This document shows, piece after piece, positions 1 to 48,260 of a stretch of 48,260 nucleotides of DNA (positions are counted from its first letter, which is position 1; each line of letters opens with the position of its first letter). The stretch comes from Desulfobacterales bacterium (GTDB taxonomy: Bacteria; Desulfobacterota; Desulfobacteria; Desulfobacterales; JAABRJ01). The notes beneath the pieces were generated by a model, which ran no database searches, was not told the DNA's origin, and saw nothing but the letters and a program-made list of their open reading frames with translations. The position numbers were made by a program, and so were the translations under genes. Location: the NCBI GenBank assembly GCA_046481705.1, contig JAWOJK010000134.1:1-48260 (forward strand), in the 5' to 3' direction.

Positions 1-90
1 TCGGCCCGGGACGCCATGGAAAACAACCTCCGTGGCCCAGAAGAACTCCCATTCCCCAAAAAGGTGACGCCCTCAGAGCTGGGACTCTGA
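1..90 (+). CDS. C-terminal fragment of an ORF entering from outside the window (possibly an integrase of an element at the tRNA)
   Basis: Frame 1 is open from base 1 to TGA at 88-90 (SARDAMENNLRGPEELPFPKKVTPSELGL) and points toward the tRNA 3' end. Identity is inferred from position only. Confidence 0.25.
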   Translation, partial: SARDAMENNLRGPEELPFPKKVTPSELGL

Positions 91-97
91 AGGCGTC
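58..97 (-). terminator. Putative intrinsic terminator downstream of tRNA-Glu
   Basis: Minus strand GACGCCTTCAGAG-TCCCAG-CTCTGAGGGCGTC forms a 13-bp stem with one U-G pair, followed by ACCTTTTT. Confidence 0.45.
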
Positions 98-121
98 GGT
101 GTATCCGGATGGTGTATCCGG
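98..121. repeat. Tandem 11-bp direct repeat GGTGTATCCGG, candidate integrase arm-type sites
   Basis: Exact copies at 98-108 and 111-121 (13-bp period), with a partial third copy GGTGTTCC at 120-127. An IHF-like TAAcccaTTGAAT lies at 148-160, just before the tRNA CCA end. Confidence 0.5.
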
Positions 122-165
122 TGTTCCAAAATGGGATATTTAATTTGTAACCCATTGAATTTATT

Positions 166-241
166 TGGTGATCCCAAGGGGAATCGAACCCCTGTTTCCG
201 GCGTGAGAGGCCGGCGTCCTAGACCGCTAGACGATGGGACC
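166..241 (-). tRNA. tRNA-Glu (anticodon CTC)
   Basis: 76 nt on the minus strand: acceptor stem GGTCCCA/TGGGATC, anticodon arm CCGGC-CTCTCAC-GCCGG, T-loop GTTCGATTC, encoded CCA. Confidence 0.97.
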
Positions 242-292
242 ATGGAAATATTCAGTGGCTGGAGTATCGGAAAGCCCCTTGTTTGTCAAACA

Positions 293-517
293 TTAATTTG
301 GGTTTTGGTCAGCCCCGGTGCGGCGGCGCCCCCTGCGAAAGCCAAAGATGAAATAAACGAGCGGTCCCAGAAAGGGCACCATCGCGACAAAACCCCAAAC
401 GGCCTTTTTTTCGATCCCGCCGAAATCTTTATAAGCGATGTCGATCACCGCGATACAGGTGATGAGGAAGAACACCGCACCGACGGCAATCCAGAAAAAA
501 ACAGTATTCAAATCCAT
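293..517 (-). CDS. Small membrane protein, PLDc N-terminal domain type (74 aa)
   Basis: Two hydrophobic helices with the K..W...VP.LGPL.Y..FG motif. SD AAAGGA precedes ATG 517. It is the C-terminal part of the listed 293..925 ORF. Confidence 0.8.
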   Translation of the reverse strand: MDLNTVFFWIAVGAVFFLITCIAVIDIAYKDFGGIEKKAVWGFVAMVPFLGPLVYFIFGFRRGRRRTGADQNPN

Positions 518-519
518 GC

Positions 520-1410
520 CTATCCTTTCAACAGATCGGCGACTTTGAAGATCGTGTTCACATAATACTCGCTGCGGTTGTACTGGAAAATCACCTTGGA
601 GGCCTTTTCGCGGTCGATCCCCGGATGCCAGCCGGCGGCTTTCAGGTAATTGGCGATGCTGGCGATGGCATCGGGATGATCGAACAGGTCGATCCTGCCG
701 TCCGCATTGCCGTCGCGGGCATAGGCAAGAACGCTGGTCGGCATGAACTGGGCATAGCCCAAAGCCCCCGCATAGGAGCCGTTCACGGCTGCAGGGTCGA
801 TCTGTTCGCGACCGGCGTAGGTGATGAACGCCTTGAGTTCCCGGTAGGCCCAGCCGGAGCGCCGCTGCACCCACTTGTCGTAGTCCGCCCGGCTCAGCGT
901 GCTGAAATCGACAATCTGGGACCATAGCATCTCCTGAACGTCGGCTTCGACGAGCGCCGCCATGGAGGACAGCACGTTCAGCACCGATCGCCGGCCTTTG
1001 ACCGTGCCGAGCCGGCTTTCCACCAGCAAAATGGCCGTAATGATCTCGCGATCCACGCCATAGGTGTCTTCCGCCCGGGAGAGGGCCGGTTCATTTTGCG
1101 CCAGGTACACGCGAGACTTGCTGATGGAATCCGGGGTGGAAAACTGGCCGTAGTCCAGGGTGGCCTCGCGGTGCCTGAAAAACAGGGACAGCCCCTGGGT
1201 TTCAAAGGTGACCTCGGGCCGGGCGTAGATTTGCCGGATCTGCTCTCCATCGAAGCCGTCCGTGACCAGCCGCGCTTCCAACGGACCGAAATAATCCACC
1301 TGCTCTTTTCCCCAGGCCGATTCCTGACAGGCGATCAGGCCCAGCGCCCAAAATACGCCGGCTGTAAAACAGCGGTGGATTCCGTGCTTTCCGACCTTAA
1401 AGTTCATCAT
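520..1410 (-). CDS. mltB: Lytic murein transglycosylase, MltB family
   Basis: Motifs ILLVES (catalytic Glu), GSYAGALGYAQFMP, EF-hand-like DGNADGRIDL, ASIANYL and YNRS. N-terminal signal or lipobox-like segment. Confidence 0.9.
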   Translation of the reverse strand: MMNFKVGKHGIHRCFTAGVFWALGLIACQESAWGKEQVDYFGPLEARLVTDGFDGEQIRQIYARPEVTFETQGLSLFFRHREATLDYGQFSTPDSISKSRVYLAQNEPALSRAEDTYGVDREIITAILLVESRLGTVKGRRSVLNVLSSMAALVEADVQEMLWSQIVDFSTLSRADYDKWVQRRSGWAYRELKAFITYAGREQIDPAAVNGSYAGALGYAQFMPTSVLAYARDGNADGRIDLFDHPDAIASIANYLKAAGWHPGIDREKASKVIFQYNRSEYYVNTIFKVADLLKG

Positions 1411-1762
1411 GCGTTTATCCAGATGCTGGTGACAGTAACCTGTTGATCCGATGGCCGGGGGCCATGCGACGGCGCCCGAAATACGGTGGCGGTGGGATTA
1501 CCGAGACCTATAGTGGCCTCAGGGGCGTTGCGACCGGCAATAGGATTTGCGCCGCCGGTGGGCCACCCGGCCGGACGGGTTTAGGCGGCCCGCTGGCTCT
1601 CAAAATTGAAAGCGGATCATAACGATAAGGGGTAAATTTTTCAAGACCTTCCGATCGAAAGGCCGATTTTCGTTCCCCAAACCGGGCATCTTGTGCCGCC
1701 ACGGGGGGGCGTGCTATGGTGCTTTCCTTGAATCCTCCCCCTTCTTTGGATCCGAAACGGCC

Positions 1763-3133
1763 ATGGCCAAAAAGAGTATCAAAACCGTTTTTGTATGCCA
1801 GACATGCGGCTACCGGGCCCCGAAATGGATGGGCAAATGCCCGGATTGCGGCCAATGGGACAGTCTTGTGGAAGAGTTCCAACGGGAAACCCCCGTTACC
1901 GGTATGGCGGCACAGCTGACGGGCACAGGTGCTCAACCGGTTGCCATCGACGCCGTCAACATCGACAACGAAAAACGCCTGCTAACCAACCTGCAGGAGT
2001 TTGACCGGGTTTTGGGCGGCGGCCTGGTGGGCGGTTCGCTGGTGCTGATCGGGGGCGATCCGGGCATCGGTAAATCCACCCTGATGCTCCAGGTCCTTTT
2101 CGGACTGGCCGGCGACAACCATAAAGTTTTGTATGTGTCCGGTGAAGAATCCGTCAAGCAGATCCGCCTCCGCAGCCAACGGCTGGGCACTATCGCGGGC
2201 AACATGCTGGTGGTATCGGAAACCGACCTGGACGCCATCTTGTCCATGGTGGCGGCATGCGCCCCCGACGTCCTGGTGGTGGATTCCATCCAGACCATGT
2301 TCAGCCCGGCGTTGGCTTCCGCCCCCGGCAGTGTCAGCCAGGTGCGGGAATCGGCCATGCGGCTGATGTTGATGGCCAAAAAAAGCGGCATTCCAACCTT
2401 CCTGGTGGGCCACGTCACCAAAGAAGGCGCCATTGCGGGCCCGCGGCTGCTAGAGCACATGGTGGATACGGTGCTCTACTTCGAGGGCGACCGCAATCAC
2501 ATGTTCCGCATTCTGCGGGCGGTGAAAAACCGCTTCGGCTCCACCAACGAGATCGGGGTGTTTGAAATGAAGGAAAAGGGGCTCGATGAGGTTCCCAACC
2601 CCTCGGCCGTTTTTCTCTCCGAACGCCCCGAAAACGCCCCAGGCTCGGTGGTGACGGCCAGCATGGAAGGCTCCCGGCCGATCCTGGTGGAACTCCAGGC
2701 GCTGACCAGCAGCACCAGCTTTGGCACGCCGCGGCGCACCATTCTCGGCCTGGATCAGAACCGGGTCGCCCTGCTGGCCGCGGTGATGGAGAAAAAACTC
2801 GGCATGCACCTCATGGGCCACGACATCTTCATGAACGTGGCTGGCGGCATCAAGGTCGGCGAGCCGGCCGTGGACATGGGCATTGTGGCGGCGCTGGCGT
2901 CCAGTTTTCTTGACAAAGCCCTGCCCGAAGGCACCACCGTTCTCGGAGAGGTGGGACTCACCGGCGAGGTGCGCGCCATCAGCCATGTTGAAAGCCGGGT
3001 GGCCGAGACCCAAAAAATGGGGTTCAACCGGTGCATTGTTCCGGTCGGCAGCCTCAAGCGCATGAAGGTGCCCGCCGGGCTCCAGGCCGTTGGCGTCAGG
3101 ACCATTTCCGAAGCGGTCGAAACCCTCTTCTGA
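1763..3133 (+). CDS. radA: DNA repair protein RadA/Sms
   Basis: C4 zinc finger (CQTC...CPDC), Walker A GDPGIGKST, KNRFG motif, Lon-like C-terminus. Start set at MAKK (1763). Confidence 0.97.
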   Translation: MAKKSIKTVFVCQTCGYRAPKWMGKCPDCGQWDSLVEEFQRETPVTGMAAQLTGTGAQPVAIDAVNIDNEKRLLTNLQEFDRVLGGGLVGGSLVLIGGDPGIGKSTLMLQVLFGLAGDNHKVLYVSGEESVKQIRLRSQRLGTIAGNMLVVSETDLDAILSMVAACAPDVLVVDSIQTMFSPALASAPGSVSQVRESAMRLMLMAKKSGIPTFLVGHVTKEGAIAGPRLLEHMVDTVLYFEGDRNHMFRILRAVKNRFGSTNEIGVFEMKEKGLDEVPNPSAVFLSERPENAPGSVVTASMEGSRPILVELQALTSSTSFGTPRRTILGLDQNRVALLAAVMEKKLGMHLMGHDIFMNVAGGIKVGEPAVDMGIVAALASSFLDKALPEGTTVLGEVGLTGEVRAISHVESRVAETQKMGFNRCIVPVGSLKRMKVPAGLQAVGVRTISEAVETLF

Positions 3134-3239
3134 CCAGATCCCGGTTGACTTAAAAAGCACTAAATTGTATGGGGATCCCAAACATTCCCGCGGGCCGCGG
3201 CATCTTTGGAGCGGCCCCTTGTCGCAAGGATTGAACCCG

Positions 3240-3881
3240 ATGCCCAGACGGGGCGATAGGCCCAACCAGTGGGCGGATCACTACACCCGCCAGGCCAAAA
3301 AAGACAACTTTGCCGCCCGTTCGGTTTACAAACTGCAGGAAATTCAACGTCGCTACCGGGTTATCCGCAGAGGGGCAAGGGTTCTGGATCTGGGTTGCGC
3401 CCCCGGCTCTTGGCTGCAATACGCCGCTCAACTTACCGGCAGCGGCGGAAAAGTGGTGGGCATTGACCTCAAACCGGTCAGCGTTTCGCTGCCGCCCCAC
3501 GTCAGCGTGGTCACCGGCGACATTCTGGCCACGCCCTCACCGCTGCAGGCGCTTTCCCAGGAAGTCTTCGACGTCGTCACGAGCGACATGGCGCCGGCCA
3601 CCACCGGCGACAAGGCCACCGACGCGGCGCGCTCTGCGGCCCTCTGCGAAGCGGCGCTGGCCGTGGCGCGCGAGGTGCTTGCGCCGGGCGGCAACTTTGT
3701 CTGCAAGATCTTTCAAGGGCAAGAGTTCAAGCCTTTTGCGGAGGTGGTCAAATCCGCTTTCACACAGCTGAAAGTCCTCAAACCCCAAAGCAGCCGCAAG
3801 GCCAGCAAAGAGGTCTTTATCATCGGAATCGGTAAAAAACAGGAGGATTTATGTCCGGACATAGCAAGTGGTCAACCATAA
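3240..3881 (+). CDS. rlmE: 23S rRNA Um2552 methyltransferase RlmE/FtsJ
   Basis: Motifs [29 protein letters not shown] and [11 protein letters not shown]. Overlaps the yebC start. Confidence 0.93.
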
Positions 3882-4594
3882 AACATAAAAAGGGGGCCGC
3901 GGACGCCAAACGGGGGAAAATTTTTACCCGCCTGATCAAGGAAATCACCGTGGCGGCCCGCATGGGCGGCGGCGACGCCAACGCCAATCCCCGACTGCGG
4001 GCGGCCATCGCGGCTGCCAAAACCGAAAACATGCCCAAGGACAACATTGATCGCGCCGTCAAAAAAGGCACCGGCGAGTTGGAAGGGGTCAGCTACGAGG
4101 AGTCCACCTATGAAGGCTACGGCCCCGGTGGAGCCGCCGTCCTGCTGGAGTCTCTGACGGACAACAAGAACCGGGCAGTGGCCGACATCCGACACATTTT
4201 CGCCAAAAACGGCGGCAACCTCGGTGAGAACGGCTGCGTGGCCTGGATGTTCGACAAGAAAGGCTACATCAACGTCGAAAAGACGGCCGTCGACGAGAAC
4301 ACCCTGATGGAAACCGTCCTGGAAGCGGGGGCCGAGGACGTCCGCGACGACGGCGACAACTTTGAAATCATCACGGCCCCCGATGATTTCGAGGCCGTTA
4401 AAGAAGCGGTTGAGAAGGCCCAGGTCCCCTACGTGGAAGCCGAGGTGACGATGCTGCCCCAGACCAACGCCAGTCTGACCGGCAAGGATGCGGAAAAGAT
4501 GATCCGCCTGATGGAAATGCTGGAAGACTGCGACGATGTGCAGAAAGTTTACACCAATGCGGATATTGCCGAAGACGTCATAGACGCCATGTAG
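3851..4594 (+). CDS. yebC: YebC/PmpR family protein
   Basis: Starts [14 protein letters not shown]; contains [14 protein letters not shown] and [17 protein letters not shown]. Confidence 0.97.
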
Positions 4595-4901
4595 CCTGCC
4601 GCAAACCGCCTTTCCCCGCCTGGTTTTGCCACACCCCCGCGGCGGTCGATCCCCTCTTACAGGGCGGGGATGGCCGCCGTTTCTCATTCTGTCACCGCTG
4701 AAGGGCCGCGCTAAACACCACCTCCACGGCGCAGGACAGACCTTGGCGCGGCGCGCCGGAGAAAGATGCGGAGCGCTTTGGCGGCTTTGCCGATCAAAAA
4801 AACGGCGGGGTTTTCAAGGGAATGCCGCACCGGCCGGCAAGCGGCCGTGAACACGGCTTTTCACGATTTGGATGAAGCTTGAAGCCAGACACCGGCGCCG
4901 G

Positions 4902-5597
4902 CTACTCGTTCAGTTCCAGCACGTCGGCCCCAGGCGGGACAGTAAAATGGAATTGGTCGGGATCCGGGTGTTGCGCGAAGCGCACGCCGCTCAGCACAAT
5001 CCGGGTTCTATCATCGTAGGCGTTGACCGTATCCACGCGCGAGACGATGAAGGTTTCGGCATCCACCGTCAGATAGATGCTCGCCAGGTCGATGTTTTTC
5101 TCCCGCGGAAGCAGCTTGAGGGTATAGGAGCCTTCCGCCTGCTCGGGGGCAAGTGCAATGACAAACTGCTTGCGCATGCTCTGCATGTCGGCCAGAAAAC
5201 TGGCCCCCTGGCCCCCTTTGAAAAACTCCGGCGCATGCCCGACCATCACCTGGTTTTGATCCGGGCTGTGGACCCACAGGGTGGTGCCGTCGGAGATGTA
5301 GATCTTCTTCTCCGGCTGATCGTATTCCCAGCGCATCTTGGCAGGATGCATGAACACCGCCCTGCCGGAGGCCGTATCGGTCAGATCCAGGGCCTTGATG
5401 GTCGAGGACTGGGTGAAATCGGCGCTGAAACCGGGGACAGCATAACGGTTTTCGATCCCTTCGATAACCCGCTGCAGGAGCGCCTCCTGACCGGATGCCG
5501 GCGCTTTTGTGACCGCCTCGGCACCCAAGGCCGCCACACCCGTGGACAGGCACAACAACAGTAGACCCATGAAAATCTTTACAGGTAAAAACATCAT
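4902..5597 (-). CDS. lolA: Outer-membrane lipoprotein carrier LolA
   Basis: Signal peptide; motifs FSADFTQ, P.KMRWEY..P, ISDGTTLW and F.F.VPPGADV. Confidence 0.85.
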   Translation of the reverse strand: MMFLPVKIFMGLLLLCLSTGVAALGAEAVTKAPASGQEALLQRVIEGIENRYAVPGFSADFTQSSTIKALDLTDTASGRAVFMHPAKMRWEYDQPEKKIYISDGTTLWVHSPDQNQVMVGHAPEFFKGGQGASFLADMQSMRKQFVIALAPEQAEGSYTLKLLPREKNIDLASIYLTVDAETFIVSRVDTVNAYDDRTRIVLSGVRFAQHPDPDQFHFTVPPGADVLELNE

Positions 5598-5790
5598 CTC
5601 GCCTCTCGCTTGGTTGCAGGTTTCGCCCGCTAAGGTCGCGGCGGAAAAAAATCAATCAGTATCGGGTCCCTCTGCAAGCCCTATCGGACGGTGCAGCTTG
5701 CGCGTGTGTGCCGCTTGGTATGGCGCGTTAGGCGGGCCCAAAACCCAGCAGGGTGAGGGGCTATTTTAAGGGCCCCGGAAAAAAATAAAT

Positions 5791-6009
5791 CTACATCTGG
5801 CTTGCTTTTTTCCGACCGCCATCGCCGCCGGCGGCTTTCAGGACAACAGCCGGGACAGATGCACGACGTTGCTTTTGTCGATGAAAGCCCTCCTCATCCG
5901 ACTTGCCGCAGATTTGTCCGCAATACACGTAGCGGCTGAAAAGCGCAATACAGATCCGGTCAGCCAAACCCGTTTTGCAAAACGTGTCGTTTTTGTCCCT
6001 GTAGATCAT
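5791..6009 (-). CDS. Possible small hypothetical protein (72 aa, 4 Cys)
   Basis: SD-like AGGGGGT precedes ATG 6009, and the ORF occupies an otherwise empty ~650-nt gap. No family recognised. Confidence 0.3.
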   Translation of the reverse strand: MIYRDKNDTFCKTGLADRICIALFSRYVYCGQICGKSDEEGFHRQKQRRASVPAVVLKAAGGDGGRKKASQM

Positions 6010-6255
6010 GCCGACCCCCTGGAGCATCCGGGTTTCCATGTTGCGGCCCTGGATTAGGTCGGCCATCTGTTCGGCCCGCTACAATTTTCAAGGACAGCTT
6101 GGGGGGTGGAAAACGGGATACGCGCGTTGCGCAGCTTGGCCCGCAGACGGCCGTGATCGGCTTTCATCAACCCGCCAACCGCCAGTCATCGCGCCCCGCG
6201 TTCAAGCAATCCACGGGCCGCCGCCGCTTGCGGCAGACCACCGCGGGGGTGCAGG

Positions 6256-6834
6256 CTAATAAAAATAGGGCGTCATTTTTTGGACCAGATGCTGCTTGGG
6301 CAAAGCCCCCACCAGGTTTTCCTTGAGCTGCCCGTTGTCGAAGATCAGAAACGACGGCACACTGCGCACCTGAAAGCGCGCTGCGGTGGTGGGATTGGCG
6401 TCCATGTTGAGCTTGCAGACCCGCCCGCGGCCCCGCCAGCCTGCCGCCAATTCGTCCATGACGGGGGCCACCATCTGGCAGGGACCGCACCAGGGCGCCC
6501 ACACCTCCAGCAGCACCGGCAACGGCGAATGTATCACCTGGGTATCAAAATCCCCATCGCCGACCTCCAGCGGCCGGCCATCAAAAACCCCGGTGGTGGC
6601 CAGGGGGGTGCCGCATTTGCCGCAGCGGCCGCCGTCCGAGACCCGGGCGGGCAGCCGGTTCTTGGTGCGGCAGTGGGTGCAGCGGACAATGACGCCGCCG
6701 CTTTCGGCGGCGGCCGTCGCCAGCGCGGCCCTGCAGCGGCCGCACCTGGCCGCCTGGCCGGCCTTTTCAGCCGGAATCTTGTTTTTGGCACCACATGCCG
6801 GACACTGCACGACGTGCGCTGCGGGAGGGGTCAT
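6256..6834 (-). CDS. trxC: TrxC-type thioredoxin with two tandem zinc-ribbon domains
   Basis: WCGPC active site. N-terminus has CPAC..CGRC followed by CTHC..CGKC. SD GAGG precedes ATG 6834. Confidence 0.85.
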   Translation of the reverse strand: MTPPAAHVVQCPACGAKNKIPAEKAGQAARCGRCRAALATAAAESGGVIVRCTHCRTKNRLPARVSDGGRCGKCGTPLATTGVFDGRPLEVGDGDFDTQVIHSPLPVLLEVWAPWCGPCQMVAPVMDELAAGWRGRGRVCKLNMDANPTTAARFQVRSVPSFLIFDNGQLKENLVGALPKQHLVQKMTPYFY

Positions 6835-6881
6835 GGGAGGGTCCTCTCTTTCCAAGGGGGGTTGGTCTCGACGCCGGGCGC

Positions 6882-8240
6882 TCAGGGCATCACACCGTAG
6901 AGTTTAAGCTTCTTGTGAAGGGTTTTGCGGGTGATGCCAAGCCGGCGCGCGGCTTCGCTCTTGTTATTGTCGGCCGCCGCAAGCGTCTTTAAAATAGTCG
7001 CCTTTTCAACCTGGTCAAGTGGCATCGCGGCCGCTGACGAGGGCGCCCGCCAGTCTTCAACGGAGGCCACCGGCAGCTGCAGGTCCTCGACTTCCAAATA
7101 GGCCCCGCGCGCCAGCACCACGCCCCTTTCAACGGCATTCATCAGCTCGCGCACGTTGCCCGGCCAGCCGTACTTCATCGCCAGATCCATTGCCTGGGGG
7201 GTGAAGCCCTTGATGTCTTTGCTGTTTTTGCCGGCAAAATCAGCCAGAAAATACTGTGCCAGCAGTGCGATATCCTCACGCCGGTCGCGCAGCGGCGGTA
7301 TCGAGAGACTCACCACATTGAGCCGGTAGAAGAGGTCCTCCCGGAACCGGCCGGTGCGGACCCTCTCGACCAGGCCCTGGTTGGTGGCCGCAATGACGCG
7401 CACATCGACCTTGATCAGCTGCTCGCCGCCCACCCGCATAAACTCTCGCTCCTGAAGCGCCCGCAGCAGCTTGACCTGCATCGTCAACGGCATCTCACTG
7501 ATCTCGTCCAGGAAAAGCGTCCCCCCGTCGGCCTGGGCGAAAAACCCATGCTTGCGGCGCTCGGCGCCGGTAAAGGCCCCTTTTTCGTGCCCGAAGACCT
7601 CGGATTCGAACAGTGTTTCGGGAATTGCGGCGCAGTTGATCCGGATAAAGGGGTTCCGGTGTCGAGGGCTGTTGTGGTGAATGGCGCCGGCAATCAGCTC
7701 CTTGCCCGTCCCGGATTCGCCCCACAAGAGAACGGTGGCCTCTGAGCCCGCCACCCGCTCCACGGTTTCCAACAGATTCAGCATGGCCGCGCTGCGCCCG
7801 ATGATCCGACGCCGGTCAAACCGCTGGCCGAGCTTCTCGCGCAGACGGCGGTTTTCATCCTTCAGCCGCACGTGCTCCATGGCCCGCTCCAGGGTCAGAC
7901 GCAGGGTGTCGAAATCGAGGGGCTTGGTGAGATAGTCATAAGCGCCTTTTTTGAGGGCCTCCACCGCGGATTCCACCGAGGAATAGGCGGTCATGATGAT
8001 CACCGGGACGGCCGGGTTGATGGATTTGAGGTTCTCCAGGGCCTCGATTCCCGACATTTTTACCATCCGGACATCCATCAGGACCAGGTCATAGGGGGTT
8101 TCAGCGACCGCGCTGACCGCCAGGGTCCCGTCATCGGCCTCGGCCGTTTTGTACCCCCAGCCGCCCAGAAGGGTGACCAGCATGGTGCGGTGGGCCAAGT
8201 CGTCATCGACAACCAGAATGCTACCCGGGATTTTTCTCAT
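6882..8240 (-). CDS. zraR: Sigma54-dependent response regulator, ZraR/NtrC family
   Basis: REC domain (VVDDD, MDVRM, LTKP), AAA+ GESGTGKE, GAFTGA loop, Fis-type HTH (NKSEAARRLGI). Paired with a kinase and a divergent zraP-like gene. Confidence 0.85.
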   Translation of the reverse strand: MRKIPGSILVVDDDLAHRTMLVTLLGGWGYKTAEADDGTLAVSAVAETPYDLVLMDVRMVKMSGIEALENLKSINPAVPVIIMTAYSSVESAVEALKKGAYDYLTKPLDFDTLRLTLERAMEHVRLKDENRRLREKLGQRFDRRRIIGRSAAMLNLLETVERVAGSEATVLLWGESGTGKELIAGAIHHNSPRHRNPFIRINCAAIPETLFESEVFGHEKGAFTGAERRKHGFFAQADGGTLFLDEISEMPLTMQVKLLRALQEREFMRVGGEQLIKVDVRVIAATNQGLVERVRTGRFREDLFYRLNVVSLSIPPLRDRREDIALLAQYFLADFAGKNSKDIKGFTPQAMDLAMKYGWPGNVRELMNAVERGVVLARGAYLEVEDLQLPVASVEDWRAPSSAAAMPLDQVEKATILKTLAAADNNKSEAARRLGITRKTLHKKLKLYGVMP

Positions 8241-10008
8241 CGTGAAGTGCTCTTTCCTGAGGGAGAAAAAGCGAAATGCAGGTTCCCCGGCCGGTGTGGC
8301 TGTCAACCCGGATCTCGCCGCCATGCGCCTCGATGATATTGTGGGCGACGGCCAGCCCAAGGCCCGTGCCGGACCCCTTGGTGGTGAAAAAAGGGTCGAA
8401 CACCTGCCCGAGATGCGATGGCTTGATGCCGTCGCCGGTATCCCCGACGCTGATGCGCAGCGGCCGGCGCCCCTCTGCCAGCCCGGCGGTGACCGTCAAC
8501 TGGCCCCCGCCGACCATCGCGTCCACCGCATTGAGATATAGATTCAACAGCACCTGGCTGATCCGGTCGGGATCCAGGTGCACGGTTGCCACCGTCGGGG
8601 GGCAATCCAGCCGCAGGGCGATCCCCCCGGCCTGGGCCTGGCGCTCCACCAGTTTCAATGAATCCTCTAGAAAGGCTCTCAAGTCCACCGGCTTGGTTGA
8701 GACACGCACGGGGCGCGCAAAATCCAGCAGTCGGCTGACCACCCGGTTGAGACGCTCGACCTCCTGTATCATGATGCGCGCGATCTTGTCGTCTTCGGGG
8801 ACCGCCGCGTAACGGTCGCGGAAATAGGTCGCAAACCCCTTGATGGAACTGAGCGGGTTGCGGATTTCGTGGGCCACCCCAGCCGCCAGGCGGCCCACCG
8901 CGGCCAGCCGGCGGTGGCGCTCGATTTCCTGCCCCAGGACACGAAGGTCGGTCAGATCCTTGAAAAGCAGCAGGCTGCCCGTGCACCGGCCGGTTTCGTC
9001 TTTCAAGGCGGTGGCCGTCACCGCCAGAAAGCGAGTCGGGCCGTTTTGCTGCGAAAGGGACACCTCGGTCTCAACGACACCGCCCTCTCCTCTAAGACGA
9101 TCGACCACCGCCAGGACTGCGGCCGGCAAAACCGCCGCCACCGGCCGATCCGCCAGTTCATCGGCGGGCAGACGCAAAAGGCCGGCCGCCACGGGGTTGA
9201 ATGAGGTCACGGTTTCGTGGACATCGATTGCCAGCAGCCCCAGCGGCATGCTGGCCACCAGCTTATCGGAAAAGGCCTGAATCCGCGACAGGCTGGTTCT
9301 GGCCTGGCTGTAGCGCAAACCTAAAAAGACCAGCACGATGCCGCCCACCCCCGCCAGAAGCAGCCCGGCGCCGGTCACAACGGCATTGCGCACTTCGGCG
9401 CGCTCCACGGCCGCCACCGGCCCCAGGTCCAACCCGACAAAAATGACCCGCGTTGCTTCGAGGCTCTCATCGTCCGTCGGCGTCACGGGGTCCGCGGGGT
9501 CATAGGGGCGCAGGCGATGCATGCCGTGGCGCCCCAGGGGGGGCAGGCTGGGGACAAAGGGTCGGTAGACTTCAAAGACTTCAGCGCCGTCGGATCCGGT
9601 GATGCGCCGCCAGTTTAGATTTTCGGGCCCCGGCAGCGCCCGAAGGTCCAGATCGGCGCCGTGGCGGCTGCCGATTTCTGCGACCTCGCTGTGGGCCAGA
9701 ACACGGCCGTCGGCCGCCGTTACGATCAGGTAGACAATATCCGGCTGAAGAGCGGTTTCACTCAACAGCCGCTGCAGTTTAAACTCCTGCCGGCGCAGCC
9801 CGTGCATGCCCGCCCGGGTCCCGGCCTCAAACGAGCGGATCAGGGCCGCGCCCTTCTCCAGCAGCAGCCGCAGGCTGTTTTGCTTCTGGCGTTGGACATT
9901 GCTGACGATGGTCAGTGCAAAAATAGCGCTAAGCCCCAGCGCCGCAACCGCCAGCAGGCCCCAGGGCAGAAACCGCTGGAAGCGGCCATCTTTTAGAGTA
10001 TTTCGCAT
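8221..10008 (-). CDS. zraS: Membrane sensor histidine kinase, ZraS-like
   Basis: Two TM helices flanking a periplasmic domain, then PAS, H-box AHEIRNPLSSIKGFA and N/G/F boxes (NAVDA, DTGDG, FFTTK, GTGLGL). Confidence 0.85.
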   Translation of the reverse strand: MRNTLKDGRFQRFLPWGLLAVAALGLSAIFALTIVSNVQRQKQNSLRLLLEKGAALIRSFEAGTRAGMHGLRRQEFKLQRLLSETALQPDIVYLIVTAADGRVLAHSEVAEIGSRHGADLDLRALPGPENLNWRRITGSDGAEVFEVYRPFVPSLPPLGRHGMHRLRPYDPADPVTPTDDESLEATRVIFVGLDLGPVAAVERAEVRNAVVTGAGLLLAGVGGIVLVFLGLRYSQARTSLSRIQAFSDKLVASMPLGLLAIDVHETVTSFNPVAAGLLRLPADELADRPVAAVLPAAVLAVVDRLRGEGGVVETEVSLSQQNGPTRFLAVTATALKDETGRCTGSLLLFKDLTDLRVLGQEIERHRRLAAVGRLAAGVAHEIRNPLSSIKGFATYFRDRYAAVPEDDKIARIMIQEVERLNRVVSRLLDFARPVRVSTKPVDLRAFLEDSLKLVERQAQAGGIALRLDCPPTVATVHLDPDRISQVLLNLYLNAVDAMVGGGQLTVTAGLAEGRRPLRISVGDTGDGIKPSHLGQVFDPFFTTKGSGTGLGLAVAHNIIEAHGGEIRVDSHTGRGTCISLFLPQERALHDEKNPG

Positions 10009-10187
10009 GCTGACCCATAAGGCAAGGGCGATGCCAGGCTTAGCTGGGGTGGGATCGGCGCCGAGAATAATGCCTCCGGATTGCACCGTTTTTGGGCTCG
10101 CCTGCAAGCCACAGCCACCACTCAATTCCCGGATGCGGTTTCAATTACCGGCCAAGCAAGCCCGCAACCCATTGCAGCCGAAGGATC

Positions 10188-10240
10188 GATATGGATACTT
10201 TATATCCATATCATGCCCAAAGCGGGTATAAAATACCCGC
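10188..10240. promoter_or_regulatory. Two palindromic enhancer (UAS) sites, probably bound by the ZraR-like activator
   Basis: GATATGGATA-N5-TATCCATATC (10188-10212) and GCGGGTAT-AAA-ATACCCGC (10222-10240). Shared core GGRTA-N5-TAYCC; centres 31 bp apart. Confidence 0.7.
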
Positions 10241-10349
10241 CTGTATCCACAAAACCAGAAATACCACATTTTCACCCCAGCGGGCCATCATCATTTTTTC
10301 GCCTTTAAATTCAATCGATTTGGTTGCTCGCCGGATCTTGGGCAGATGA

Positions 10350-10366
10350 TAGGCACACTCTTTGCT
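10350..10366 (+). promoter_or_regulatory. Sigma54 -24/-12 promoter of the zraP-like gene
   Basis: TAGGCACACTCTTTGCT = GG-N10-GC, close to the TGGCACG-N4-TTGC consensus, about 50 nt upstream of ATG 10419. Confidence 0.8.
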
Positions 10367-10418
10367 GAGATTCTCAGAAAACACCCAACCCACATTCCCA
10401 AGTAGAGGAGGATAAGAC

Positions 10419-10901
10419 ATGCACACAAAACGGTATCAACCCATTTTTTCCCTGGCGGTCGTCCTGGTGGCCGCCATGACCGCGGCGGCGTTTGCCGCCG
10501 GCGGCGACACCCAAGGCCAAGGCGCAGGGGGCTACGGCCGTGGGTGGCACAAGGGCGCCGGTGACGGACCCGCCTGCCTGCAGAACCTGAGCGAGGAGGA
10601 TCGCGGCAAAATCGAAAGCGAGCGCCAGGCGTTTTTCACCGCCACCGACGACCTCAGACGCGAACTCTACCGCAAAAGGCTGGCGCTGAAGAGCGAGCTG
10701 GCCAAGGAAACACCGGACCCGGAGGCGGCCAAAGCCCTTCAGAAGGCGCTTTCAGAACTCCACGCCCAACTGGGGCAACACCGCATCGATCACCTGCTGA
10801 AAATAAAGGCCATCAATCCCAACTGCGGCGGCTGGGGCGGCAGCCAGCGGCGCGGCCACGGGCATGGCTGCGGCGCTGGCTGCATGAATGGCGGCGACTG
10901 A
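10419..10901 (+). CDS. zraP: Periplasmic ZraP/Spy/CpxP-family metal-sensing chaperone
   Basis: Signal peptide, Gly-rich segment, NLSEE..., LR.ELY.KR..L..ELA...PD helical core, Gly/His/Cys-rich tail. Divergent from zraSR; SD GAGGAGG. Confidence 0.8.
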   Translation: MHTKRYQPIFSLAVVLVAAMTAAAFAAGGDTQGQGAGGYGRGWHKGAGDGPACLQNLSEEDRGKIESERQAFFTATDDLRRELYRKRLALKSELAKETPDPEAAKALQKALSELHAQLGQHRIDHLLKIKAINPNCGGWGGSQRRGHGHGCGAGCMNGGD

Positions 10902-11100
10902 CCTTCGCCACCAGGGCCGTTGCCGGGCGCCCGCGCCCGGTTGTTCGGCAACGGCCATCTTCCGGGTAACTTCCGCGTTTGCCCCCTTCCCGATGCGCCC
11001 CCCCTGCTTGACCCCCAGCGGTTTTTCCGTTATGAAGTTCCGGGTGTTTTTTTGAGCATATTGGAATTGTTAGCGTCGCAAACCGCAATGGGAAACCGCC

Positions 11101-12675
11101 ATGCTGATCACCGAAATTCTGGCCCGCAACGCACGCATGTACGCCGCGGAAACCGCTCTGGTGGAGCGCGACCCGGCCAACGGCATCCGGCGCGAGATAA
11201 CCTGGCACGCATTTGACGCCCAGGCCAACCGGCTGGCCCAGGCCCTGATAGGAAAAGGCATCCAAAAAGGCGACCGGGTCGTGCAGCTGATGATGAACAG
11301 CCTGGAATGGCTGCCGGTTTATTTCGGCATCCTGCGCACCGGCGCCTGGGCGGTTCCCCTCAACTTTCGCTTCATGGCCAAGACCATCGGCCGCTGCACC
11401 CAAACGGCCGGGGCGCGGGGGGTCATTTTCGGCCCGGAATTCGTCGAACGCCTGCAAACCCTTCGCAAAGACCCGGGATTTTCCCTGGAATTCTACATCT
11501 TCATCGGACCCGAAAGCCTGCGGCCGGCCTGGGCCGAATCCGGCTCCAGCCTGCTGGCGGCCCATGAACCCAGCGACCCGCGGGTTCCCATCGAGATCAC
11601 CGACGAAGCCGCCCTCTACTTCACCTCCGGCACCACCGGGACCCCCAAGGCAACCCTGCTGACCCACCGCAACCTGGAGTTTGCCTGCATCCAGGAAAAC
11701 TGCCACCACCGTCAGACTCACGCGGACAACTTCCTGTGCATCCCGCCTCTTTATCACACCGGCGCCAAGATGCACTGGTTCGGCAATTTCATCGTCGGCG
11801 CCAGGGCGGTTATCCTGCGGGGCATCGAGCCGCGGTGGATCCTCGAGGCGATCTCCGAGGAAAAGGTCACGGTGGTCTGGCTGCTGGTCCCCTGGGCGCT
11901 GGATATTCTGTTTGCGATTGAAAGCGGGGACATCAAACTCAAGGACTTCCAGCTCGACCAGTGGCGCCTGATGCACATCGGCGCCCAGCCCGTGCCACCC
12001 AGCCTGATCAAGGAGTGGAAGCGCCTTTTCCCCCACCATCAGTACGATACCAATTACGGTCTGACGGAAACCACCGGCCCGGGCTGCGTCCATTTGGGGA
12101 TCGAGAATATGCACAAGGTCGGGGCCATCGGGCGCCCCGGCTTCGACTGGGAATACCGGATCGTGGATGACGGGCAGGCAGCGGTGCCGCCGGGCCAGCC
12201 GGGAGAGCTGATGGTCAAGGGCCCCGGCGTGATGAAAGCCTATTTCGGCAGCCCCGATGCCACCACAAAGGTGCTGGTCGACGGCTGGCTGCTCACCGGA
12301 GATGTGGCGCGCCAGGACGAAGACGGCTTTATCTGGCTGGTGGACCGCAAAAAAGACGTGATCATCACCGGCGGTGAAAACATCTATCCGGTCGAGATCG
12401 AGGATTTCCTCCAGACCCACCCGGCCATCCAGGATGTGGCGGTCATCGGCCTGCCCAGCCTGCGGCTGGGGGAGATCGCTGCAGCCATCATCCAACTCAA
12501 ACCGGGAAGATCCCTCACGCGTGAAGCGGTCATGGTTTTCTGTGAGACCCTTCCGCGCTACAAACGCCCCCGACAGGTCATCTTCGGGGACGTCCCCCGC
12601 AACCCGACCGGCAAGATCGAAAAGCCCAAGCTGCGAAAACAGTATGCCGGCATGCCGGAGAGCTTTCGCCTGTAG
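11101..12675 (+). CDS. Acyl-CoA synthetase (class I adenylate-forming enzyme)
   Basis: AMP-binding motif YFTSGTTGTPK; also YGLTE, TGD, DRKKD, GGENIYP and terminal PRNPTGKIEK. Confidence 0.92.
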   Translation: MLITEILARNARMYAAETALVERDPANGIRREITWHAFDAQANRLAQALIGKGIQKGDRVVQLMMNSLEWLPVYFGILRTGAWAVPLNFRFMAKTIGRCTQTAGARGVIFGPEFVERLQTLRKDPGFSLEFYIFIGPESLRPAWAESGSSLLAAHEPSDPRVPIEITDEAALYFTSGTTGTPKATLLTHRNLEFACIQENCHHRQTHADNFLCIPPLYHTGAKMHWFGNFIVGARAVILRGIEPRWILEAISEEKVTVVWLLVPWALDILFAIESGDIKLKDFQLDQWRLMHIGAQPVPPSLIKEWKRLFPHHQYDTNYGLTETTGPGCVHLGIENMHKVGAIGRPGFDWEYRIVDDGQAAVPPGQPGELMVKGPGVMKAYFGSPDATTKVLVDGWLLTGDVARQDEDGFIWLVDRKKDVIITGGENIYPVEIEDFLQTHPAIQDVAVIGLPSLRLGEIAAAIIQLKPGRSLTREAVMVFCETLPRYKRPRQVIFGDVPRNPTGKIEKPKLRKQYAGMPESFRL

Positions 12676-12697
12676 CGCCCAGGCGCCGCCCAGCCCC

Positions 12698-12750
12698 AAA
12701 AAAACCCCAAACCCGCAGCACGTCAAGATGTGACAGCGGGTTTGGGGTTT
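12698..12750. terminator. Bidirectional intrinsic terminator between the convergent acyl-CoA ligase gene and dnaK
   Basis: Perfect 15-bp inverted repeat AAACCCCAAACCCGC (12702-12716) / GCGGGTTTGGGGTTT (12736-12750). The flanking A-run gives a U-tract on the dnaK strand. Confidence 0.8.
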
Positions 12751-12780
12751 AAGCGGCTGGCTGAGAGCGCCGAACGGCGC

Positions 12781-14715
12781 TTACTTTTTGTCTTCGTGAA
12801 CCTCCTCGAAGTCGGCATCGACCACGTCGTCATCGGCGGCAGCCGAGGGGCCGCCCCCCGCGCCGGCAGCACCCGGGCCCGGGCCTGCGCCGGCCGCGCC
12901 TTCGCCCTTGGAGGCCTGCTGATACATGGCTTCGGCGAGTTTGTGCGAGGTCTGGGTTAATTCTTCGCTGAGGCGTTTGATTTCGGTGATGTCCTCGCCT
13001 TCCATAGCCTTTTTCAAGGCCGCAACCGCTTCCTCGACTTTGGCCTTGGTGGCATCGTCGACCTTGGCGCCCAGATCCTTGATGGATTTCTCGGTGGAAT
13101 AGATCAGGGCATCGGCATGGTTGCGGGCCTCGACCAGCTCTTTGCGTTTGTGGTCCTCATCCGCATGTATTTCGGCGTCTTTCACCAGCCGGTCGATCTC
13201 CTCCTTGGACAAACCACTCGAAGCCGTGATTTGGATGGACTGCTCCTTGGCGGTTGCCAGGTCCTTGGCGGAGACGTTGACGATCCCGTTGGCGTCGATG
13301 TCGAAGGTCACCTCGATCTGGGGCACGCCGCGGGGTGCCGGTGGTATGCCGACCAGTTCAAATCGCCCGAGGGTCTTGTTGCCGGCCGCCATTTCACGTT
13401 CACCCTGCAGCACGTGGATCGACACCGCCGGCTGACTGTCCGCGGCCGTACTGAAAACCTGGCTCTTTTTGGTCGGGATCGTGGTGTTTTTTTCGATCAG
13501 CTTGGTCATCACGCCGCCCAAGGTTTCGATGCCCAGAGAGAGCGGCGTCACATCCAGGAGCAGCACATCCTTGACATCGCCCTTGAGCACACCGCCCTGG
13601 ATGGCCGCCCCCATCGCCACGACCTCGTCCGGGTTGACCCCTTTGTGGGGTTCCCTGCCGAAAAGCTTCTTGACCCGCTCCTGGACCGCCGGCATGCGCG
13701 TCATGCCCCCCACCAGGATGACCTCCTGAATGTCTTTGGGCGTCAGGCCGGCGTCCTTCAGGGCCATAAGACACGGCCTTTCGAGTTTGTCCAGCAAGTC
13801 TGCGACCAGTGACTCGAGCTTGGCGCGGGTCAGTTTGATGTTGAGGTGCTTGGGACCGCTGGCGTCAGCCGTGATGAACGGCAGGTTGACTTCGGTTTCA
13901 ACCGAGGTCGACAGTTCCATCTTGGCTTTCTCGGCGGCCTCTTTGAGACGCTGCAGCGCCATCTTGTCCTTGCGCAGGTCAATCCCCTGGTCCCTGCGGA
14001 ACTCGTCGGAAAGGTAGTCGATCAGACGCAGATCGAAATCCTCGCCGCCTAAATGGGTATCGCCGTTGGTGGCCTTGACTTCGAAAACGCCGTCACCGAT
14101 CTCGAGAACAGAGATATCGAAGGTTCCGCCGCCAAGATCGAAAACCGCTATGGTCTCTTCTTTACGTTTGTCCAAACCGTAGGCCAGCGAGGCCGCCGTC
14201 GGCTCGTTGATGATCCGCAGGACGTTCAGACCGGCGATTTTACCGGCGTCCTTGGTGGCCTGGCGCTGACTGTCGTCAAAGTAGGCCGGGACGGTGATCA
14301 CCGCGTCGGTCACTTTTTCCCCGAAGTATTCCTCGGCGGTGTGCTTGATGTTGGCCAAAATATAGGAAGAGATCTGGGCCGGGCTGTGCTGCTGCCCGCG
14401 GATATTGATGCGCACATCCCCGTTGGGAGCTTGTTCGATCTTGTAGGGCAGCACTTTGATGTCGCTCTGGACATGCGGCGAACTGAACTTGCGGCCGATG
14501 AGACGTTTGACGGCGAAAACCGTGTTTTCAGGGTTGGTGATAGACTGCCGTTTGGCAATCTGCCCGACCAGGCGCTCACCGCTCTCGGTAATGGCCACGA
14601 CCGAGGGTGTTGTCCGCCCCCCCTCGGGATTGGTGATCACCTTTGAATCCCCACCTTCCATGACCGCCACACAAGAGTTCGTCGTTCCCAAGTCAATTCC
14701 AATAACCTTACCCAT
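12781..14715 (-). CDS. dnaK: Chaperone DnaK
   Basis: Motifs [23 protein letters not shown], linker [13 protein letters not shown] and C-terminal [10 protein letters not shown]. Confidence 0.99.
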
Positions 14716-14771
14716 TTGAATGCCTCCTTAAAAGTATCGTGACTGTGTATAATCGCTTTGAGAGCGTCAGA

Positions 14772-15416
14772 TTAATGGTTTTCGCCGGTTTGACCGGCGC
14801 CGCCATCGGCTTTTGGCTTTGCTACAACCACCATGGACGGCCTTAGCAGTCGATCATGCAGGGTATAGCCCTTCTGCAGCTCCTGAATAACCGTGTTTTT
14901 CGGATGCGTGTCGGATTCTTCGCTGACCACCGCCTGATGAAAAACCGGGTCGAAAGGCTGGTTGAGCGCCTCAACCGCCTGAACCCCAAATTTGTTGAGA
15001 ACCCGCAGGATCTCTTTCAGCGTGAGGTCAATCCCGTTCACTAAGGACTCTTGCCCGTTGCTTTCCTCGCTCGCCGACTTGATGGCCAGCTCGAGGTTAT
15101 CCACCATCGGCAACAATTCCTTGAGGAGTGTCTCGTTGGCGTATTTGCGAAAATCCTGTATTTCACGGGCCGACCGCTTTTTGTAGTTGTCGAACTCCGC
15201 TGATACCCTCAGCAGGCGTTCGTAATTGGCCTGCGCCTCCTGGCGGGCAGCTTCGATCTTGGCCTCGAGTTCCGCAGTTTCATCGTTTTCGGCAGTCTGG
15301 CCGCCGCCTTTCACGGGCGACTCTGCTTGGAGATCTTCCGGTTGTTCCAGCGACGGGTCTGCAGCGGTGGCTTCAGCTGTTTTTTCATACTTCCGAATTT
15401 TGTCTTTTTCGGTCAT
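14772..15416 (-). CDS. grpE: Nucleotide exchange factor GrpE (alternative TTG start at 15425)
   Basis: Motifs AEFDNYKKR, FDPVFHQA and QKGY.LHDRLLRPSMV. Directly upstream of dnaK. Confidence 0.97.
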   Translation of the reverse strand: MTEKDKIRKYEKTAEATAADPSLEQPEDLQAESPVKGGGQTAENDETAELEAKIEAARQEAQANYERLLRVSAEFDNYKKRSAREIQDFRKYANETLLKELLPMVDNLELAIKSASEESNGQESLVNGIDLTLKEILRVLNKFGVQAVEALNQPFDPVFHQAVVSEESDTHPKNTVIQELQKGYTLHDRLLRPSMVVVAKPKADGGAGQTGENH

Positions 15417-15710
15417 CAGCAGCAAAGTTCTCCTTCATTTATAAGGGCTTTGAAAAGAGCACCAAAGGACGTCCAAACCCCAACAGGAACGGAGGTGCCG
15501 GTGCCAAACACTTGCGCCCCGAAAGTGGCCGAGGCGGCCGATTGGTGAGCCCCTCAAAATTGCCTTTGGGGTCACGCACTTCCCGGTAAGCCGTTTTAGA
15601 CACCAATCGAAGACACCCGCCGGCGTGGAAGCCTTCCAGTGTAGTTACTTCCGGATGTGAGCCCGTAAGCACTCAGGGTGTTGGCGTCGCGGCCGGCGTG
15701 ATGTTGGCAC

Positions 15711-15738
15711 ATAATAAGACGCCAGAAAGTGATGTCAA
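15711..15738 (-). promoter_or_regulatory. Sigma70-type promoter for grpE-dnaK
   Basis: Minus strand TTGACA-N16-TATTAT. Confidence 0.6.
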
Positions 15739-15885
15739 GCCGTCGCGCCGGAGGGTATTTCAGGCTGAAATTAAAAAGAAAAATGGGAGCAGCCGACCTA
15801 AAAACGGACTTCGGGGGGCTTCACAATCGAAACGCTGGCGGGTTTGAAAGCAGGCGAAAAGCGATGGGGAAAAAGGTGGGGAAGT

Positions 15886-16137
15886 GGTTGTGCACCCTCT
15901 GTCGAATCACTTCCGAAAAACTAAGGACCGTCGCCATAACCGGGATCGATCCACGACACAGACCGCATTACTTATCGCTGCTTCCTTCCGGACCTGACGA
16001 GGTTCGTAACCGTCTGTTGCGTGGCGGCCGATCAGGCTGAGTCCTAAATTCCGGCTGCAACCCTTCAGAGGGAATTCAGCCCCGCATAAAGCGGATTTCG
16101 GGTACAGGGCACCGCTAGCGCCCCACCTAGCACAACC
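15886..16137 (-). ncRNA. ffs: Signal recognition particle RNA, large (Alu-domain) type
   Basis: S-domain TCAGGTCCGGAAGGAAGCAGC; 5' Alu-like segment GCTAGGTGGGGCGCTAGCGGTGCCCTGTACCCGAAATCCGC resembling Bacillus scRNA; ends pair (GGTTGTGC/GCACAACC); about 252 nt. Confidence 0.93.
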
Positions 16138-16144
16138 GGGGAAG

Positions 16145-16173
16145 ACTATAGTCACCCAGGCGAACTTTTTCAA
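16145..16173 (-). promoter_or_regulatory. Sigma70 promoter of the SRP RNA
   Basis: TTGAAA-N17-TATAGT, ending 7 nt before the RNA 5' end. Confidence 0.75.
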
Positions 16174-16586
16174 GGAGAAAAAGCCCGACCACTTTCTTCA
16201 GGCCGGCCGCACGGGCTGCCCGCCGCTTTTCCAGGGCTTTTTTATTGACTTCTTCCTACCAGTATCGTAGCTTTTGATTTTATTGAAAAACATTGGAATC
16301 AACGGCTCTGCTCTGGACGGACGTCACCCACATCAACGGGGAACTGCTAAGATCCTATCAAGCTCCTATGACCGGACCCTTTCCGCCCCTGCCGATACAT
16401 TGCAAGCCCTCGAAATTCCGATTACCAAGCAAATTTTCGACGGCTTGAGCACCCGTATGAAGACCATCGGCCCCCTCCGACCCGTGGTGGCGGCCAGGGG
16501 TGCGATGACAAAAAGCGATATCACCCGTGGGTCGGGGCCAATCGGCGTGGTCGGCTGATGGGACAAAAAGGGGTTCGAGCTGTTTC

Positions 16587-18056
16587 ATGGAACTCTCGCC
16601 AAACGGCTTTAGCCGGACGGTTCTGCAAAATGTCAGGCATACGATCGACACCCATGGCCTCTTGGAGACCGGCGAGTCGGTGCTGGTGGCGGTTTCCGGC
16701 GGGGCCGATTCCGTCTGCCTGCTGCACGTTCTTCAGGCGCTGGCGCCGGAGCATGACCTGCAGCTGGGCGTGGCCCACCTCCATCATGGCCTGCGGGGCA
16801 AGGCGGCTGACCAGGATGCCAGATTTGTCGCCGACCTGGCCCACCGCTGCAATTTGCCGGTTTTCATAGGGGCAGCAGATGTTCGGGGCCTGAAACAACA
16901 GCGCCGGCTTTGTCTGGAAGAGGCCGCGCGTCAAGCCCGCTATGATTTTTTGACGCTAATTGCCCGGCAGCATCATTTCAGCAAAATCGCCGTCGGCCAT
17001 CAGCAGGACGACAACGCCGAGTTGACCCTGATGTTTCTCATCCGGGGCAGCGGCGCCCGAGGGGCCGGCGGCATCCCGCCTGTCAGGGAAAACCGGATCG
17101 TGCGACCGCTGATCGACCTCAAAAGAGAGGACATTCTGGGCTATCTCAAGGCAAACGGACTGGACTGCATTTCCGACGCCACCAACCAGGACAGCGATTT
17201 CCTTCGCAACCGCATCCGGCTTCAACTTCTGCCGGCACTGGCGAAAGACTACAACCCCCGCATCCGAGAGGCTCTGACACGCTTTGCCCGGGTTACCCGA
17301 GCGGAAGACGATTGGCTCGAAAGCCTGACCACCCCTCTTTTGGAAGCCGTCTGCCTGGCACAATCCGACACCTCCCTGACCCTGTCGGTGGCTGCGCTCT
17401 TGGCCCTCCACCCGGCCGCCCAGCGCCGGGTGCTGCGCAGGTCCCTGAAAATGGTCAAAGGCAGCCTGCGGCGCATCGCGTTCGACCATATCGAAGCGGT
17501 TTTGGCACTCGCCAACAGCGGCACCCACCATGGCAGTCTCGACCTGCCCGACCGGATCCGGGTCCACCGCCATCCCGACCGCTTGGTGGTGTCGTTGGCG
17601 CAGAAACCCCTGCGCACCCTGAAACCGGATTTAGCTGTCGCCCCGGCTATGGATTTTCATTACCCGGTTCCCGGTCCGGTTTCTGAAACCGTCTCGATCA
17701 CACTGCCCGAAATCAGGGGTCGATTGGAATTTCGCCGGATCAGCACCAAAAAAGTCCCGGCCGCCTGCAATGCTGGACAGTTTGTCGCGTTTTTTGATAT
17801 GGATGCCCTGACCTTTCCCTTGACCGTCAGAAACTTGCGCCCGGGCGACCGCTTCACCCCATTTGGAACGGCAGGCCGCCAAAAAGTTCACCGGTTTTTT
17901 ATCAAACAGAAGATACCCCGCGAGTCGAGGACACGCTATCCGCTGCTCCTCAGCGGCACTAAGATCATCTGGGTGGCCGGCCTGCGCATGGATCAGACCG
18001 CCCGGCTGACCCCTGAAACGCGGCGGGTGCTCCGGGGAGAACTCCTGCTTGCCTAA
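16587..18056 (+). CDS. tilS: tRNA(Ile)-lysidine synthetase
   Basis: PP-loop AVSGGADS, HHGLRG, EEAARQARY, RN.IR and TilS C-terminal domain. Usual position before ftsH. Confidence 0.95.
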   Translation: MELSPNGFSRTVLQNVRHTIDTHGLLETGESVLVAVSGGADSVCLLHVLQALAPEHDLQLGVAHLHHGLRGKAADQDARFVADLAHRCNLPVFIGAADVRGLKQQRRLCLEEAARQARYDFLTLIARQHHFSKIAVGHQQDDNAELTLMFLIRGSGARGAGGIPPVRENRIVRPLIDLKREDILGYLKANGLDCISDATNQDSDFLRNRIRLQLLPALAKDYNPRIREALTRFARVTRAEDDWLESLTTPLLEAVCLAQSDTSLTLSVAALLALHPAAQRRVLRRSLKMVKGSLRRIAFDHIEAVLALANSGTHHGSLDLPDRIRVHRHPDRLVVSLAQKPLRTLKPDLAVAPAMDFHYPVPGPVSETVSITLPEIRGRLEFRRISTKKVPAACNAGQFVAFFDMDALTFPLTVRNLRPGDRFTPFGTAGRQKVHRFFIKQKIPRESRTRYPLLLSGTKIIWVAGLRMDQTARLTPETRRVLRGELLLA

Positions 18057-18229
18057 ATCCGCTTCGTGCTTACTATCTGAGCATCTCATGCCTTGAAAGG
18101 AACAAAGCCCGTGTGAGCCGGGTCAAGGACTTAAATTTTCAGGCCTGGAAAGCGGCAATCCTTTACCCAGATCGGAATGCCGGGGCGGGTTTCGCCCTTC
18201 AAGCCGACAGCCTCAGGAGGTGACTTGAG

Positions 18230-20104
18230 TTGAATCCGTTCTACAAAAATCTGGCGTTGTGGCTGGTAATCACGCTGATGATGATCATGCTCTTTAACCT
18301 TTTCAACCAGCAGCACCTTGCAGAAAACACCCTCAGCTACACCGAGTTTTTAAGTATGGCGGAAAACGGGAAGGTTGCTGAAGTTGTCATCCAAGGCCAG
18401 GAGCTTTTTGTAACTGACAGCAATCGCAACCGGTTCAAGGTGTTTGCCCCGCAGGATGCCGACATGATCAAAATCCTGCGCGCCAAAGGAGTCATGATCA
18501 AGGCCAAACCGCCGGCCGAATCCCCGTGGTACATGTCGGTTCTGATATCGTGGTTCCCAATGATCGTCCTGATTGGGGTATGGATTTTTTTCATGCGCCA
18601 GATGCAGTCCGGCGGCGGCAAAGCCCTTTCATTTGGCAAAAGCAAAGCGCGCCTGATGTCGGATCAGCAGACCAAGGTCACCTTTGAAGATGTGGCCGGC
18701 ATCGACGAGGCCAAGGAAGAACTGGAGGAGATCGTCGAATTCCTGCGGGACCCCAAGAAGTTCACCCGGCTGGGTGGTCGGATACCCAAAGGGGTGTTGC
18801 TGATGGGGCCGCCGGGAACCGGCAAGACCTTGCTGGCAAGAGCCATCGCGGGTGAGGCGGGAGTTCCCTTCTTCAGCATCAGCGGGTCGGATTTCGTGGA
18901 GATGTTTGTGGGCGTCGGCGCTTCCCGGGTGCGCGATCTTTTCGTGCAGGGGAAGAAAAATGCTCCCTGCATTATTTTCATCGATGAGATCGACGCCGTC
19001 GGCCGCCACCGCGGTGCCGGGCTCGGCGGCGGCCACGACGAGCGCGAACAGACCCTGAACCAGCTGCTGGTAGAGATGGACGGTTTCGAATCCAACGAGG
19101 GGGTCATCCTGATTTCGGCCACCAACCGGCCGGACGTGCTGGACCCGGCCCTGCAGCGACCGGGTCGCTTCGACCGCCAGGTCGTGGTTTCCCTGCCGGA
19201 CATCAGGGGCCGGGAGGCCATTTTGAAGGTCCACATGCGCCGCACTCCGGCCGGACCGGATGTCGAAGTCCTCATGCTGGCCAAGGGCACCCCCGGTTTC
19301 TCGGGCGCCGACTTGGAAAACCTTGTCAACGAGGCCGCGCTTCTGGCGGCCAAACGCGGCAAGGAACGCCTGGAGATGGCGGATTTCGAAGACGCCAAGG
19401 ACAAGGTCTACATGGGCCTGGAACGCAAGTCCAAGGTGATCCGGGAAGAGGACCGCAAAACAACCGCTTACCATGAGGGCGGCCACGCCCTGGTGGCCCG
19501 CCTCCTGCCGGGCACCGACGCGGTCAACAAGATCACGATTATTCCCCGCGGGCGTGCGGCCGGAATCACCTGGTTCCTCCCCGAAGAACGCGACTTCAAA
19601 TACAAGGATCAGCTGGAAAGCGACCTGGCGGTGGCCTTCGGCGGTCGCGTTGCCGAGGAACTGGTGTTCGGACGGATCAGCACCGGCGCCTCAAACGATA
19701 TTAAACAGGCGACAGGCTTGGCCCAGAAGATGGTCCGGGCCTGGGGGATGAGCGCGGACCTGGGTCCGTTGTCATACGACCAGGGCGAAGAGCAGATCTT
19801 TCTCGGCCGCGAAATCTCCCAGCACCGGGACTATTCCGAGGAAACCGCCCGCAAGATCGACCAGGAAATCACCCGGATCATCAAGGATAGCTACACCCGG
19901 GCCAAGGGGGTGCTGGAGGATAATATCGACGTCCTCCACAAACTCGCAGAGCTGCTGCTGGAAAAGGAAACCGTTTTAGGGCGTGAATTGGATGAACTGA
20001 TCCATTCCATGCGACCGGACTTAAATCTCGCCGCCGCCCAAAATGCGGCAGAGACCTCCAAAGACGCGCAACCCGAAACCAAAACCGAAACGCCGCAGGC
20101 CTGA
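18230..20104 (+). CDS. ftsH: ATP-dependent zinc metalloprotease FtsH
   Basis: Two TM helices, [21 protein letters not shown] and HEGGH zinc motif. TTG start with SD AGGAGG. Confidence 0.98.
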
Positions 20105-20107
20105 TCC

Positions 20108-20980
20108 GTGGAACCCTACCTGCTTTCCTGGGGGCGCCATCGCTTAAAGCTGGGACCGCAGACCTGTGTGATGGGGGTTGTCAACGTAACGCCGGATTCC
20201 TTCTCCGACGGCGGCCAGTTTTTGGATCCGGTAGCCGCCGTATCCCAGGCGGAAAAAATGGCGGCCGAGGGTGCGGGTATCATTGACATCGGGGGGGAAT
20301 CAACGCGGCCGTTCTCGGATCCGATAACCACCGCAGAGGAAATTGACAGGGTGGTGCCGGTGATCGAAACGCTGGCAAACCGCATCCGCCAGCCCATTTC
20401 GATCGATACCATGAAGGCTGCGGTGGCCCGCCGGGCGTTGGCGGCGGGTGCGGCAATGATCAACGACATCAGCGCCATGACCTACGACCCGGAAATGGTT
20501 TCGGTGGCGCGCGCATGCGACGTTCCGGTGGTCCTGATGCACATGCGGGGCACCCCCAAGACCATGCAGGCCAAACCGCGATACACCGATGTGACAGCCG
20601 AGGTTTGCGCCTATCTTCTGGCGGCCGCCGACAGGCTTCAGGCCGCGGGCGTCGCCCGCCGCAGGATCATATTGGATCCCGGCATCGGTTTCGGCAAGAC
20701 TTTCATCCACAACCTCCTGCTCCTCAAGCACCTGCAGGCTTTGGCGGAAATGGGGTACCCACTCCTGGTCGGCACTTCCCGCAAGTCGTTTATCCGTCGC
20801 CTGGTCAAGGGCGACCAGCAGGCCGATATCCACCCGGAGCACCCACTGGTGGAGACCGGTACCCAGGCAACCGTCACGGCTGCCATCCTGGCAGGCGCCC
20901 AGATCATCCGCGTCCACGATGTGGCCAACACGATGGCAACGGTCAAGGTCATCGACGCCATTCGCAACGCGGACGGCTGA
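20108..20980 (+). CDS. folP: Dihydropteroate synthase
   Basis: Motifs VNVTPDSFSDGG, DIGGESTRP, DPGIGFGK, SRKS and RVHDV. Confidence 0.97.
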   Translation: MEPYLLSWGRHRLKLGPQTCVMGVVNVTPDSFSDGGQFLDPVAAVSQAEKMAAEGAGIIDIGGESTRPFSDPITTAEEIDRVVPVIETLANRIRQPISIDTMKAAVARRALAAGAAMINDISAMTYDPEMVSVARACDVPVVLMHMRGTPKTMQAKPRYTDVTAEVCAYLLAAADRLQAAGVARRRIILDPGIGFGKTFIHNLLLLKHLQALAEMGYPLLVGTSRKSFIRRLVKGDQQADIHPEHPLVETGTQATVTAAILAGAQIIRVHDVANTMATVKVIDAIRNADG

Positions 20981-21109
20981 TGGCCGCAGGGTACAAACGC
21001 AGGTCTGCGGCCGGTCTTGCATGCCTCGCCGGCGGGAGAGACCTGTCGCCGGTTTTTTCGGGCCGAAGCCAACCGCGATCCGCAGCCCTAAAAAAGGCGG
21101 AAAAAAACT

Positions 21110-22027
21110 TTGACACTATTTCCCCCGCCGAAGCGGCTGTGGTTCCTTCTGATTCTGCTGGTGGCGGGCGCTGCGGCCGTCTGGCTACCCCGCGCCCTGA
21201 ACGCAAAAAAAGAGCTGCTGATCCCGGTTGAACCAGCCGCCCTGTCGCCCGGATTGGCCCTGGCAACCGCCCTGCGAAAAAACGTCGAGATTCGTGTCAA
21301 AGGCCCAAAGTCGATCGTTTCAGACCTTTCCAGTCAGAAAATCGTCTACAGGTTGGACCTTTCCGGCGTCCAGTCCGGTATTCAGACAATTCAACTTCAA
21401 AAAGAGGCCGTTTGCCTGCCCGCAAACGTTTCCGTGGATGCCCTCAACCCCTCCTATATCACGGTCCAGATAGACCTGCGCATGGAAAAACGGCTGCCAG
21501 TGGTGCTCGATCTGGTGGGCAAGCCGACAGCGGGGTTCTACCTTGCCGGCTCAGAAGCCATTCCCCCGACGGCTGTCCTCTCCGGCGCTGAAAGTCTGCT
21601 GGCCCCGCTCACCGCCATACGGACCCAACCGATCGAAATTGACGGGGCCGCGGAAAGCTTCCAGCGCAAGGTTCCGCTGGATCTGCCCGAGCTGGTCGGG
21701 GTCGATAGCGCCTCGAAACTCGTGACGGCCGGGATTGTCATCGCGGAACGGATCGAGACTCGCGTTATGGCAGGCCTCCCCATTACGGGGACCAGCACCA
21801 CGCACACTTATCGGATCGCACCACCGACCCTGGATCTGACCCTCAAGGGGCCTGCCAGGGTTTTGGATAAGCTCCAGTCTGAAAACGGGATCAAGGCCTA
21901 CGTGGATTTGAAGGGGCTTAAACCAGGTGTTTACCGCGAACGGGCCACCATTTCGCTGCCGGTAACCGTCACCGTGGTGGCCGTCACGCCGGAGCGCTTT
22001 ACGGTAGAACTCATCCAAAGGAAATGA
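21110..22027 (+). CDS. cdaR: CdaR/YbbR-like membrane protein with about three YbbR repeats
   Basis: N-terminal TM helix and repeated V.GP-type units (IRVKGPKS, AVLSGAES, LTLKGPAR). Located after folP. Confidence 0.7.
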   Translation: MTLFPPPKRLWFLLILLVAGAAAVWLPRALNAKKELLIPVEPAALSPGLALATALRKNVEIRVKGPKSIVSDLSSQKIVYRLDLSGVQSGIQTIQLQKEAVCLPANVSVDALNPSYITVQIDLRMEKRLPVVLDLVGKPTAGFYLAGSEAIPPTAVLSGAESLLAPLTAIRTQPIEIDGAAESFQRKVPLDLPELVGVDSASKLVTAGIVIAERIETRVMAGLPITGTSTTHTYRIAPPTLDLTLKGPARVLDKLQSENGIKAYVDLKGLKPGVYRERATISLPVTVTVVAVTPERFTVELIQRK

Positions 22028-22030
22028 TCG

Positions 22031-22795
22031 ATGCTCTTGGTAATTGATGTCGGGAACACCAACACGGTACTGGGAATTTACGACGGTCTGAACCTGATTC
22101 GGGACTGGCGTATCCGAACCGAGCGCAACACCACCGAAGATGAATTGAACGTGCTGCTCAGCAGCCTTTTGGCAACGGGCGGAATTGAACGCACCCATAT
22201 CGAAAAAAGCATCATTTCCTGCGTGGTACCGCCGGTAGTTAAAATTCTAGATGCCTTCTGCCGCCGCTACCTGGGTCACGCGCCTTGCTGGGTGGATGCC
22301 CGATCGGTGGGGATGATGCCCATCCGTTATCATAACCCGGCGGAAATCGGCGCCGACCGGCTCGTCAACGCGATTGCAGCCTATCACAAGTACCGCTGCA
22401 GCCTCATCGCCATCGACTTCGGCACCGCCACCACCTTTGACGTCATCTCCGAAAAGGGCGAATATGTGGGTGGCGCCATCAGCCCCGGCATCATGATTTC
22501 CGCGGAAGCCCTGTTTCGCAAAGCCTCCAAACTGCCACGGGTGGAAATCTTCACACCCCCGCAGACCGCCATCGGCAAGGACACCATCACCAGTATTCAG
22601 GCCGGGATTATTTTTGGGTATGCCGCCATGGTGGACGGAATGGTGCGGCGCATAAAAGCCGAGATGACCACCAGCCCACGCGTCATTGCCACCGGCGGGC
22701 TGGCCGAGCTGATGTTCAGGGTTGCGGAAACGATAGAGGCCATCGAGAAAAACTTAACCTTGGAAGGCTTGCGACTTTTGAGCGAGGCTCTTTGA
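22031..22795 (+). CDS. coaX: Type III pantothenate kinase
   Basis: Motifs IDVGNTN, GADR, IDFGTATT, GG.ISPG, IATGG and LTLEGL. Confidence 0.96.
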   Translation: MLLVIDVGNTNTVLGIYDGLNLIRDWRIRTERNTTEDELNVLLSSLLATGGIERTHIEKSIISCVVPPVVKILDAFCRRYLGHAPCWVDARSVGMMPIRYHNPAEIGADRLVNAIAAYHKYRCSLIAIDFGTATTFDVISEKGEYVGGAISPGIMISAEALFRKASKLPRVEIFTPPQTAIGKDTITSIQAGIIFGYAAMVDGMVRRIKAEMTTSPRVIATGGLAELMFRVAETIEAIEKNLTLEGLRLLSEAL

Positions 22796-22893
22796 GGTAA
22801 AGAATACGCCAGCTTGCTTTTCTTCCGGCCCGCCGCCCCGCATCGTGAAAAAACGCATCCGCCCGCCGGAGTGCCCGTGGCATTCGAACGCGG

Positions 22894-23055
22894 CTACCTC
22901 ATCCCCATTTGTTTTTCCAAATCCGCGATCTCCTTTTGCAGGGCCTCTTTTTCGGCCGCCGACAGGGAATCATCCGCCAGCCGGCACCGCAGGCCCAATA
23001 ACAGCATCTCTTCACGATATTCGTGGCAGGTGTAGCGGGAGGGCGTATCGGTCAT
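22894..23055 (-). CDS. Small hypothetical coiled-coil protein (53 aa)
   Basis: MTDTPSRYTCHEYREEMLLLGLR...EIADLEKQMGMR. Natural helical composition; co-oriented downstream of the pilT cluster. Confidence 0.6.
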   Translation of the reverse strand: MTDTPSRYTCHEYREEMLLLGLRCRLADDSLSAAEKEALQKEIADLEKQMGMR

Positions 23056-23156
23056 CGAAAAAAATCCTTGCGCGCCATCGGCCGCCGGCAATCGAGCGGC
23101 CACTGAGGGGTGTCGTCCGCCAGGCCTACCTTCGATCCGGCGCGAACACCAGGGCT

Positions 23157-23819
23157 TCAGCTCCGACCGACAGCCTCAAGGGATTCATTGAAAACCCGGT
23201 AGAAGAGGTCCCGCTCCGTCAGCCCGCGCCCCAGGATGCCGCCGATCTGGTTCAGGTTGCGGCTGTTGATGATCATGTTGACGCTTTTACTGAACGCCAT
23301 GAACTGGTCCATGGTGCGGTAGCGGCGGCTGATCATGGCCACGAAGACCTTGCGGCGCACCGCCATGCCGAGGCGCTCGAGATAGATCAGAACCCCGTTT
23401 TCGTCAGGGTTGGCCGTGTCAAAGGCTTCATTGACGACCACAAGATCATAGTCGTGATAGCGCATCCGCTTGAGGGCATCCCGGGTGCTTTCGGCCTCGG
23501 TGATGTGGTACTCCATGATTTTCAGAACCTCGGAGACTTTCTTTATCACCTCTCCGTTTTCTTCGCAAATCAGCGCGGTTTTGCCCTCTTCCTCCGTGAA
23601 GTTGAAGGGGCTGTCAGTGAAGCCGTCGCAGGATGCCGGGGCGGCATCGATGCAGGCGGGCTCCGGCTCTGAGGACGGGAGCGCGGCGGAAAGGGGTTTG
23701 GCGCCGACGACGATCCCGGCCTTGCAGCGGGGACAGCGCAGGGTTGCCGTCCGATCGGATTGGATTTTATCGTCGGCGATTCGAAACTTGCTCTTACACT
23801 TTTTACAGATGATCTCCAT
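23157..23819 (-). CDS. MJ0042-type zinc ribbon fused to a degenerate receiver-like domain
   Basis: MEIICKKCKSKF..LRCPRC zinc ribbon, Pro/Ala linker, then a REC-like alpha/beta pattern (ALICEE...YDLVVVNE). SD AAGGGG. Confidence 0.75.
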   Translation of the reverse strand: MEIICKKCKSKFRIADDKIQSDRTATLRCPRCKAGIVVGAKPLSAALPSSEPEPACIDAAPASCDGFTDSPFNFTEEEGKTALICEENGEVIKKVSEVLKIMEYHITEAESTRDALKRMRYHDYDLVVVNEAFDTANPDENGVLIYLERLGMAVRRKVFVAMISRRYRTMDQFMAFSKSVNMIINSRNLNQIGGILGRGLTERDLFYRVFNESLEAVGRS

Positions 23820-23859
23820 GGCCAGATCCCCCTTGTTTTCAAAACAATGCAACGCCCGG

Positions 23860-25047
23860 TTAAAACCCCATGGCGCTGGGCTGGTGCTTGCGGGTGTATT
23901 CGCGATCCAACTGGAGTTGCTGGATATCGGTGGTCGACTCACCGCGAGCGCTCTTGACCGTGTCAATCCCGCGCCCCACGATACCGCGCCGTGACGCATA
24001 GCCCATGGCCGTCTCCCGGGTGATGAGCCCCTGTTCGTAAAGGTTTATGATGTAATCGTCAAAGGTGGTCATCCCGAAGGGCCGGCCGTCCTGCATGATC
24101 TCGTAGAAGGTTTTGCCTTCCGACTCGCCGTTGAGGATCGAATCCTTTACCCGCAGGTTGGTTCGCAGAACTTCAAAGGCCGCCACCCGCCCCCCGCTGA
24201 CTTTGGGAAGAAGCCGCTGCCCGACAATCCAGCGCAGCGTGTCGGCCAGTCGGATTCGGATCTGGTTCTCCTCTTCGGTTTTGAACATACCCAGAATACG
24301 GTTGATGGTTTGACCGGCATCGACGGTGTGCAGCGTGGTCAATACCAGATGGCCGGTTTCCGCCGCGCTGAGACCGATTTCAACGGTTTCACGGTCCCGC
24401 ATTTCCCCCACCAGAATCACCTTGGGGGCCTGGCGCAACGCCGCGCGCAGCCCGTGGGCAAAACAGTCGTAGTCGGTCCCGAGTTCCCGCTGGTTGAAGG
24501 TCGATTTTTTGTGGGGGTGTTGGTACTCGATGGGATCTTCGAGGGTCACCACATGAACGGATTTTTTCTCGTTGATGTCGTCCAGAATGGCGGCCAGAGA
24601 GGTTGATTTACCGGAGCCGGTAGCTCCGGTGACAAACACGATGCCGTTTCTTTCCTGGGCAATTTCGAAAAAGGATTCGGGCAGATTCATTTCATGGATG
24701 TTGGGGACCTTGGACTCCAGCCGCCGCAGAACAATGCTGGTGTTTCCGGACTGCGAAAATACGTTGACCCGGAAGCGGGCTTTACCGGGCAGGCTGTAGG
24801 AGAGATCGCAGGACCCTTGGCTGAGCAAGCGTTCGGTCAGGCGCCGGTCCTGGTTGATCAGGTTCAGCGCAAAAACCTCGGTTTGGAAAGGGGTCAACTC
24901 CCGCAAAGCCGTTTTCAAGTCTACCCCCACAAGCTCCCCGGCGCTTTCCACCTGGAGGGTTTTACCCACCGTCAAATTCAAGTCCGAGACATTGTTATGG
25001 GAGTCGAGCATCTTGGTGAGAATCTGGTCGATTTCATGCTTTTTCAT
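23860..25047 (-). CDS. PilT/PilU-family type IV pilus retraction ATPase paralogue
   Basis: GATGSGKST, TLEDPIE, LVGEMRD and His box GHLVLTTLH. Lacks the AIRNLIRE motif. Confidence 0.9.
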   Translation of the reverse strand: MKKHEIDQILTKMLDSHNNVSDLNLTVGKTLQVESAGELVGVDLKTALRELTPFQTEVFALNLINQDRRLTERLLSQGSCDLSYSLPGKARFRVNVFSQSGNTSIVLRRLESKVPNIHEMNLPESFFEIAQERNGIVFVTGATGSGKSTSLAAILDDINEKKSVHVVTLEDPIEYQHPHKKSTFNQRELGTDYDCFAHGLRAALRQAPKVILVGEMRDRETVEIGLSAAETGHLVLTTLHTVDAGQTINRILGMFKTEEENQIRIRLADTLRWIVGQRLLPKVSGGRVAAFEVLRTNLRVKDSILNGESEGKTFYEIMQDGRPFGMTTFDDYIINLYEQGLITRETAMGYASRRGIVGRGIDTVKSARGESTTDIQQLQLDREYTRKHQPSAMGF

Positions 25048-25151
25048 GCTGAGCCTCTCAATCCTGACGATACAAACCGGCCTGCCTCAGGCCAAGCCGG
25101 CTGCCGACCGAAAATCATAATTTTAAACCAAAACCGCCGGCATGCCAACGG

Positions 25152-26234
25152 TCAGGCCTCGGTGAAATCCGCCGGCGGGTTGCGCAGCAGGGGCCTGAAC
25201 TTGGCCTTGTCGTTGGCCTTGGCATAGGCATCTTCCGAATCGATCATGCCTTTTTTGTAGAGATCCATGATGGCGTCATCCAGCAGCTGCATGCCATACT
25301 TCTTTCCGGTCTGCATCATCGACGGCAGCTGGTGGGTCTTGGATTCCCGGATCAGGTTGCGGACCGCCGGAGTTGCAATCAGGATCTCGAGGGCCGCGCA
25401 GCGGCCGACCTTGTCCACGCGTTTAAACAGCACCTGCGCCACCACGGCCCGGATGCCATCGGCCAGGGTGGAGCGGATTTGGGCCTGTTCGTTGTGGGGG
25501 AAGACCTCAATGATCCGGTCGACGGTTTTGGCAGCGCTGGTGGTATGCAGGGTCCCAAAAACCAGGTGTCCGGTGGAGGCCGCCTCGATCGCCAAAGAGA
25601 TGGTCTCGAGATCCCGCATTTCGCCCACCAGAATGATGTCGGGGTCTTCACGCAGCGCTCCGCGCAGGGCAGAACTGAAGGATTGGGTATGCAGGCCCAC
25701 CTCGCGGTGGTTGACAATGCAGCTCTGGCTTTTGTGGACGAACTCGATGGGGTCCTCAACTGTTATGATGTGATCCTTGCGGATGCGGTTGGCCTCATCG
25801 ACTATCGCCGCCAAAGTGGTGGATTTACCACTGCCGGTGGGCCCGGTTACGACCACCAGCCCCCGGGGCAGGGAGGCCAGCCGGGGAATAACCGGCGGCA
25901 GACCGAGCTGCTGGGCCGTCAGGATCGTATTCGGGATTTCCCGGAAAACGGCCCCGATCCCGTTTTTCTGCATAAAAAAATTGGCGCGGTAGCGGGCGAG
26001 ACCCGGAATTTCATACCCAAAGTCGATGTCGCCGCTTTCCTCAAAGTTTTTGACCTTGTCTTCGGGCGCAATCTCGTAGAGCATGCTTCTCAGATCGTCA
26101 TCGCTCAGCAGCTTGTACTTGACCCGCTCGATATCCCCGCGAATTCGCAAGGCCGGCTGCTGCCCGGATACCAGGTGAAGATCGGATGCCCCCTGGTCGT
26201 GCATCAATTTAAAAAACGCATCAATTTTCGCCAT
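25152..26234 (-). CDS. pilT: Type IV pilus retraction ATPase PilT
   Basis: GPTGSGKSTT, EDPIE, LREDPD, GHLVFGTLH, AVRNLIRE and GMQ. Start MAKID with SD GGGAG. Confidence 0.95.
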   Translation of the reverse strand: MAKIDAFFKLMHDQGASDLHLVSGQQPALRIRGDIERVKYKLLSDDDLRSMLYEIAPEDKVKNFEESGDIDFGYEIPGLARYRANFFMQKNGIGAVFREIPNTILTAQQLGLPPVIPRLASLPRGLVVVTGPTGSGKSTTLAAIVDEANRIRKDHIITVEDPIEFVHKSQSCIVNHREVGLHTQSFSSALRGALREDPDIILVGEMRDLETISLAIEAASTGHLVFGTLHTTSAAKTVDRIIEVFPHNEQAQIRSTLADGIRAVVAQVLFKRVDKVGRCAALEILIATPAVRNLIRESKTHQLPSMMQTGKKYGMQLLDDAIMDLYKKGMIDSEDAYAKANDKAKFRPLLRNPPADFTEA

Positions 26235-26595
26235 GAAACACTCCCGCTGGCTGCGATTGAAAAGAGGGTTGACGCTTCTAACGGGCTTGAAACGCGTCCG
26301 ACATATGACCGTTTCGTGCAAAGCGCCCGAATGCAGCGCGTGAATTTCTAAATCTGCGGCATTTTTGGCGCATGCCGCCGCATCCTCCGAAGACCGACGC
26401 CCGCAACTGCCACGCAGGACCGCCGCAGCGGCGGCCGGTCCGGTTAGGGGCGAAAACTGCCTGCAGGGAGAAATGGGTACTTAAGACATCGACAGCGGGG
26501 GAACCAAGCTTGAGGGGAAAAGGGCATGCCGGTGGGGGGGCTGAAAGGCCGGAAGAACGGCCGCGGGCAACGACGCCTGCGGCCGGCAGGCTCGG

Positions 26596-27099
26596 CTACC
26601 TGGAACGGGCCAGAAATTTGAGCTTGGAATCATCTTGATCCACTGCGTCCATTTCGGCCTGGCCCATTTCAAGCAGCTTGGTGTGGGTTTCCAGCACCGC
26701 ACGGATTTGCACCTCGATCTGCATGCGCTGCCGCTTCAACTCGGCGATGTCTTCATGCAGTTGGGCCAGGCGATTGTGGGCGCCGTTGAGTATCTTTTGG
26801 GCGTGCACCTCGGCCTCGGCGGTAATCAGCTCGGCCGCTTTACGGGCGTTTCCCTTGATCTGCTCGAGGACTTTCTGGGAGTTGAGCATGGCCCGTTTGA
26901 AGCTTTCTTCGCGCTCACGAAAACCCTGAATATCGCGTTTGAGACGGCGAATTTCCTCCTGAAGCTGCTTGTTTTCATCGCCGACGGTCTCAAAGGCGTC
27001 CGCCATTTTCTCAAGGAAGCCATCGACTTCACGAACATCGAATCCTCGAAAGCGCACGCGAAACTGCTGTTGCTGGATCTCTAAAGGGCTAATTTTCAT
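26596..27099 (-). CDS. divIVA: DivIVA domain protein
   Basis: MKISPLEIQQQQF..RFRGFDVREVD.FL followed by a coiled coil. Confidence 0.9.
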   Translation of the reverse strand: MKISPLEIQQQQFRVRFRGFDVREVDGFLEKMADAFETVGDENKQLQEEIRRLKRDIQGFREREESFKRAMLNSQKVLEQIKGNARKAAELITAEAEVHAQKILNGAHNRLAQLHEDIAELKRQRMQIEVQIRAVLETHTKLLEMGQAEMDAVDQDDSKLKFLARSR

Positions 27100-27137
27100 G
27101 GCTGTCTTAATCTCTTTGATTGGAGGCCGCCTCTGAG

Positions 27138-27437
27138 TCACGATAAGAGCGCCGCAATCCGGAAGAGGCTGTCCACGAGGAATTTACGAAGAAAAATAAC
27201 CACCAGAAAAACGATGATCGGCGACAGGTCGATGCCGCCAAACCCCACCGGCAGTCGTCTGCGGATCTGGTAGAGTACGGGCTCTGTGACACTGTTGATG
27301 AAACGCACAATGGGGTTGTATGGGTCGGGGTTGACCCACGACAACACGGCGCGGGCCACGACGATCCATAGAAAAAAAAGCAGGACGTAATCGATGACCG
27401 TCGCCACCGCTATCAGAAGGTTGCCGATAATAAACAT
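27138..27437 (-). CDS. yggT: YggT/YlmG family membrane protein
   Basis: LSWV.PDPYNP, TEP.L..IRR.LP and GIDLSPI motifs. Confidence 0.92.
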   Translation of the reverse strand: MFIIGNLLIAVATVIDYVLLFFLWIVVARAVLSWVNPDPYNPIVRFINSVTEPVLYQIRRRLPVGFGGIDLSPIIVFLVVIFLRKFLVDSLFRIAALLS

Positions 27438-28087
27438 GCCGGACTGGTCCTCGAAGCAGGGGGGGTGTATAACCCCAGGGTTCCCCAAATGGGGGCAGTT
27501 AGTAAAATTTCTCCAATAATTAAGTGTGGATGGCAGATAAGTCAAGAAGTTTCGTGCAGCAACCTCGAGGCCCGCAAGTCGCCGGCAGCAGGCGGGCGGG
27601 AGACCGGAAACGACGAAAAAACGCGCCGGCCGGCCGCGGGCTTTGCGACATTACGCCCCTGAGGGTCAGATTTCTTGCCAGCATCGCAAATGTCGAGGAT
27701 CCCGCCACTGTTTCCCCACCCGTAGCCCTGGTTCTTCCCTGGCAAGAGGCGATCTGCGGGTTGTTTTCCTCTGATTTTCCTGATCAATATCTTTCGCGCT
27801 GGCGACGTCAGTTGCGGCTGTTTTTGCTTACTTTACAGGCCGGAAAAAGCGCCTTACCTTACGTCGCAAGGAAAGGCCTTTCTCTGCTGATCGGCGAGGG
27901 GTGTTCGTCTCCAAGACGCCCCGAGACCAGCGACACCCCAGATGCCGCCCCCGGGTATCTGGGCAGAGGACCGACCGCATGGATCCCGCCACAGGACCGA
28001 CCACGGCGGGTCAATTTTCATTTTAACCCCGGAAGCCGTTTGGACTCGCCGGGAAAGGCTCAACGGCTGATGTAAGGAGCACTCAGG

Positions 28088-28558
28088 ATGCACTTCAAAT
28101 CCACCATGACGGTCATTGGCCTTGCCATTGGTCTTTTTTTCGGCGTGATCATCGCCGAGGCTTTCGCCGCCGGCAGTATTAAGTGGCATTCCTACCAAGA
28201 GGGCGTCGCACTGGGTAAACAAAAAAACAAAAAAGTGTTCCTGAATTTTTTTGCCGATTGGTGCACCTATTGCAAGCAAATGGACAGCGAAACCTTCGCC
28301 GATTCGGCTGTCGGCGCTTATATGAACAAGAATTTCATCGCCGTCAAAGTGGATGCCGACCGGGAAACCCAACTAGCCTCCGAGTATCATGTCCAGGGCC
28401 TGCCGGTATCCACCTTTATCGCCGAAGACGGGGCGCTTATCGGCAGCCAGCCCGGCTTCATCGCCCCCGACCAGATGGTGCCGCTGCTGCGCTACATCCA
28501 TACCGACAGCTACAAGACCATGTCCTTTGAAAACTTTCTGGAAGGCTCTGGCAACTGA
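28088..28558 (+). CDS. Exported thioredoxin-fold protein (WCTYC)
   Basis: Signal peptide, F.ADWCTYCKQM, cis-Pro V.GLP and PGF motif. SD AAGGAG. Confidence 0.85.
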   Translation: MHFKSTMTVIGLAIGLFFGVIIAEAFAAGSIKWHSYQEGVALGKQKNKKVFLNFFADWCTYCKQMDSETFADSAVGAYMNKNFIAVKVDADRETQLASEYHVQGLPVSTFIAEDGALIGSQPGFIAPDQMVPLLRYIHTDSYKTMSFENFLEGSGN

Positions 28559-28644
28559 GAGTCGGCGCCGCAAGCCAAAATCTGGTCCCCGGCAGGCAGG
28601 CAGCGGGCCCTGTTTCAGGCCGCAGGCTTACGGTCGCCGAGCGG

Positions 28645-28911
28645 TCAGCGTGACGGCCGCTGGCCAGTGCGCCGCAGGATCAAGCGAATGCCGATGGTCA
28701 CAAAAATCGTTGCGCTCAGGACCAGCAAAAGCCCTGGTACCCATGCAAATTCGGTGTAAGCCGGATCCTCTCGGGTCACCGAAAGGCCGATCGCCCCGAA
28801 AACGGCCACTGCCGCCAGAAACCCCATAACGGCCAGGCAGGCGTTTTCGCTGTCATACCAGGGAACGATGATTTTTCGAAAAACGGGATTCTGATCGAGT
28901 TTCATGGGCAT
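28645..28911 (-). CDS. Small two-TM hypothetical membrane protein
   Basis: MKLDQNPVFRKIIVPWYDS followed by two hydrophobic helices and a basic tail. Confidence 0.65.
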   Translation of the reverse strand: MPMKLDQNPVFRKIIVPWYDSENACLAVMGFLAAVAVFGAIGLSVTREDPAYTEFAWVPGLLLVLSATIFVTIGIRLILRRTGQRPSR

Positions 28912-28929
28912 CAGGGTAATGAAGGGTGC

Positions 28930-29877
28930 ATGAAAGATCAAGTCGATAAAACAACTGCAACAGGCGGGCGACTGTTCCGCGGAATGGCGGCCTGGCTGCT
29001 GGCACTTGGCCTTTCAGGGCCTTTTTTGGGGCTCTCAGGCTGCGCCACGACCCCCGCGGCCGTGACCATCAAGGACCTCGACCAGTCCTTTGGGGTCGAC
29101 AGCATCCTGTCGGGGGAAACCGGCCGCAGCGTATCGATCGAGATGCTGGTGGCCGACCTGGCGGGCGCCCGGGTGATCTACGTGGGTGAAAACCACATCA
29201 ACCCTGCTCACCACCGGATTCAGCGCCAGCTGATGGCGCTTCTGCACCAGCATCACCCGCAGTTGACCGTGGGCATGGAGATGTTTGACCGCACCTACCA
29301 ACCGGTTCTAGACCAATGGTCGGCCGGCGCACTCGAAGAAGACGCCTTTCTGCAGAAAACCCAGTGGTACGCCAACTGGCGCTACCCGTACCCGCTATAC
29401 CGGGATCTGCTGGACTTCATCCGAGCCCAGGGGCTGCCTGTTTTTGCACTGAACCTTCCCGGGCACATCCCCGCGCGGATCCGGGTGGGGGGAATCGCCA
29501 ACCTCACCGCTCACGACAGCCCCTGGCTGCCGGCTGAAATCGACCTGACCCATGAAGCCCACCGCCGCTATCTCGAATCGGTCTTTCAGCGCCACGCCTT
29601 CCGCGGCGACGCCAGTTTCGAATTTTTCTACGAGGCGCAGTGCGTTTGGGAAGAGACCATGGCGGAAAACATCGCCCGCAGCCTGACAGCAGCGCCCATG
29701 CTGGTGCTGGCGGGAAACAGCCACATCCAGTTTCACTACGGCATCCCGCAGCGGGCGCTGCGCCGCACCGGGGTCCCCTTCCGCACGGTTTACCTGGCGA
29801 CGGTCGGCGAAACCGTTGCGCTGGGTATCGCCGATTACATCTGGGTCACCCCCGCTCCCGGCTCCTCCCCGCAATAA
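28930..29877 (+). CDS. ChaN-family lipoprotein (EreA/ChaN/TIKI fold)
   Basis: Lipobox LSGC; motifs IYVGE.H...HH..Q, GMEMF, AQCVWEETMA and LAGNSH. Confidence 0.85.
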   Translation: MKDQVDKTTATGGRLFRGMAAWLLALGLSGPFLGLSGCATTPAAVTIKDLDQSFGVDSILSGETGRSVSIEMLVADLAGARVIYVGENHINPAHHRIQRQLMALLHQHHPQLTVGMEMFDRTYQPVLDQWSAGALEEDAFLQKTQWYANWRYPYPLYRDLLDFIRAQGLPVFALNLPGHIPARIRVGGIANLTAHDSPWLPAEIDLTHEAHRRYLESVFQRHAFRGDASFEFFYEAQCVWEETMAENIARSLTAAPMLVLAGNSHIQFHYGIPQRALRRTGVPFRTVYLATVGETVALGIADYIWVTPAPGSSPQ

Positions 29878-29943
29878 CCCTGTGCAAACTTTTAAGTTTA
29901 TGCCATCAAACGATTTAGGCGTTGGCACCGGAGTGCCGATAGA

Positions 29944-29997
29944 GCCCAATATATGGTTAATTTTCTGTTGACACACAACAATATGTAGTTGTATGAA
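29944..29997 (+). promoter_or_regulatory. Tandem NrdR boxes overlapping the nrdD promoter
   Basis: GCCCAATATATGGTTA (29944-29959) and CAACAATATGTAGTTG (29976-29991) match acaCwAtATaTwGtg. They are 32 bp apart and flank TTGACA at 29968. Confidence 0.8.
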
Positions 29998-30130
29998 GGC
30001 CTGACCGTCGCTGCCGGCGGCCTTGCCTGTCAGCATCCTTTAAGCTCAACTTCAGTTTGAACAGCCCAACCCCCACCCGGGACGCCGAGCACGGATCCCC
30101 GAGCAGAATTGCCTACAAGAGAGGAGCGCC

Positions 30131-32260
30131 ATGTTTGAAGGAGTGAGGTCCCATGATGATAAAATGGTCGTGTTCGACAACATCAAAAAACGGGACGGCC
30201 GGATCGTAGAGTTCGACTCATCCAAAATCACCACCGCACTGGCCAAGGCCGGCAAGGCCAGCGGCGAGTTCGATGTGCGCGAGGCCCGCAAGCTGACCCT
30301 GCGGGTCCTGACCCTGGCCCACGAGCTGCGCTTAGGCCCCCTGCCTGAAGTCGAGGAAATTCAGGACATCGTGGAGCGCGTCCTGCTCGACTCCCCCTTC
30401 CTGATGACCGCCAAGGCCTATATCCTCTACCGCGAACAGCACGCCCAGATCCGCAACATCACCACCAAGGCGCATGTCGACCTGGTGGAAAACTACCTTC
30501 AGAAGTTGGACTGGAAAATAAAAGAAAACAGCAATATGTGCTACTCCCTACAGGGGCTCAACAACTACATCTCCTCCGATGTGACCGCCGAGTACTGGCT
30601 GAGCCGGATCTACCCCCCTGAAATCCGCCACGCCCACAAAAACGGTGACATGCACATCCACGATCTCAGCCTGCTCTCGGTCTACTGCGTCGGCTGGGAC
30701 CTCAAGGACCTCCTCCGTCAGGGTTTCAGGGGCGCGGCCGGCAAGGTTGAGAGCGCGCCGCCCAAACACCTGCGCTCGGCTCTGGGGCAGGTCGTGAATT
30801 TTTTCTACACCCTCCAGGGCGAGGCTGCCGGCGCCCAGGCGATCTCCAACTTCGACACGCTGCTGGCGCCCTTCGTACGCTTCGACAGCCTCGACTACGG
30901 CGAGGTCAAGCAGGCTTTCCAGGAGTTTGTCTTCAACATCAACATCCCCACCCGGGTAGGCTTCCAGACGCCGTTTACCAACATCACGATGGACCTGTAT
31001 GTCCCAACCATTCTGCGGGACCACCCGGTTATCGTGGGGGGTGTGGCGCAGGAGGCCACTTACGGCGAGTTCCAAGCTGAAATGGACATGATCAACCGCG
31101 CATTCGCCGAGGTGATGATGGCGGGCGATGCCTGCGGCCGGGTGTTCACCTTCCCGATTCCGACCTACAACATCACCCGCGACTTCGACTGGGACAACCC
31201 CAACCTCGAGCAGGTCTGGAAAATGACCGGCAAATACGGCATTCCCTATTTTTCCAACTTCGTCAATTCGGACATGTCCCCCGAGGATGCCCGCTCCATG
31301 TGCTGCCGCCTGCGGCTGGACAACCGCGAATTGATGAAACGCGGCGGGGGGCTTTTCGGGGCCAACCCGCTGACCGGCTCCATCGGCGTGGTCACCGTCA
31401 ACCTGCCCCGGATTGGCTTCCTGGCCACCGACAAGAACGATTTTTTCAGCCGCCTCAACCGGATCATGCAGGCCGCCAAGGAGAGCCTCGTGATCAAACG
31501 CAAGGTTCTGGAGCGCTTTACGGAAAAAAACCTCTACCCCTACACCAAGTTCTACCTCCGAGAGATCAAGGCCGGATCGGGGTTTTACTGGAAAAACCAC
31601 TTCTCCACCATCGGCATCGTGGGCATGAACGAGGCGTGCCTGAACTTTAGCGGGGAAGACATCACCACCGCCGGCGGCCAGCGCTTCGCGCTGGAGGTGA
31701 TGGACTTCATGCGCGCGCGGATCACCGCGATCCAGCAGGAAACCGGCGAAATCTTCAACCTGGAGGCCACACCGGCCGAAGGCACCTCCTACCGCCTCTG
31801 CATGCTGGACAAGGAGCGCCACCCCGAGATCCTGGCGGCCAACAATGACGGGTGGCGCCGGGGGGAGGCCGCCTACTACACCAACTCCACCCAACTGCCG
31901 GTCAATTTCAGCGATGACCTCTTCGAAACCCTCGCGCTGCAGGACGACCTCCAGACCAAGTACACGGGGGGCACGGTCATGCACCTCTTTCTGGGAGAAA
32001 GAGTCGCCGATATCGATACCGTTAAAAACCTGGTTCGCAAGGTGGCCGCCGGCTACCGGCTGCCCTATTTTACGCTGACACCGACCTTCAGTGTCTGCCC
32101 GACCCACGGCTACCTGAACGGCGAGCGCCAAAGCTGCCCGACCTGCGGTCATGAAACCGAAGTTTATTCACGGGTGGTGGGGTATCTGCGGCCGGTCCGG
32201 CAGTGGAACACCGGCAAGCAGGCGGAGTACGCCCAGCGCAAACCCTTTAAAGTCGCCTGA
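30131..32260 (+). CDS. nrdD: Class III anaerobic ribonucleoside-triphosphate reductase with ATP cone
   Basis: ATP cone IKKRDG, IHDL, SMCCRL finger loop, CPTHG..CPTC zinc site and glycyl-radical motif YSRVVGYLRP. Confidence 0.96.
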   Translation: MFEGVRSHDDKMVVFDNIKKRDGRIVEFDSSKITTALAKAGKASGEFDVREARKLTLRVLTLAHELRLGPLPEVEEIQDIVERVLLDSPFLMTAKAYILYREQHAQIRNITTKAHVDLVENYLQKLDWKIKENSNMCYSLQGLNNYISSDVTAEYWLSRIYPPEIRHAHKNGDMHIHDLSLLSVYCVGWDLKDLLRQGFRGAAGKVESAPPKHLRSALGQVVNFFYTLQGEAAGAQAISNFDTLLAPFVRFDSLDYGEVKQAFQEFVFNINIPTRVGFQTPFTNITMDLYVPTILRDHPVIVGGVAQEATYGEFQAEMDMINRAFAEVMMAGDACGRVFTFPIPTYNITRDFDWDNPNLEQVWKMTGKYGIPYFSNFVNSDMSPEDARSMCCRLRLDNRELMKRGGGLFGANPLTGSIGVVTVNLPRIGFLATDKNDFFSRLNRIMQAAKESLVIKRKVLERFTEKNLYPYTKFYLREIKAGSGFYWKNHFSTIGIVGMNEACLNFSGEDITTAGGQRFALEVMDFMRARITAIQQETGEIFNLEATPAEGTSYRLCMLDKERHPEILAANNDGWRRGEAAYYTNSTQLPVNFSDDLFETLALQDDLQTKYTGGTVMHLFLGERVADIDTVKNLVRKVAAGYRLPYFTLTPTFSVCPTHGYLNGERQSCPTCGHETEVYSRVVGYLRPVRQWNTGKQAEYAQRKPFKVA

Positions 32261-32300
32261 GATCGGCTGACCATCAGCCGCCCAGCAACCCGTTGCGGTC

Positions 32301-32999
32301 ATGATATTCGGCGGTCTGCAGAAAAACTCGTTCATCGACTACCCCGGCAGGATCAGCTGCGTGGTATTTCTATCGGGATGTAACTTTCACTGCCCCTACT
32401 GCCACAACCCCGACCTGGCGCGGGGCAAAGCGGCAGGCCGCGGCGATTTAAGCCTTTCCGGGCTCCTCGACTTTTTGGCGGCGCGCAGAGGGCTGCTGGA
32501 CGCCGTGGTCGTTTCCGGCGGCGAGCCGACCCTGCAACCCGATCTTGCAGGGCTCTGCCGCTGCATCCGGCAAGCCGGCTACCCGGTCAAACTGGACACC
32601 AACGGCAGCAACCCCGATGCCATCCGCCGCCTGCTGGCAGACAACCTCGTGGACTACATCGCCATGGACATCAAAACCGCTCCGGAAGGCTACGTGCCGG
32701 GCCTCGCGACCGACCTCGACCCCGCGCACCTCCGGGCCAGCATCGATCTCATCATGCACTCCGGCCGGCCATACGAGTTCCGCACGACCTGCGTGCAGCC
32801 GTTCGTGGATCCCGCCGTCATCACCGCCATCACCAGCTGCATCGCCGGCGCCGAGCGCTACGTTCTTCAGACATTCCGGCCGGACACGGTCATGGACCCG
32901 GGCTTTTTCAAAGGCCCCCACCGCGGCGCGTCGGCCGCCGAACTGGAAAACTTGCGCCGGCTTGCCGCCCCGCATGTCCGGCAGTGCCTGGTGCGCTGA
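32301..32999 (+). CDS. nrdG: Anaerobic RNR activating enzyme (radical SAM)
   Basis: GCNFHCPYCHN, SGGEP, KLDTNG and YEFRTT. Adjacent to nrdD. Confidence 0.93.
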   Translation: MIFGGLQKNSFIDYPGRISCVVFLSGCNFHCPYCHNPDLARGKAAGRGDLSLSGLLDFLAARRGLLDAVVVSGGEPTLQPDLAGLCRCIRQAGYPVKLDTNGSNPDAIRRLLADNLVDYIAMDIKTAPEGYVPGLATDLDPAHLRASIDLIMHSGRPYEFRTTCVQPFVDPAVITAITSCIAGAERYVLQTFRPDTVMDPGFFKGPHRGASAAELENLRRLAAPHVRQCLVR

Positions 33000-33028
33000 A
33001 CCCGAAGAAGAAGCCGCGGTGACTGGAA

Positions 33029-34597
33029 ATGCCATCCCTGCCCCCTTCCCCCAAGGACTGGCGGGTCCTCCTGGTCGACGACGAGGAGGGCATCCGCAAG
33101 GTCATGCGCATCACCCTGGAGGATGCCGGCTACCGGGTTGAAACCGCAGCCGACGGCGCTGGCGGCCTGACCCTGTGCGAGAGTTTTGCGCCCCAGATCC
33201 TGATCACCGACATCCGCATGCCCGGCATGGACGGGCTGGAGCTGCTGGCCACCGTCAAGCAGCGTCAGCCGGAGATCGAGGTCATCGTGATGACCGCCTT
33301 CGGCCAAATGGACCTCGCCATCCGTGCCCTGCAGCTGGATGCCTCGGATTTTATCACCAAACCGCTTCATGACGAAGCCCTCTTTCTGGCGCTGCAGCGG
33401 GCACGCGACCGCTTCCGGGCCCGCCAGCAGGTCCAGGACTACACCACCCTGCTGGAGGCGGGCTGGGCCCGCACCGCCCGGGAGCTGATGGACACCTTCG
33501 CCTTTCAGCGGAACCTGATCGACGGCTCCCTGGACGGCATCCTGGGATGTGATCGGAATGACACCGTGGTGATCTTCAACCGCAGCATGGAGCGGATGCT
33601 CGGCTACACCCGGGCGCAGGCGGTCGGCCAAATGGCGCTGACAGGCCTGTTTCACCCCGGAGAAGACGGGCGTTTCAGACGGGCACTGGCATCCGAGAAG
33701 TGGGGCGGCCGCGACCGCCTGGCACTTTTTGAAACCACCCTGATGGCCCAAGACGGCCAGAGCATTCCGGTTCAGGCCTCAGCCGCGGTCTTGCCCCAAC
33801 CGGGCGCCATGGGCGGTCTGGTCTGCTTCTTCAAGGATCTGCGGGAAGTCCGCCGCCTGGAACAGGAGGTGGCCGACCAAGCCCGTATCCTGCACCAGGA
33901 CAAAATGATGTCCCTGGGGCGGCTGGCCGCCAGCGTGGTTCACGAAATCAACAACCCGCTGGCCGGCATTCTCACTTACACCCGGCTGATGCTGCGGATC
34001 CTGGAGCGCGGGCCCCTGGAGCCGTCCCGCCAGGCGGATTTCAGCCGATACCTTGCGCTGGTGGAAAGTGAAACCGACCGTTGCGCCCGGATTGTCGCCA
34101 GCCTGCTGGCGTTTTCACGAAAATCGCCGCCGGCCATGACCGACCTCGCGCTTCGCGACCTTCTCAACCGCTGCGCCTTGATGAGCCACCACAAGCTGGA
34201 ACTGCAGAAGATTCGCCTTGAACTCGTGATCGCCGAGGATCTGCCCCCGGTCCGGGGGGATGCCAACCAGCTGCAGCAGTGCATCATCAACCTGATTTTC
34301 AACGCCATCGACGCCATGCCCGAAGGCGGCAGCCTGCGGCTCGAGGCCGACCGCAGCCCTTGCGGCGGGAAGGTGACCATCACCGTCACGGACACCGGGG
34401 CGGGGATCCCGACCGCGGTTCTGCCCCACATCTTCGAGCCTTTTTTCACCACCAAGGCCGAAGGCTACGGCGTGGGACTGGGCCTCTCGACGGTTTTCGG
34501 CATCATGCAGCGGCATGGAGGCAAGATTACGGCCGAAAACATCGCGGGCAAAGGCGCAGCTTTCACCCTGCATCTGCCCCTGGCGCCCCCTGATTGA
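33029..34597 (+). CDS. Soluble hybrid histidine kinase REC-PAS-HisKA-HATPase
   Basis: REC (LVDDE, TDIRMP, ITKP), PAS (IFNRSMERMLGY), H-box VVHEINNPL, NAIDA, FFTTK and GVGLGL. No TM helix. Confidence 0.92.
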   Translation: MPSLPPSPKDWRVLLVDDEEGIRKVMRITLEDAGYRVETAADGAGGLTLCESFAPQILITDIRMPGMDGLELLATVKQRQPEIEVIVMTAFGQMDLAIRALQLDASDFITKPLHDEALFLALQRARDRFRARQQVQDYTTLLEAGWARTARELMDTFAFQRNLIDGSLDGILGCDRNDTVVIFNRSMERMLGYTRAQAVGQMALTGLFHPGEDGRFRRALASEKWGGRDRLALFETTLMAQDGQSIPVQASAAVLPQPGAMGGLVCFFKDLREVRRLEQEVADQARILHQDKMMSLGRLAASVVHEINNPLAGILTYTRLMLRILERGPLEPSRQADFSRYLALVESETDRCARIVASLLAFSRKSPPAMTDLALRDLLNRCALMSHHKLELQKIRLELVIAEDLPPVRGDANQLQQCIINLIFNAIDAMPEGGSLRLEADRSPCGGKVTITVTDTGAGIPTAVLPHIFEPFFTTKAEGYGVGLGLSTVFGIMQRHGGKITAENIAGKGAAFTLHLPLAPPD

Positions 34598-34623
34598 TCG
34601 CCTCGGAAACGCTGATGTTTCAG

Positions 34624-34647
34624 ATGTTGCATCCGTTTCTGCAACAT
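34624..34647. promoter_or_regulatory. Palindromic operator or enhancer upstream of the hdr operon
   Basis: Perfect 8-bp arms ATGTTGCA-N8-TGCAACAT; a related GATGCA..GCAACA site lies at 34714-34733. Confidence 0.55.
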
Positions 34648-34815
34648 TTAACCGCCTGTCCTAAAATCATTTTTTAGAAAACTCTTCCTTGACCCTCCTA
34701 CCCGTTGCCTCTCGATGCATCATTTTGGCAACAGATCCGCCCCTGGACCTTCCTGCCATCCGCCGTTTCCACCTTTAATATCAAAATACAATTGAATTTC
34801 AGTTGGTTGATTAGA

Positions 34816-34832
34816 GCGGCATGTTTAATGCT
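34816..34832 (+). promoter_or_regulatory. Putative sigma54 -24/-12 promoter of the REC-hdr operon
   Basis: GCGGCATGTTTAATGCT = GG-N10-GC, 50 nt before the GTG start, preceded by an AT-rich IHF-like tract. Confidence 0.6.
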
Positions 34833-34881
34833 TTGTTCTACGATAACCTTCCGTATCGACCGTTTACCCCAGGAGCCCATC

Positions 34882-35301
34882 GTGAGCCAGGCGACCGGCA
34901 GCAAAAAGATCCTGATCGTCGACGATGAAGCCGACATGGTCACCTTCATGGCCACGCTGCTGGCGGCCAACGGGTACACGCCCATCGTCGCCCGTGACCC
35001 GGTCGAAGGCATGGCCAAGGCCCGGCGGCTCAATCCCGACTGCATCATCCTCAACGCCATGATGACCGGGGACGGCGGCATCACCCTGTATGTCAACCTG
35101 AGATGCGACCAGCAGCTGCGGACCGTTCCGGTCATCATGTTGTCCGCCATCGGCAGAAAGATCTTTCTTTTCTACCCCGAGGCCCAGGCGTCGGCCGACG
35201 GTCGGGATCTGCGGGAGCCGGAGTGCTATCTGGAAACCCCTCCTGACGCCGAGGAACTGTTGCGCCAGGTGCAAAAACTGTCCGCCCCGGCGACCGGTTG
35301 A
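34882..35301 (+). CDS. Stand-alone atypical (pseudo) receiver domain protein
   Basis: SD AGGAG then GTG 34882. KILIVDDE is intact, but PDCIILNAMM has Asn for the phospho-Asp and YLETP has Thr for the conserved Lys. Confidence 0.8.
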   Translation: MSQATGSKKILIVDDEADMVTFMATLLAANGYTPIVARDPVEGMAKARRLNPDCIILNAMMTGDGGITLYVNLRCDQQLRTVPVIMLSAIGRKIFLFYPEAQASADGRDLREPECYLETPPDAEELLRQVQKLSAPATG

Positions 35302-35336
35302 AGGTCATCGGCGCCGGCACCAGCAGGGAGAGACCA

Positions 35337-38300
35337 ATGGGCATCAAAATCGGGTTTTACATCTGCCACTGCGGCATCAATATCTCCTACCGGGTCCGGG
35401 TGCAGGAGGTTGCCGATTTTGCCCGCAACCTGAAAAACGTGGTGGTGGCCCGCGACTACAAGTTCATGTGCTCAGACCCCGGCCAGGAAATGATCGAAAA
35501 GGATATACGCGAGTACGGCCTCAACCGGGTGGTGGTGGCCTCCTGTTCGCCGCGGTTCCACGAAAAAACCTTCCGGGCAGCCTGTCAGCGGGCCGGCCTG
35601 AACCCCTACATGTTCCAGATGGCGTCGGTCCGCGAGCAGGTTTCCTGGGTCACCCGGGATCCCGACGAGGCCACCCGCAAGGCCAAGACCCTGGCAGCGG
35701 CGGCCATCAATCGGGTCAATTTCCACGAGGCCCTGGAAACCCGCGAAGTGGCGGTGCACCCCGACCTGCTGGTCGTCGGCGGGGGGATTGCGGGCATGCA
35801 GGCGGCGCTGGACATCGGCAGTGCCGGCCGGAAGGTCTACCTGGTGGAGAAGGACACCACCATCGGGGGCCACATGCTGCAGTTCGACAAAACCTTTCCG
35901 ACCCTCGACTGTGCCGCCTGTATCGGAACCCCCAAGATGGTGGAGGTGGCCCAGAATCCCAACATCGAACTGCTGTCCTACAGTGAGGTGACGGCGGTTT
36001 CGGGCTACATCGGCAACTACACGGTCAGCATCCGACGCAAACCGCGCTACGTCAAGGAGGGGGTCTGCACCGGCTGCGGGGAATGCACCAAGGTCTGCCC
36101 CGTGACGGCCCCCAGCGCCTGGGATCAGGGGCTGAGCCAGCGCAAGGCCATCTACCGGGCCTTTCCCCAGGCGGTGCCGATCGCCTTCTGCATCGACAAG
36201 AAGGACCGCGCGCCCTGCACGACCACCTGCCCGGCCGGCATCAACGTGCAGGGCTACGTCCAGCTGATCGGCCAGGGCAAATACCGCGAGGCCGTCGCGC
36301 TGATCATGGAGCGCCTGCCCCTGCCGGGGGTTCTTGGGCGGGTCTGCCCCCATCCCTGCGAGGCGGCCTGCCGGCGGGCCGAGGTCGACGCCCCCGTGGC
36401 GATCCGCGAACTCAAACGCTTTGCGGCCGACCAGGTCGACCCCGCGCAGCGCCTTAGGCCCGAAATCACCGAACGTCCGGAAAAAATCGCCGTGGTCGGC
36501 GGCGGCCCGGCCGGGTTGACGGCCGCCTACTTTGCGCGCCTCAAGGGGTACCAGGTGACCCTTTTCGAGGCCCTCGACACGCTGGGCGGCATGCTGCGGG
36601 TGGGGATCCCGGACTACCGCCTGCCGCCCGATGTTCTCGACCGCGAGATCGACTACATTCTCAGCCTGGGGGTTAAAACCCGCACCGGCGTCAGGTTGGG
36701 AAGGGATTTCACCCTGGCCGGCCTGCAGCAGGAGGGCTTTGCCGCGATTTTTATCGGCATCGGCTGCCACGCCTCCCTCAAGCTGGGCATCCCGGGCGAG
36801 GAGGGCACCCGCGGGGTAATCGACGCGGTGGCCTTCCTGCGCGGGATCAACCTGGGCGCGGGCATCGCCATTGGCAAACGGGTGGTCGTCGTCGGGGGCG
36901 GCAACGTCGCCATCGACGCCGCCCGCGTGGCGCGGCGGCTCGGCGCCGAAAAGGTGTCCGTGGTCTACCGCCGCTCCGAGGCGGAGATGCCGGCCTACGC
37001 CGAGGAGGTGGCCGGTGCGCTGGCCGAGGGCGTCTGCTTCGAATATCTCACCGCCCCCGTCCGTATCGTCGGCGCCGAGGGCGCCGTTAGCGGCTTCGAA
37101 TGCCTCCGCACCGAACTGGGGCCGCCGGACGCCAGCGGCCGGCGCCGCCCGGTGCCGATCGCCAACTCGGAATTCGAAATTGCCTGCGACACCGTTATCC
37201 CCGCCATCGGCCAACTCACCGAGAGCGCGTGGTCGGCGGCCGAAGCGGGCCCCGCGTGCTCGGCGCGCAACACCATCAAGGTCAGCCCGGTCTCCATGTG
37301 CACCACCCTGCCCCACGTATTTGCCGCGGGAGACGCCGTCACCGGACCGGCCACCGTCATTGAAGCGGTTGCCGGTGCACGCCGGGCGGTGGCGGCCATG
37401 GACCGCTTTATCCGGGGGGAGGCGCTTGACACCGCAGTCACGCCCGCGGTCAAAACGGCGGCCACAACCGCCGGCTGGAATGAAATCCCGGATGACATCC
37501 AAAGCGCTGCACGCCTGCAGCCCACGCATCTGCCGGCTTTGGAGAGCGCCGCTTCCTTTGCCGAGGTAACGCGCGGGGTCAGCGCCGAAGCGGCCCGCCA
37601 GGAGGCCGCACGCTGCCTCAACTGCGGGGTCTGCTCGGAGTGCATGGCATGCGTCAAGGTTTGCGAGGCCCAGGCGATCGACCACCGCATGCAGCCTGAA
37701 ACACTGGAAGTCCAGGTCGGCAGCATCATTCTGGCCACCGGCTACGACACCCTCGACCCGACCCCGATGCATCCCTTTGGCTACGGTCGTTTGCCCAATG
37801 TTTACACCAGTCTCGAATTCGAGCGCCTCAGCAATGCCACCGGCCCCACCGGCGGCAAAATCCTGATCCGCGACGAAAACGGAAGCTTTACCCGGGTGCC
37901 CCGCAGCGCGGCCATCCTCCACTGCATCGGCAGCCGGGATGTCAATTACCACGAATACTGCTCGCGGGTCTGCTGCATGTACGCACTGAAATACACCCAC
38001 CTGCTCAAGGAGAAGGTCGGCCACGACACGCGCGTCTACGATTTTTACATCGACCAGCGCTGCTACGGCAAAGGCTACGAGGAATTCTATCGCCGCTGCC
38101 AAGAAGAAGGCACGATCTTCGTGCGCGGCAGGGTGGCGGAAATAACCGACCAGGCCCAAACACCGACGGAAAAGGGCAAACTGGTGGCAATCGCCGAAGA
38201 CACCCTCCTGGGGCGTCGCATGCGGGTGCCGGTGGACATGGTCATCCTGTGCACGGCCATGGAGGCCCGCGCCGATGCCGCCGAGGTGGGGCGGATTTTC

Positions 38301-38747
38301 GGGGTCAACCAGGGTGCCGACGGCTTCTTCCTGGAGGAGCACCCCAAACTGGCGCCGCTGAACACCGCCACCGACGGCGTTTTCCTGGCCGGCACCTGCC
38401 AGGCCCCACGGGACATCCCCGACACCGTTGCCCAGGCATCCGGGGCGGCGGCCAAGGCCCTGGCGCTCTCCATCCGGGGCCTGGTTGAAATCCCCTCGGC
38501 CATCTCCTGGATCGACCCGGACGTCTGCTCCGGCTGCCAGGTCTGCATCGGGCTGTGCCCTTACGGCGCGATCGAGTTCGACCCGCGCCGCCAGGTCTCG
38601 GTGGTTAACGAGGCCACCTGCAAGGGCTGCGGCAGTTGCGCCGGCTTCTGCCCCAGCAGCGCCGCCCAGATCCGGCACTTCAAGGAGAAACAGATTTTTT
38701 CAGAAATCGACGGGATCATGGACGCCCTCCATGAGGTCGGCGTGTAG
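35337..38747 (+). CDS. hdrA: Large heterodisulfide reductase A (HdrL type) with an inserted GltD/NfnB-like FAD/NAD(P)H module
   Basis: YICHCG, MCS, SCSP, GGGIAG, FPTLDCAAC, SLEFER, CSRVCCMYALK and C-terminal 2x[4Fe-4S]. Insert ~36210-37625 has APC...CPAG, GRVCPHPCE, GGGPAG, GGGNVA and YRR. Confidence 0.93.
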   Translation: MGIKIGFYICHCGINISYRVRVQEVADFARNLKNVVVARDYKFMCSDPGQEMIEKDIREYGLNRVVVASCSPRFHEKTFRAACQRAGLNPYMFQMASVREQVSWVTRDPDEATRKAKTLAAAAINRVNFHEALETREVAVHPDLLVVGGGIAGMQAALDIGSAGRKVYLVEKDTTIGGHMLQFDKTFPTLDCAACIGTPKMVEVAQNPNIELLSYSEVTAVSGYIGNYTVSIRRKPRYVKEGVCTGCGECTKVCPVTAPSAWDQGLSQRKAIYRAFPQAVPIAFCIDKKDRAPCTTTCPAGINVQGYVQLIGQGKYREAVALIMERLPLPGVLGRVCPHPCEAACRRAEVDAPVAIRELKRFAADQVDPAQRLRPEITERPEKIAVVGGGPAGLTAAYFARLKGYQVTLFEALDTLGGMLRVGIPDYRLPPDVLDREIDYILSLGVKTRTGVRLGRDFTLAGLQQEGFAAIFIGIGCHASLKLGIPGEEGTRGVIDAVAFLRGINLGAGIAIGKRVVVVGGGNVAIDAARVARRLGAEKVSVVYRRSEAEMPAYAEEVAGALAEGVCFEYLTAPVRIVGAEGAVSGFECLRTELGPPDASGRRRPVPIANSEFEIACDTVIPAIGQLTESAWSAAEAGPACSARNTIKVSPVSMCTTLPHVFAAGDAVTGPATVIEAVAGARRAVAAMDRFIRGEALDTAVTPAVKTAATTAGWNEIPDDIQSAARLQPTHLPALESAASFAEVTRGVSAEAARQEAARCLNCGVCSECMACVKVCEAQAIDHRMQPETLEVQVGSIILATGYDTLDPTPMHPFGYGRLPNVYTSLEFERLSNATGPTGGKILIRDENGSFTRVPRSAAILHCIGSRDVNYHEYCSRVCCMYALKYTHLLKEKVGHDTRVYDFYIDQRCYGKGYEEFYRRCQEEGTIFVRGRVAEITDQAQTPTEKGKLVAIAEDTLLGRRMRVPVDMVILCTAMEARADAAEVGRIFGVNQGADGFFLEEHPKLAPLNTATDGVFLAGTCQAPRDIPDTVAQASGAAAKALALSIRGLVEIPSAISWIDPDVCSGCQVCIGLCPYGAIEFDPRRQVSVVNEATCKGCGSCAGFCPSSAAQIRHFKEKQIFSEIDGIMDALHEVGV

Positions 38748-38803
38748 CATTTGATCCGCGCTGCCGCACCGATACCCGCCACCCTTTGATGCTGGAGGCA
38801 ACG

Positions 38804-39226
38804 ATGGAAACCTTCGAACCCACCCTGATCGCCTTTGTCTGCAACTGGTGCACCTACACGGCCGCCGACCTGGCCGGCACCTCGCGCCTGAGCTATCCGC
38901 CCAACGTGCGCCTGGTGCGGGTGATGTGCACGGGCATGGTGGACCCCAAATACGTGATCAAGGCGCTGCTGGAAGGGGCCGACGGGGTGTTGATCAGCGG
39001 CTGTCATCCGGGCGACTGCCATTACATCAACGGCAACTTCAAGGCCCGCCGGCGCATCAAGCTCCTCAAGGAGATCCTGCCCCAGTTCGGGTTCGCCCCC
39101 GAACGGCTGAAACTGACCTGGATCGGCGCCAGCGACGGCATCCAGTTTGCCGACACGATCACCCAGCTGGTGGCACGACTCAGGGCCCTGGGCCCCAGCG
39201 AGACCCGCAGCCAGATGGTGATCTGA
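38804..39226 (+). CDS. mvhD: MvhD-type [2Fe-2S] protein
   Basis: FVCNWCTY.AAD, RVMCTG and GCHPGDCHY..GN. SD GGAGG. Confidence 0.95.
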   Translation: METFEPTLIAFVCNWCTYTAADLAGTSRLSYPPNVRLVRVMCTGMVDPKYVIKALLEGADGVLISGCHPGDCHYINGNFKARRRIKLLKEILPQFGFAPERLKLTWIGASDGIQFADTITQLVARLRALGPSETRSQMVI

Positions 39227-39280
39227 GCGCAACCCTTGCAAACAGGGGCCGATCCGCCTGGGCCCCTGCGGAGGACCCCC

Positions 39281-40420
39281 ATGGCAAGCACGCTAAAAAT
39301 CGAGGTGAGCGCCGGTGACATCCTGTCGGCGCTGCAGGCGTTTTTAAAATCGGTGCTCGCGCAGGAGACGATCAGCGCCCTGCTGGTCCCGCAACACCTG
39401 CCCATGAAAGACCGGGTGATGCCGGCCCTGGTGTCGGATCCCGCAAAACTTGCCGCAGCCGACCCGCTGGCACCGGCCTTTCCCCTGAACGCCGCGCGCC
39501 TGGCGGCACGCCTGACCCGCCGCACCGCCGGCGGCCGGATCGCGGCGGTCCTGCGACCGTGCGAAATCCGCGCCCTGGTCGAACTGGTCAAGCTCAAACA
39601 GGCCAGCACCGAAGAACTTCTTCTGATCGGGATCGACTGTCTCGGCGCCTTCACCAACCGCGACTACGCACGCTACACGGCGACAACCGGGGCAGGAGCC
39701 ACGACCGCATTTTACCGCCGCATCCTCTTCGAAGGCCAAAGGCCCGCGGATGACTTCGATCTGGCGCCGGCCTGCCGGGTCTGCGAACACCCCGTCCCCG
39801 AAGGGGCCGATATCCTGATCGGGCTATACGGCGCCACCCCCGGGGGGCCGCTGTGGGCCGAAGCCCAGACCCCGAAAGGGAAAGCGTTCCTCGAACAGCT
39901 CGGGGCAGGGGCCGCGGAGGCCCCCGCCGGGCGTTCAGGGGCCGTTGCCGAACTCATCGCGGCGCGCAGCGCGCGCCGGGACGAAATGTTCGCCGCCACC
40001 CGTGAGCAGACCGACAGCCTGGAAAAACTCAGCGCCTACCTGGCCGCCTGCGTCAACTGCTACAACTGCCGGGTCGCCTGCCCGGTATGCTACTGCCGGG
40101 AGTGCGTTTTCGTCACCGACGTGTTCGACCACGAACCCTTTCAGTACTTGAAGTGGGCCCATCGCAAGGGGGCCGTCAAGATGCCCACCGACACCATTTT
40201 CTTTCACCTGACGCGGCTGGCCCACATCAGCACCGCCTGCGTGGGCTGCGGCCAGTGCTCCAACGCCTGCCCCAACGACATCGCGGTCATGGAACTCTTT
40301 CGCAGCGTGTCCCACCGAACCCAGGCGGCGTTTAAATACGAAGCCGGCCGCAGCCTGGACGAACCGCCCCCGCTGGCGGTGTTCAAAGAGGATGAATTTG
40401 GGGAGGTAACCGGCCTGTAA
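39281..40420 (+). CDS. FdhB/FrhB-family subunit with a C-terminal 4Fe-4S dicluster
   Basis: LRPCEIRALVEL.K..Q, GIDC.G, AC..C, CVNCYNCRVACPVCYC..C, FHLTR..H and CVGCGQCSNACP. Confidence 0.85.
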   Translation: MASTLKIEVSAGDILSALQAFLKSVLAQETISALLVPQHLPMKDRVMPALVSDPAKLAAADPLAPAFPLNAARLAARLTRRTAGGRIAAVLRPCEIRALVELVKLKQASTEELLLIGIDCLGAFTNRDYARYTATTGAGATTAFYRRILFEGQRPADDFDLAPACRVCEHPVPEGADILIGLYGATPGGPLWAEAQTPKGKAFLEQLGAGAAEAPAGRSGAVAELIAARSARRDEMFAATREQTDSLEKLSAYLAACVNCYNCRVACPVCYCRECVFVTDVFDHEPFQYLKWAHRKGAVKMPTDTIFFHLTRLAHISTACVGCGQCSNACPNDIAVMELFRSVSHRTQAAFKYEAGRSLDEPPPLAVFKEDEFGEVTGL

Positions 40421-40484
40421 CCAACCGGCCCTGCCCGCCGCAGCGGCGGCAATGGCCGCGAACACCCATCAACAGAGGCCAGCC

Positions 40485-43400
40485 ATGAAACGAAAAATCG
40501 GCAGCGCAATGGTTGTCGGCGCCGGGATCGCCGGCATCCGGGCGGCCCTGGACCTGGCCGAAAGCGGCTACGGGGTCACCCTGATCGACCGCGCAGCGCA
40601 TATCGGCGGGATTCTGAGTCAACTGGACTACCAGTTCCCCAGCAATGGCTGCGGCATGTGCAAGCTGCTGCCGCTGGTGGCGCGCGATGCCGGCTCCCAG
40701 TATTGCCTGCGCAAGGGGCTTTTCCACGAAAACATCGACATCCTGCTTTCCACCGAAATCGCCGCCATATCAGGCGAGGCCGGCCATTTCGAGGTCACCC
40801 TGCGCCAGTCGCCCAACCCGGTGGACCCGGAGCGCTGCACCGGCTGCGGGGCCTGCACGGCGGTCTGCCCGGTGTCGGTGCCGGATGAATTCAACGCCGG
40901 GCTGACCTTGCGCAAGGCCATCTACCTGCCCGTGCCGCATGCCATTCCCAACCCTTTCAGGATCGACCCGGCCGCCTGCACCCGCTGCGGCGCATGTGTC
41001 GCGGCCTGCCCCAACGGCGCCATCCAGCTGGCGGATAGCGGTCGGGAAGGCTTCCGCGTGCTGGTGGTCGATGACGAGCTGATCGTGCGGGATTCCATCC
41101 ACGCCTGGCTCACGGACGAAGGCTACACGGTGGAGATGGCCGCCGGCGGCCGGGAGGCCCTGAAGCGACTGACCGAGCAGCGGTTTCAGCTGATGCTGCT
41201 GGATATCAAAATGCCCGGCATGGATGGGGTCGAAGTCCTCCAAAAAGCCCGCGAAATGCAACCGGACCTGTGCGTCGTGATGATGACCGCCTACGCCACG
41301 GTCGAAACCGCCATCGAAGCGATGAAGGCCGGCGCGCGCGAATACCTGCTCAAACCCTTTGAGCCCGACACGCTGAGCGCTCAGGTGGCCCGCATCTACC
41401 ATGAGACCGAGCTGGCCGAAGCCCGGCGGGTTGAAACCGGCGCGTTGATTCTCTGCGGGGGGACCGATTATTACAACCCGGCCGAGGGCAAAAACCCGTT
41501 TGCCTACCGGCAAAGCCCGCATGTGCTGACCAGCTTGGAATTCGAACGGATCTTGAGCGGCACCGGCCCCAGCGGCGGACGGCTGGTGCGCCCGGCGGAC
41601 GGCAAAGCGGTCGGCAAGGTGGCCTGGATCCAGTGCGTGGGGTCCCGCGATCTTCAGAGCGGAGCGGACTTCTGTTCCACCGTCTGCTGCATGTATGCCA
41701 TCAAGGAGGCCCTCCTGGCCCGGGAAAAAACCGCTACGGACCTTGAAACGACGATCTTCTACATGGACCTGCGCACCCCCGGAAAGTCTTTTCAGCGCTA
41801 CCGCGACCGGGCGGAGCAGGAAGGCGGCGTAAAGTTCGAACGGGGTCGGATCCACTCCGTGGTCCCCGACCCGGCCACCGGCGACCCCGTGCTGGCGTAT
41901 GTGCCCCACGACGGCGGCCGCCGCGAGGAATGTTTTGACCTGGTGGTGCTCGCCGTTGGCCAGCGGCCCGCGGCCGGTGCCGCCCAACTGGCCGAAATCG
42001 CCGGGATCGAACTGAACCCCTGGGGGTTTGCCCGCAGCGCCCCGTTTTCTCTGACCCGCAGCAGCCGCGAGGGCATTTTCCTGGGCGGCGCCTTTGCCGG
42101 TCTGCAGGACATCTCCGATTCAGTGATCCGGGCCAGTTCGGCCGCTTTGGGCGCTTCACGGGTGCTGCACGCCGGCGGCGGCAGCCTGGGCGCCGCCCCA
42201 TCGCCGGCCGCGACGCTGCGGGACGTCAGCCGCGAGACGCCCCGGGTCGGGGTGATTTTCTGCACGTGCGGCGAGAGCGTCCCGCTGACCACGGCCCTGG
42301 CCGCTGACCTGCAGCAGGACCCGGCGGTGGCGTGGGTCAGCGCCCTTGAAAAAACCTGCACCGCCGAGGGCTGGGAGGCCATGACGGACCTGGTGAAGGC
42401 CCGGGACGTAAACCGCCTGCTGATCGCCGCTTGCCGCCCCTATGTTTACGCCCGCAAACTGCGCGAACTGAGTGCGGCGGTCGGGCTCGAACCGGCCCTG
42501 ATGACGGTGGTGGACATCCGCAGCCTGTCGCCGACGACCGCCCCGCCTCCCGCGGAGGTGGCGCGGGTCGTGGCGATGGGGGTCGCAGCGCTGAAAAAGG
42601 TCGCACCGGGGCCGGTGCCCAGCGTTGCAGTGGTCCAGGAGGCCCTGGTGGTGGGCGGCGGGATTGCCGGCATGACCGCAGCCCTGAGCATTGCCGACCA
42701 CGGGTACCCGGTAAGGCTGGTGGAGCAGGCCGAATCCCTGGGCGGCAACCTCAACTGGCTGACCTCCACCTTGGACAACCAAAACCCCCGGGCCCTGCTG
42801 ACCGAAACCGTGACCCGGGTGGGAAAGCACCCGCGCATCACGGTCCACACCAGCAGCCGGGTGGCCGGGGCCTTCGGCGAGGTCGGCCATTTTTTCACCA
42901 CCATCGAGGGACCCGACGGACGAACCACCAGCCTGGAGCACGGAACGGTGATCCTCGCCACCGGCGGCAGCGAGGCGGCCACCACGGCCTACGGCTACGG
43001 GACCAGCGAAGCCGTATTGACCCTCAAGGCGCTGGAAACCCGCCTGGCCAGCACGGCCATCGATCCGGCCGAGCTGACGGCCGTCGTCATGATCCAGTGC
43101 GTCGAGTGCCGCGAGGAGCCCCGCAACTACTGCAGCCAGGTCTGCTGCCCCTCGGCCCTCAAACACGCCCTCGCGCTCAAAAAGGGCAACCCGGATATCG
43201 CGGTTTATGTGTTGTACCGCGACATGATGAGCTGCGGCTTCAACGAAACCTACTACACCCGGGCGCGTCAGGCCGGAATTCTGTTTTTCCCGTATAGCCT
43301 GCAGCGCAAACCCAAGGTGAGGATCGACGCCGAAACCGGACCGCTGGTGACCGTCTTCGAACCGGTGCTCGGGCGCGAAGTCGCCATTGCGGCCGACCTC

Positions 43401-43892
43401 GTGGTGTTGGCGACCGGCATCGTGCCCCATCTGCCCGAAGCGCTGGTCGACGCATTTGGCATCGTCCGCGACCGGGACGGATTTTTCCAGGAAGCCGAAT
43501 CCAAGTGGCGGCCGGTGGATGCCGTCAAGGAGGGGGTTTTTGCCTGCGGCCTGGTGCGCGCGCCCCACGGCATTCCGGAAGTCATTGCCGAGGCGGAAGC
43601 CGCGGCCCAGCGTGCGCTCAGAATTCTGGGGCGCAAACGCCTGCCGGCCGGGAAGGTGGTGGCGGAGGTGCGCCTCAGCCTCTGCAGCCGCTGTGAGCGC
43701 TGCCTCGACGCCTGCCCTTACGGCGCCCGGTGCCTCAACCCGGAGCTGGACAGAATCTTCATCAACCCGGCCATGTGCCAGGGCTGCGGGGCCTGCGCCG
43801 CGGTTTGCCCCAACAGTGCGGCGATTGTGGCGGGATTTACGGACGGTCAGATGCTGGCGGTGATCGACGCCGCCCTGGAAGGAGTATCGTGA
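40485..43892 (+). CDS. hdrA: Double-module HdrA-like flavoprotein with an internal response-regulator receiver domain
   Basis: Module 1: GAGIAG, FPSNGCGMC, 2x[4Fe-4S] insert, REC at 41052-41405, SLEFER, CSTVCCMYAIK. Module 2: FCTCG, GGGIAG, CSQVCC..ALK, C-terminal 2x[4Fe-4S]. Alternative start at 40452. Confidence 0.92.
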   Translation: MKRKIGSAMVVGAGIAGIRAALDLAESGYGVTLIDRAAHIGGILSQLDYQFPSNGCGMCKLLPLVARDAGSQYCLRKGLFHENIDILLSTEIAAISGEAGHFEVTLRQSPNPVDPERCTGCGACTAVCPVSVPDEFNAGLTLRKAIYLPVPHAIPNPFRIDPAACTRCGACVAACPNGAIQLADSGREGFRVLVVDDELIVRDSIHAWLTDEGYTVEMAAGGREALKRLTEQRFQLMLLDIKMPGMDGVEVLQKAREMQPDLCVVMMTAYATVETAIEAMKAGAREYLLKPFEPDTLSAQVARIYHETELAEARRVETGALILCGGTDYYNPAEGKNPFAYRQSPHVLTSLEFERILSGTGPSGGRLVRPADGKAVGKVAWIQCVGSRDLQSGADFCSTVCCMYAIKEALLAREKTATDLETTIFYMDLRTPGKSFQRYRDRAEQEGGVKFERGRIHSVVPDPATGDPVLAYVPHDGGRREECFDLVVLAVGQRPAAGAAQLAEIAGIELNPWGFARSAPFSLTRSSREGIFLGGAFAGLQDISDSVIRASSAALGASRVLHAGGGSLGAAPSPAATLRDVSRETPRVGVIFCTCGESVPLTTALAADLQQDPAVAWVSALEKTCTAEGWEAMTDLVKARDVNRLLIAACRPYVYARKLRELSAAVGLEPALMTVVDIRSLSPTTAPPPAEVARVVAMGVAALKKVAPGPVPSVAVVQEALVVGGGIAGMTAALSIADHGYPVRLVEQAESLGGNLNWLTSTLDNQNPRALLTETVTRVGKHPRITVHTSSRVAGAFGEVGHFFTTIEGPDGRTTSLEHGTVILATGGSEAATTAYGYGTSEAVLTLKALETRLASTAIDPAELTAVVMIQCVECREEPRNYCSQVCCPSALKHALALKKGNPDIAVYVLYRDMMSCGFNETYYTRARQAGILFFPYSLQRKPKVRIDAETGPLVTVFEPVLGREVAIAADLVVLATGIVPHLPEALVDAFGIVRDRDGFFQEAESKWRPVDAVKEGVFACGLVRAPHGIPEVIAEAEAAAQRALRILGRKRLPAGKVVAEVRLSLCSRCERCLDACPYGARCLNPELDRIFINPAMCQGCGACAAVCPNSAAIVAGFTDGQMLAVIDAALEGVS

Positions 43893-43952
43893 CGACCGGC
43901 TGCGCATCCCTGCTTCCAGCCCTTTTGAATGCCGACGGCAGAAGGAGTTCAC

Positions 43953-44528
43953 ATGAAAGCCAGCGCCACCGCAACCCGTCCGGGTGAAACCGCCAGCGTT
44001 CGCGAACCGCTGACGGACATCCGCCAAATGGTCAGCGCCTGCATCCAGTGCGGCACCTGCACCGGCTCGTGCCCCAACGCGCATGCCATGGACCACACCC
44101 CCCGCCAGCTCTGGCGAATGGTGCTGATGGAGGAGCAGGACCTGATTTTTGAGAGCAAAACCTTCGCCCTCTGCTCGGCCTGTTATACCTGCAGCCTGCG
44201 GTGTCCCCGGGGTCTGCCGCTGACCGAAGCCATGGCGGCCCTCAAACAGGCCGCCGCCCGCGCGAACGTCCCGGCCTTCCGGCCAAGCGCCCGATTCTAT
44301 CGCAGCTTCCTCGAAAGCGTGCGCCGCCATGGACGGGTGCGTGAAAGCGAATTCATGACGCTTTACTTCCTGGCCATGAAAAACCCGCTGCTGCCGCTGA
44401 AGTTTGCACCGCTGGGCTTCAAGCTGATGGGCAAGGGCAAGCTGCAGGTGGCCCTGCCGACCGGCTCCGGCCGGGGGGCCCTGGATGCCATCTTTGACAA
44501 AGTCGCTGAACTGGAGGGCCGGTCATGA
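43953..44528 (+). CDS. hdrC: Heterodisulfide reductase subunit C
   Basis: CIQCGTCTGSCP and CSACYTCSLRCPRG, F..SV..HGR..E. SD AAGGAG. Confidence 0.9.
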   Translation: MKASATATRPGETASVREPLTDIRQMVSACIQCGTCTGSCPNAHAMDHTPRQLWRMVLMEEQDLIFESKTFALCSACYTCSLRCPRGLPLTEAMAALKQAAARANVPAFRPSARFYRSFLESVRRHGRVRESEFMTLYFLAMKNPLLPLKFAPLGFKLMGKGKLQVALPTGSGRGALDAIFDKVAELEGRS

Positions 44529-45394
44529 AGTATCTCTACTACCCGGGGTGTTCCCTGGAGGCCAGCGCCAGCGAGTACGACCGCTCCAGCCGCGCCTTCC
44601 TGACGGCCATGGGGGCTGAGATTACGGAACTGGCGGATTGGAACTGCTGCGGGGCCAGCGCCGCCGAGGCCCAAAGCCGGCTGCTAGCCCTGGCCCTGCC
44701 CGCGCGCAACCTCGCAATAGCCGAAAGGATGGGGGTTGCCCGCGACCTTCTGGTGCCCTGCAGCGCCTGCTATCTGAACCTCAGGAAGGTGGCGGAAAAA
44801 ATCCGGCGCGAGCCGGACCTGCTGGCGGAACTCAATACGGTCCTGAGCGCCGATGGGCTGCAGCTGAGCGGCGGGGTCCGGGTTCGGCACCTGCTGGACG
44901 TGGTGGCCACCGACCTGGGGGCCCAAGCGCTGCGCGCCAAGGTTAGCCGCCCGCTGAAGGGGCTGACGATCGCGCCCTACTACGGCTGCCAGTGCCTGCG
45001 GCCCTACAAGGTATTTGACGACCCCGAAGCGCCGCAGACCATGTCCCCCCTGATCGAGGCCGCGGGGGCCGCCGTGCACCCCTGGCAGATGGGCGCGCGC
45101 TGCTGCAGCGCCTCGCTGATGACCACCAAACCGGAGGTCGGGGTGGTGCTGGTGGCCGACATCCTCACGGCCGCGCGCGGGGCGGACGCCATCGCAACCG
45201 TCTGTCCCATGTGCCAGATGAACCTCGAGGCTTTCCAGGCCAAAGCTTCCCGTTTTGCCGGTGAAAACCTCGCCATTTCGGTGCTCTACCTGCCTCAGCT
45301 GCTGGGGCTGGCCATGGGCCTTTCGGAGTCGGAGCTCGGGCTGGGGTTCAACCTGGCGCTGACGGCAGGGTTACGGAATAAGCTGGCCGCTTGA
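44525..45394 (+). CDS. hdrB: Heterodisulfide reductase subunit B (two CCG domains)
   Basis: YYPGC, WNCCG, CSAC, YYGC, RCCS and CPMC..NL. ATGA overlap with hdrC. Confidence 0.93.
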   Translation: MKYLYYPGCSLEASASEYDRSSRAFLTAMGAEITELADWNCCGASAAEAQSRLLALALPARNLAIAERMGVARDLLVPCSACYLNLRKVAEKIRREPDLLAELNTVLSADGLQLSGGVRVRHLLDVVATDLGAQALRAKVSRPLKGLTIAPYYGCQCLRPYKVFDDPEAPQTMSPLIEAAGAAVHPWQMGARCCSASLMTTKPEVGVVLVADILTAARGADAIATVCPMCQMNLEAFQAKASRFAGENLAISVLYLPQLLGLAMGLSESELGLGFNLALTAGLRNKLAA

Positions 45395-45430
45395 CGGCTG
45401 AGGGTTGCAGGCCTGCGCGCCGGGCGGCGG

Positions 45431-47002
45431 TCACGCCGCCTGATTTTCAGAGGTGTTTTTTTGGGGCTCTGGCGGCTCGCCGCCGACGGCGGGCAGGCGC
45501 ACGGTGAAACAGGAACCCTCCCCCGGTGCGGATGCCACCGTGATCTCGCCCCCGTGCTGGTGGACGATTTTAGCGGCCACAAAAAGACCCAGGCCGGTCC
45601 CCTTGTCGGCTTTGGAGGAGGCGAAGAGCGTGAAAATCCCGGCGCGGGTGTCGGCATCCATGCCGATACCGTTGTCCTCGACTTCGAACACAACCTGCTG
45701 AGGCTCCCGACGGACCCGGAACACCACGCGGTGCTCGGTTTTTTGACGGTCCTCGATGCAGGCGTCCACGGCATTTTCCAGGATATTGACCAGAGCGGCC
45801 TGGACCTGGCCGGCATCCAACTCGAAACGCCCCAAACCGGGCGCGAGCTCCTGCACGAAGCGGATGCCGTGGCGCTTCATTTTTGGGGTGATCAGGCCGG
45901 TGAGCTCCTCGGCAAATACCGCCAGATCCACCGGCGTAGGCACCACCGCCCGTTCCTTGGCCTGGTAGAGAATATCGAGCACCATCCCCCGGATGCGCCC
46001 CACCATGAGCTTGACCACCTCCCAGCCCTCCTGGACCTGCGCCTGATCTTCGTGCGCAAAACCGGCATCGATCAGGTACATGCCGCCGTCCAGCCCCGTC
46101 AACAGCCCCTTGATGGCATGCGAGACCGAACCGATCATCAATCCCAGTGAGGCGAGGTGATCCTGCAGCTGGCTCAGCTGGGTGATGTTGGTGGCCATCA
46201 CCAGCACGTGGGTGATATCCCCATGCGCATCGCGCACGGGGGTGGTCCACACCAGGGTGTTGAAGGACGCGCCGGTTTGGGTTTTGAAAACCATTTCCGT
46301 CTGCTGGGGGCAGCCGCTGTGGAAAGTTTTATCGGCGGGGCAGTCCTCACAGGGCGCCGCGACCTGTTTGCAGAGTTCATAACAGCAGGATTCGCCGGGC
46401 TCCCCGAAATCCTGCCTGAAGAGCCTGTTGGCGGCCGTGAGGTGATACTGACGATCCCGCACGGTGATGTAACACGGCATATCGTCGAAGAGTTTCTGGT
46501 AGCGGGAAGGATCCGGCGCTGGTTGCGCGCCTGAAGCTTTTGACGCAGAGGGCTTGGCGACCGCCTGGAGCCGCGCCGTCTTTTCATGCACCAAGGTTTC
46601 CAGGTTTTCGGTGTACTCTTTTAACTTGCGGCGAATGAGAATGTTCTCGCGGGCTTTCTGGAGGGATTTTTCAAGGGCGTCATCGCTGATCGGCTTGGTG
46701 ACGAAATCGGTGGCGTCGTATTGCAGGCTTTTGATGGCGAGTTCCATGTCACCGTGGCCGGTGATCATGATGACCTCGGTTTCGGGGTTCTGCTGCTTGA
46801 TGCGCCGCAGCAAGGTGATGCCATCCATGCCGGGCATCTTGATGTCGGTGAGCACGATGTCCGGTTGCTCACTTTCAAAAATGCGCAGGGCCTCCTCCCC
46901 GTTTTCGGCGGTCAAAACGGTGTAGCCGCTGTCTGCCAGCGAAATGCCGAGGACCTTGCGGATACCTTCCTCGTCATCTACCAGAAGCAGTTTGGATTTC
47001 AT
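45431..47002 (-). CDS. Soluble hybrid histidine kinase REC-PAS(Cys-rich)-HisKA-HATPase
   Basis: REC (LVDDE, TDIKMP, VTKP), PAS with CCYELC...PCEDCP, H-box SHAIKG, NAVDAC, DNGIG and GTGLGL. Confidence 0.9.
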   Translation of the reverse strand: MKSKLLLVDDEEGIRKVLGISLADSGYTVLTAENGEEALRIFESEQPDIVLTDIKMPGMDGITLLRRIKQQNPETEVIMITGHGDMELAIKSLQYDATDFVTKPISDDALEKSLQKARENILIRRKLKEYTENLETLVHEKTARLQAVAKPSASKASGAQPAPDPSRYQKLFDDMPCYITVRDRQYHLTAANRLFRQDFGEPGESCCYELCKQVAAPCEDCPADKTFHSGCPQQTEMVFKTQTGASFNTLVWTTPVRDAHGDITHVLVMATNITQLSQLQDHLASLGLMIGSVSHAIKGLLTGLDGGMYLIDAGFAHEDQAQVQEGWEVVKLMVGRIRGMVLDILYQAKERAVVPTPVDLAVFAEELTGLITPKMKRHGIRFVQELAPGLGRFELDAGQVQAALVNILENAVDACIEDRQKTEHRVVFRVRREPQQVVFEVEDNGIGMDADTRAGIFTLFASSKADKGTGLGLFVAAKIVHQHGGEITVASAPGEGSCFTVRLPAVGGEPPEPQKNTSENQAA

Positions 47003-47021
47003 GGCTCGTGACGGCTGCGGG

Positions 47022-47381
47022 TCAGTCCGGCAACCCGATGGCGCGCTGCACGGTCAGCAGCAGCTTGTCGGGGTCAAACGGTTTGCTGATGTAGGCCACC
47101 GCCTTCTTGATGGCATGCCGCCCGGCCATACCGCTGATCACGATGACGGGAATATCCTGCAGCTCGGGGTCCTTGGTCATCCGGCGGTAAAAGTGCGGAC
47201 CCCACTCCTCGGGCATTTCCAGGTCCAGGGTGATCAGGTCGGGTTTTTCGCGTTTGACCACATCCAACGCCGCCACGCCGGTGGTGGCGCTGCAGGTGGT
47301 GTAACCGTTGTCCTCGAGCAGCGCGGTAAGGTATTTCACGATAATGGGGTCGTCATCGATGATCAGGATTTTCTTTGCCAT
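47022..47381 (-). CDS. Single-domain response regulator of the tmc-associated type (resembles Desulfovibrio DVU0259, from recall)
   Basis: MAKKILIIDDD, PDLITLDLEMPEEWGP.FYR, VISG and SKPFDP. Directly downstream of tmcA. Confidence 0.88.
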   Translation of the reverse strand: MAKKILIIDDDPIIVKYLTALLEDNGYTTCSATTGVAALDVVKREKPDLITLDLEMPEEWGPHFYRRMTKDPELQDIPVIVISGMAGRHAIKKAVAYISKPFDPDKLLLTVQRAIGLPD

Positions 47382-47487
47382 GCGGTGACCTCTTTTTGGG
47401 CGAATCGGTTGGGGCCTGCAGGAAAATCGGGAGGACACACCCAAGGCCGGACCGCCCGGATGTGCCCGTTAGTTCCATGCAGGCCAC

Positions 47488-47880
47488 TTAATTCCGAGGG
47501 TGGCACTCGGCACACATCACCGGACCGGCCAGCTGTTCCCGATGACAGCCCCCACAGCGCAAATGGTAGGCCACAATCAGCGCGATCGGTTCGGCGCCGC
47601 TGGCGGCCAGGTGGCATTCCGAGCACTCCTGGTCCTCGGAGGTTTCGTCGGCCAGCAGCTGGCCATCCTCCACGACATGATGGCAGACGTTGCACTCATC
47701 GATGCCGGCCTTTTCATTGTGGTCGTCGTGCAGGAAGGGCACCGGCGGCCGCATCCGGTTACCGAAGGCGCTGTCCCTCACGGTGGTCACGTCCTCCTGG
47801 GAGTATACGGCCGATCCGGCTGCCAGCGCCAGGGCCGCCAACACAAGAAGCGCAAAGGCCATCAAAGCGCGGTTTTTCAT
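47488..47880 (-). CDS. tmcA: Acidic tetraheme (type II) cytochrome c3
   Basis: Signal peptide, F.HDDHNEKA and four heme motifs (CNVCHH, CSECH, CGGCH, CAECH). Acidic composition; follows a TmcB-like gene. Confidence 0.85.
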   Translation of the reverse strand: MKNRALMAFALLVLAALALAAGSAVYSQEDVTTVRDSAFGNRMRPPVPFLHDDHNEKAGIDECNVCHHVVEDGQLLADETSEDQECSECHLAASGAEPIALIVAYHLRCGGCHREQLAGPVMCAECHPRN

Positions 47881-47948
47881 CAGGTCACCCCCTTTTCTTG
47901 CTTCGGCTGCAGCAAACCACAGCGGCCGGGAAGGGCCGCCCGGGGGCC

Positions 47949-48221
47949 CTATTCGGGTTTCTCCATGGTTTCGTAGATCAGGTCTCCGAGAAATTTGAGT
48001 TCCAGGCCCAGTTGATTGACATGGATGATATCATCCAGCCCGCCGTGGCAGTTGTGGCAAGGGGCGATCACCGTCTTGACGCCCTTGGTCTTGACCCGGA
48101 AGAGCTGCTCGGCCTTGACGCGATTGCCGGCAACACGTTTGTTCTTGAAGGGCGGGCCGGTGTTGATCACCCCGCCACCGGCGCTGCAGCAGTAGTTGTG
48201 CTCCCGGTTGGGGTGCATTTC
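47949..48221 (-). CDS. tmcB: C-terminal fragment of a TmcB/HmcF-type CCG-domain Fe-S protein (5' part missing)
   Basis: EMHPNREHNYCCSAGGG...APCHNC. Similarity stops near 48221 and an in-frame TAG lies at 48240-48242. Confidence 0.75.
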   Translation of the reverse strand, partial: EMHPNREHNYCCSAGGGVINTGPPFKNKRVAGNRVKAEQLFRVKTKGVKTVIAPCHNCHGGLDDIIHVNQLGLELKFLGDLIYETMEKPE

Positions 48222-48260
48222 AGTCCTGGCTGTGCGCGTCTACCAGTGGTGCGATGGAAC

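Follow-up and report, generated by a model that had tools for sequence, protein, structure and literature searches.

The window analysed here is one entire contig, 48,260 nucleotides long, of the 397-contig genome of a Desulfobacterales bacterium. From position 33029 onward, the original prediction had placed a kinase (HK1), a small receiver and an Hdr cluster with a receiver-bearing HdrA (HdrA-REC), convergent with a second kinase (HK2), a further receiver and the end of a tmc operon. Open reading frames, Pfam matches and translations recovered this order, with every gene and domain in its place (Table 1).

Table 1. Features of the hdr and tmc locus (window coordinates)
Feature	Position	Strand	Evidence
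HK1, REC-PAS-HisKA-HATPase_c kinase	33029-34597	+	Pfam Response_reg, PAS, HisKA, HATPase_c
Perfect 8-bp inverted repeat (ATGTTGCA, 8 nt, TGCAACAT), candidate activator site	34624-34647		Upstream of pREC gene
Weak sigma-54-type -24/-12 element (TGGCAACAGATCCGC)	34727-34741	+	Pattern scan; -12 part poor
Small receiver (pREC), degenerate in this genome	34882-35301	+	Pfam Response_reg, 47.4 bits
HdrL	35298-38747	+	Pfam: HdrA parts and GltD-like NAD(P)-binding module
MvhD-like iron-sulfur protein	38786-39226	+	Pfam FlpD, 178.5 bits
FrhB/FdhB-like iron-sulfur flavoprotein subunit	39236-40420	+	Pfam FrhB_FdhB_C, E 8.6e-11; Fer4 families
Tandem HdrA with inserted receiver (HdrA-REC)	40452-43892	+	Pfam, 5odc_A alignment, Foldseek
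HdrA-REC receiver domain, residues 202-320	41055-41411	+	5odc_A alignment, model fold
HdrC-like subunit	43929-44528	+	Pfam Fer4_8, Fer4_17; NCBIfam HdrC families all below cut-off
HdrB-like subunit, two CCG domains	44525-45394	+	Pfam CCG, two stretches
Terminator-like hairpin, convergent gap	45426-45440	+	Hairpin scan
HK2, REC, Cys-rich PAS and kinase	45431-47002	-	Pfam
REC4, single-domain receiver of DVU0259 family	47022-47444	-	NCBIfam NF045717
TmcA, tetraheme cytochrome c3	47488-47880	-	NCBIfam NF045722; four CXXCH motifs
TmcB C-terminal end, 89 residues (tmcB cut by contig end)	47949-48218	-	Pfam CCG

The gene of the small receiver (pREC) is the first of the hdr operon; its open reading frame was listed as 34705-35301, and its likely start is a GTG at 34882 with GGAG before it. 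Passages of Strittmatter 2009 (PMC2702500) define HdrL as a fusion of HdrA and glutamate synthase with mvhD next to it. The HdrL of the window agrees with this definition, having an NAD(P)H-binding, GltD-like module inserted between N- and C-terminal HdrA parts and being followed by mvhD. In NCBIfam, its residues 17-309 match HdrA2 positions 1-295, residues 301-807 match the NAD(P)-binding family PRK12771, and residues 779-1143 match HdrA positions 300-653. Judged from its genes, the enzyme is probably a cytoplasmic, NAD(P)H-linked Hdr-type enzyme of HdrL, MvhD, the FrhB-like protein, the tandem HdrA and HdrC/HdrB. As in the methanogen HdrABC-MvhAGD complex, MvhD, HdrC and HdrB partners are encoded beside HdrA; in contrast to that complex, no hydrogenase genes are present. 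The same set of tandem hdrL/hdrA, mvhD, fdhB-like and hdrC/hdrB genes makes up locus VIII (hdrL/hdrA4) of Desulfobacterium autotrophicum HRM2 in passages of PMC2702500, where a legend names a 'response regulator', a 'histidine kinase' and a 'CheY-like regulator' among the neighbours of hdr loci. These passages, however, are silent on a receiver inside HdrA, on conserved kinases and on regulation. Terminator-like sites were not enriched region-wide (20 vs 13.8 ± 3.9 in shuffles).

A receiver inserted in a tandem HdrA

Aligned to the methanogen HdrA chain 5odc_A (stretches 146-309, 317-514, 2-181 and 476-639), HdrA-REC has two HdrA-like modules fused in one chain. The first carries the inserted ferredoxin domain and has neither the N- nor the C-terminal domain; the second carries the N-terminal Cys and C-terminal ferredoxin domains and is without the inserted ferredoxin. 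A thioredoxin-reductase-like FAD domain with a dinucleotide-binding motif is present, with Pfam matches to Pyr_redox_2, FAD_oxidored and NAD_binding_8 at residues 19-52 and 730-849, and Cys408, 412 and 413 as well as Cys894, 898 and 899 are invariant in all 15 sequences compared. The best Foldseek matches are HdrA chains (TM-score by target 0.54-0.67). The protein falls below both NCBIfam equivalogue cut-offs (HdrA2, 657.2 bits vs 1100; HdrA, 484.2 vs 1400), and is classed here as HdrA-like rather than as an equivalogue of methanogen HdrA or HdrA2. Thus, the FAD fold and the three Cys/ferredoxin domains align with those of methanogen HdrA (PDB 5odc, 8rvy, 7bkd), whereas the fusion of two modules and the receiver after the ferredoxin insert set the window protein apart.

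The receiver was matched by Pfam Response_reg at residues 203-312 with 108.9 bits (cut-off, 30.2). It lies between 5odc_A positions 309 and 317, directly after the inserted ferredoxin domain, which we take to be the ferredoxin-side exit of HdrA. By this alignment, it is spliced into the short linker leading from that domain back to the FAD domain, and in a tandem HdrA paralogue from this genome that has no receiver, a short linker is all that occupies the corresponding position. The structural model, of moderate overall confidence (pLDDT 69.7), has a complete receiver fold of five strands and five helices at residues 202-320, the last helix (305-320) meeting the FAD-domain strand 323-329 within about two residues. 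In a receiver-domain tree, the HdrA receivers form one clade (support 99), and of 301 sampled genomes of the order, about 120 (roughly 40%, counted by hand) have a near-full-length match to HdrA-REC.

Asp207, Asp208, Asp251, Thr279 and Lys301 of this receiver are kept in 15/15 sequences and in 120/120 homologues. The larger count was made because the 80 loci used for the other residue counts had been fetched with patterns containing the acceptor Asp and Thr, which renders residue counts on them partly circular. In the overall reading to which we give an even chance, the HdrA receiver would be a working two-component receiver.

Kinases and small receivers beside the cluster

On the evidence of gene neighbourhoods, the cluster is conserved in Desulfobacterales and Syntrophobacterales, the window being one copy. 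Its conserved core consists of HK1, the small receiver, HdrL, MvhD, the FrhB/FdhB-like protein, HdrA-REC and HdrC/HdrB, usually followed in other genomes by a membrane kinase, whose predicted periplasmic sensor bears c-heme motifs, and by an HK2-type REC-kinase. Neighbours were counted in loci fetched with HdrA-REC alone as query; the genomes compared are related, and the counts overstate independence. HdrL was found in 40/43 loci, the FrhB-like protein in 42/43, HdrB in 42/55 and the large receiver-less membrane kinase in 40/55. Kinases are also kept beside HdrA-REC, and the original prediction, which named their absence as a refutation, is not refuted on this point: HK2-like REC-kinases lie downstream in 44 of the 55 loci with at least 7 kb of flank, and HK1-like REC-PAS kinases upstream in at least 22 of the 43 with at least 9.9 kb (a lower bound, flanks being taken to 10 kb). 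At least one of the two types is present in 32 of the 37 loci with both flanks.

Both kinases had been predicted to be soluble, and they probably are, because neither has a 19-residue window reaching a Kyte-Doolittle mean of 1.6, a crude test. Their receivers, likewise predicted to be related, are 57% identical (66/115) with a near-identical helix 1, and the two receiver families share a joint clade (support 97). In HK1, the Asp-Asp pair, Asp, Thr, Lys and His are kept in all 24 orthologues. In HK2, the phospho-acceptor Asp is present in 46/47 orthologues, the acidic pair in 45/47 and Thr, Lys and His in 47/47, while 36 of the 47 have no PAS domain. Conservation of the DHp domain and of helix 1 did not discriminate between the kinases as receiver partners.

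The small receiver at the head of the operon brings in a different explanation, namely that the HdrA receiver is a phosphorylation-free docking or dimerisation module, for example one that pairs with this small receiver. We consider this very unlikely. It would fit the predicted co-transcription of the small receiver with hdrL (its stop at 35301 precedes the likely start of hdrL by about 35 nt) and the state of its phosphorylation site in the window, where the acceptor position is Asn and the Lys position is Thr. The original prediction had called it a pseudo-receiver, which is correct for this genome and does not extend to most relatives: of 44 orthologue-like small receivers, 31 keep Asp at the acceptor site and 10 have Asn, and 35 keep the Lys. 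This retention of Asp, together with the five residues kept in every HdrA-REC homologue, which is unexpected for a purely structural domain, argues against this explanation. With 59.8 bits against the DVU0259 model NF045717 (cut-off, 160), pREC lies outside that family.

The tmc side and transcriptional control

Window positions 47644-48222 are 98.96% identical to positions 107-684 of contig C129, which thus continues the window. On it lie tmcB, tmcC and tmcD, the gene of a sigma-54 activator that has no receiver and the gene of the heme-motif membrane kinase, and a relative (L001, 90% identical) is contiguous through the same gene order. Across the two contigs Tmc is complete, with all four subunits above their curated NCBIfam cut-offs: TmcA (152.4 bits vs 114), which has an N-terminal hydrophobic segment in addition to its CXXCH motifs, full-length TmcB (831.9 vs 735), TmcC (327.4 vs 240) and TmcD (607.6 vs 440). 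A single gene string convergent with hdr comprises the genes of the membrane kinase and the activator, tmcDCBA, and the genes of REC4 and HK2, so that in this genome Tmc and Hdr would share the signalling genes.

REC4 belongs to the DVU0259 family (NF045717, 183.8 bits vs 160), whose name presumably refers to a D. vulgaris gene beside tmc. Its acceptor Asp, second acidic residue and Lys are present in 6/6 sequences; the first acidic residue is Asp in four and Glu in two, and Ser takes the Thr position in five, Thr in one. On contig C86 of the same genome, hmcC, hmcE and hmcF are likewise followed by a DVU0259-family receiver and an HK2-like kinase, and then by an Rrf2 regulator. Published passages (PMC5109826) place two-component genes beside tmc in sulfate reducers, in agreement with the original prediction. 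What differs here is that the string converges on a receiver-bearing Hdr operon and that, in most relatives, the kinase orthologues go with hdr rather than with tmc.

These similarities could mean that the membrane kinase, the activator, REC4 and HK2 serve Tmc only, much as similar genes serve Hmc, and that their proximity to hdr is incidental, as would also suit the finding that tmc adjoins the cluster in just 4/55 loci, scattered on the HdrA tree. We regard this explanation as quite unlikely. The orthologues of HK2 and of the membrane kinase flank hdr in the 44 and 40 of 55 loci given above, mostly where tmc is absent; the HK2 orthologues are 50-70% identical, closer than the paralogue on C86 (41%); and the usual place of the activator orthologue is within the hdr cluster, in the interval from HK1 to the pREC gene. 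Moreover, where tmc does adjoin hdr, the two always converge and signalling genes lie between them; the lineages concerned need at least three changes on the tree. Of the proposed coupling of Tmc to Hdr, the kinases and the HdrA receiver stand as conserved parts, but adjacency to tmc does not. The conserved membrane input, as predicted from sequence, is instead a two-helix kinase with a putative periplasmic c-heme-motif sensor.

This membrane kinase, encoded here six genes upstream of HK2 on another contig and not adjacent to it, has two hydrophobic helices, and its CXXCH and CX3-4CH motifs are each present in 44/44 sequences. Its modelled sensor domain (pLDDT 80) matched extracytoplasmic PAS-like sensors in Foldseek, including those of Geobacter (3b42, E 1.7e-5; 3b47, E 9.9e-4), with WalK-type domains scoring equally well or better; against 3b42 the TM-score was 0.37-0.50. 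A sequence profile match to sensors of this type was not significant (E 0.14). The Geobacter sensors, GSU0935 and GSU0582, resemble the predicted sensor in a PAS-like fold between two membrane helices and a CXXCH motif, at 18-19% identity and TM-scores of only 0.33-0.50. In contrast to the kinase described here, they belong to chemoreceptors, and the second motif, CX3-4CH, is a feature of the kinase.

None of the five receiver proteins matched an HTH family in Pfam, just as the original prediction had noted. Its broader claim of a locus without a DNA-binding regulator is true inside the window and fails beyond the contig edge, where the sigma-54 activator (C129 4134-5873, minus strand) matches Sigma54_activat with 228.8 bits and HTH_8 with 49.7 bits. 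Pfam gave no Response_reg match in this protein; it is an enhancer-binding protein, not a two-component regulator, and since it has no receiver domain it is not an output of the phosphorelay. It is a conserved member of the cluster, with a counterpart in 29/80 loci. A strict sigma-54 consensus scan of the window gave no match at 34727-34741, the site of the weak element of Table 1. Across loci, a sigma-54 pattern, mostly TGGCAC-N5-xTGC, precedes the small receiver gene in 25/40, vs about 0.8 expected by our own arithmetic. Palindromes of the form TTGCA-N6-12-TGCAA lie upstream of hdrL in 12 other loci, almost all in the gap before the small receiver gene (hand reading of coordinates), and in seven other loci within 330 nt upstream.

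It is conceivable, but in our judgement unlikely, that the kinases control transcription through regulators encoded elsewhere, for example of NtrC type, and that the receiver in HdrA, instead of switching the enzyme, acts as a phosphate sink or as a feedback element that reports the enzyme's redox state to the network. NtrC-like receiver regulators with partner kinases do lie beside the cluster in 10/55 loci, the hdr genes have the sigma-54 promoter in the 25 loci mentioned above, and the window itself encodes an NtrC-type pair (6882-10125), the regulator of which shares 46% identity with these neighbouring ones. However, the conserved activator of the cluster has no receiver domain, only a minority of loci have NtrC-type neighbours, an identity of 46% is nothing unusual within the family, and the partner kinase of the window pair is without a close counterpart. 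Furthermore, insertion at one constant site, with very short linkers, is more than a simple phosphate sink would require.

A possible phosphorelay to HdrA

The reading that we favour, at even chances, is that several kinases form a network, probably with the redox state of the periplasm as its input, which modulates the enzyme by phosphorylating the receiver in HdrA. The redox state would be sensed by the kinases encoded with the enzyme, namely HK1, the HK2-type REC-kinase and the membrane kinase, the last with its periplasmic PAS-like domain and two c-heme motifs as redox sensor. Most likely, the membrane kinase would pass phosphate to the receivers of HK1 and HK2, which closely resemble each other. 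The kinase modules of these two proteins would in turn phosphorylate HdrA at its receiver, as well as the small receivers of DVU0259-like type. Phosphorylated HdrA might then alter electron flow via the ferredoxin-side branch, or alter assembly. Transcription of hdr would be run separately, by the receiver-less PAS/sigma-54 activator acting at the sigma-54 promoter that precedes the pREC gene. More tentatively, and in our judgement less likely than not, the receiver on the ferredoxin-side arm of HdrA may gate the low-potential branch according to how reduced the cytochromes of the periplasm are, through a relay from the dihaem sensor kinase via the REC-kinases to a bifurcating/confurcating Hdr. 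We found no paper describing phosphorylation of an HdrA receiver by such a kinase network.

Several observations count against the favoured reading. In this genome, they are the degenerate small receiver and the weak sigma-54 element; the NtrC-type regulators could be real outputs in the ten loci that have them; neither kinase type occurs in 5/37 two-flank loci; and the membrane kinase is distant from HK2. The original interpretation as a whole is partly supported.

Hdr-type enzymes are central to energy conservation in sulfate reducers, syntrophs and methanogens; to our knowledge, almost nothing is known of how their activity is regulated. A receiver at one fixed site of HdrA offers a concrete, testable handle on this regulation. 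If the more tentative reading is true, it would constitute a fast post-translational link from transmembrane electron input (Tmc/Hmc) to cytoplasmic energy coupling in a large share of Desulfobacterales. Such a receiver would also give a role to the two-component genes whose presence next to tmc and hmc has long been recognised. An iron-sulfur flavoenzyme would also join the short list of two-component enzymatic outputs. CheB and PleD are response regulators with such an output and, like HdrA-REC, are receiver-enzyme fusions without a DNA-binding domain. In HdrA-REC, however, the receiver is not N-terminal but internal, placed in a linker within a redox subunit that has several cofactors, and the output would be an iron-sulfur flavoenzyme.

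The LvrA/LvrB system is similar in that a sensor kinase gene directly precedes that of a REC-DHp-ATPase protein with about 380 residues and no output domain. The NCBIfam family hybrid_RR_LvrB was matched by HK2 and the other kinases, always below the cut-off (117.6 vs 500), and the resemblance is one of architecture only. Experiments are feasible because at least one cultured strain, Desulfospira joergensenii DSM 10085 (locus L054), has the cluster.

The receiver within a tandem HdrA

ORF listing, Pfam and translations recovered every gene that the original prediction had named in the locus (table). The window is a complete contig (C363, 48,260 bases), one of 397 in the 3.9-Mb genome. As predicted, Pfam found no HTH in any receiver protein, and the two REC-PAS kinases, HK1 and HK2, agree with their description as soluble, neither having a strongly hydrophobic segment. 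HK2, the single-domain receiver REC4, TmcA and TmcB converge on the hdr genes. A terminator scan placed a plausible hairpin 3′ of hdrB; such sites were not enriched. Upstream, genes for NrdD (anaerobic ribonucleotide reductase, 660 bits) and its radical-SAM activase (30131-32999, plus strand) adjoin HK1, with only about 30 bases from the activase stop to the HK1 start.

Features of the hdr locus and of related contigs (window positions unless another contig or locus is named)
Feature	Position	Strand	Remarks
NtrC-type response regulator and kinase	6882-10125	-	492 and 634 residues
HK1	33029-34597	+	receiver, PAS, HisKA, ATPase (Pfam)
Perfect palindrome	34624-34647		
Small receiver	ORF 34705-35301	+	GTG start suggested at 34882 after GGAG (sequence)
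Weak promoter-like element	34727-34741		
HdrL	35298-38747	+	ORF, Pfam
MvhD	38786-39226	+	ORF, Pfam
FrhB/FdhB-like protein	39236-40420	+	ORF, Pfam
HdrA-REC	40452-43892	+	1146 residues; receiver at residues 203-312 (Pfam)
HdrC	43929-44528	+	ORF, Pfam
HdrB	44525-45394	+	ORF, Pfam
HK2	45431-47002	-	
REC4	47022-47444	-	
TmcA	47488-47880	-	
TmcB, last 89 residues	47949-48218	-	
Activator (PAS, sigma-54, HTH_8)	L081 4134-5873	-	579 residues, without receiver
Membrane kinase	L081 5870-8206	-	778 residues; two membrane helices, HAMP, PAS, HisKA, ATPase
Tandem HdrA paralogue without receiver	C139 about 1700-4737	-	about 1012 residues

The solved HdrA chain 5odc_A served as reference for an alignment of the HdrA-REC protein. 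Residues 19-192 correspond to chain residues 146-309 (the start of the FAD domain and the inserted ferredoxin domain), 325-523 to 317-514, 595-766 to 2-181 (the N-terminal Cys domain, in the second module), and 971-1131 to 476-639 (the C-terminal ferredoxin domain). HdrA-REC is thus an asymmetric fusion of two HdrA modules. Its receiver (about residues 193-324) interrupts the chain precisely at the point of re-entry into the FAD domain, just past the inserted ferredoxin domain. In an AlphaFold model of moderate confidence (15 sequences; mean pLDDT 69.7, pTM 0.68), for which Foldseek ranked HdrA chains first, the receiver fold is complete (block pLDDT 66-87), and its last helix (305-320) joins strand 323-329 nearly without a linker. 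HdrL has a GltD-like NAD(P)-binding module at roughly the corresponding HdrA position (about 295-300). The genome also encodes, on contig C139, a paralogue of the same tandem build with only a short linker where HdrA-REC has its receiver. This paralogue has an in-frame TGA (4528-4530) opposite Cys70 of HdrA-REC and probably contains selenocysteine; downstream of its gene is one for an MvhD paralogue.

At least 120 cluster representatives, each about 1140 residues long and bearing the receiver family, came from a search of the protein collection, and Desulfobacterales assemblies annotate such homologues as either ‘response regulator’ or ‘heterodisulfide reductase subunit A’. NCBIfam holds no model specific for HdrA-REC; its best match, HdrA2, fell below the cut-off. 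A sample of 301 genomes from the class of the window, all assigned to one and the same order, gave some HdrA-like match in 294, and a near-full-length match spanning the receiver in about 120 by hand count of the listed rows. The phosphorylation residues Asp207, Asp208, Asp251, Thr279 and Lys301 are kept in 120/120 HdrA-REC homologues. Set beside this conservation, a docking role of the receiver, independent of phosphorylation, seems very improbable.

The locus type itself has precedent: a 2009 study of D. autotrophicum (PMC2702500) drew an hdrL/hdrA locus that includes mvhD, an fdhB-like gene and hdrCB, with regulator genes nearby. In the open-access article text searched, we found no mention of a receiver in HdrA and no link of these kinases to Hdr. 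HdrA-REC appears to be a new form in which an enzyme of the HdrA type would also be a response regulator whose output is enzymatic, each of these being known on its own.

Kinases and receivers beside HdrA-REC

Synteny was compared with the window's proteins in the best 80 of at least 583 confirmed matches from species-representative genomes; a good part of these matches could be ordinary receiver proteins. The HdrA-REC alignment served as query, with fetching patterns that include the acceptor Asp and Thr; 79 loci were parsed. The genomes behind these counts are related. Upstream of HdrA-REC, in the 43 loci with at least 9.9 kb of flank, an FrhB-like protein was found in 42, HdrL in 40, MvhD in 39, the small receiver in 29 and an HK1-like kinase in 22, the last a lower bound as flanks end at 10 kb. 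Downstream, in the 55 loci with at least 7 kb, the corresponding counts were 42 for HdrB, 40 for HdrC, 41 for an HK2-like REC-kinase on the same strand and 3 for one on the opposite strand, 40 for a receiver-less kinase of about 770 residues, 10 for an NtrC-type regulator, 5 for a REC4-like protein and 4 for TmcA and TmcB. Among the 37 loci with both flanks, 32 carry at least one of the HK1- and HK2-like kinases, 18 both and 5 neither. These counts show that the kinases are conserved beside HdrA-REC, as the original prediction required (HK1-like in at least 22/43, HK2-like in 44/55), and that tmc is not (4/55).

A 765-residue HdrC/D-like protein and HdrB were mutually exclusive, the former occurring in 6 loci and the latter in 34, with one locus having neither and none having both. 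This pattern fits one functional complex that would use alternative disulfide-reductase subunits. In one cluster variant, hdrC/hdrB are missing after HdrA-REC, and a protein of about 765 residues with HdrC/CCG-like parts is encoded in the stretch from the small receiver to HdrL (L004, L019, L026, L034, L040, L041, L043, L049, L054, L059 and L074).

The HK1 and HK2 receivers are related, as had been predicted: they are 57% identical, against 23-38% for all other receiver pairs. In a tree of 95 receiver domains (randomly drawn, at most 22 per class), the HK1 and HK2 receiver classes form a joint clade (support 97), and HdrA receivers a separate one (support 99). The small receiver had been called a pseudo-receiver. 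This is correct for the window's copy, where Asn replaces the acceptor Asp and Thr the Lys, but not for its family. Since 31 of 44 orthologue-like proteins keep the acceptor Asp and 35 the Lys, we regard it as a degenerate copy. Helix 1 of the HdrA receiver is nearly invariant. How well the DHp helices of the kinases and helix 1 of the receivers are conserved did not discriminate between possible partners (means 0.76-0.86 for kinases, 0.62-0.85 for receivers).

Tmc and the sequence beyond the contig end

Positions 47644-48222 of the window match 107-684 of C129, another contig of the same genome (locus L081), over 579 bases at 98.96% identity, and the outermost 38 window bases and 106 C129 bases differ. 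The pattern suggests an assembly break, caused either by strain variation or by a near-duplicate. The final 38 window bases place an in-frame stop before the TmcB fragment. Along its minus strand, C129 carries genes for a membrane kinase, a sigma-54 activator, TmcD, TmcC, TmcB and the start of TmcA. In a 90%-identical relative (L001), hdrB, HK2, REC4, tmcA, tmcB, tmcC, tmcD, activator and kinase genes are contiguous; because of this same order, C129 is taken to continue the window. Thus the predicted lack of a DNA-binding regulator held inside the window but is a window-edge effect, with the activator lying just beyond. Kinases acting only on transcription factors encoded elsewhere, such as upstream in the tmc operon, would have counted against the original prediction. 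This is half the case: the activator is encoded in that place, yet it has no receiver for the kinases to phosphorylate. Upstream of the membrane kinase, L081 also encodes a 651-residue oxidoreductase with NuoF-type 4Fe-4S and GltD-like NAD(P)-binding parts (9685-11640, minus strand); it shares about 41-44% identity with the GltD-like portion of HdrL.

Four other loci (L001, L016, L050 and L070) have tmc, always convergent with hdr and with signalling genes between, in three arrangements. On a FastTree tree of 79 HdrA-REC proteins, tmc adjacency needs 4 changes, at least 3 of them forced by well-supported branches; 51 of 500 shuffles scored as low. The adjacency of tmc and hdr thus recurs at scattered places on the tree, having been either gained or lost repeatedly.

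REC4 belongs to the DVU0259 family, of which we found no mention in the open-access article text searched. On contig C86 of the same genome (L082; 392-7447, plus strand), hmcC, hmcE, hmcF and a gene for a 305-residue protein without family match are followed by a DVU0259-family receiver (190.8 bits, cut-off 160), an HK2-like kinase and an Rrf2-family regulator. It is already known that tmc has two-component genes beside it, and a paper on Desulfococcus multivorans describes regulators and kinases beside tmc/hmc ‘resembling’ those of D. vulgaris (PMC5109826). These tmc/hmc neighbourhoods mark the REC4/HK2 pair as a companion of transmembrane redox complexes. Such companionship could mean a Tmc-only signalling module whose adjacency to hdr is incidental; the HK2 kinase type also usually accompanies the HdrA-REC cluster, and we consider that explanation quite unlikely.

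Membrane kinase, proposed signalling and sigma-54 control

Orthologues of the membrane kinase occur in 49 of the 80 loci. Its periplasmic loop carries the candidate heme motifs CXXCH and CX3-4CH, each in 44/44 sequences, together with conserved His and Met. A model of the periplasmic domain (pLDDT 80) matches the extracytoplasmic PAS-like sensors WalK, KinD and DctB, and likewise the c-heme sensor domains of Geobacter GSU0935 and GSU0582. Its profile gave nothing significant against solved structures (best relevant match 3b42, E 0.14). HK2, the membrane kinase and the activator have in common a Cys-Tyr ... Cys-x2-3-Cys motif in a PAS-like domain. In HK2 this motif lies at 46340-46390 (residues about 205-222), and Cys207, Cys218 and Cys221 are kept in 11/11 orthologues retaining the PAS domain. 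This PAS may be a metal- or redox-sensing variant common to the three proteins.

We propose that the kinase network acts on the HdrA receiver in four steps. The membrane kinase would read a periplasmic redox state or ligand and would phosphorylate the related HK1 and HK2 receivers, which are assumed to be its cognates as products of neighbouring genes. From there, the kinase parts of HK1 and HK2 might act on the HdrA receiver and on the small receivers. Finally, phosphorylation of the HdrA receiver could shift the inserted ferredoxin domain, the presumed ferredoxin-side exit of HdrA, or alter its partner binding. The gene and domain layout, the kept phosphorylation residues, the stable neighbourhood, the heme motifs and the sigma-54 signals are observations; this whole mechanism, drawn from sequence comparison, has in our estimate about an even chance of being right.

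Alternatively, signalling might be transcription-only, with the HdrA receiver a sink, a reading that we judge unlikely. In the proposed reading, the sigma-54 activator would control transcription of the hdr genes separately. An orthologue of it is present in 29/80 loci, usually in the interval from HK1 to the small receiver gene or following the membrane kinase. A -24/-12 pattern, mostly TGGCAC-N5-xTGC, lies in the 330 nt preceding the small receiver gene in 25/40 loci, where our own arithmetic expects about 0.8, and TTGCA-N6-12-TGCAA palindromes often lie farther upstream. The strict consensus (TGGCAC-N5-TTGCW, at most 2 mismatches) was not enriched in the window (22 against 27.8 expected) or in C129 (6 against 9.1), and had no plus-strand match upstream of the hdr genes; the looser pattern anchored on the small receiver was the informative one.

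The NtrC-type pair within the window was considered as the missing regulator and rejected: its kinase lacks a close counterpart, and the 46% identity of its regulator to NtrC-like neighbours of the hdr cluster in Syntrophobacter-like loci is generic similarity, ordinary for the family.

Follow-up and report, generated by a model that had tools for sequence, protein, structure and literature searches.

An intact CheY-like receiver domain inserted beside the ferredoxin domain of a fused HdrA-like protein in a Desulfobacterales bacterium

The window analysed here (the whole 48,260-nt stretch of contig JAWOJK010000134.1, Desulfobacterales bacterium assembly GCA_046481705.1) holds an Hdr-type operon whose genes run in the order hdrL-mvhD-fdhB-like-hdrA(REC)-hdrC-hdrB, with two REC-PAS-kinases at the flanks (Table 1). 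The MAG from which it comes is fragmented (397 contigs). Ahead of hdrL lies a small CheY-like ORF that has N at the acceptor position and T at the Lys position. Our subject is the hdrA-like gene: a single unbroken frame of 1135 codons which contains, within the sequence of an HdrA-like protein, a complete receiver domain (REC); the protein is called REC-HdrA below. Its start, ATG 40485, agrees with the consensus start of the homologues; a further in-frame ATG lies upstream, at 40452.

Table 1. Genes of the Hdr locus and parts of REC-HdrA (window positions; residues counted from ATG 40485)
Feature	Position	Strand	Remarks
HK1, REC-PAS-HisKA-HATPase kinase	33029..34597	+	
Small CheY-like ORF	34705..35301	+	stop overlaps hdrL start
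HdrL-like, HdrA with NfnB/GltD-like NAD(P)H module between HdrA ~291 and ~300	35298..38747	+	
MvhD/FlpD-like subunit	38786..39226	+	
FrhB/FdhB-like flavo-iron-sulfur subunit	39236..40420	+	directly upstream of hdrA(REC) in 26/26 related loci
REC-HdrA gene (P0001)	40485..43892	+	1135-aa fused HdrA-like protein with inserted receiver
Module 1, first half of FAD/thioredoxin-reductase-like domain, residues 1-110	40485..40814	+	GxGxxG at 12-17; C56/C59
Inserted ferredoxin domain, residues 111-186	40815..41042	+	two CxxCxxCxxxCP: C118/121/124/128, C165/168/171/175
REC, CheY-like, residues 190-307	41052..41405	+	Pfam 192-301 = 41058-41387
REC codons	D196 41070-41072; D197 41073-41075; D240 41202-41204; T268 41286-41288; K290 41352-41354	+	D240 = acceptor
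Module 1, second flavin-domain half, residues 313-565	41421..42179	+	aligns with HdrA 317-514; CVGSRD...CSxxCC, C384, C397, C401, C402
Module 2, HdrA N-terminal-domain-like, residues 584-715	42234..42629	+	C593, C595, C625, C650; aligns with HdrA 2-~140
Module 2 flavin domain, residues 716-1055	42630..43649	+	own GxGxxG; no Cys197-position pair, no inserted ferredoxin domain
Module 2 C-terminal ferredoxin domain, residues 1056-1135	43650..43889	+	two 4-Cys motifs
HdrC-like subunit, 4Fe-4S dicluster	43929..44528	+	
HdrB-like subunit, two CCG domains	44525..45394	+	
HK2, REC-PAS-(H-box)-HATPase kinase	45431..47002	-	Cys-rich motif in PAS region

What kind of HdrA carries the receiver? The protein shares the flavin/thioredoxin-reductase-like fold of methanogen HdrA (HdrABC-MvhAGD and Fdh-Hdr complexes; PDB 5odc, 7bkb, 8rvu): in Foldseek comparisons, target-normalised TM-scores against methanogen HdrA are 0.53-0.92, and the AlphaFold2 model (mean pLDDT 90.4, pTM 0.89) matches 8rvy_A, 5odc_A and 7bkd_A with E-values from 1e-41 to 5.5e-44. 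It is not the simple HdrA of the preliminary description, however, but a fusion of two HdrA-like modules, in which the Pfam profiles Pyr_redox_2/NAD_binding_8 are matched twice. Module 1 has C56/C59, which align with Cys194/Cys197 of 5odc HdrA, and is without the N-terminal domain; module 2 has the N-terminal domain and is without the Cys pair, the pattern by which PMC9012536 recognises fused heterodimeric HdrA. Judged from its sequence, the host resembles a dimer in a single chain: a pseudo-dimer in which two HdrA modules are fused and complement each other, each without what the other has. The residues of the flavin and cluster sites are well kept: G12, G14, G17, C56 and C59 are invariant in 140 sequences, as are the cluster cysteines C118, C128, C165, C168, C171, C175, C384, C397, C401 and C402 across the family, and C121 and C124 are conserved in at least 90% of sequences. 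Unlike methanogen HdrA, REC-HdrA has two fused modules, a 123-aa receiver at HdrA position 310-316, and scores under the equivalog cutoffs of the NCBIfam HdrA/HdrA2 models NF041778 and NF040770 (483.8 vs 1400 and 655.9 vs 1100; the latter pair for HdrA, the former for HdrA2). The protein is thus an HdrA-like paralogue and not the methanogen enzyme. Of the earlier label “electron-bifurcating HdrA”, the HdrA-like part stands; because the cutoffs are missed, bifurcation is putative, an extrapolation from homology. As the genome is of the bacterial sulfate-reducer type, its substrate is not CoM-S-S-CoB.

The receiver itself is intact. The frame reads ...CTRCGACVAACPNGAIQLADSGREGF / RVLVVDDE...LLDIKMPGMDG...MMTAYAT...LLKPF... 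/ ...VETGALILCGG, and the match to Pfam Response_reg (PF00072; residues 192-301, E 1.9e-31, 109 bits vs a cutoff of 30.2) spans profile positions 1-110 of 111, that is, its full length. All catalytic positions are present, namely the acidic pair D196 and D197, the acceptor D240, T268 and K290; Y287 supplies the aromatic switch residue. The roles of these residues are assigned as in CheY. DSSP on the AlphaFold2 model gives a canonical (βα)5 fold for residues 191-309, with block pLDDT mostly 79-95 (β1 191-195, α1 199-211, β2 215-219, α2 222-231, β3 236-240, α3 248-258, β4 263-268, α4 273-281, β5 286-289, α5 294-309). Translation, Pfam and the model all agree with the preliminary description of an intact CheY-like domain at 41052-41405 (residues 190-307), whose residue numbering from ATG 40485 is also correct; the observation is confirmed. 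By sequence, the nearest kin are receivers of the NtrC/AtoC/ZraR type.

In a phmmer comparison with PDB, residues 7-181 of REC-HdrA align with HdrA 145-309 of 5odc_A (residues 113-181 with the inserted ferredoxin domain, HdrA 241-309) and residues 314-512 with HdrA 317-514. Because these blocks flank HdrA 310-316, REC takes the place of a seven-residue linker there: it follows the inserted ferredoxin domain at its C-terminal end and precedes the flavin domain's second half; the earlier placement, directly after the second cluster motif, was right. Strand β1 lies ~15 residues after the last cluster motif, and α5 leads straight into a flavin-domain strand. In REC-less sister proteins (~1000 aa) the ferredoxin motif is joined directly to this strand, and REC is a clean insertion of ~123 aa. 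In HdrL of the same operon, the NfnB-like module lies within ~20 HdrA positions of the REC insertion site, which suggests that the spot tolerates functional modules. A large NfnB-like module that splits the inserted ferredoxin domain, as in HdrL of the window, is reported in the available part of PMC9012536.

Both junctions, which the preliminary description wanted spanned, are crossed by contigs of three other studies: a 2029-nt DNA contig that covers 40485-42277 with 27 differences, a 1734-nt contig that covers 40485-42207 with 31 differences and an 11232-nt contig that covers the whole gene with 105 differences, none of these being listed as an indel. The latter two come from RNA libraries, the depths of which are not comparable between runs; such libraries may contain DNA, so we make no claim about transcription. 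That the architecture arose in assembly or gene calling, from a chimeric contig or from the merging of two genes, is virtually impossible given the continuous frame, the bridging contigs, more than 100 independent database proteins and at least 29 named genomes.

Nor is the architecture a rarity confined to one genome. It is a widespread family: REC is present in all of the best 120 database homologues, in at least 29 named genomes and, in a sample of 400 genomes from the phylum, in 10. The database search points to thousands of family members. The genome comparison kept 80 loci, 31 of them REC-bearing; these counts are lower bounds (the Desulfonema magnum protein P0096, for example, lies outside them). 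As the architecture search and alignment proposed earlier reveal, the insertion point and the D/D/T/K residues are conserved in the main lineage: D196, D197, D240, T268, Y287 and K290 are invariant in 121/121 sequences (the query and its best 120 homologues), and the same residues are kept in 113-114 of the 114 REC-bearing sequences of alignment A1 (the query, 105 of the best 120 homologues, and 8 further REC-bearing and 26 REC-less representatives chosen by hand). Column conservation is 0.85 in REC, compared with 0.75-0.87 in the catalytic parts of HdrA. Among 42 non-redundant sequences, the conserved stretches of REC are β1, the β3 loop and β4-α4-β5, α4 and β5 being its most conserved surface elements; α5 is poorly conserved. 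The active site and β4-α4-β5 are evidently under strong purifying selection.

How often was the receiver acquired? In a quick FastTree phylogeny (LG+gamma, A1 minus the REC columns, with the most distant REC-less sequence as an arbitrary root), 113/114 REC-bearing sequences fall in one clade with support 0.93; one REC-bearing protein (P0019) sits outside it on a long branch, and one REC-less protein (P0151) is nested within it. The insertion apparently has essentially one origin. The preliminary description had also named degenerate receivers among the homologues as evidence against its reading, and here the picture is split. The pocket is intact in 26/29 named genome loci (29 of the 31 REC-bearing loci, L044 and L046 being left out) and degenerate in the other 3. 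In a divergent lineage (L042, L043, L047 and G041/L018; 40-47% identity), labelled as Desulfovibrionales-type MAGs, the receiver fold is kept and the acidic pair, Thr and Lys are lost; one member has also lost the acceptor Asp.

As this lineage and REC-less P0151 show, the scaffold can do without phosphorylation and indeed without REC altogether. REC could be mainly a structural or docking module, for example a platform for a partner or a spacer by which the ferredoxin arm is oriented, with the acidic pocket kept for metal binding or stability and phosphorylation of minor or no importance. Retention of the domain with a destroyed active site (3/29 named loci; also G041 and P0139) speaks for such a role, as does the absence of the acceptor Asp from the operon's small CheY-like ORF in the window genome. 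Yet the five catalytic residues and the aromatic switch are invariant in a main lineage whose members are only 52-70% identical overall, which is hard to explain without phosphoryl chemistry, and kinase genes are retained in the operon; we therefore consider a mainly structural role unlikely. Outside REC, only five scattered positions (L88, Q391, G566, W758, N881) are conserved specifically in REC-bearing proteins and they form no patch; a docking surface that co-evolved with REC is thus not in evidence. A complex prediction of REC (186-312) against the module 1 halves (1-185; 313-580), based on alignment A1, returned no interface, with controls that did not fold (score 0.00, mark 0.32), and weighs on neither side of the docking question.

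The kinases belong to a conserved neighbourhood. We compared 26 of the 31 REC-bearing loci, omitting L021, L034 and L039 (contigs ≤4.6 kb) and L044 and L046 (truncated matches). Genes for HdrC and HdrB lie directly downstream in 20/26; in the remaining six, an HdrC-like ORF lies upstream of hdrL, and the one scanned with Pfam, in L019, is an HdrD-like Fer4+CCG protein. Kinase-like ORFs flank 24/26 loci, so that the kinase neighbourhood noted at the outset is a trait of the family. The typical pair in relatives is a ~770-aa HAMP-PAS-HisKA-HATPase kinase and a REC-HATPase protein directly 3' of hdrB; the kinases of the window differ from this HAMP kinase, being of the REC-PAS type, one of them on the opposite strand. 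The operon hdrL-mvhD-fdhB-like-hdrA(REC)-hdrCB/hdrD-like, with histidine-kinase genes alongside, is conserved.

In which direction would the signal flow? Instead of obeying the kinases, the Hdr complex could be a sensor whose redox or conformational state sets the uptake or loss of phosphate by its receiver; REC-HdrA would then be a redox-dependent phosphate sink, or the input node of a relay with the REC-PAS-kinases and the small CheY-like protein. The locus is indeed rich in receivers, as is typical of branched relays (both window kinases begin with a REC of their own, and in 13/26 loci the first ORF of the operon is a single-domain CheY-like one), no DNA-binding regulator adjoins the operon within the window, and the Cys-rich PAS region of HK2 could itself sense redox state. 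A sink, however, needs no particular insertion point, yet the site is fixed in all members, and the enzyme part is far larger, conserved and “output-like”; we judge reverse flow to be rather unlikely.

The most likely reading, and one we hold to be probable, if only just, is a phospho-switch that acts on the low-potential branch or on the assembly of the Hdr complex. The single inserted ferredoxin domain would be the low-potential, ferredoxin-facing exit, and REC sits at its hinge back to the flavin domain. A neighbouring kinase would phosphorylate D240; the T268/Y287 switch would then remodel the α4-β5 face; and the change in REC would reposition or immobilise the ferredoxin arm, or alter the complex in its oligomeric or partner state. 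An effect of this kind is suggested by the continuity of α5 with the flavin strand and by the location of β1 ~15 residues past the cluster motif. The net result would be post-translational on/off control of the ferredoxin branch in an Hdr complex that works with NAD(P)H, ferredoxin and a disulfide (probably of the DsrC type). Against the phospho-switch count the want of a co-evolved docking surface, the poor conservation of α5, the degenerate-receiver lineage and REC-less P0151, the departure of the window's kinases from the HAMP type of the relatives, and the scores under the HdrA cutoffs.

The narrower proposition, in which two-component phosphorylation is the direct gate of the low-potential branch to ferredoxin in a flavin-based bifurcating or confurcating Hdr complex, is tentative, and gating of ferredoxin docking in particular is pure conjecture. 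In such a case, a kinase signal, possibly of redox state or substrate sensed via PAS, would toggle electron flow through the enzyme from coupled to uncoupled or idle, or back, within seconds and with no new gene expression. Available sections of PMC9012536 and PMC13518236 describe the inserted ferredoxin domain as a low-potential route and conformational gating of HdrA in methanogen complexes, in agreement with the exit proposed in the preliminary description; intrinsic conformational gating of methanogen Hdr complexes is put forward in PMC13518236. The interpretation that accompanied the first observation is partly supported, and the design hints at direct control of an energy-coupling enzyme by a kinase signal.

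Alternatively, phosphorylated REC could act on assembly by dimerising via α4-β5-α5, NtrC/OmpR-style, to form or dissolve a higher-order Hdr super-complex. The kinship to NtrC/AtoC/ZraR-type receivers and the conservation of the α4 and β5 surfaces would fit, and methanogen Hdr complexes function as dimers and super-assemblies according to the portions available of PMC9012536 and PMC13518236. But α5, which would be part of the dimer face, is variable, and both HdrA halves are already in one chain, so the core needs no dimerisation; such dimer-based control seems to us quite unlikely.

Several known systems resemble the locus in part. The ANME fused or tandem HdrA and the Moorella MetFV-HdrABC-MvhD complex show the same complementary loss of N-domain and Cys197 (Chadwick et al., 2022, PMC9012536); the module order in REC-HdrA is opposite to that of ANME HdrA3/4, and the available text mentions no receiver in either group. 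Locus VIII of Desulfobacterium autotrophicum HRM2 (HdrL/HdrA4; PMC2702500) combines tandem hdrL/hdrA, mvhD, a formate-dehydrogenase-B-like gene, hdrA4 and hdrB/hdrC homologues, and neighbouring genes appear in its figure key as “response regulator”, “histidine kinase” and “CheY-like regulator”; the accessible text does not state a receiver in HdrA4, which we liken to REC-HdrA by gene neighbourhood. FlxABCD-HdrABC of Desulfovibrio vulgaris (Ramos et al., 2015, cited in PMC6491731) is NAD(P)H-linked, has an MvhD-like subunit and is proposed to reduce ferredoxin and DsrC. Counterparts of these components are present in the window operon: HdrL with its NfnB-like NAD(P)H module, MvhD, the FdhB-like subunit and HdrABC; the Flx complex differs in subunit composition, and no receiver is described for it in the portion of PMC6491731 at hand. 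More broadly, the available parts of PMC2702500, PMC5109826, bioRxiv 10.1101/2024.09.26.615249, PMC4046663, PMC13685792 and PMC6491731 do not describe a receiver in HdrA. Nor did the full-text literature searched (mostly open-access, with few subscription journals covered) yield any description of a receiver inside HdrA, in line with the earlier statement that no characterised example was known.

Response regulators with enzymatic output are familiar: in the CheB methylesterase, the PleD/WspR cyclases and RpfG, the receiver is terminal and attached via a linker. To our knowledge, no redox or bifurcating enzyme is among the described outputs. Like these proteins, REC-HdrA has a D-D-D-T-K receiver covalently joined to an enzyme, with kinases encoded nearby; unlike them, it is a redox enzyme with several cofactors whose own fold encloses the receiver, at the point where an electron-transfer arm is attached. 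Two-component signalling would gain both a multi-cofactor redox enzyme as an output class and, as a topology, a receiver within the output fold, neither of which we have found described, and the receiver, if the direct-gating proposition is true, would serve as an intramolecular hinge instead of a terminal regulatory domain.

Anaerobes that live near the thermodynamic limit have their energy economy set by flavin-based electron bifurcation. How do cells stop futile or reverse flow through bifurcating enzymes? As far as we know, this is largely unknown; a conserved, catalytically intact receiver in the hinge of the ferredoxin arm is a concrete, testable handle on this question and, if the direct-gating proposition is true, would be the first example known of a bifurcating enzyme with a built-in switch under signal control. 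Standard tools for receivers exist (BeF3-, acetyl phosphate and variants of the acceptor Asp, here D240), and the dead-receiver lineage is a natural control that separates a structural from a phospho-dependent role. Desulfonema magnum, the source of P0096, is a cultured carrier of REC-HdrA, and automatic annotation already names members of the family either “response regulator” or “heterodisulfide reductase subunit A”.

P0001, the HdrA-like protein encoded in the window, carries an intact receiver that is under purifying selection and occupies a fixed hinge site of the protein's sole ferredoxin arm, within an operon that retains kinases. Its frame has 1135 open codons from the ATG to the stop (translation). 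About 15 residues beyond the second ferredoxin cluster motif (C165-x2-C168-x2-C171-x3-C175-P) a CheY-like receiver starts: Pfam Response_reg (PF00072) aligns profile positions 1-110 of 111 with residues 192-301 (E 1.9e-31; 109 bits vs a gathering score of 30.2), and HdrA sequence picks up again past residue ~312, bearing out a preliminary description made from the sequence alone. That description had also numbered correctly D196/D197, the phospho-acceptor D240, T268 and K290, all present; Y287 is the aromatic switch position. An AlphaFold2 model, with a 140-sequence alignment as input (mean pLDDT 90.4, pTM 0.89), predicts a canonical (beta-alpha)5 receiver at 191-309, whose last helix (294-309) would lead straight into the flavin-domain strand 312-318; the structural comparison with HdrA that had been proposed agrees, Foldseek placing the model on methanogen HdrA 8rvy_A, 5odc_A and 7bkd_A (E 5.5e-44 to 1e-41, target-normalised TM 0.53-0.92). 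By every sequence and fold criterion, the insert belongs to the receiver family. The window comes from a MAG in 397 contigs (3.9 Mb, 98.5% complete); an artefactual origin of the fusion is excluded because Logan contigs from other studies (X4, X15 and X16) cross both receiver junctions, the check proposed at the outset, with zero insertions or deletions. X15 and X16 come from RNA libraries, which may hold DNA, and attest to the presence of the gene, with no claim of transcription.

What kind of HdrA hosts the receiver? A phmmer search of PDB sequences, with the 654-aa Methanothermococcus HdrA (5odc_A) as numbering reference, aligns P0001 in four pieces, from which the host is seen to join two HdrA-like modules in one chain. 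Of these, module 1 comprises a flavin domain, the sole inserted ferredoxin domain and a Cys pair (C56/C59, aligned with Cys194/Cys197), and has neither an N-terminal domain nor a C-terminal ferredoxin domain. Fused or tandem HdrAs of ANME archaea and Moorella, read by Chadwick et al. as an internal heterodimer, show the same module complementarity, whereas in P0001 the module order is reversed (PMC9012536, available text). The receiver takes the place of a 7-residue linker (HdrA 310-316), the return path from the inserted ferredoxin to the flavin domain. In the available text of PMC9012536 and PMC13518236, the inserted ferredoxin domain of methanogen complexes is described as carrying low-potential electrons from the bifurcating FAD on to ferredoxin or polyferredoxin, so the premise of a low-potential exit is sound, and conformational gating inside methanogen HdrA has been proposed. 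The label "electron-bifurcating HdrA" stands in part: P0001 belongs to the HdrA superfamily, but it scores far below both the NCBIfam HdrA and HdrA2 cutoffs, and thus lies outside the methanogen HdrA equivalogs; homology suggests that this bacterial paralogue may bifurcate.

Features of the window, segments of P0001 and contigs from other studies
Feature	Position	Counterpart	Content	Source or differences
P0001, HdrA(REC) gene	40485-43892 (+)		1135 aa	
P0001 segment	7-181	HdrA 145-309	flavin domain first half + inserted ferredoxin domain	phmmer
P0001 segment	314-512	HdrA 317-514	flavin domain second half	phmmer
P0001 segment	584-755	HdrA 2-181	N-terminal domain + start of second flavin domain	phmmer
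P0001 segment	950-1120	HdrA 465-639	flavin domain end + C-terminal ferredoxin domain	phmmer
Contig X4	40485-42277		DNA, 2029 nt	27 differences
Contig X16	40485-42207		RNA library, 1734 nt	31 differences
Contig X15	whole gene		RNA library, 11232 nt	105 differences
Kinase and NtrC-type activator	6882-10125 (-)			
Long ORF	10813-12726 (-)		637 aa	
NrdD and NrdG	30131-32999 (+)			
HK1	33029-34597 (+)		REC-PAS-HisKA-HATPase	
Small CheY-like ORF	34705-35301 (+)			
HdrL	35298-38747 (+)			
HK2 (P0272)	45431-47002 (-)		REC-PAS-HATPase, H-box, Cys-rich PAS segment	
Long ORF	46944-48260 (+)		438+ aa, open-ended	

The preliminary description implied a singular protein; the architecture is real and conserved, yet the family is common and automatic annotation already labels it, which makes it less singular than thought. 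A word-indexed protein search with P0001 residues 100-430 as query scored 8000 candidates, of which 7902 were significant; the best 120 of these (941-1177 aa) all carry PF00072 and span the whole query region (100%) at 64-98% identity, under source labels such as "response regulator", "FAD-dependent oxidoreductase" and "heterodisulfide reductase subunit A". One of the 120, P0096, comes from cultured Desulfonema magnum. Searched exhaustively, the 50%-identity representatives give ~29 among the best 150 that bridge one junction or both, 13 of these matching across the entire 326-residue query; next in rank come tandem HdrAs of ~1000-1030 aa without a receiver. An even phylum sample gave a full-length match (E <= 1e-60) in 10/400 other genomes from at least 8 families (9/340 high-quality genomes, counting the window's own). 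Named species genomes hold at least 31 such loci, labelled Desulfobacterales, Desulfobacteraceae, Desulfosarcinaceae, Desulfococcaceae, Desulfobacula, Desulfosalsimonas and Syntrophobacterales; three MAGs labelled Desulfocurvus, Desulfohalobiaceae and Desulfovibrionaceae match at 40-44% identity over the query region. The window's genome has a single receiver-bearing copy; in its other HdrA paralogues the ferredoxin motif leads directly to the flavin domain.

The catalytic residues and the insertion point, whose conservation had been put forward for examination, both hold. D196, D197, D240, T268, Y287 and K290 are invariant in 121/121 sequences (P0001 and its best 120 homologues), and 26 of 29 named-genome loci keep all six; among the 114 receiver-bearing members of alignment A1, D196 and D240 occur in 114 and D197, T268 and K290 in 113. 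Mean column conservation of the receiver (0.85) is on par with that of the catalytic parts (0.75-0.87). Once sequences are filtered to <75% identity, the 42 that remain show conservation in beta1, the beta3-loop and beta4-alpha4-beta5, and variation in alpha2 and alpha5. Receiver-less sisters align with no other indel, indicating a clean insertion of ~123 residues. In a quick tree that leaves out the receiver columns, 113/114 receiver-bearing sequences form one clade (support 0.93), within which receiver-less P0151 is nested, and receiver-bearing P0019 lies outside on a long branch; this points to essentially one origin, with probably one secondary loss. A degenerate receiver in homologues, which the preliminary description had named as grounds for refuting its proposal, occurs in a minority branch only: L042, L043 and L047 (full-protein identity 45-47%), genome G041 (L018) and P0139 retain the inserted fold, with the acidic pair and Thr gone and Lys mostly gone; L043 has lost the acceptor Asp too. 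By its sequences, this sub-lineage also reveals a role of the domain independent of phosphorylation, presumably a structural one. That the receiver is mainly structural throughout, as this branch might suggest, is unlikely, with the residues invariant elsewhere.

What would an intact receiver do at this hinge? We infer, as somewhat probable, that D240 phosphorylation acts on the low-potential branch: (i) a kinase would phosphorylate D240; (ii) the T268/Y287 switch would change alpha4-beta5; and (iii) the receiver being anchored at both ends (through beta1 on the ferredoxin domain and through alpha5 on the flavin-domain strand), a shift would follow in the ferredoxin arm or in the assembly state, switching the branch. 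Phospho-dependent oligomerisation, a variant of this reading, is the least likely. Counting against a phospho-switch are the variable alpha5, the degenerate lineage and the one loss, which show that the scaffold can manage without phosphorylation, and a comparison of receiver-bearing with receiver-less proteins that found no co-evolved surface outside the receiver. The signal could also flow in reverse, with the enzyme as a redox input or phosphate sink, a reading less likely still than a mainly structural role.

As judged from sequence, P0001 would work like a response regulator with enzymatic output. CheB- and PleD-type response regulators are known enzymatic-output types; unlike these, the receiver of P0001 sits inside the fold of its output, a multi-cofactor redox enzyme. 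The preliminary description knew of no characterised example, and no description of a receiver inside HdrA was found in the main text of openly accessible papers; the available text of a 2024 preprint has 11 HdrA domain architectures, none with a receiver (bioRxiv 10.1101/2024.09.26.615249). Receiver-bearing HdrA is real, conserved and open to experiment.

The genes run in the order HK1, the small CheY-like ORF, HdrL, MvhD, an FrhB/FdhB-like gene, HdrA(REC), HdrC and HdrB, with HK2 on the opposite strand. HdrL is itself an HdrA: between HdrA positions ~291 and ~300, within the inserted ferredoxin domain, it takes up a complete NfnB/GltD-like NAD(P)H-flavin module (residues ~304-785; closest PDB relatives NfnABC, NfnI and DPD). 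This site is at most about 20 HdrA positions from that of the receiver in the downstream paralogue HdrA(REC); thus one port accommodates different modules in two proteins of the operon. Of 26 related loci, all have an FdhB-like gene directly upstream of hdrA(REC), 24 have mvhD (it is absent only from two loci that start at a contig edge), 24 have kinase-like ORFs, and 23 have an HdrL-like ORF, which is full length in 17; hdrC and hdrB follow directly downstream in 20. The remaining six (L019, L020, L024, L027, L031, L040) have no hdrC/hdrB downstream and an HdrC-like ORF upstream of hdrL, of 610-774 aa in five and a 199-aa fragment in L020; that of L019, the one Pfam-scanned, is a fused Fer4+2xCCG, HdrD-like protein, an arrangement that apparently supplies the common core with a different disulfide-reductase module. 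The usual kinase pair directly after hdrB, Pfam-scanned in L026, comprises a ~770-aa HAMP-PAS-HisKA-HATPase sensor and a REC-HATPase protein. The neighbourhood resembles the hdrL/hdrA4 locus of Desulfobacterium autotrophicum, with hdrB/hdrC homologues and, in the key, regulator and kinase neighbours, a likeness resting on the Fig. 4 legend and key (PMC2702500).

The small CheY-like ORF ends in a stop that overlaps the hdrL start and has orthologues in 13/26 related loci; its acceptor is Asp in 8/13 and Asn in the window's genome, where the conserved Lys is Thr, i.e., a pseudo-receiver. This family has a conserved C-terminal extension. In L042, L043 and L047 the upstream "HdrL" ORF is short (~680-720 aa), aligning with about one third of the HdrL of the window; on the L020 MAG contig, hdrL and hdrA(REC) appear split into several ORFs, by frameshifts typical of long-read assemblies or as pseudogenes. 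The two long ORFs tabulated gave no Pfam match at the thresholds applied. NrdD (ATP-cone anaerobic ribonucleotide reductase) and its activase NrdG, directly upstream of HK1, had 0 matches beside the hdr operon in the 26 loci. A PAS-HisKA-HATPase kinase and an NtrC-type sigma-54 activator (REC-AAA-HTH_8) lie 25 kb from the operon. The PAS region of HK2 (residues ~205-221) contains a Cys-rich motif, CC-x3-C-x6-C-x2-C, which might bind a metal or Fe-S cluster or sense redox state and is a candidate for the system's input.
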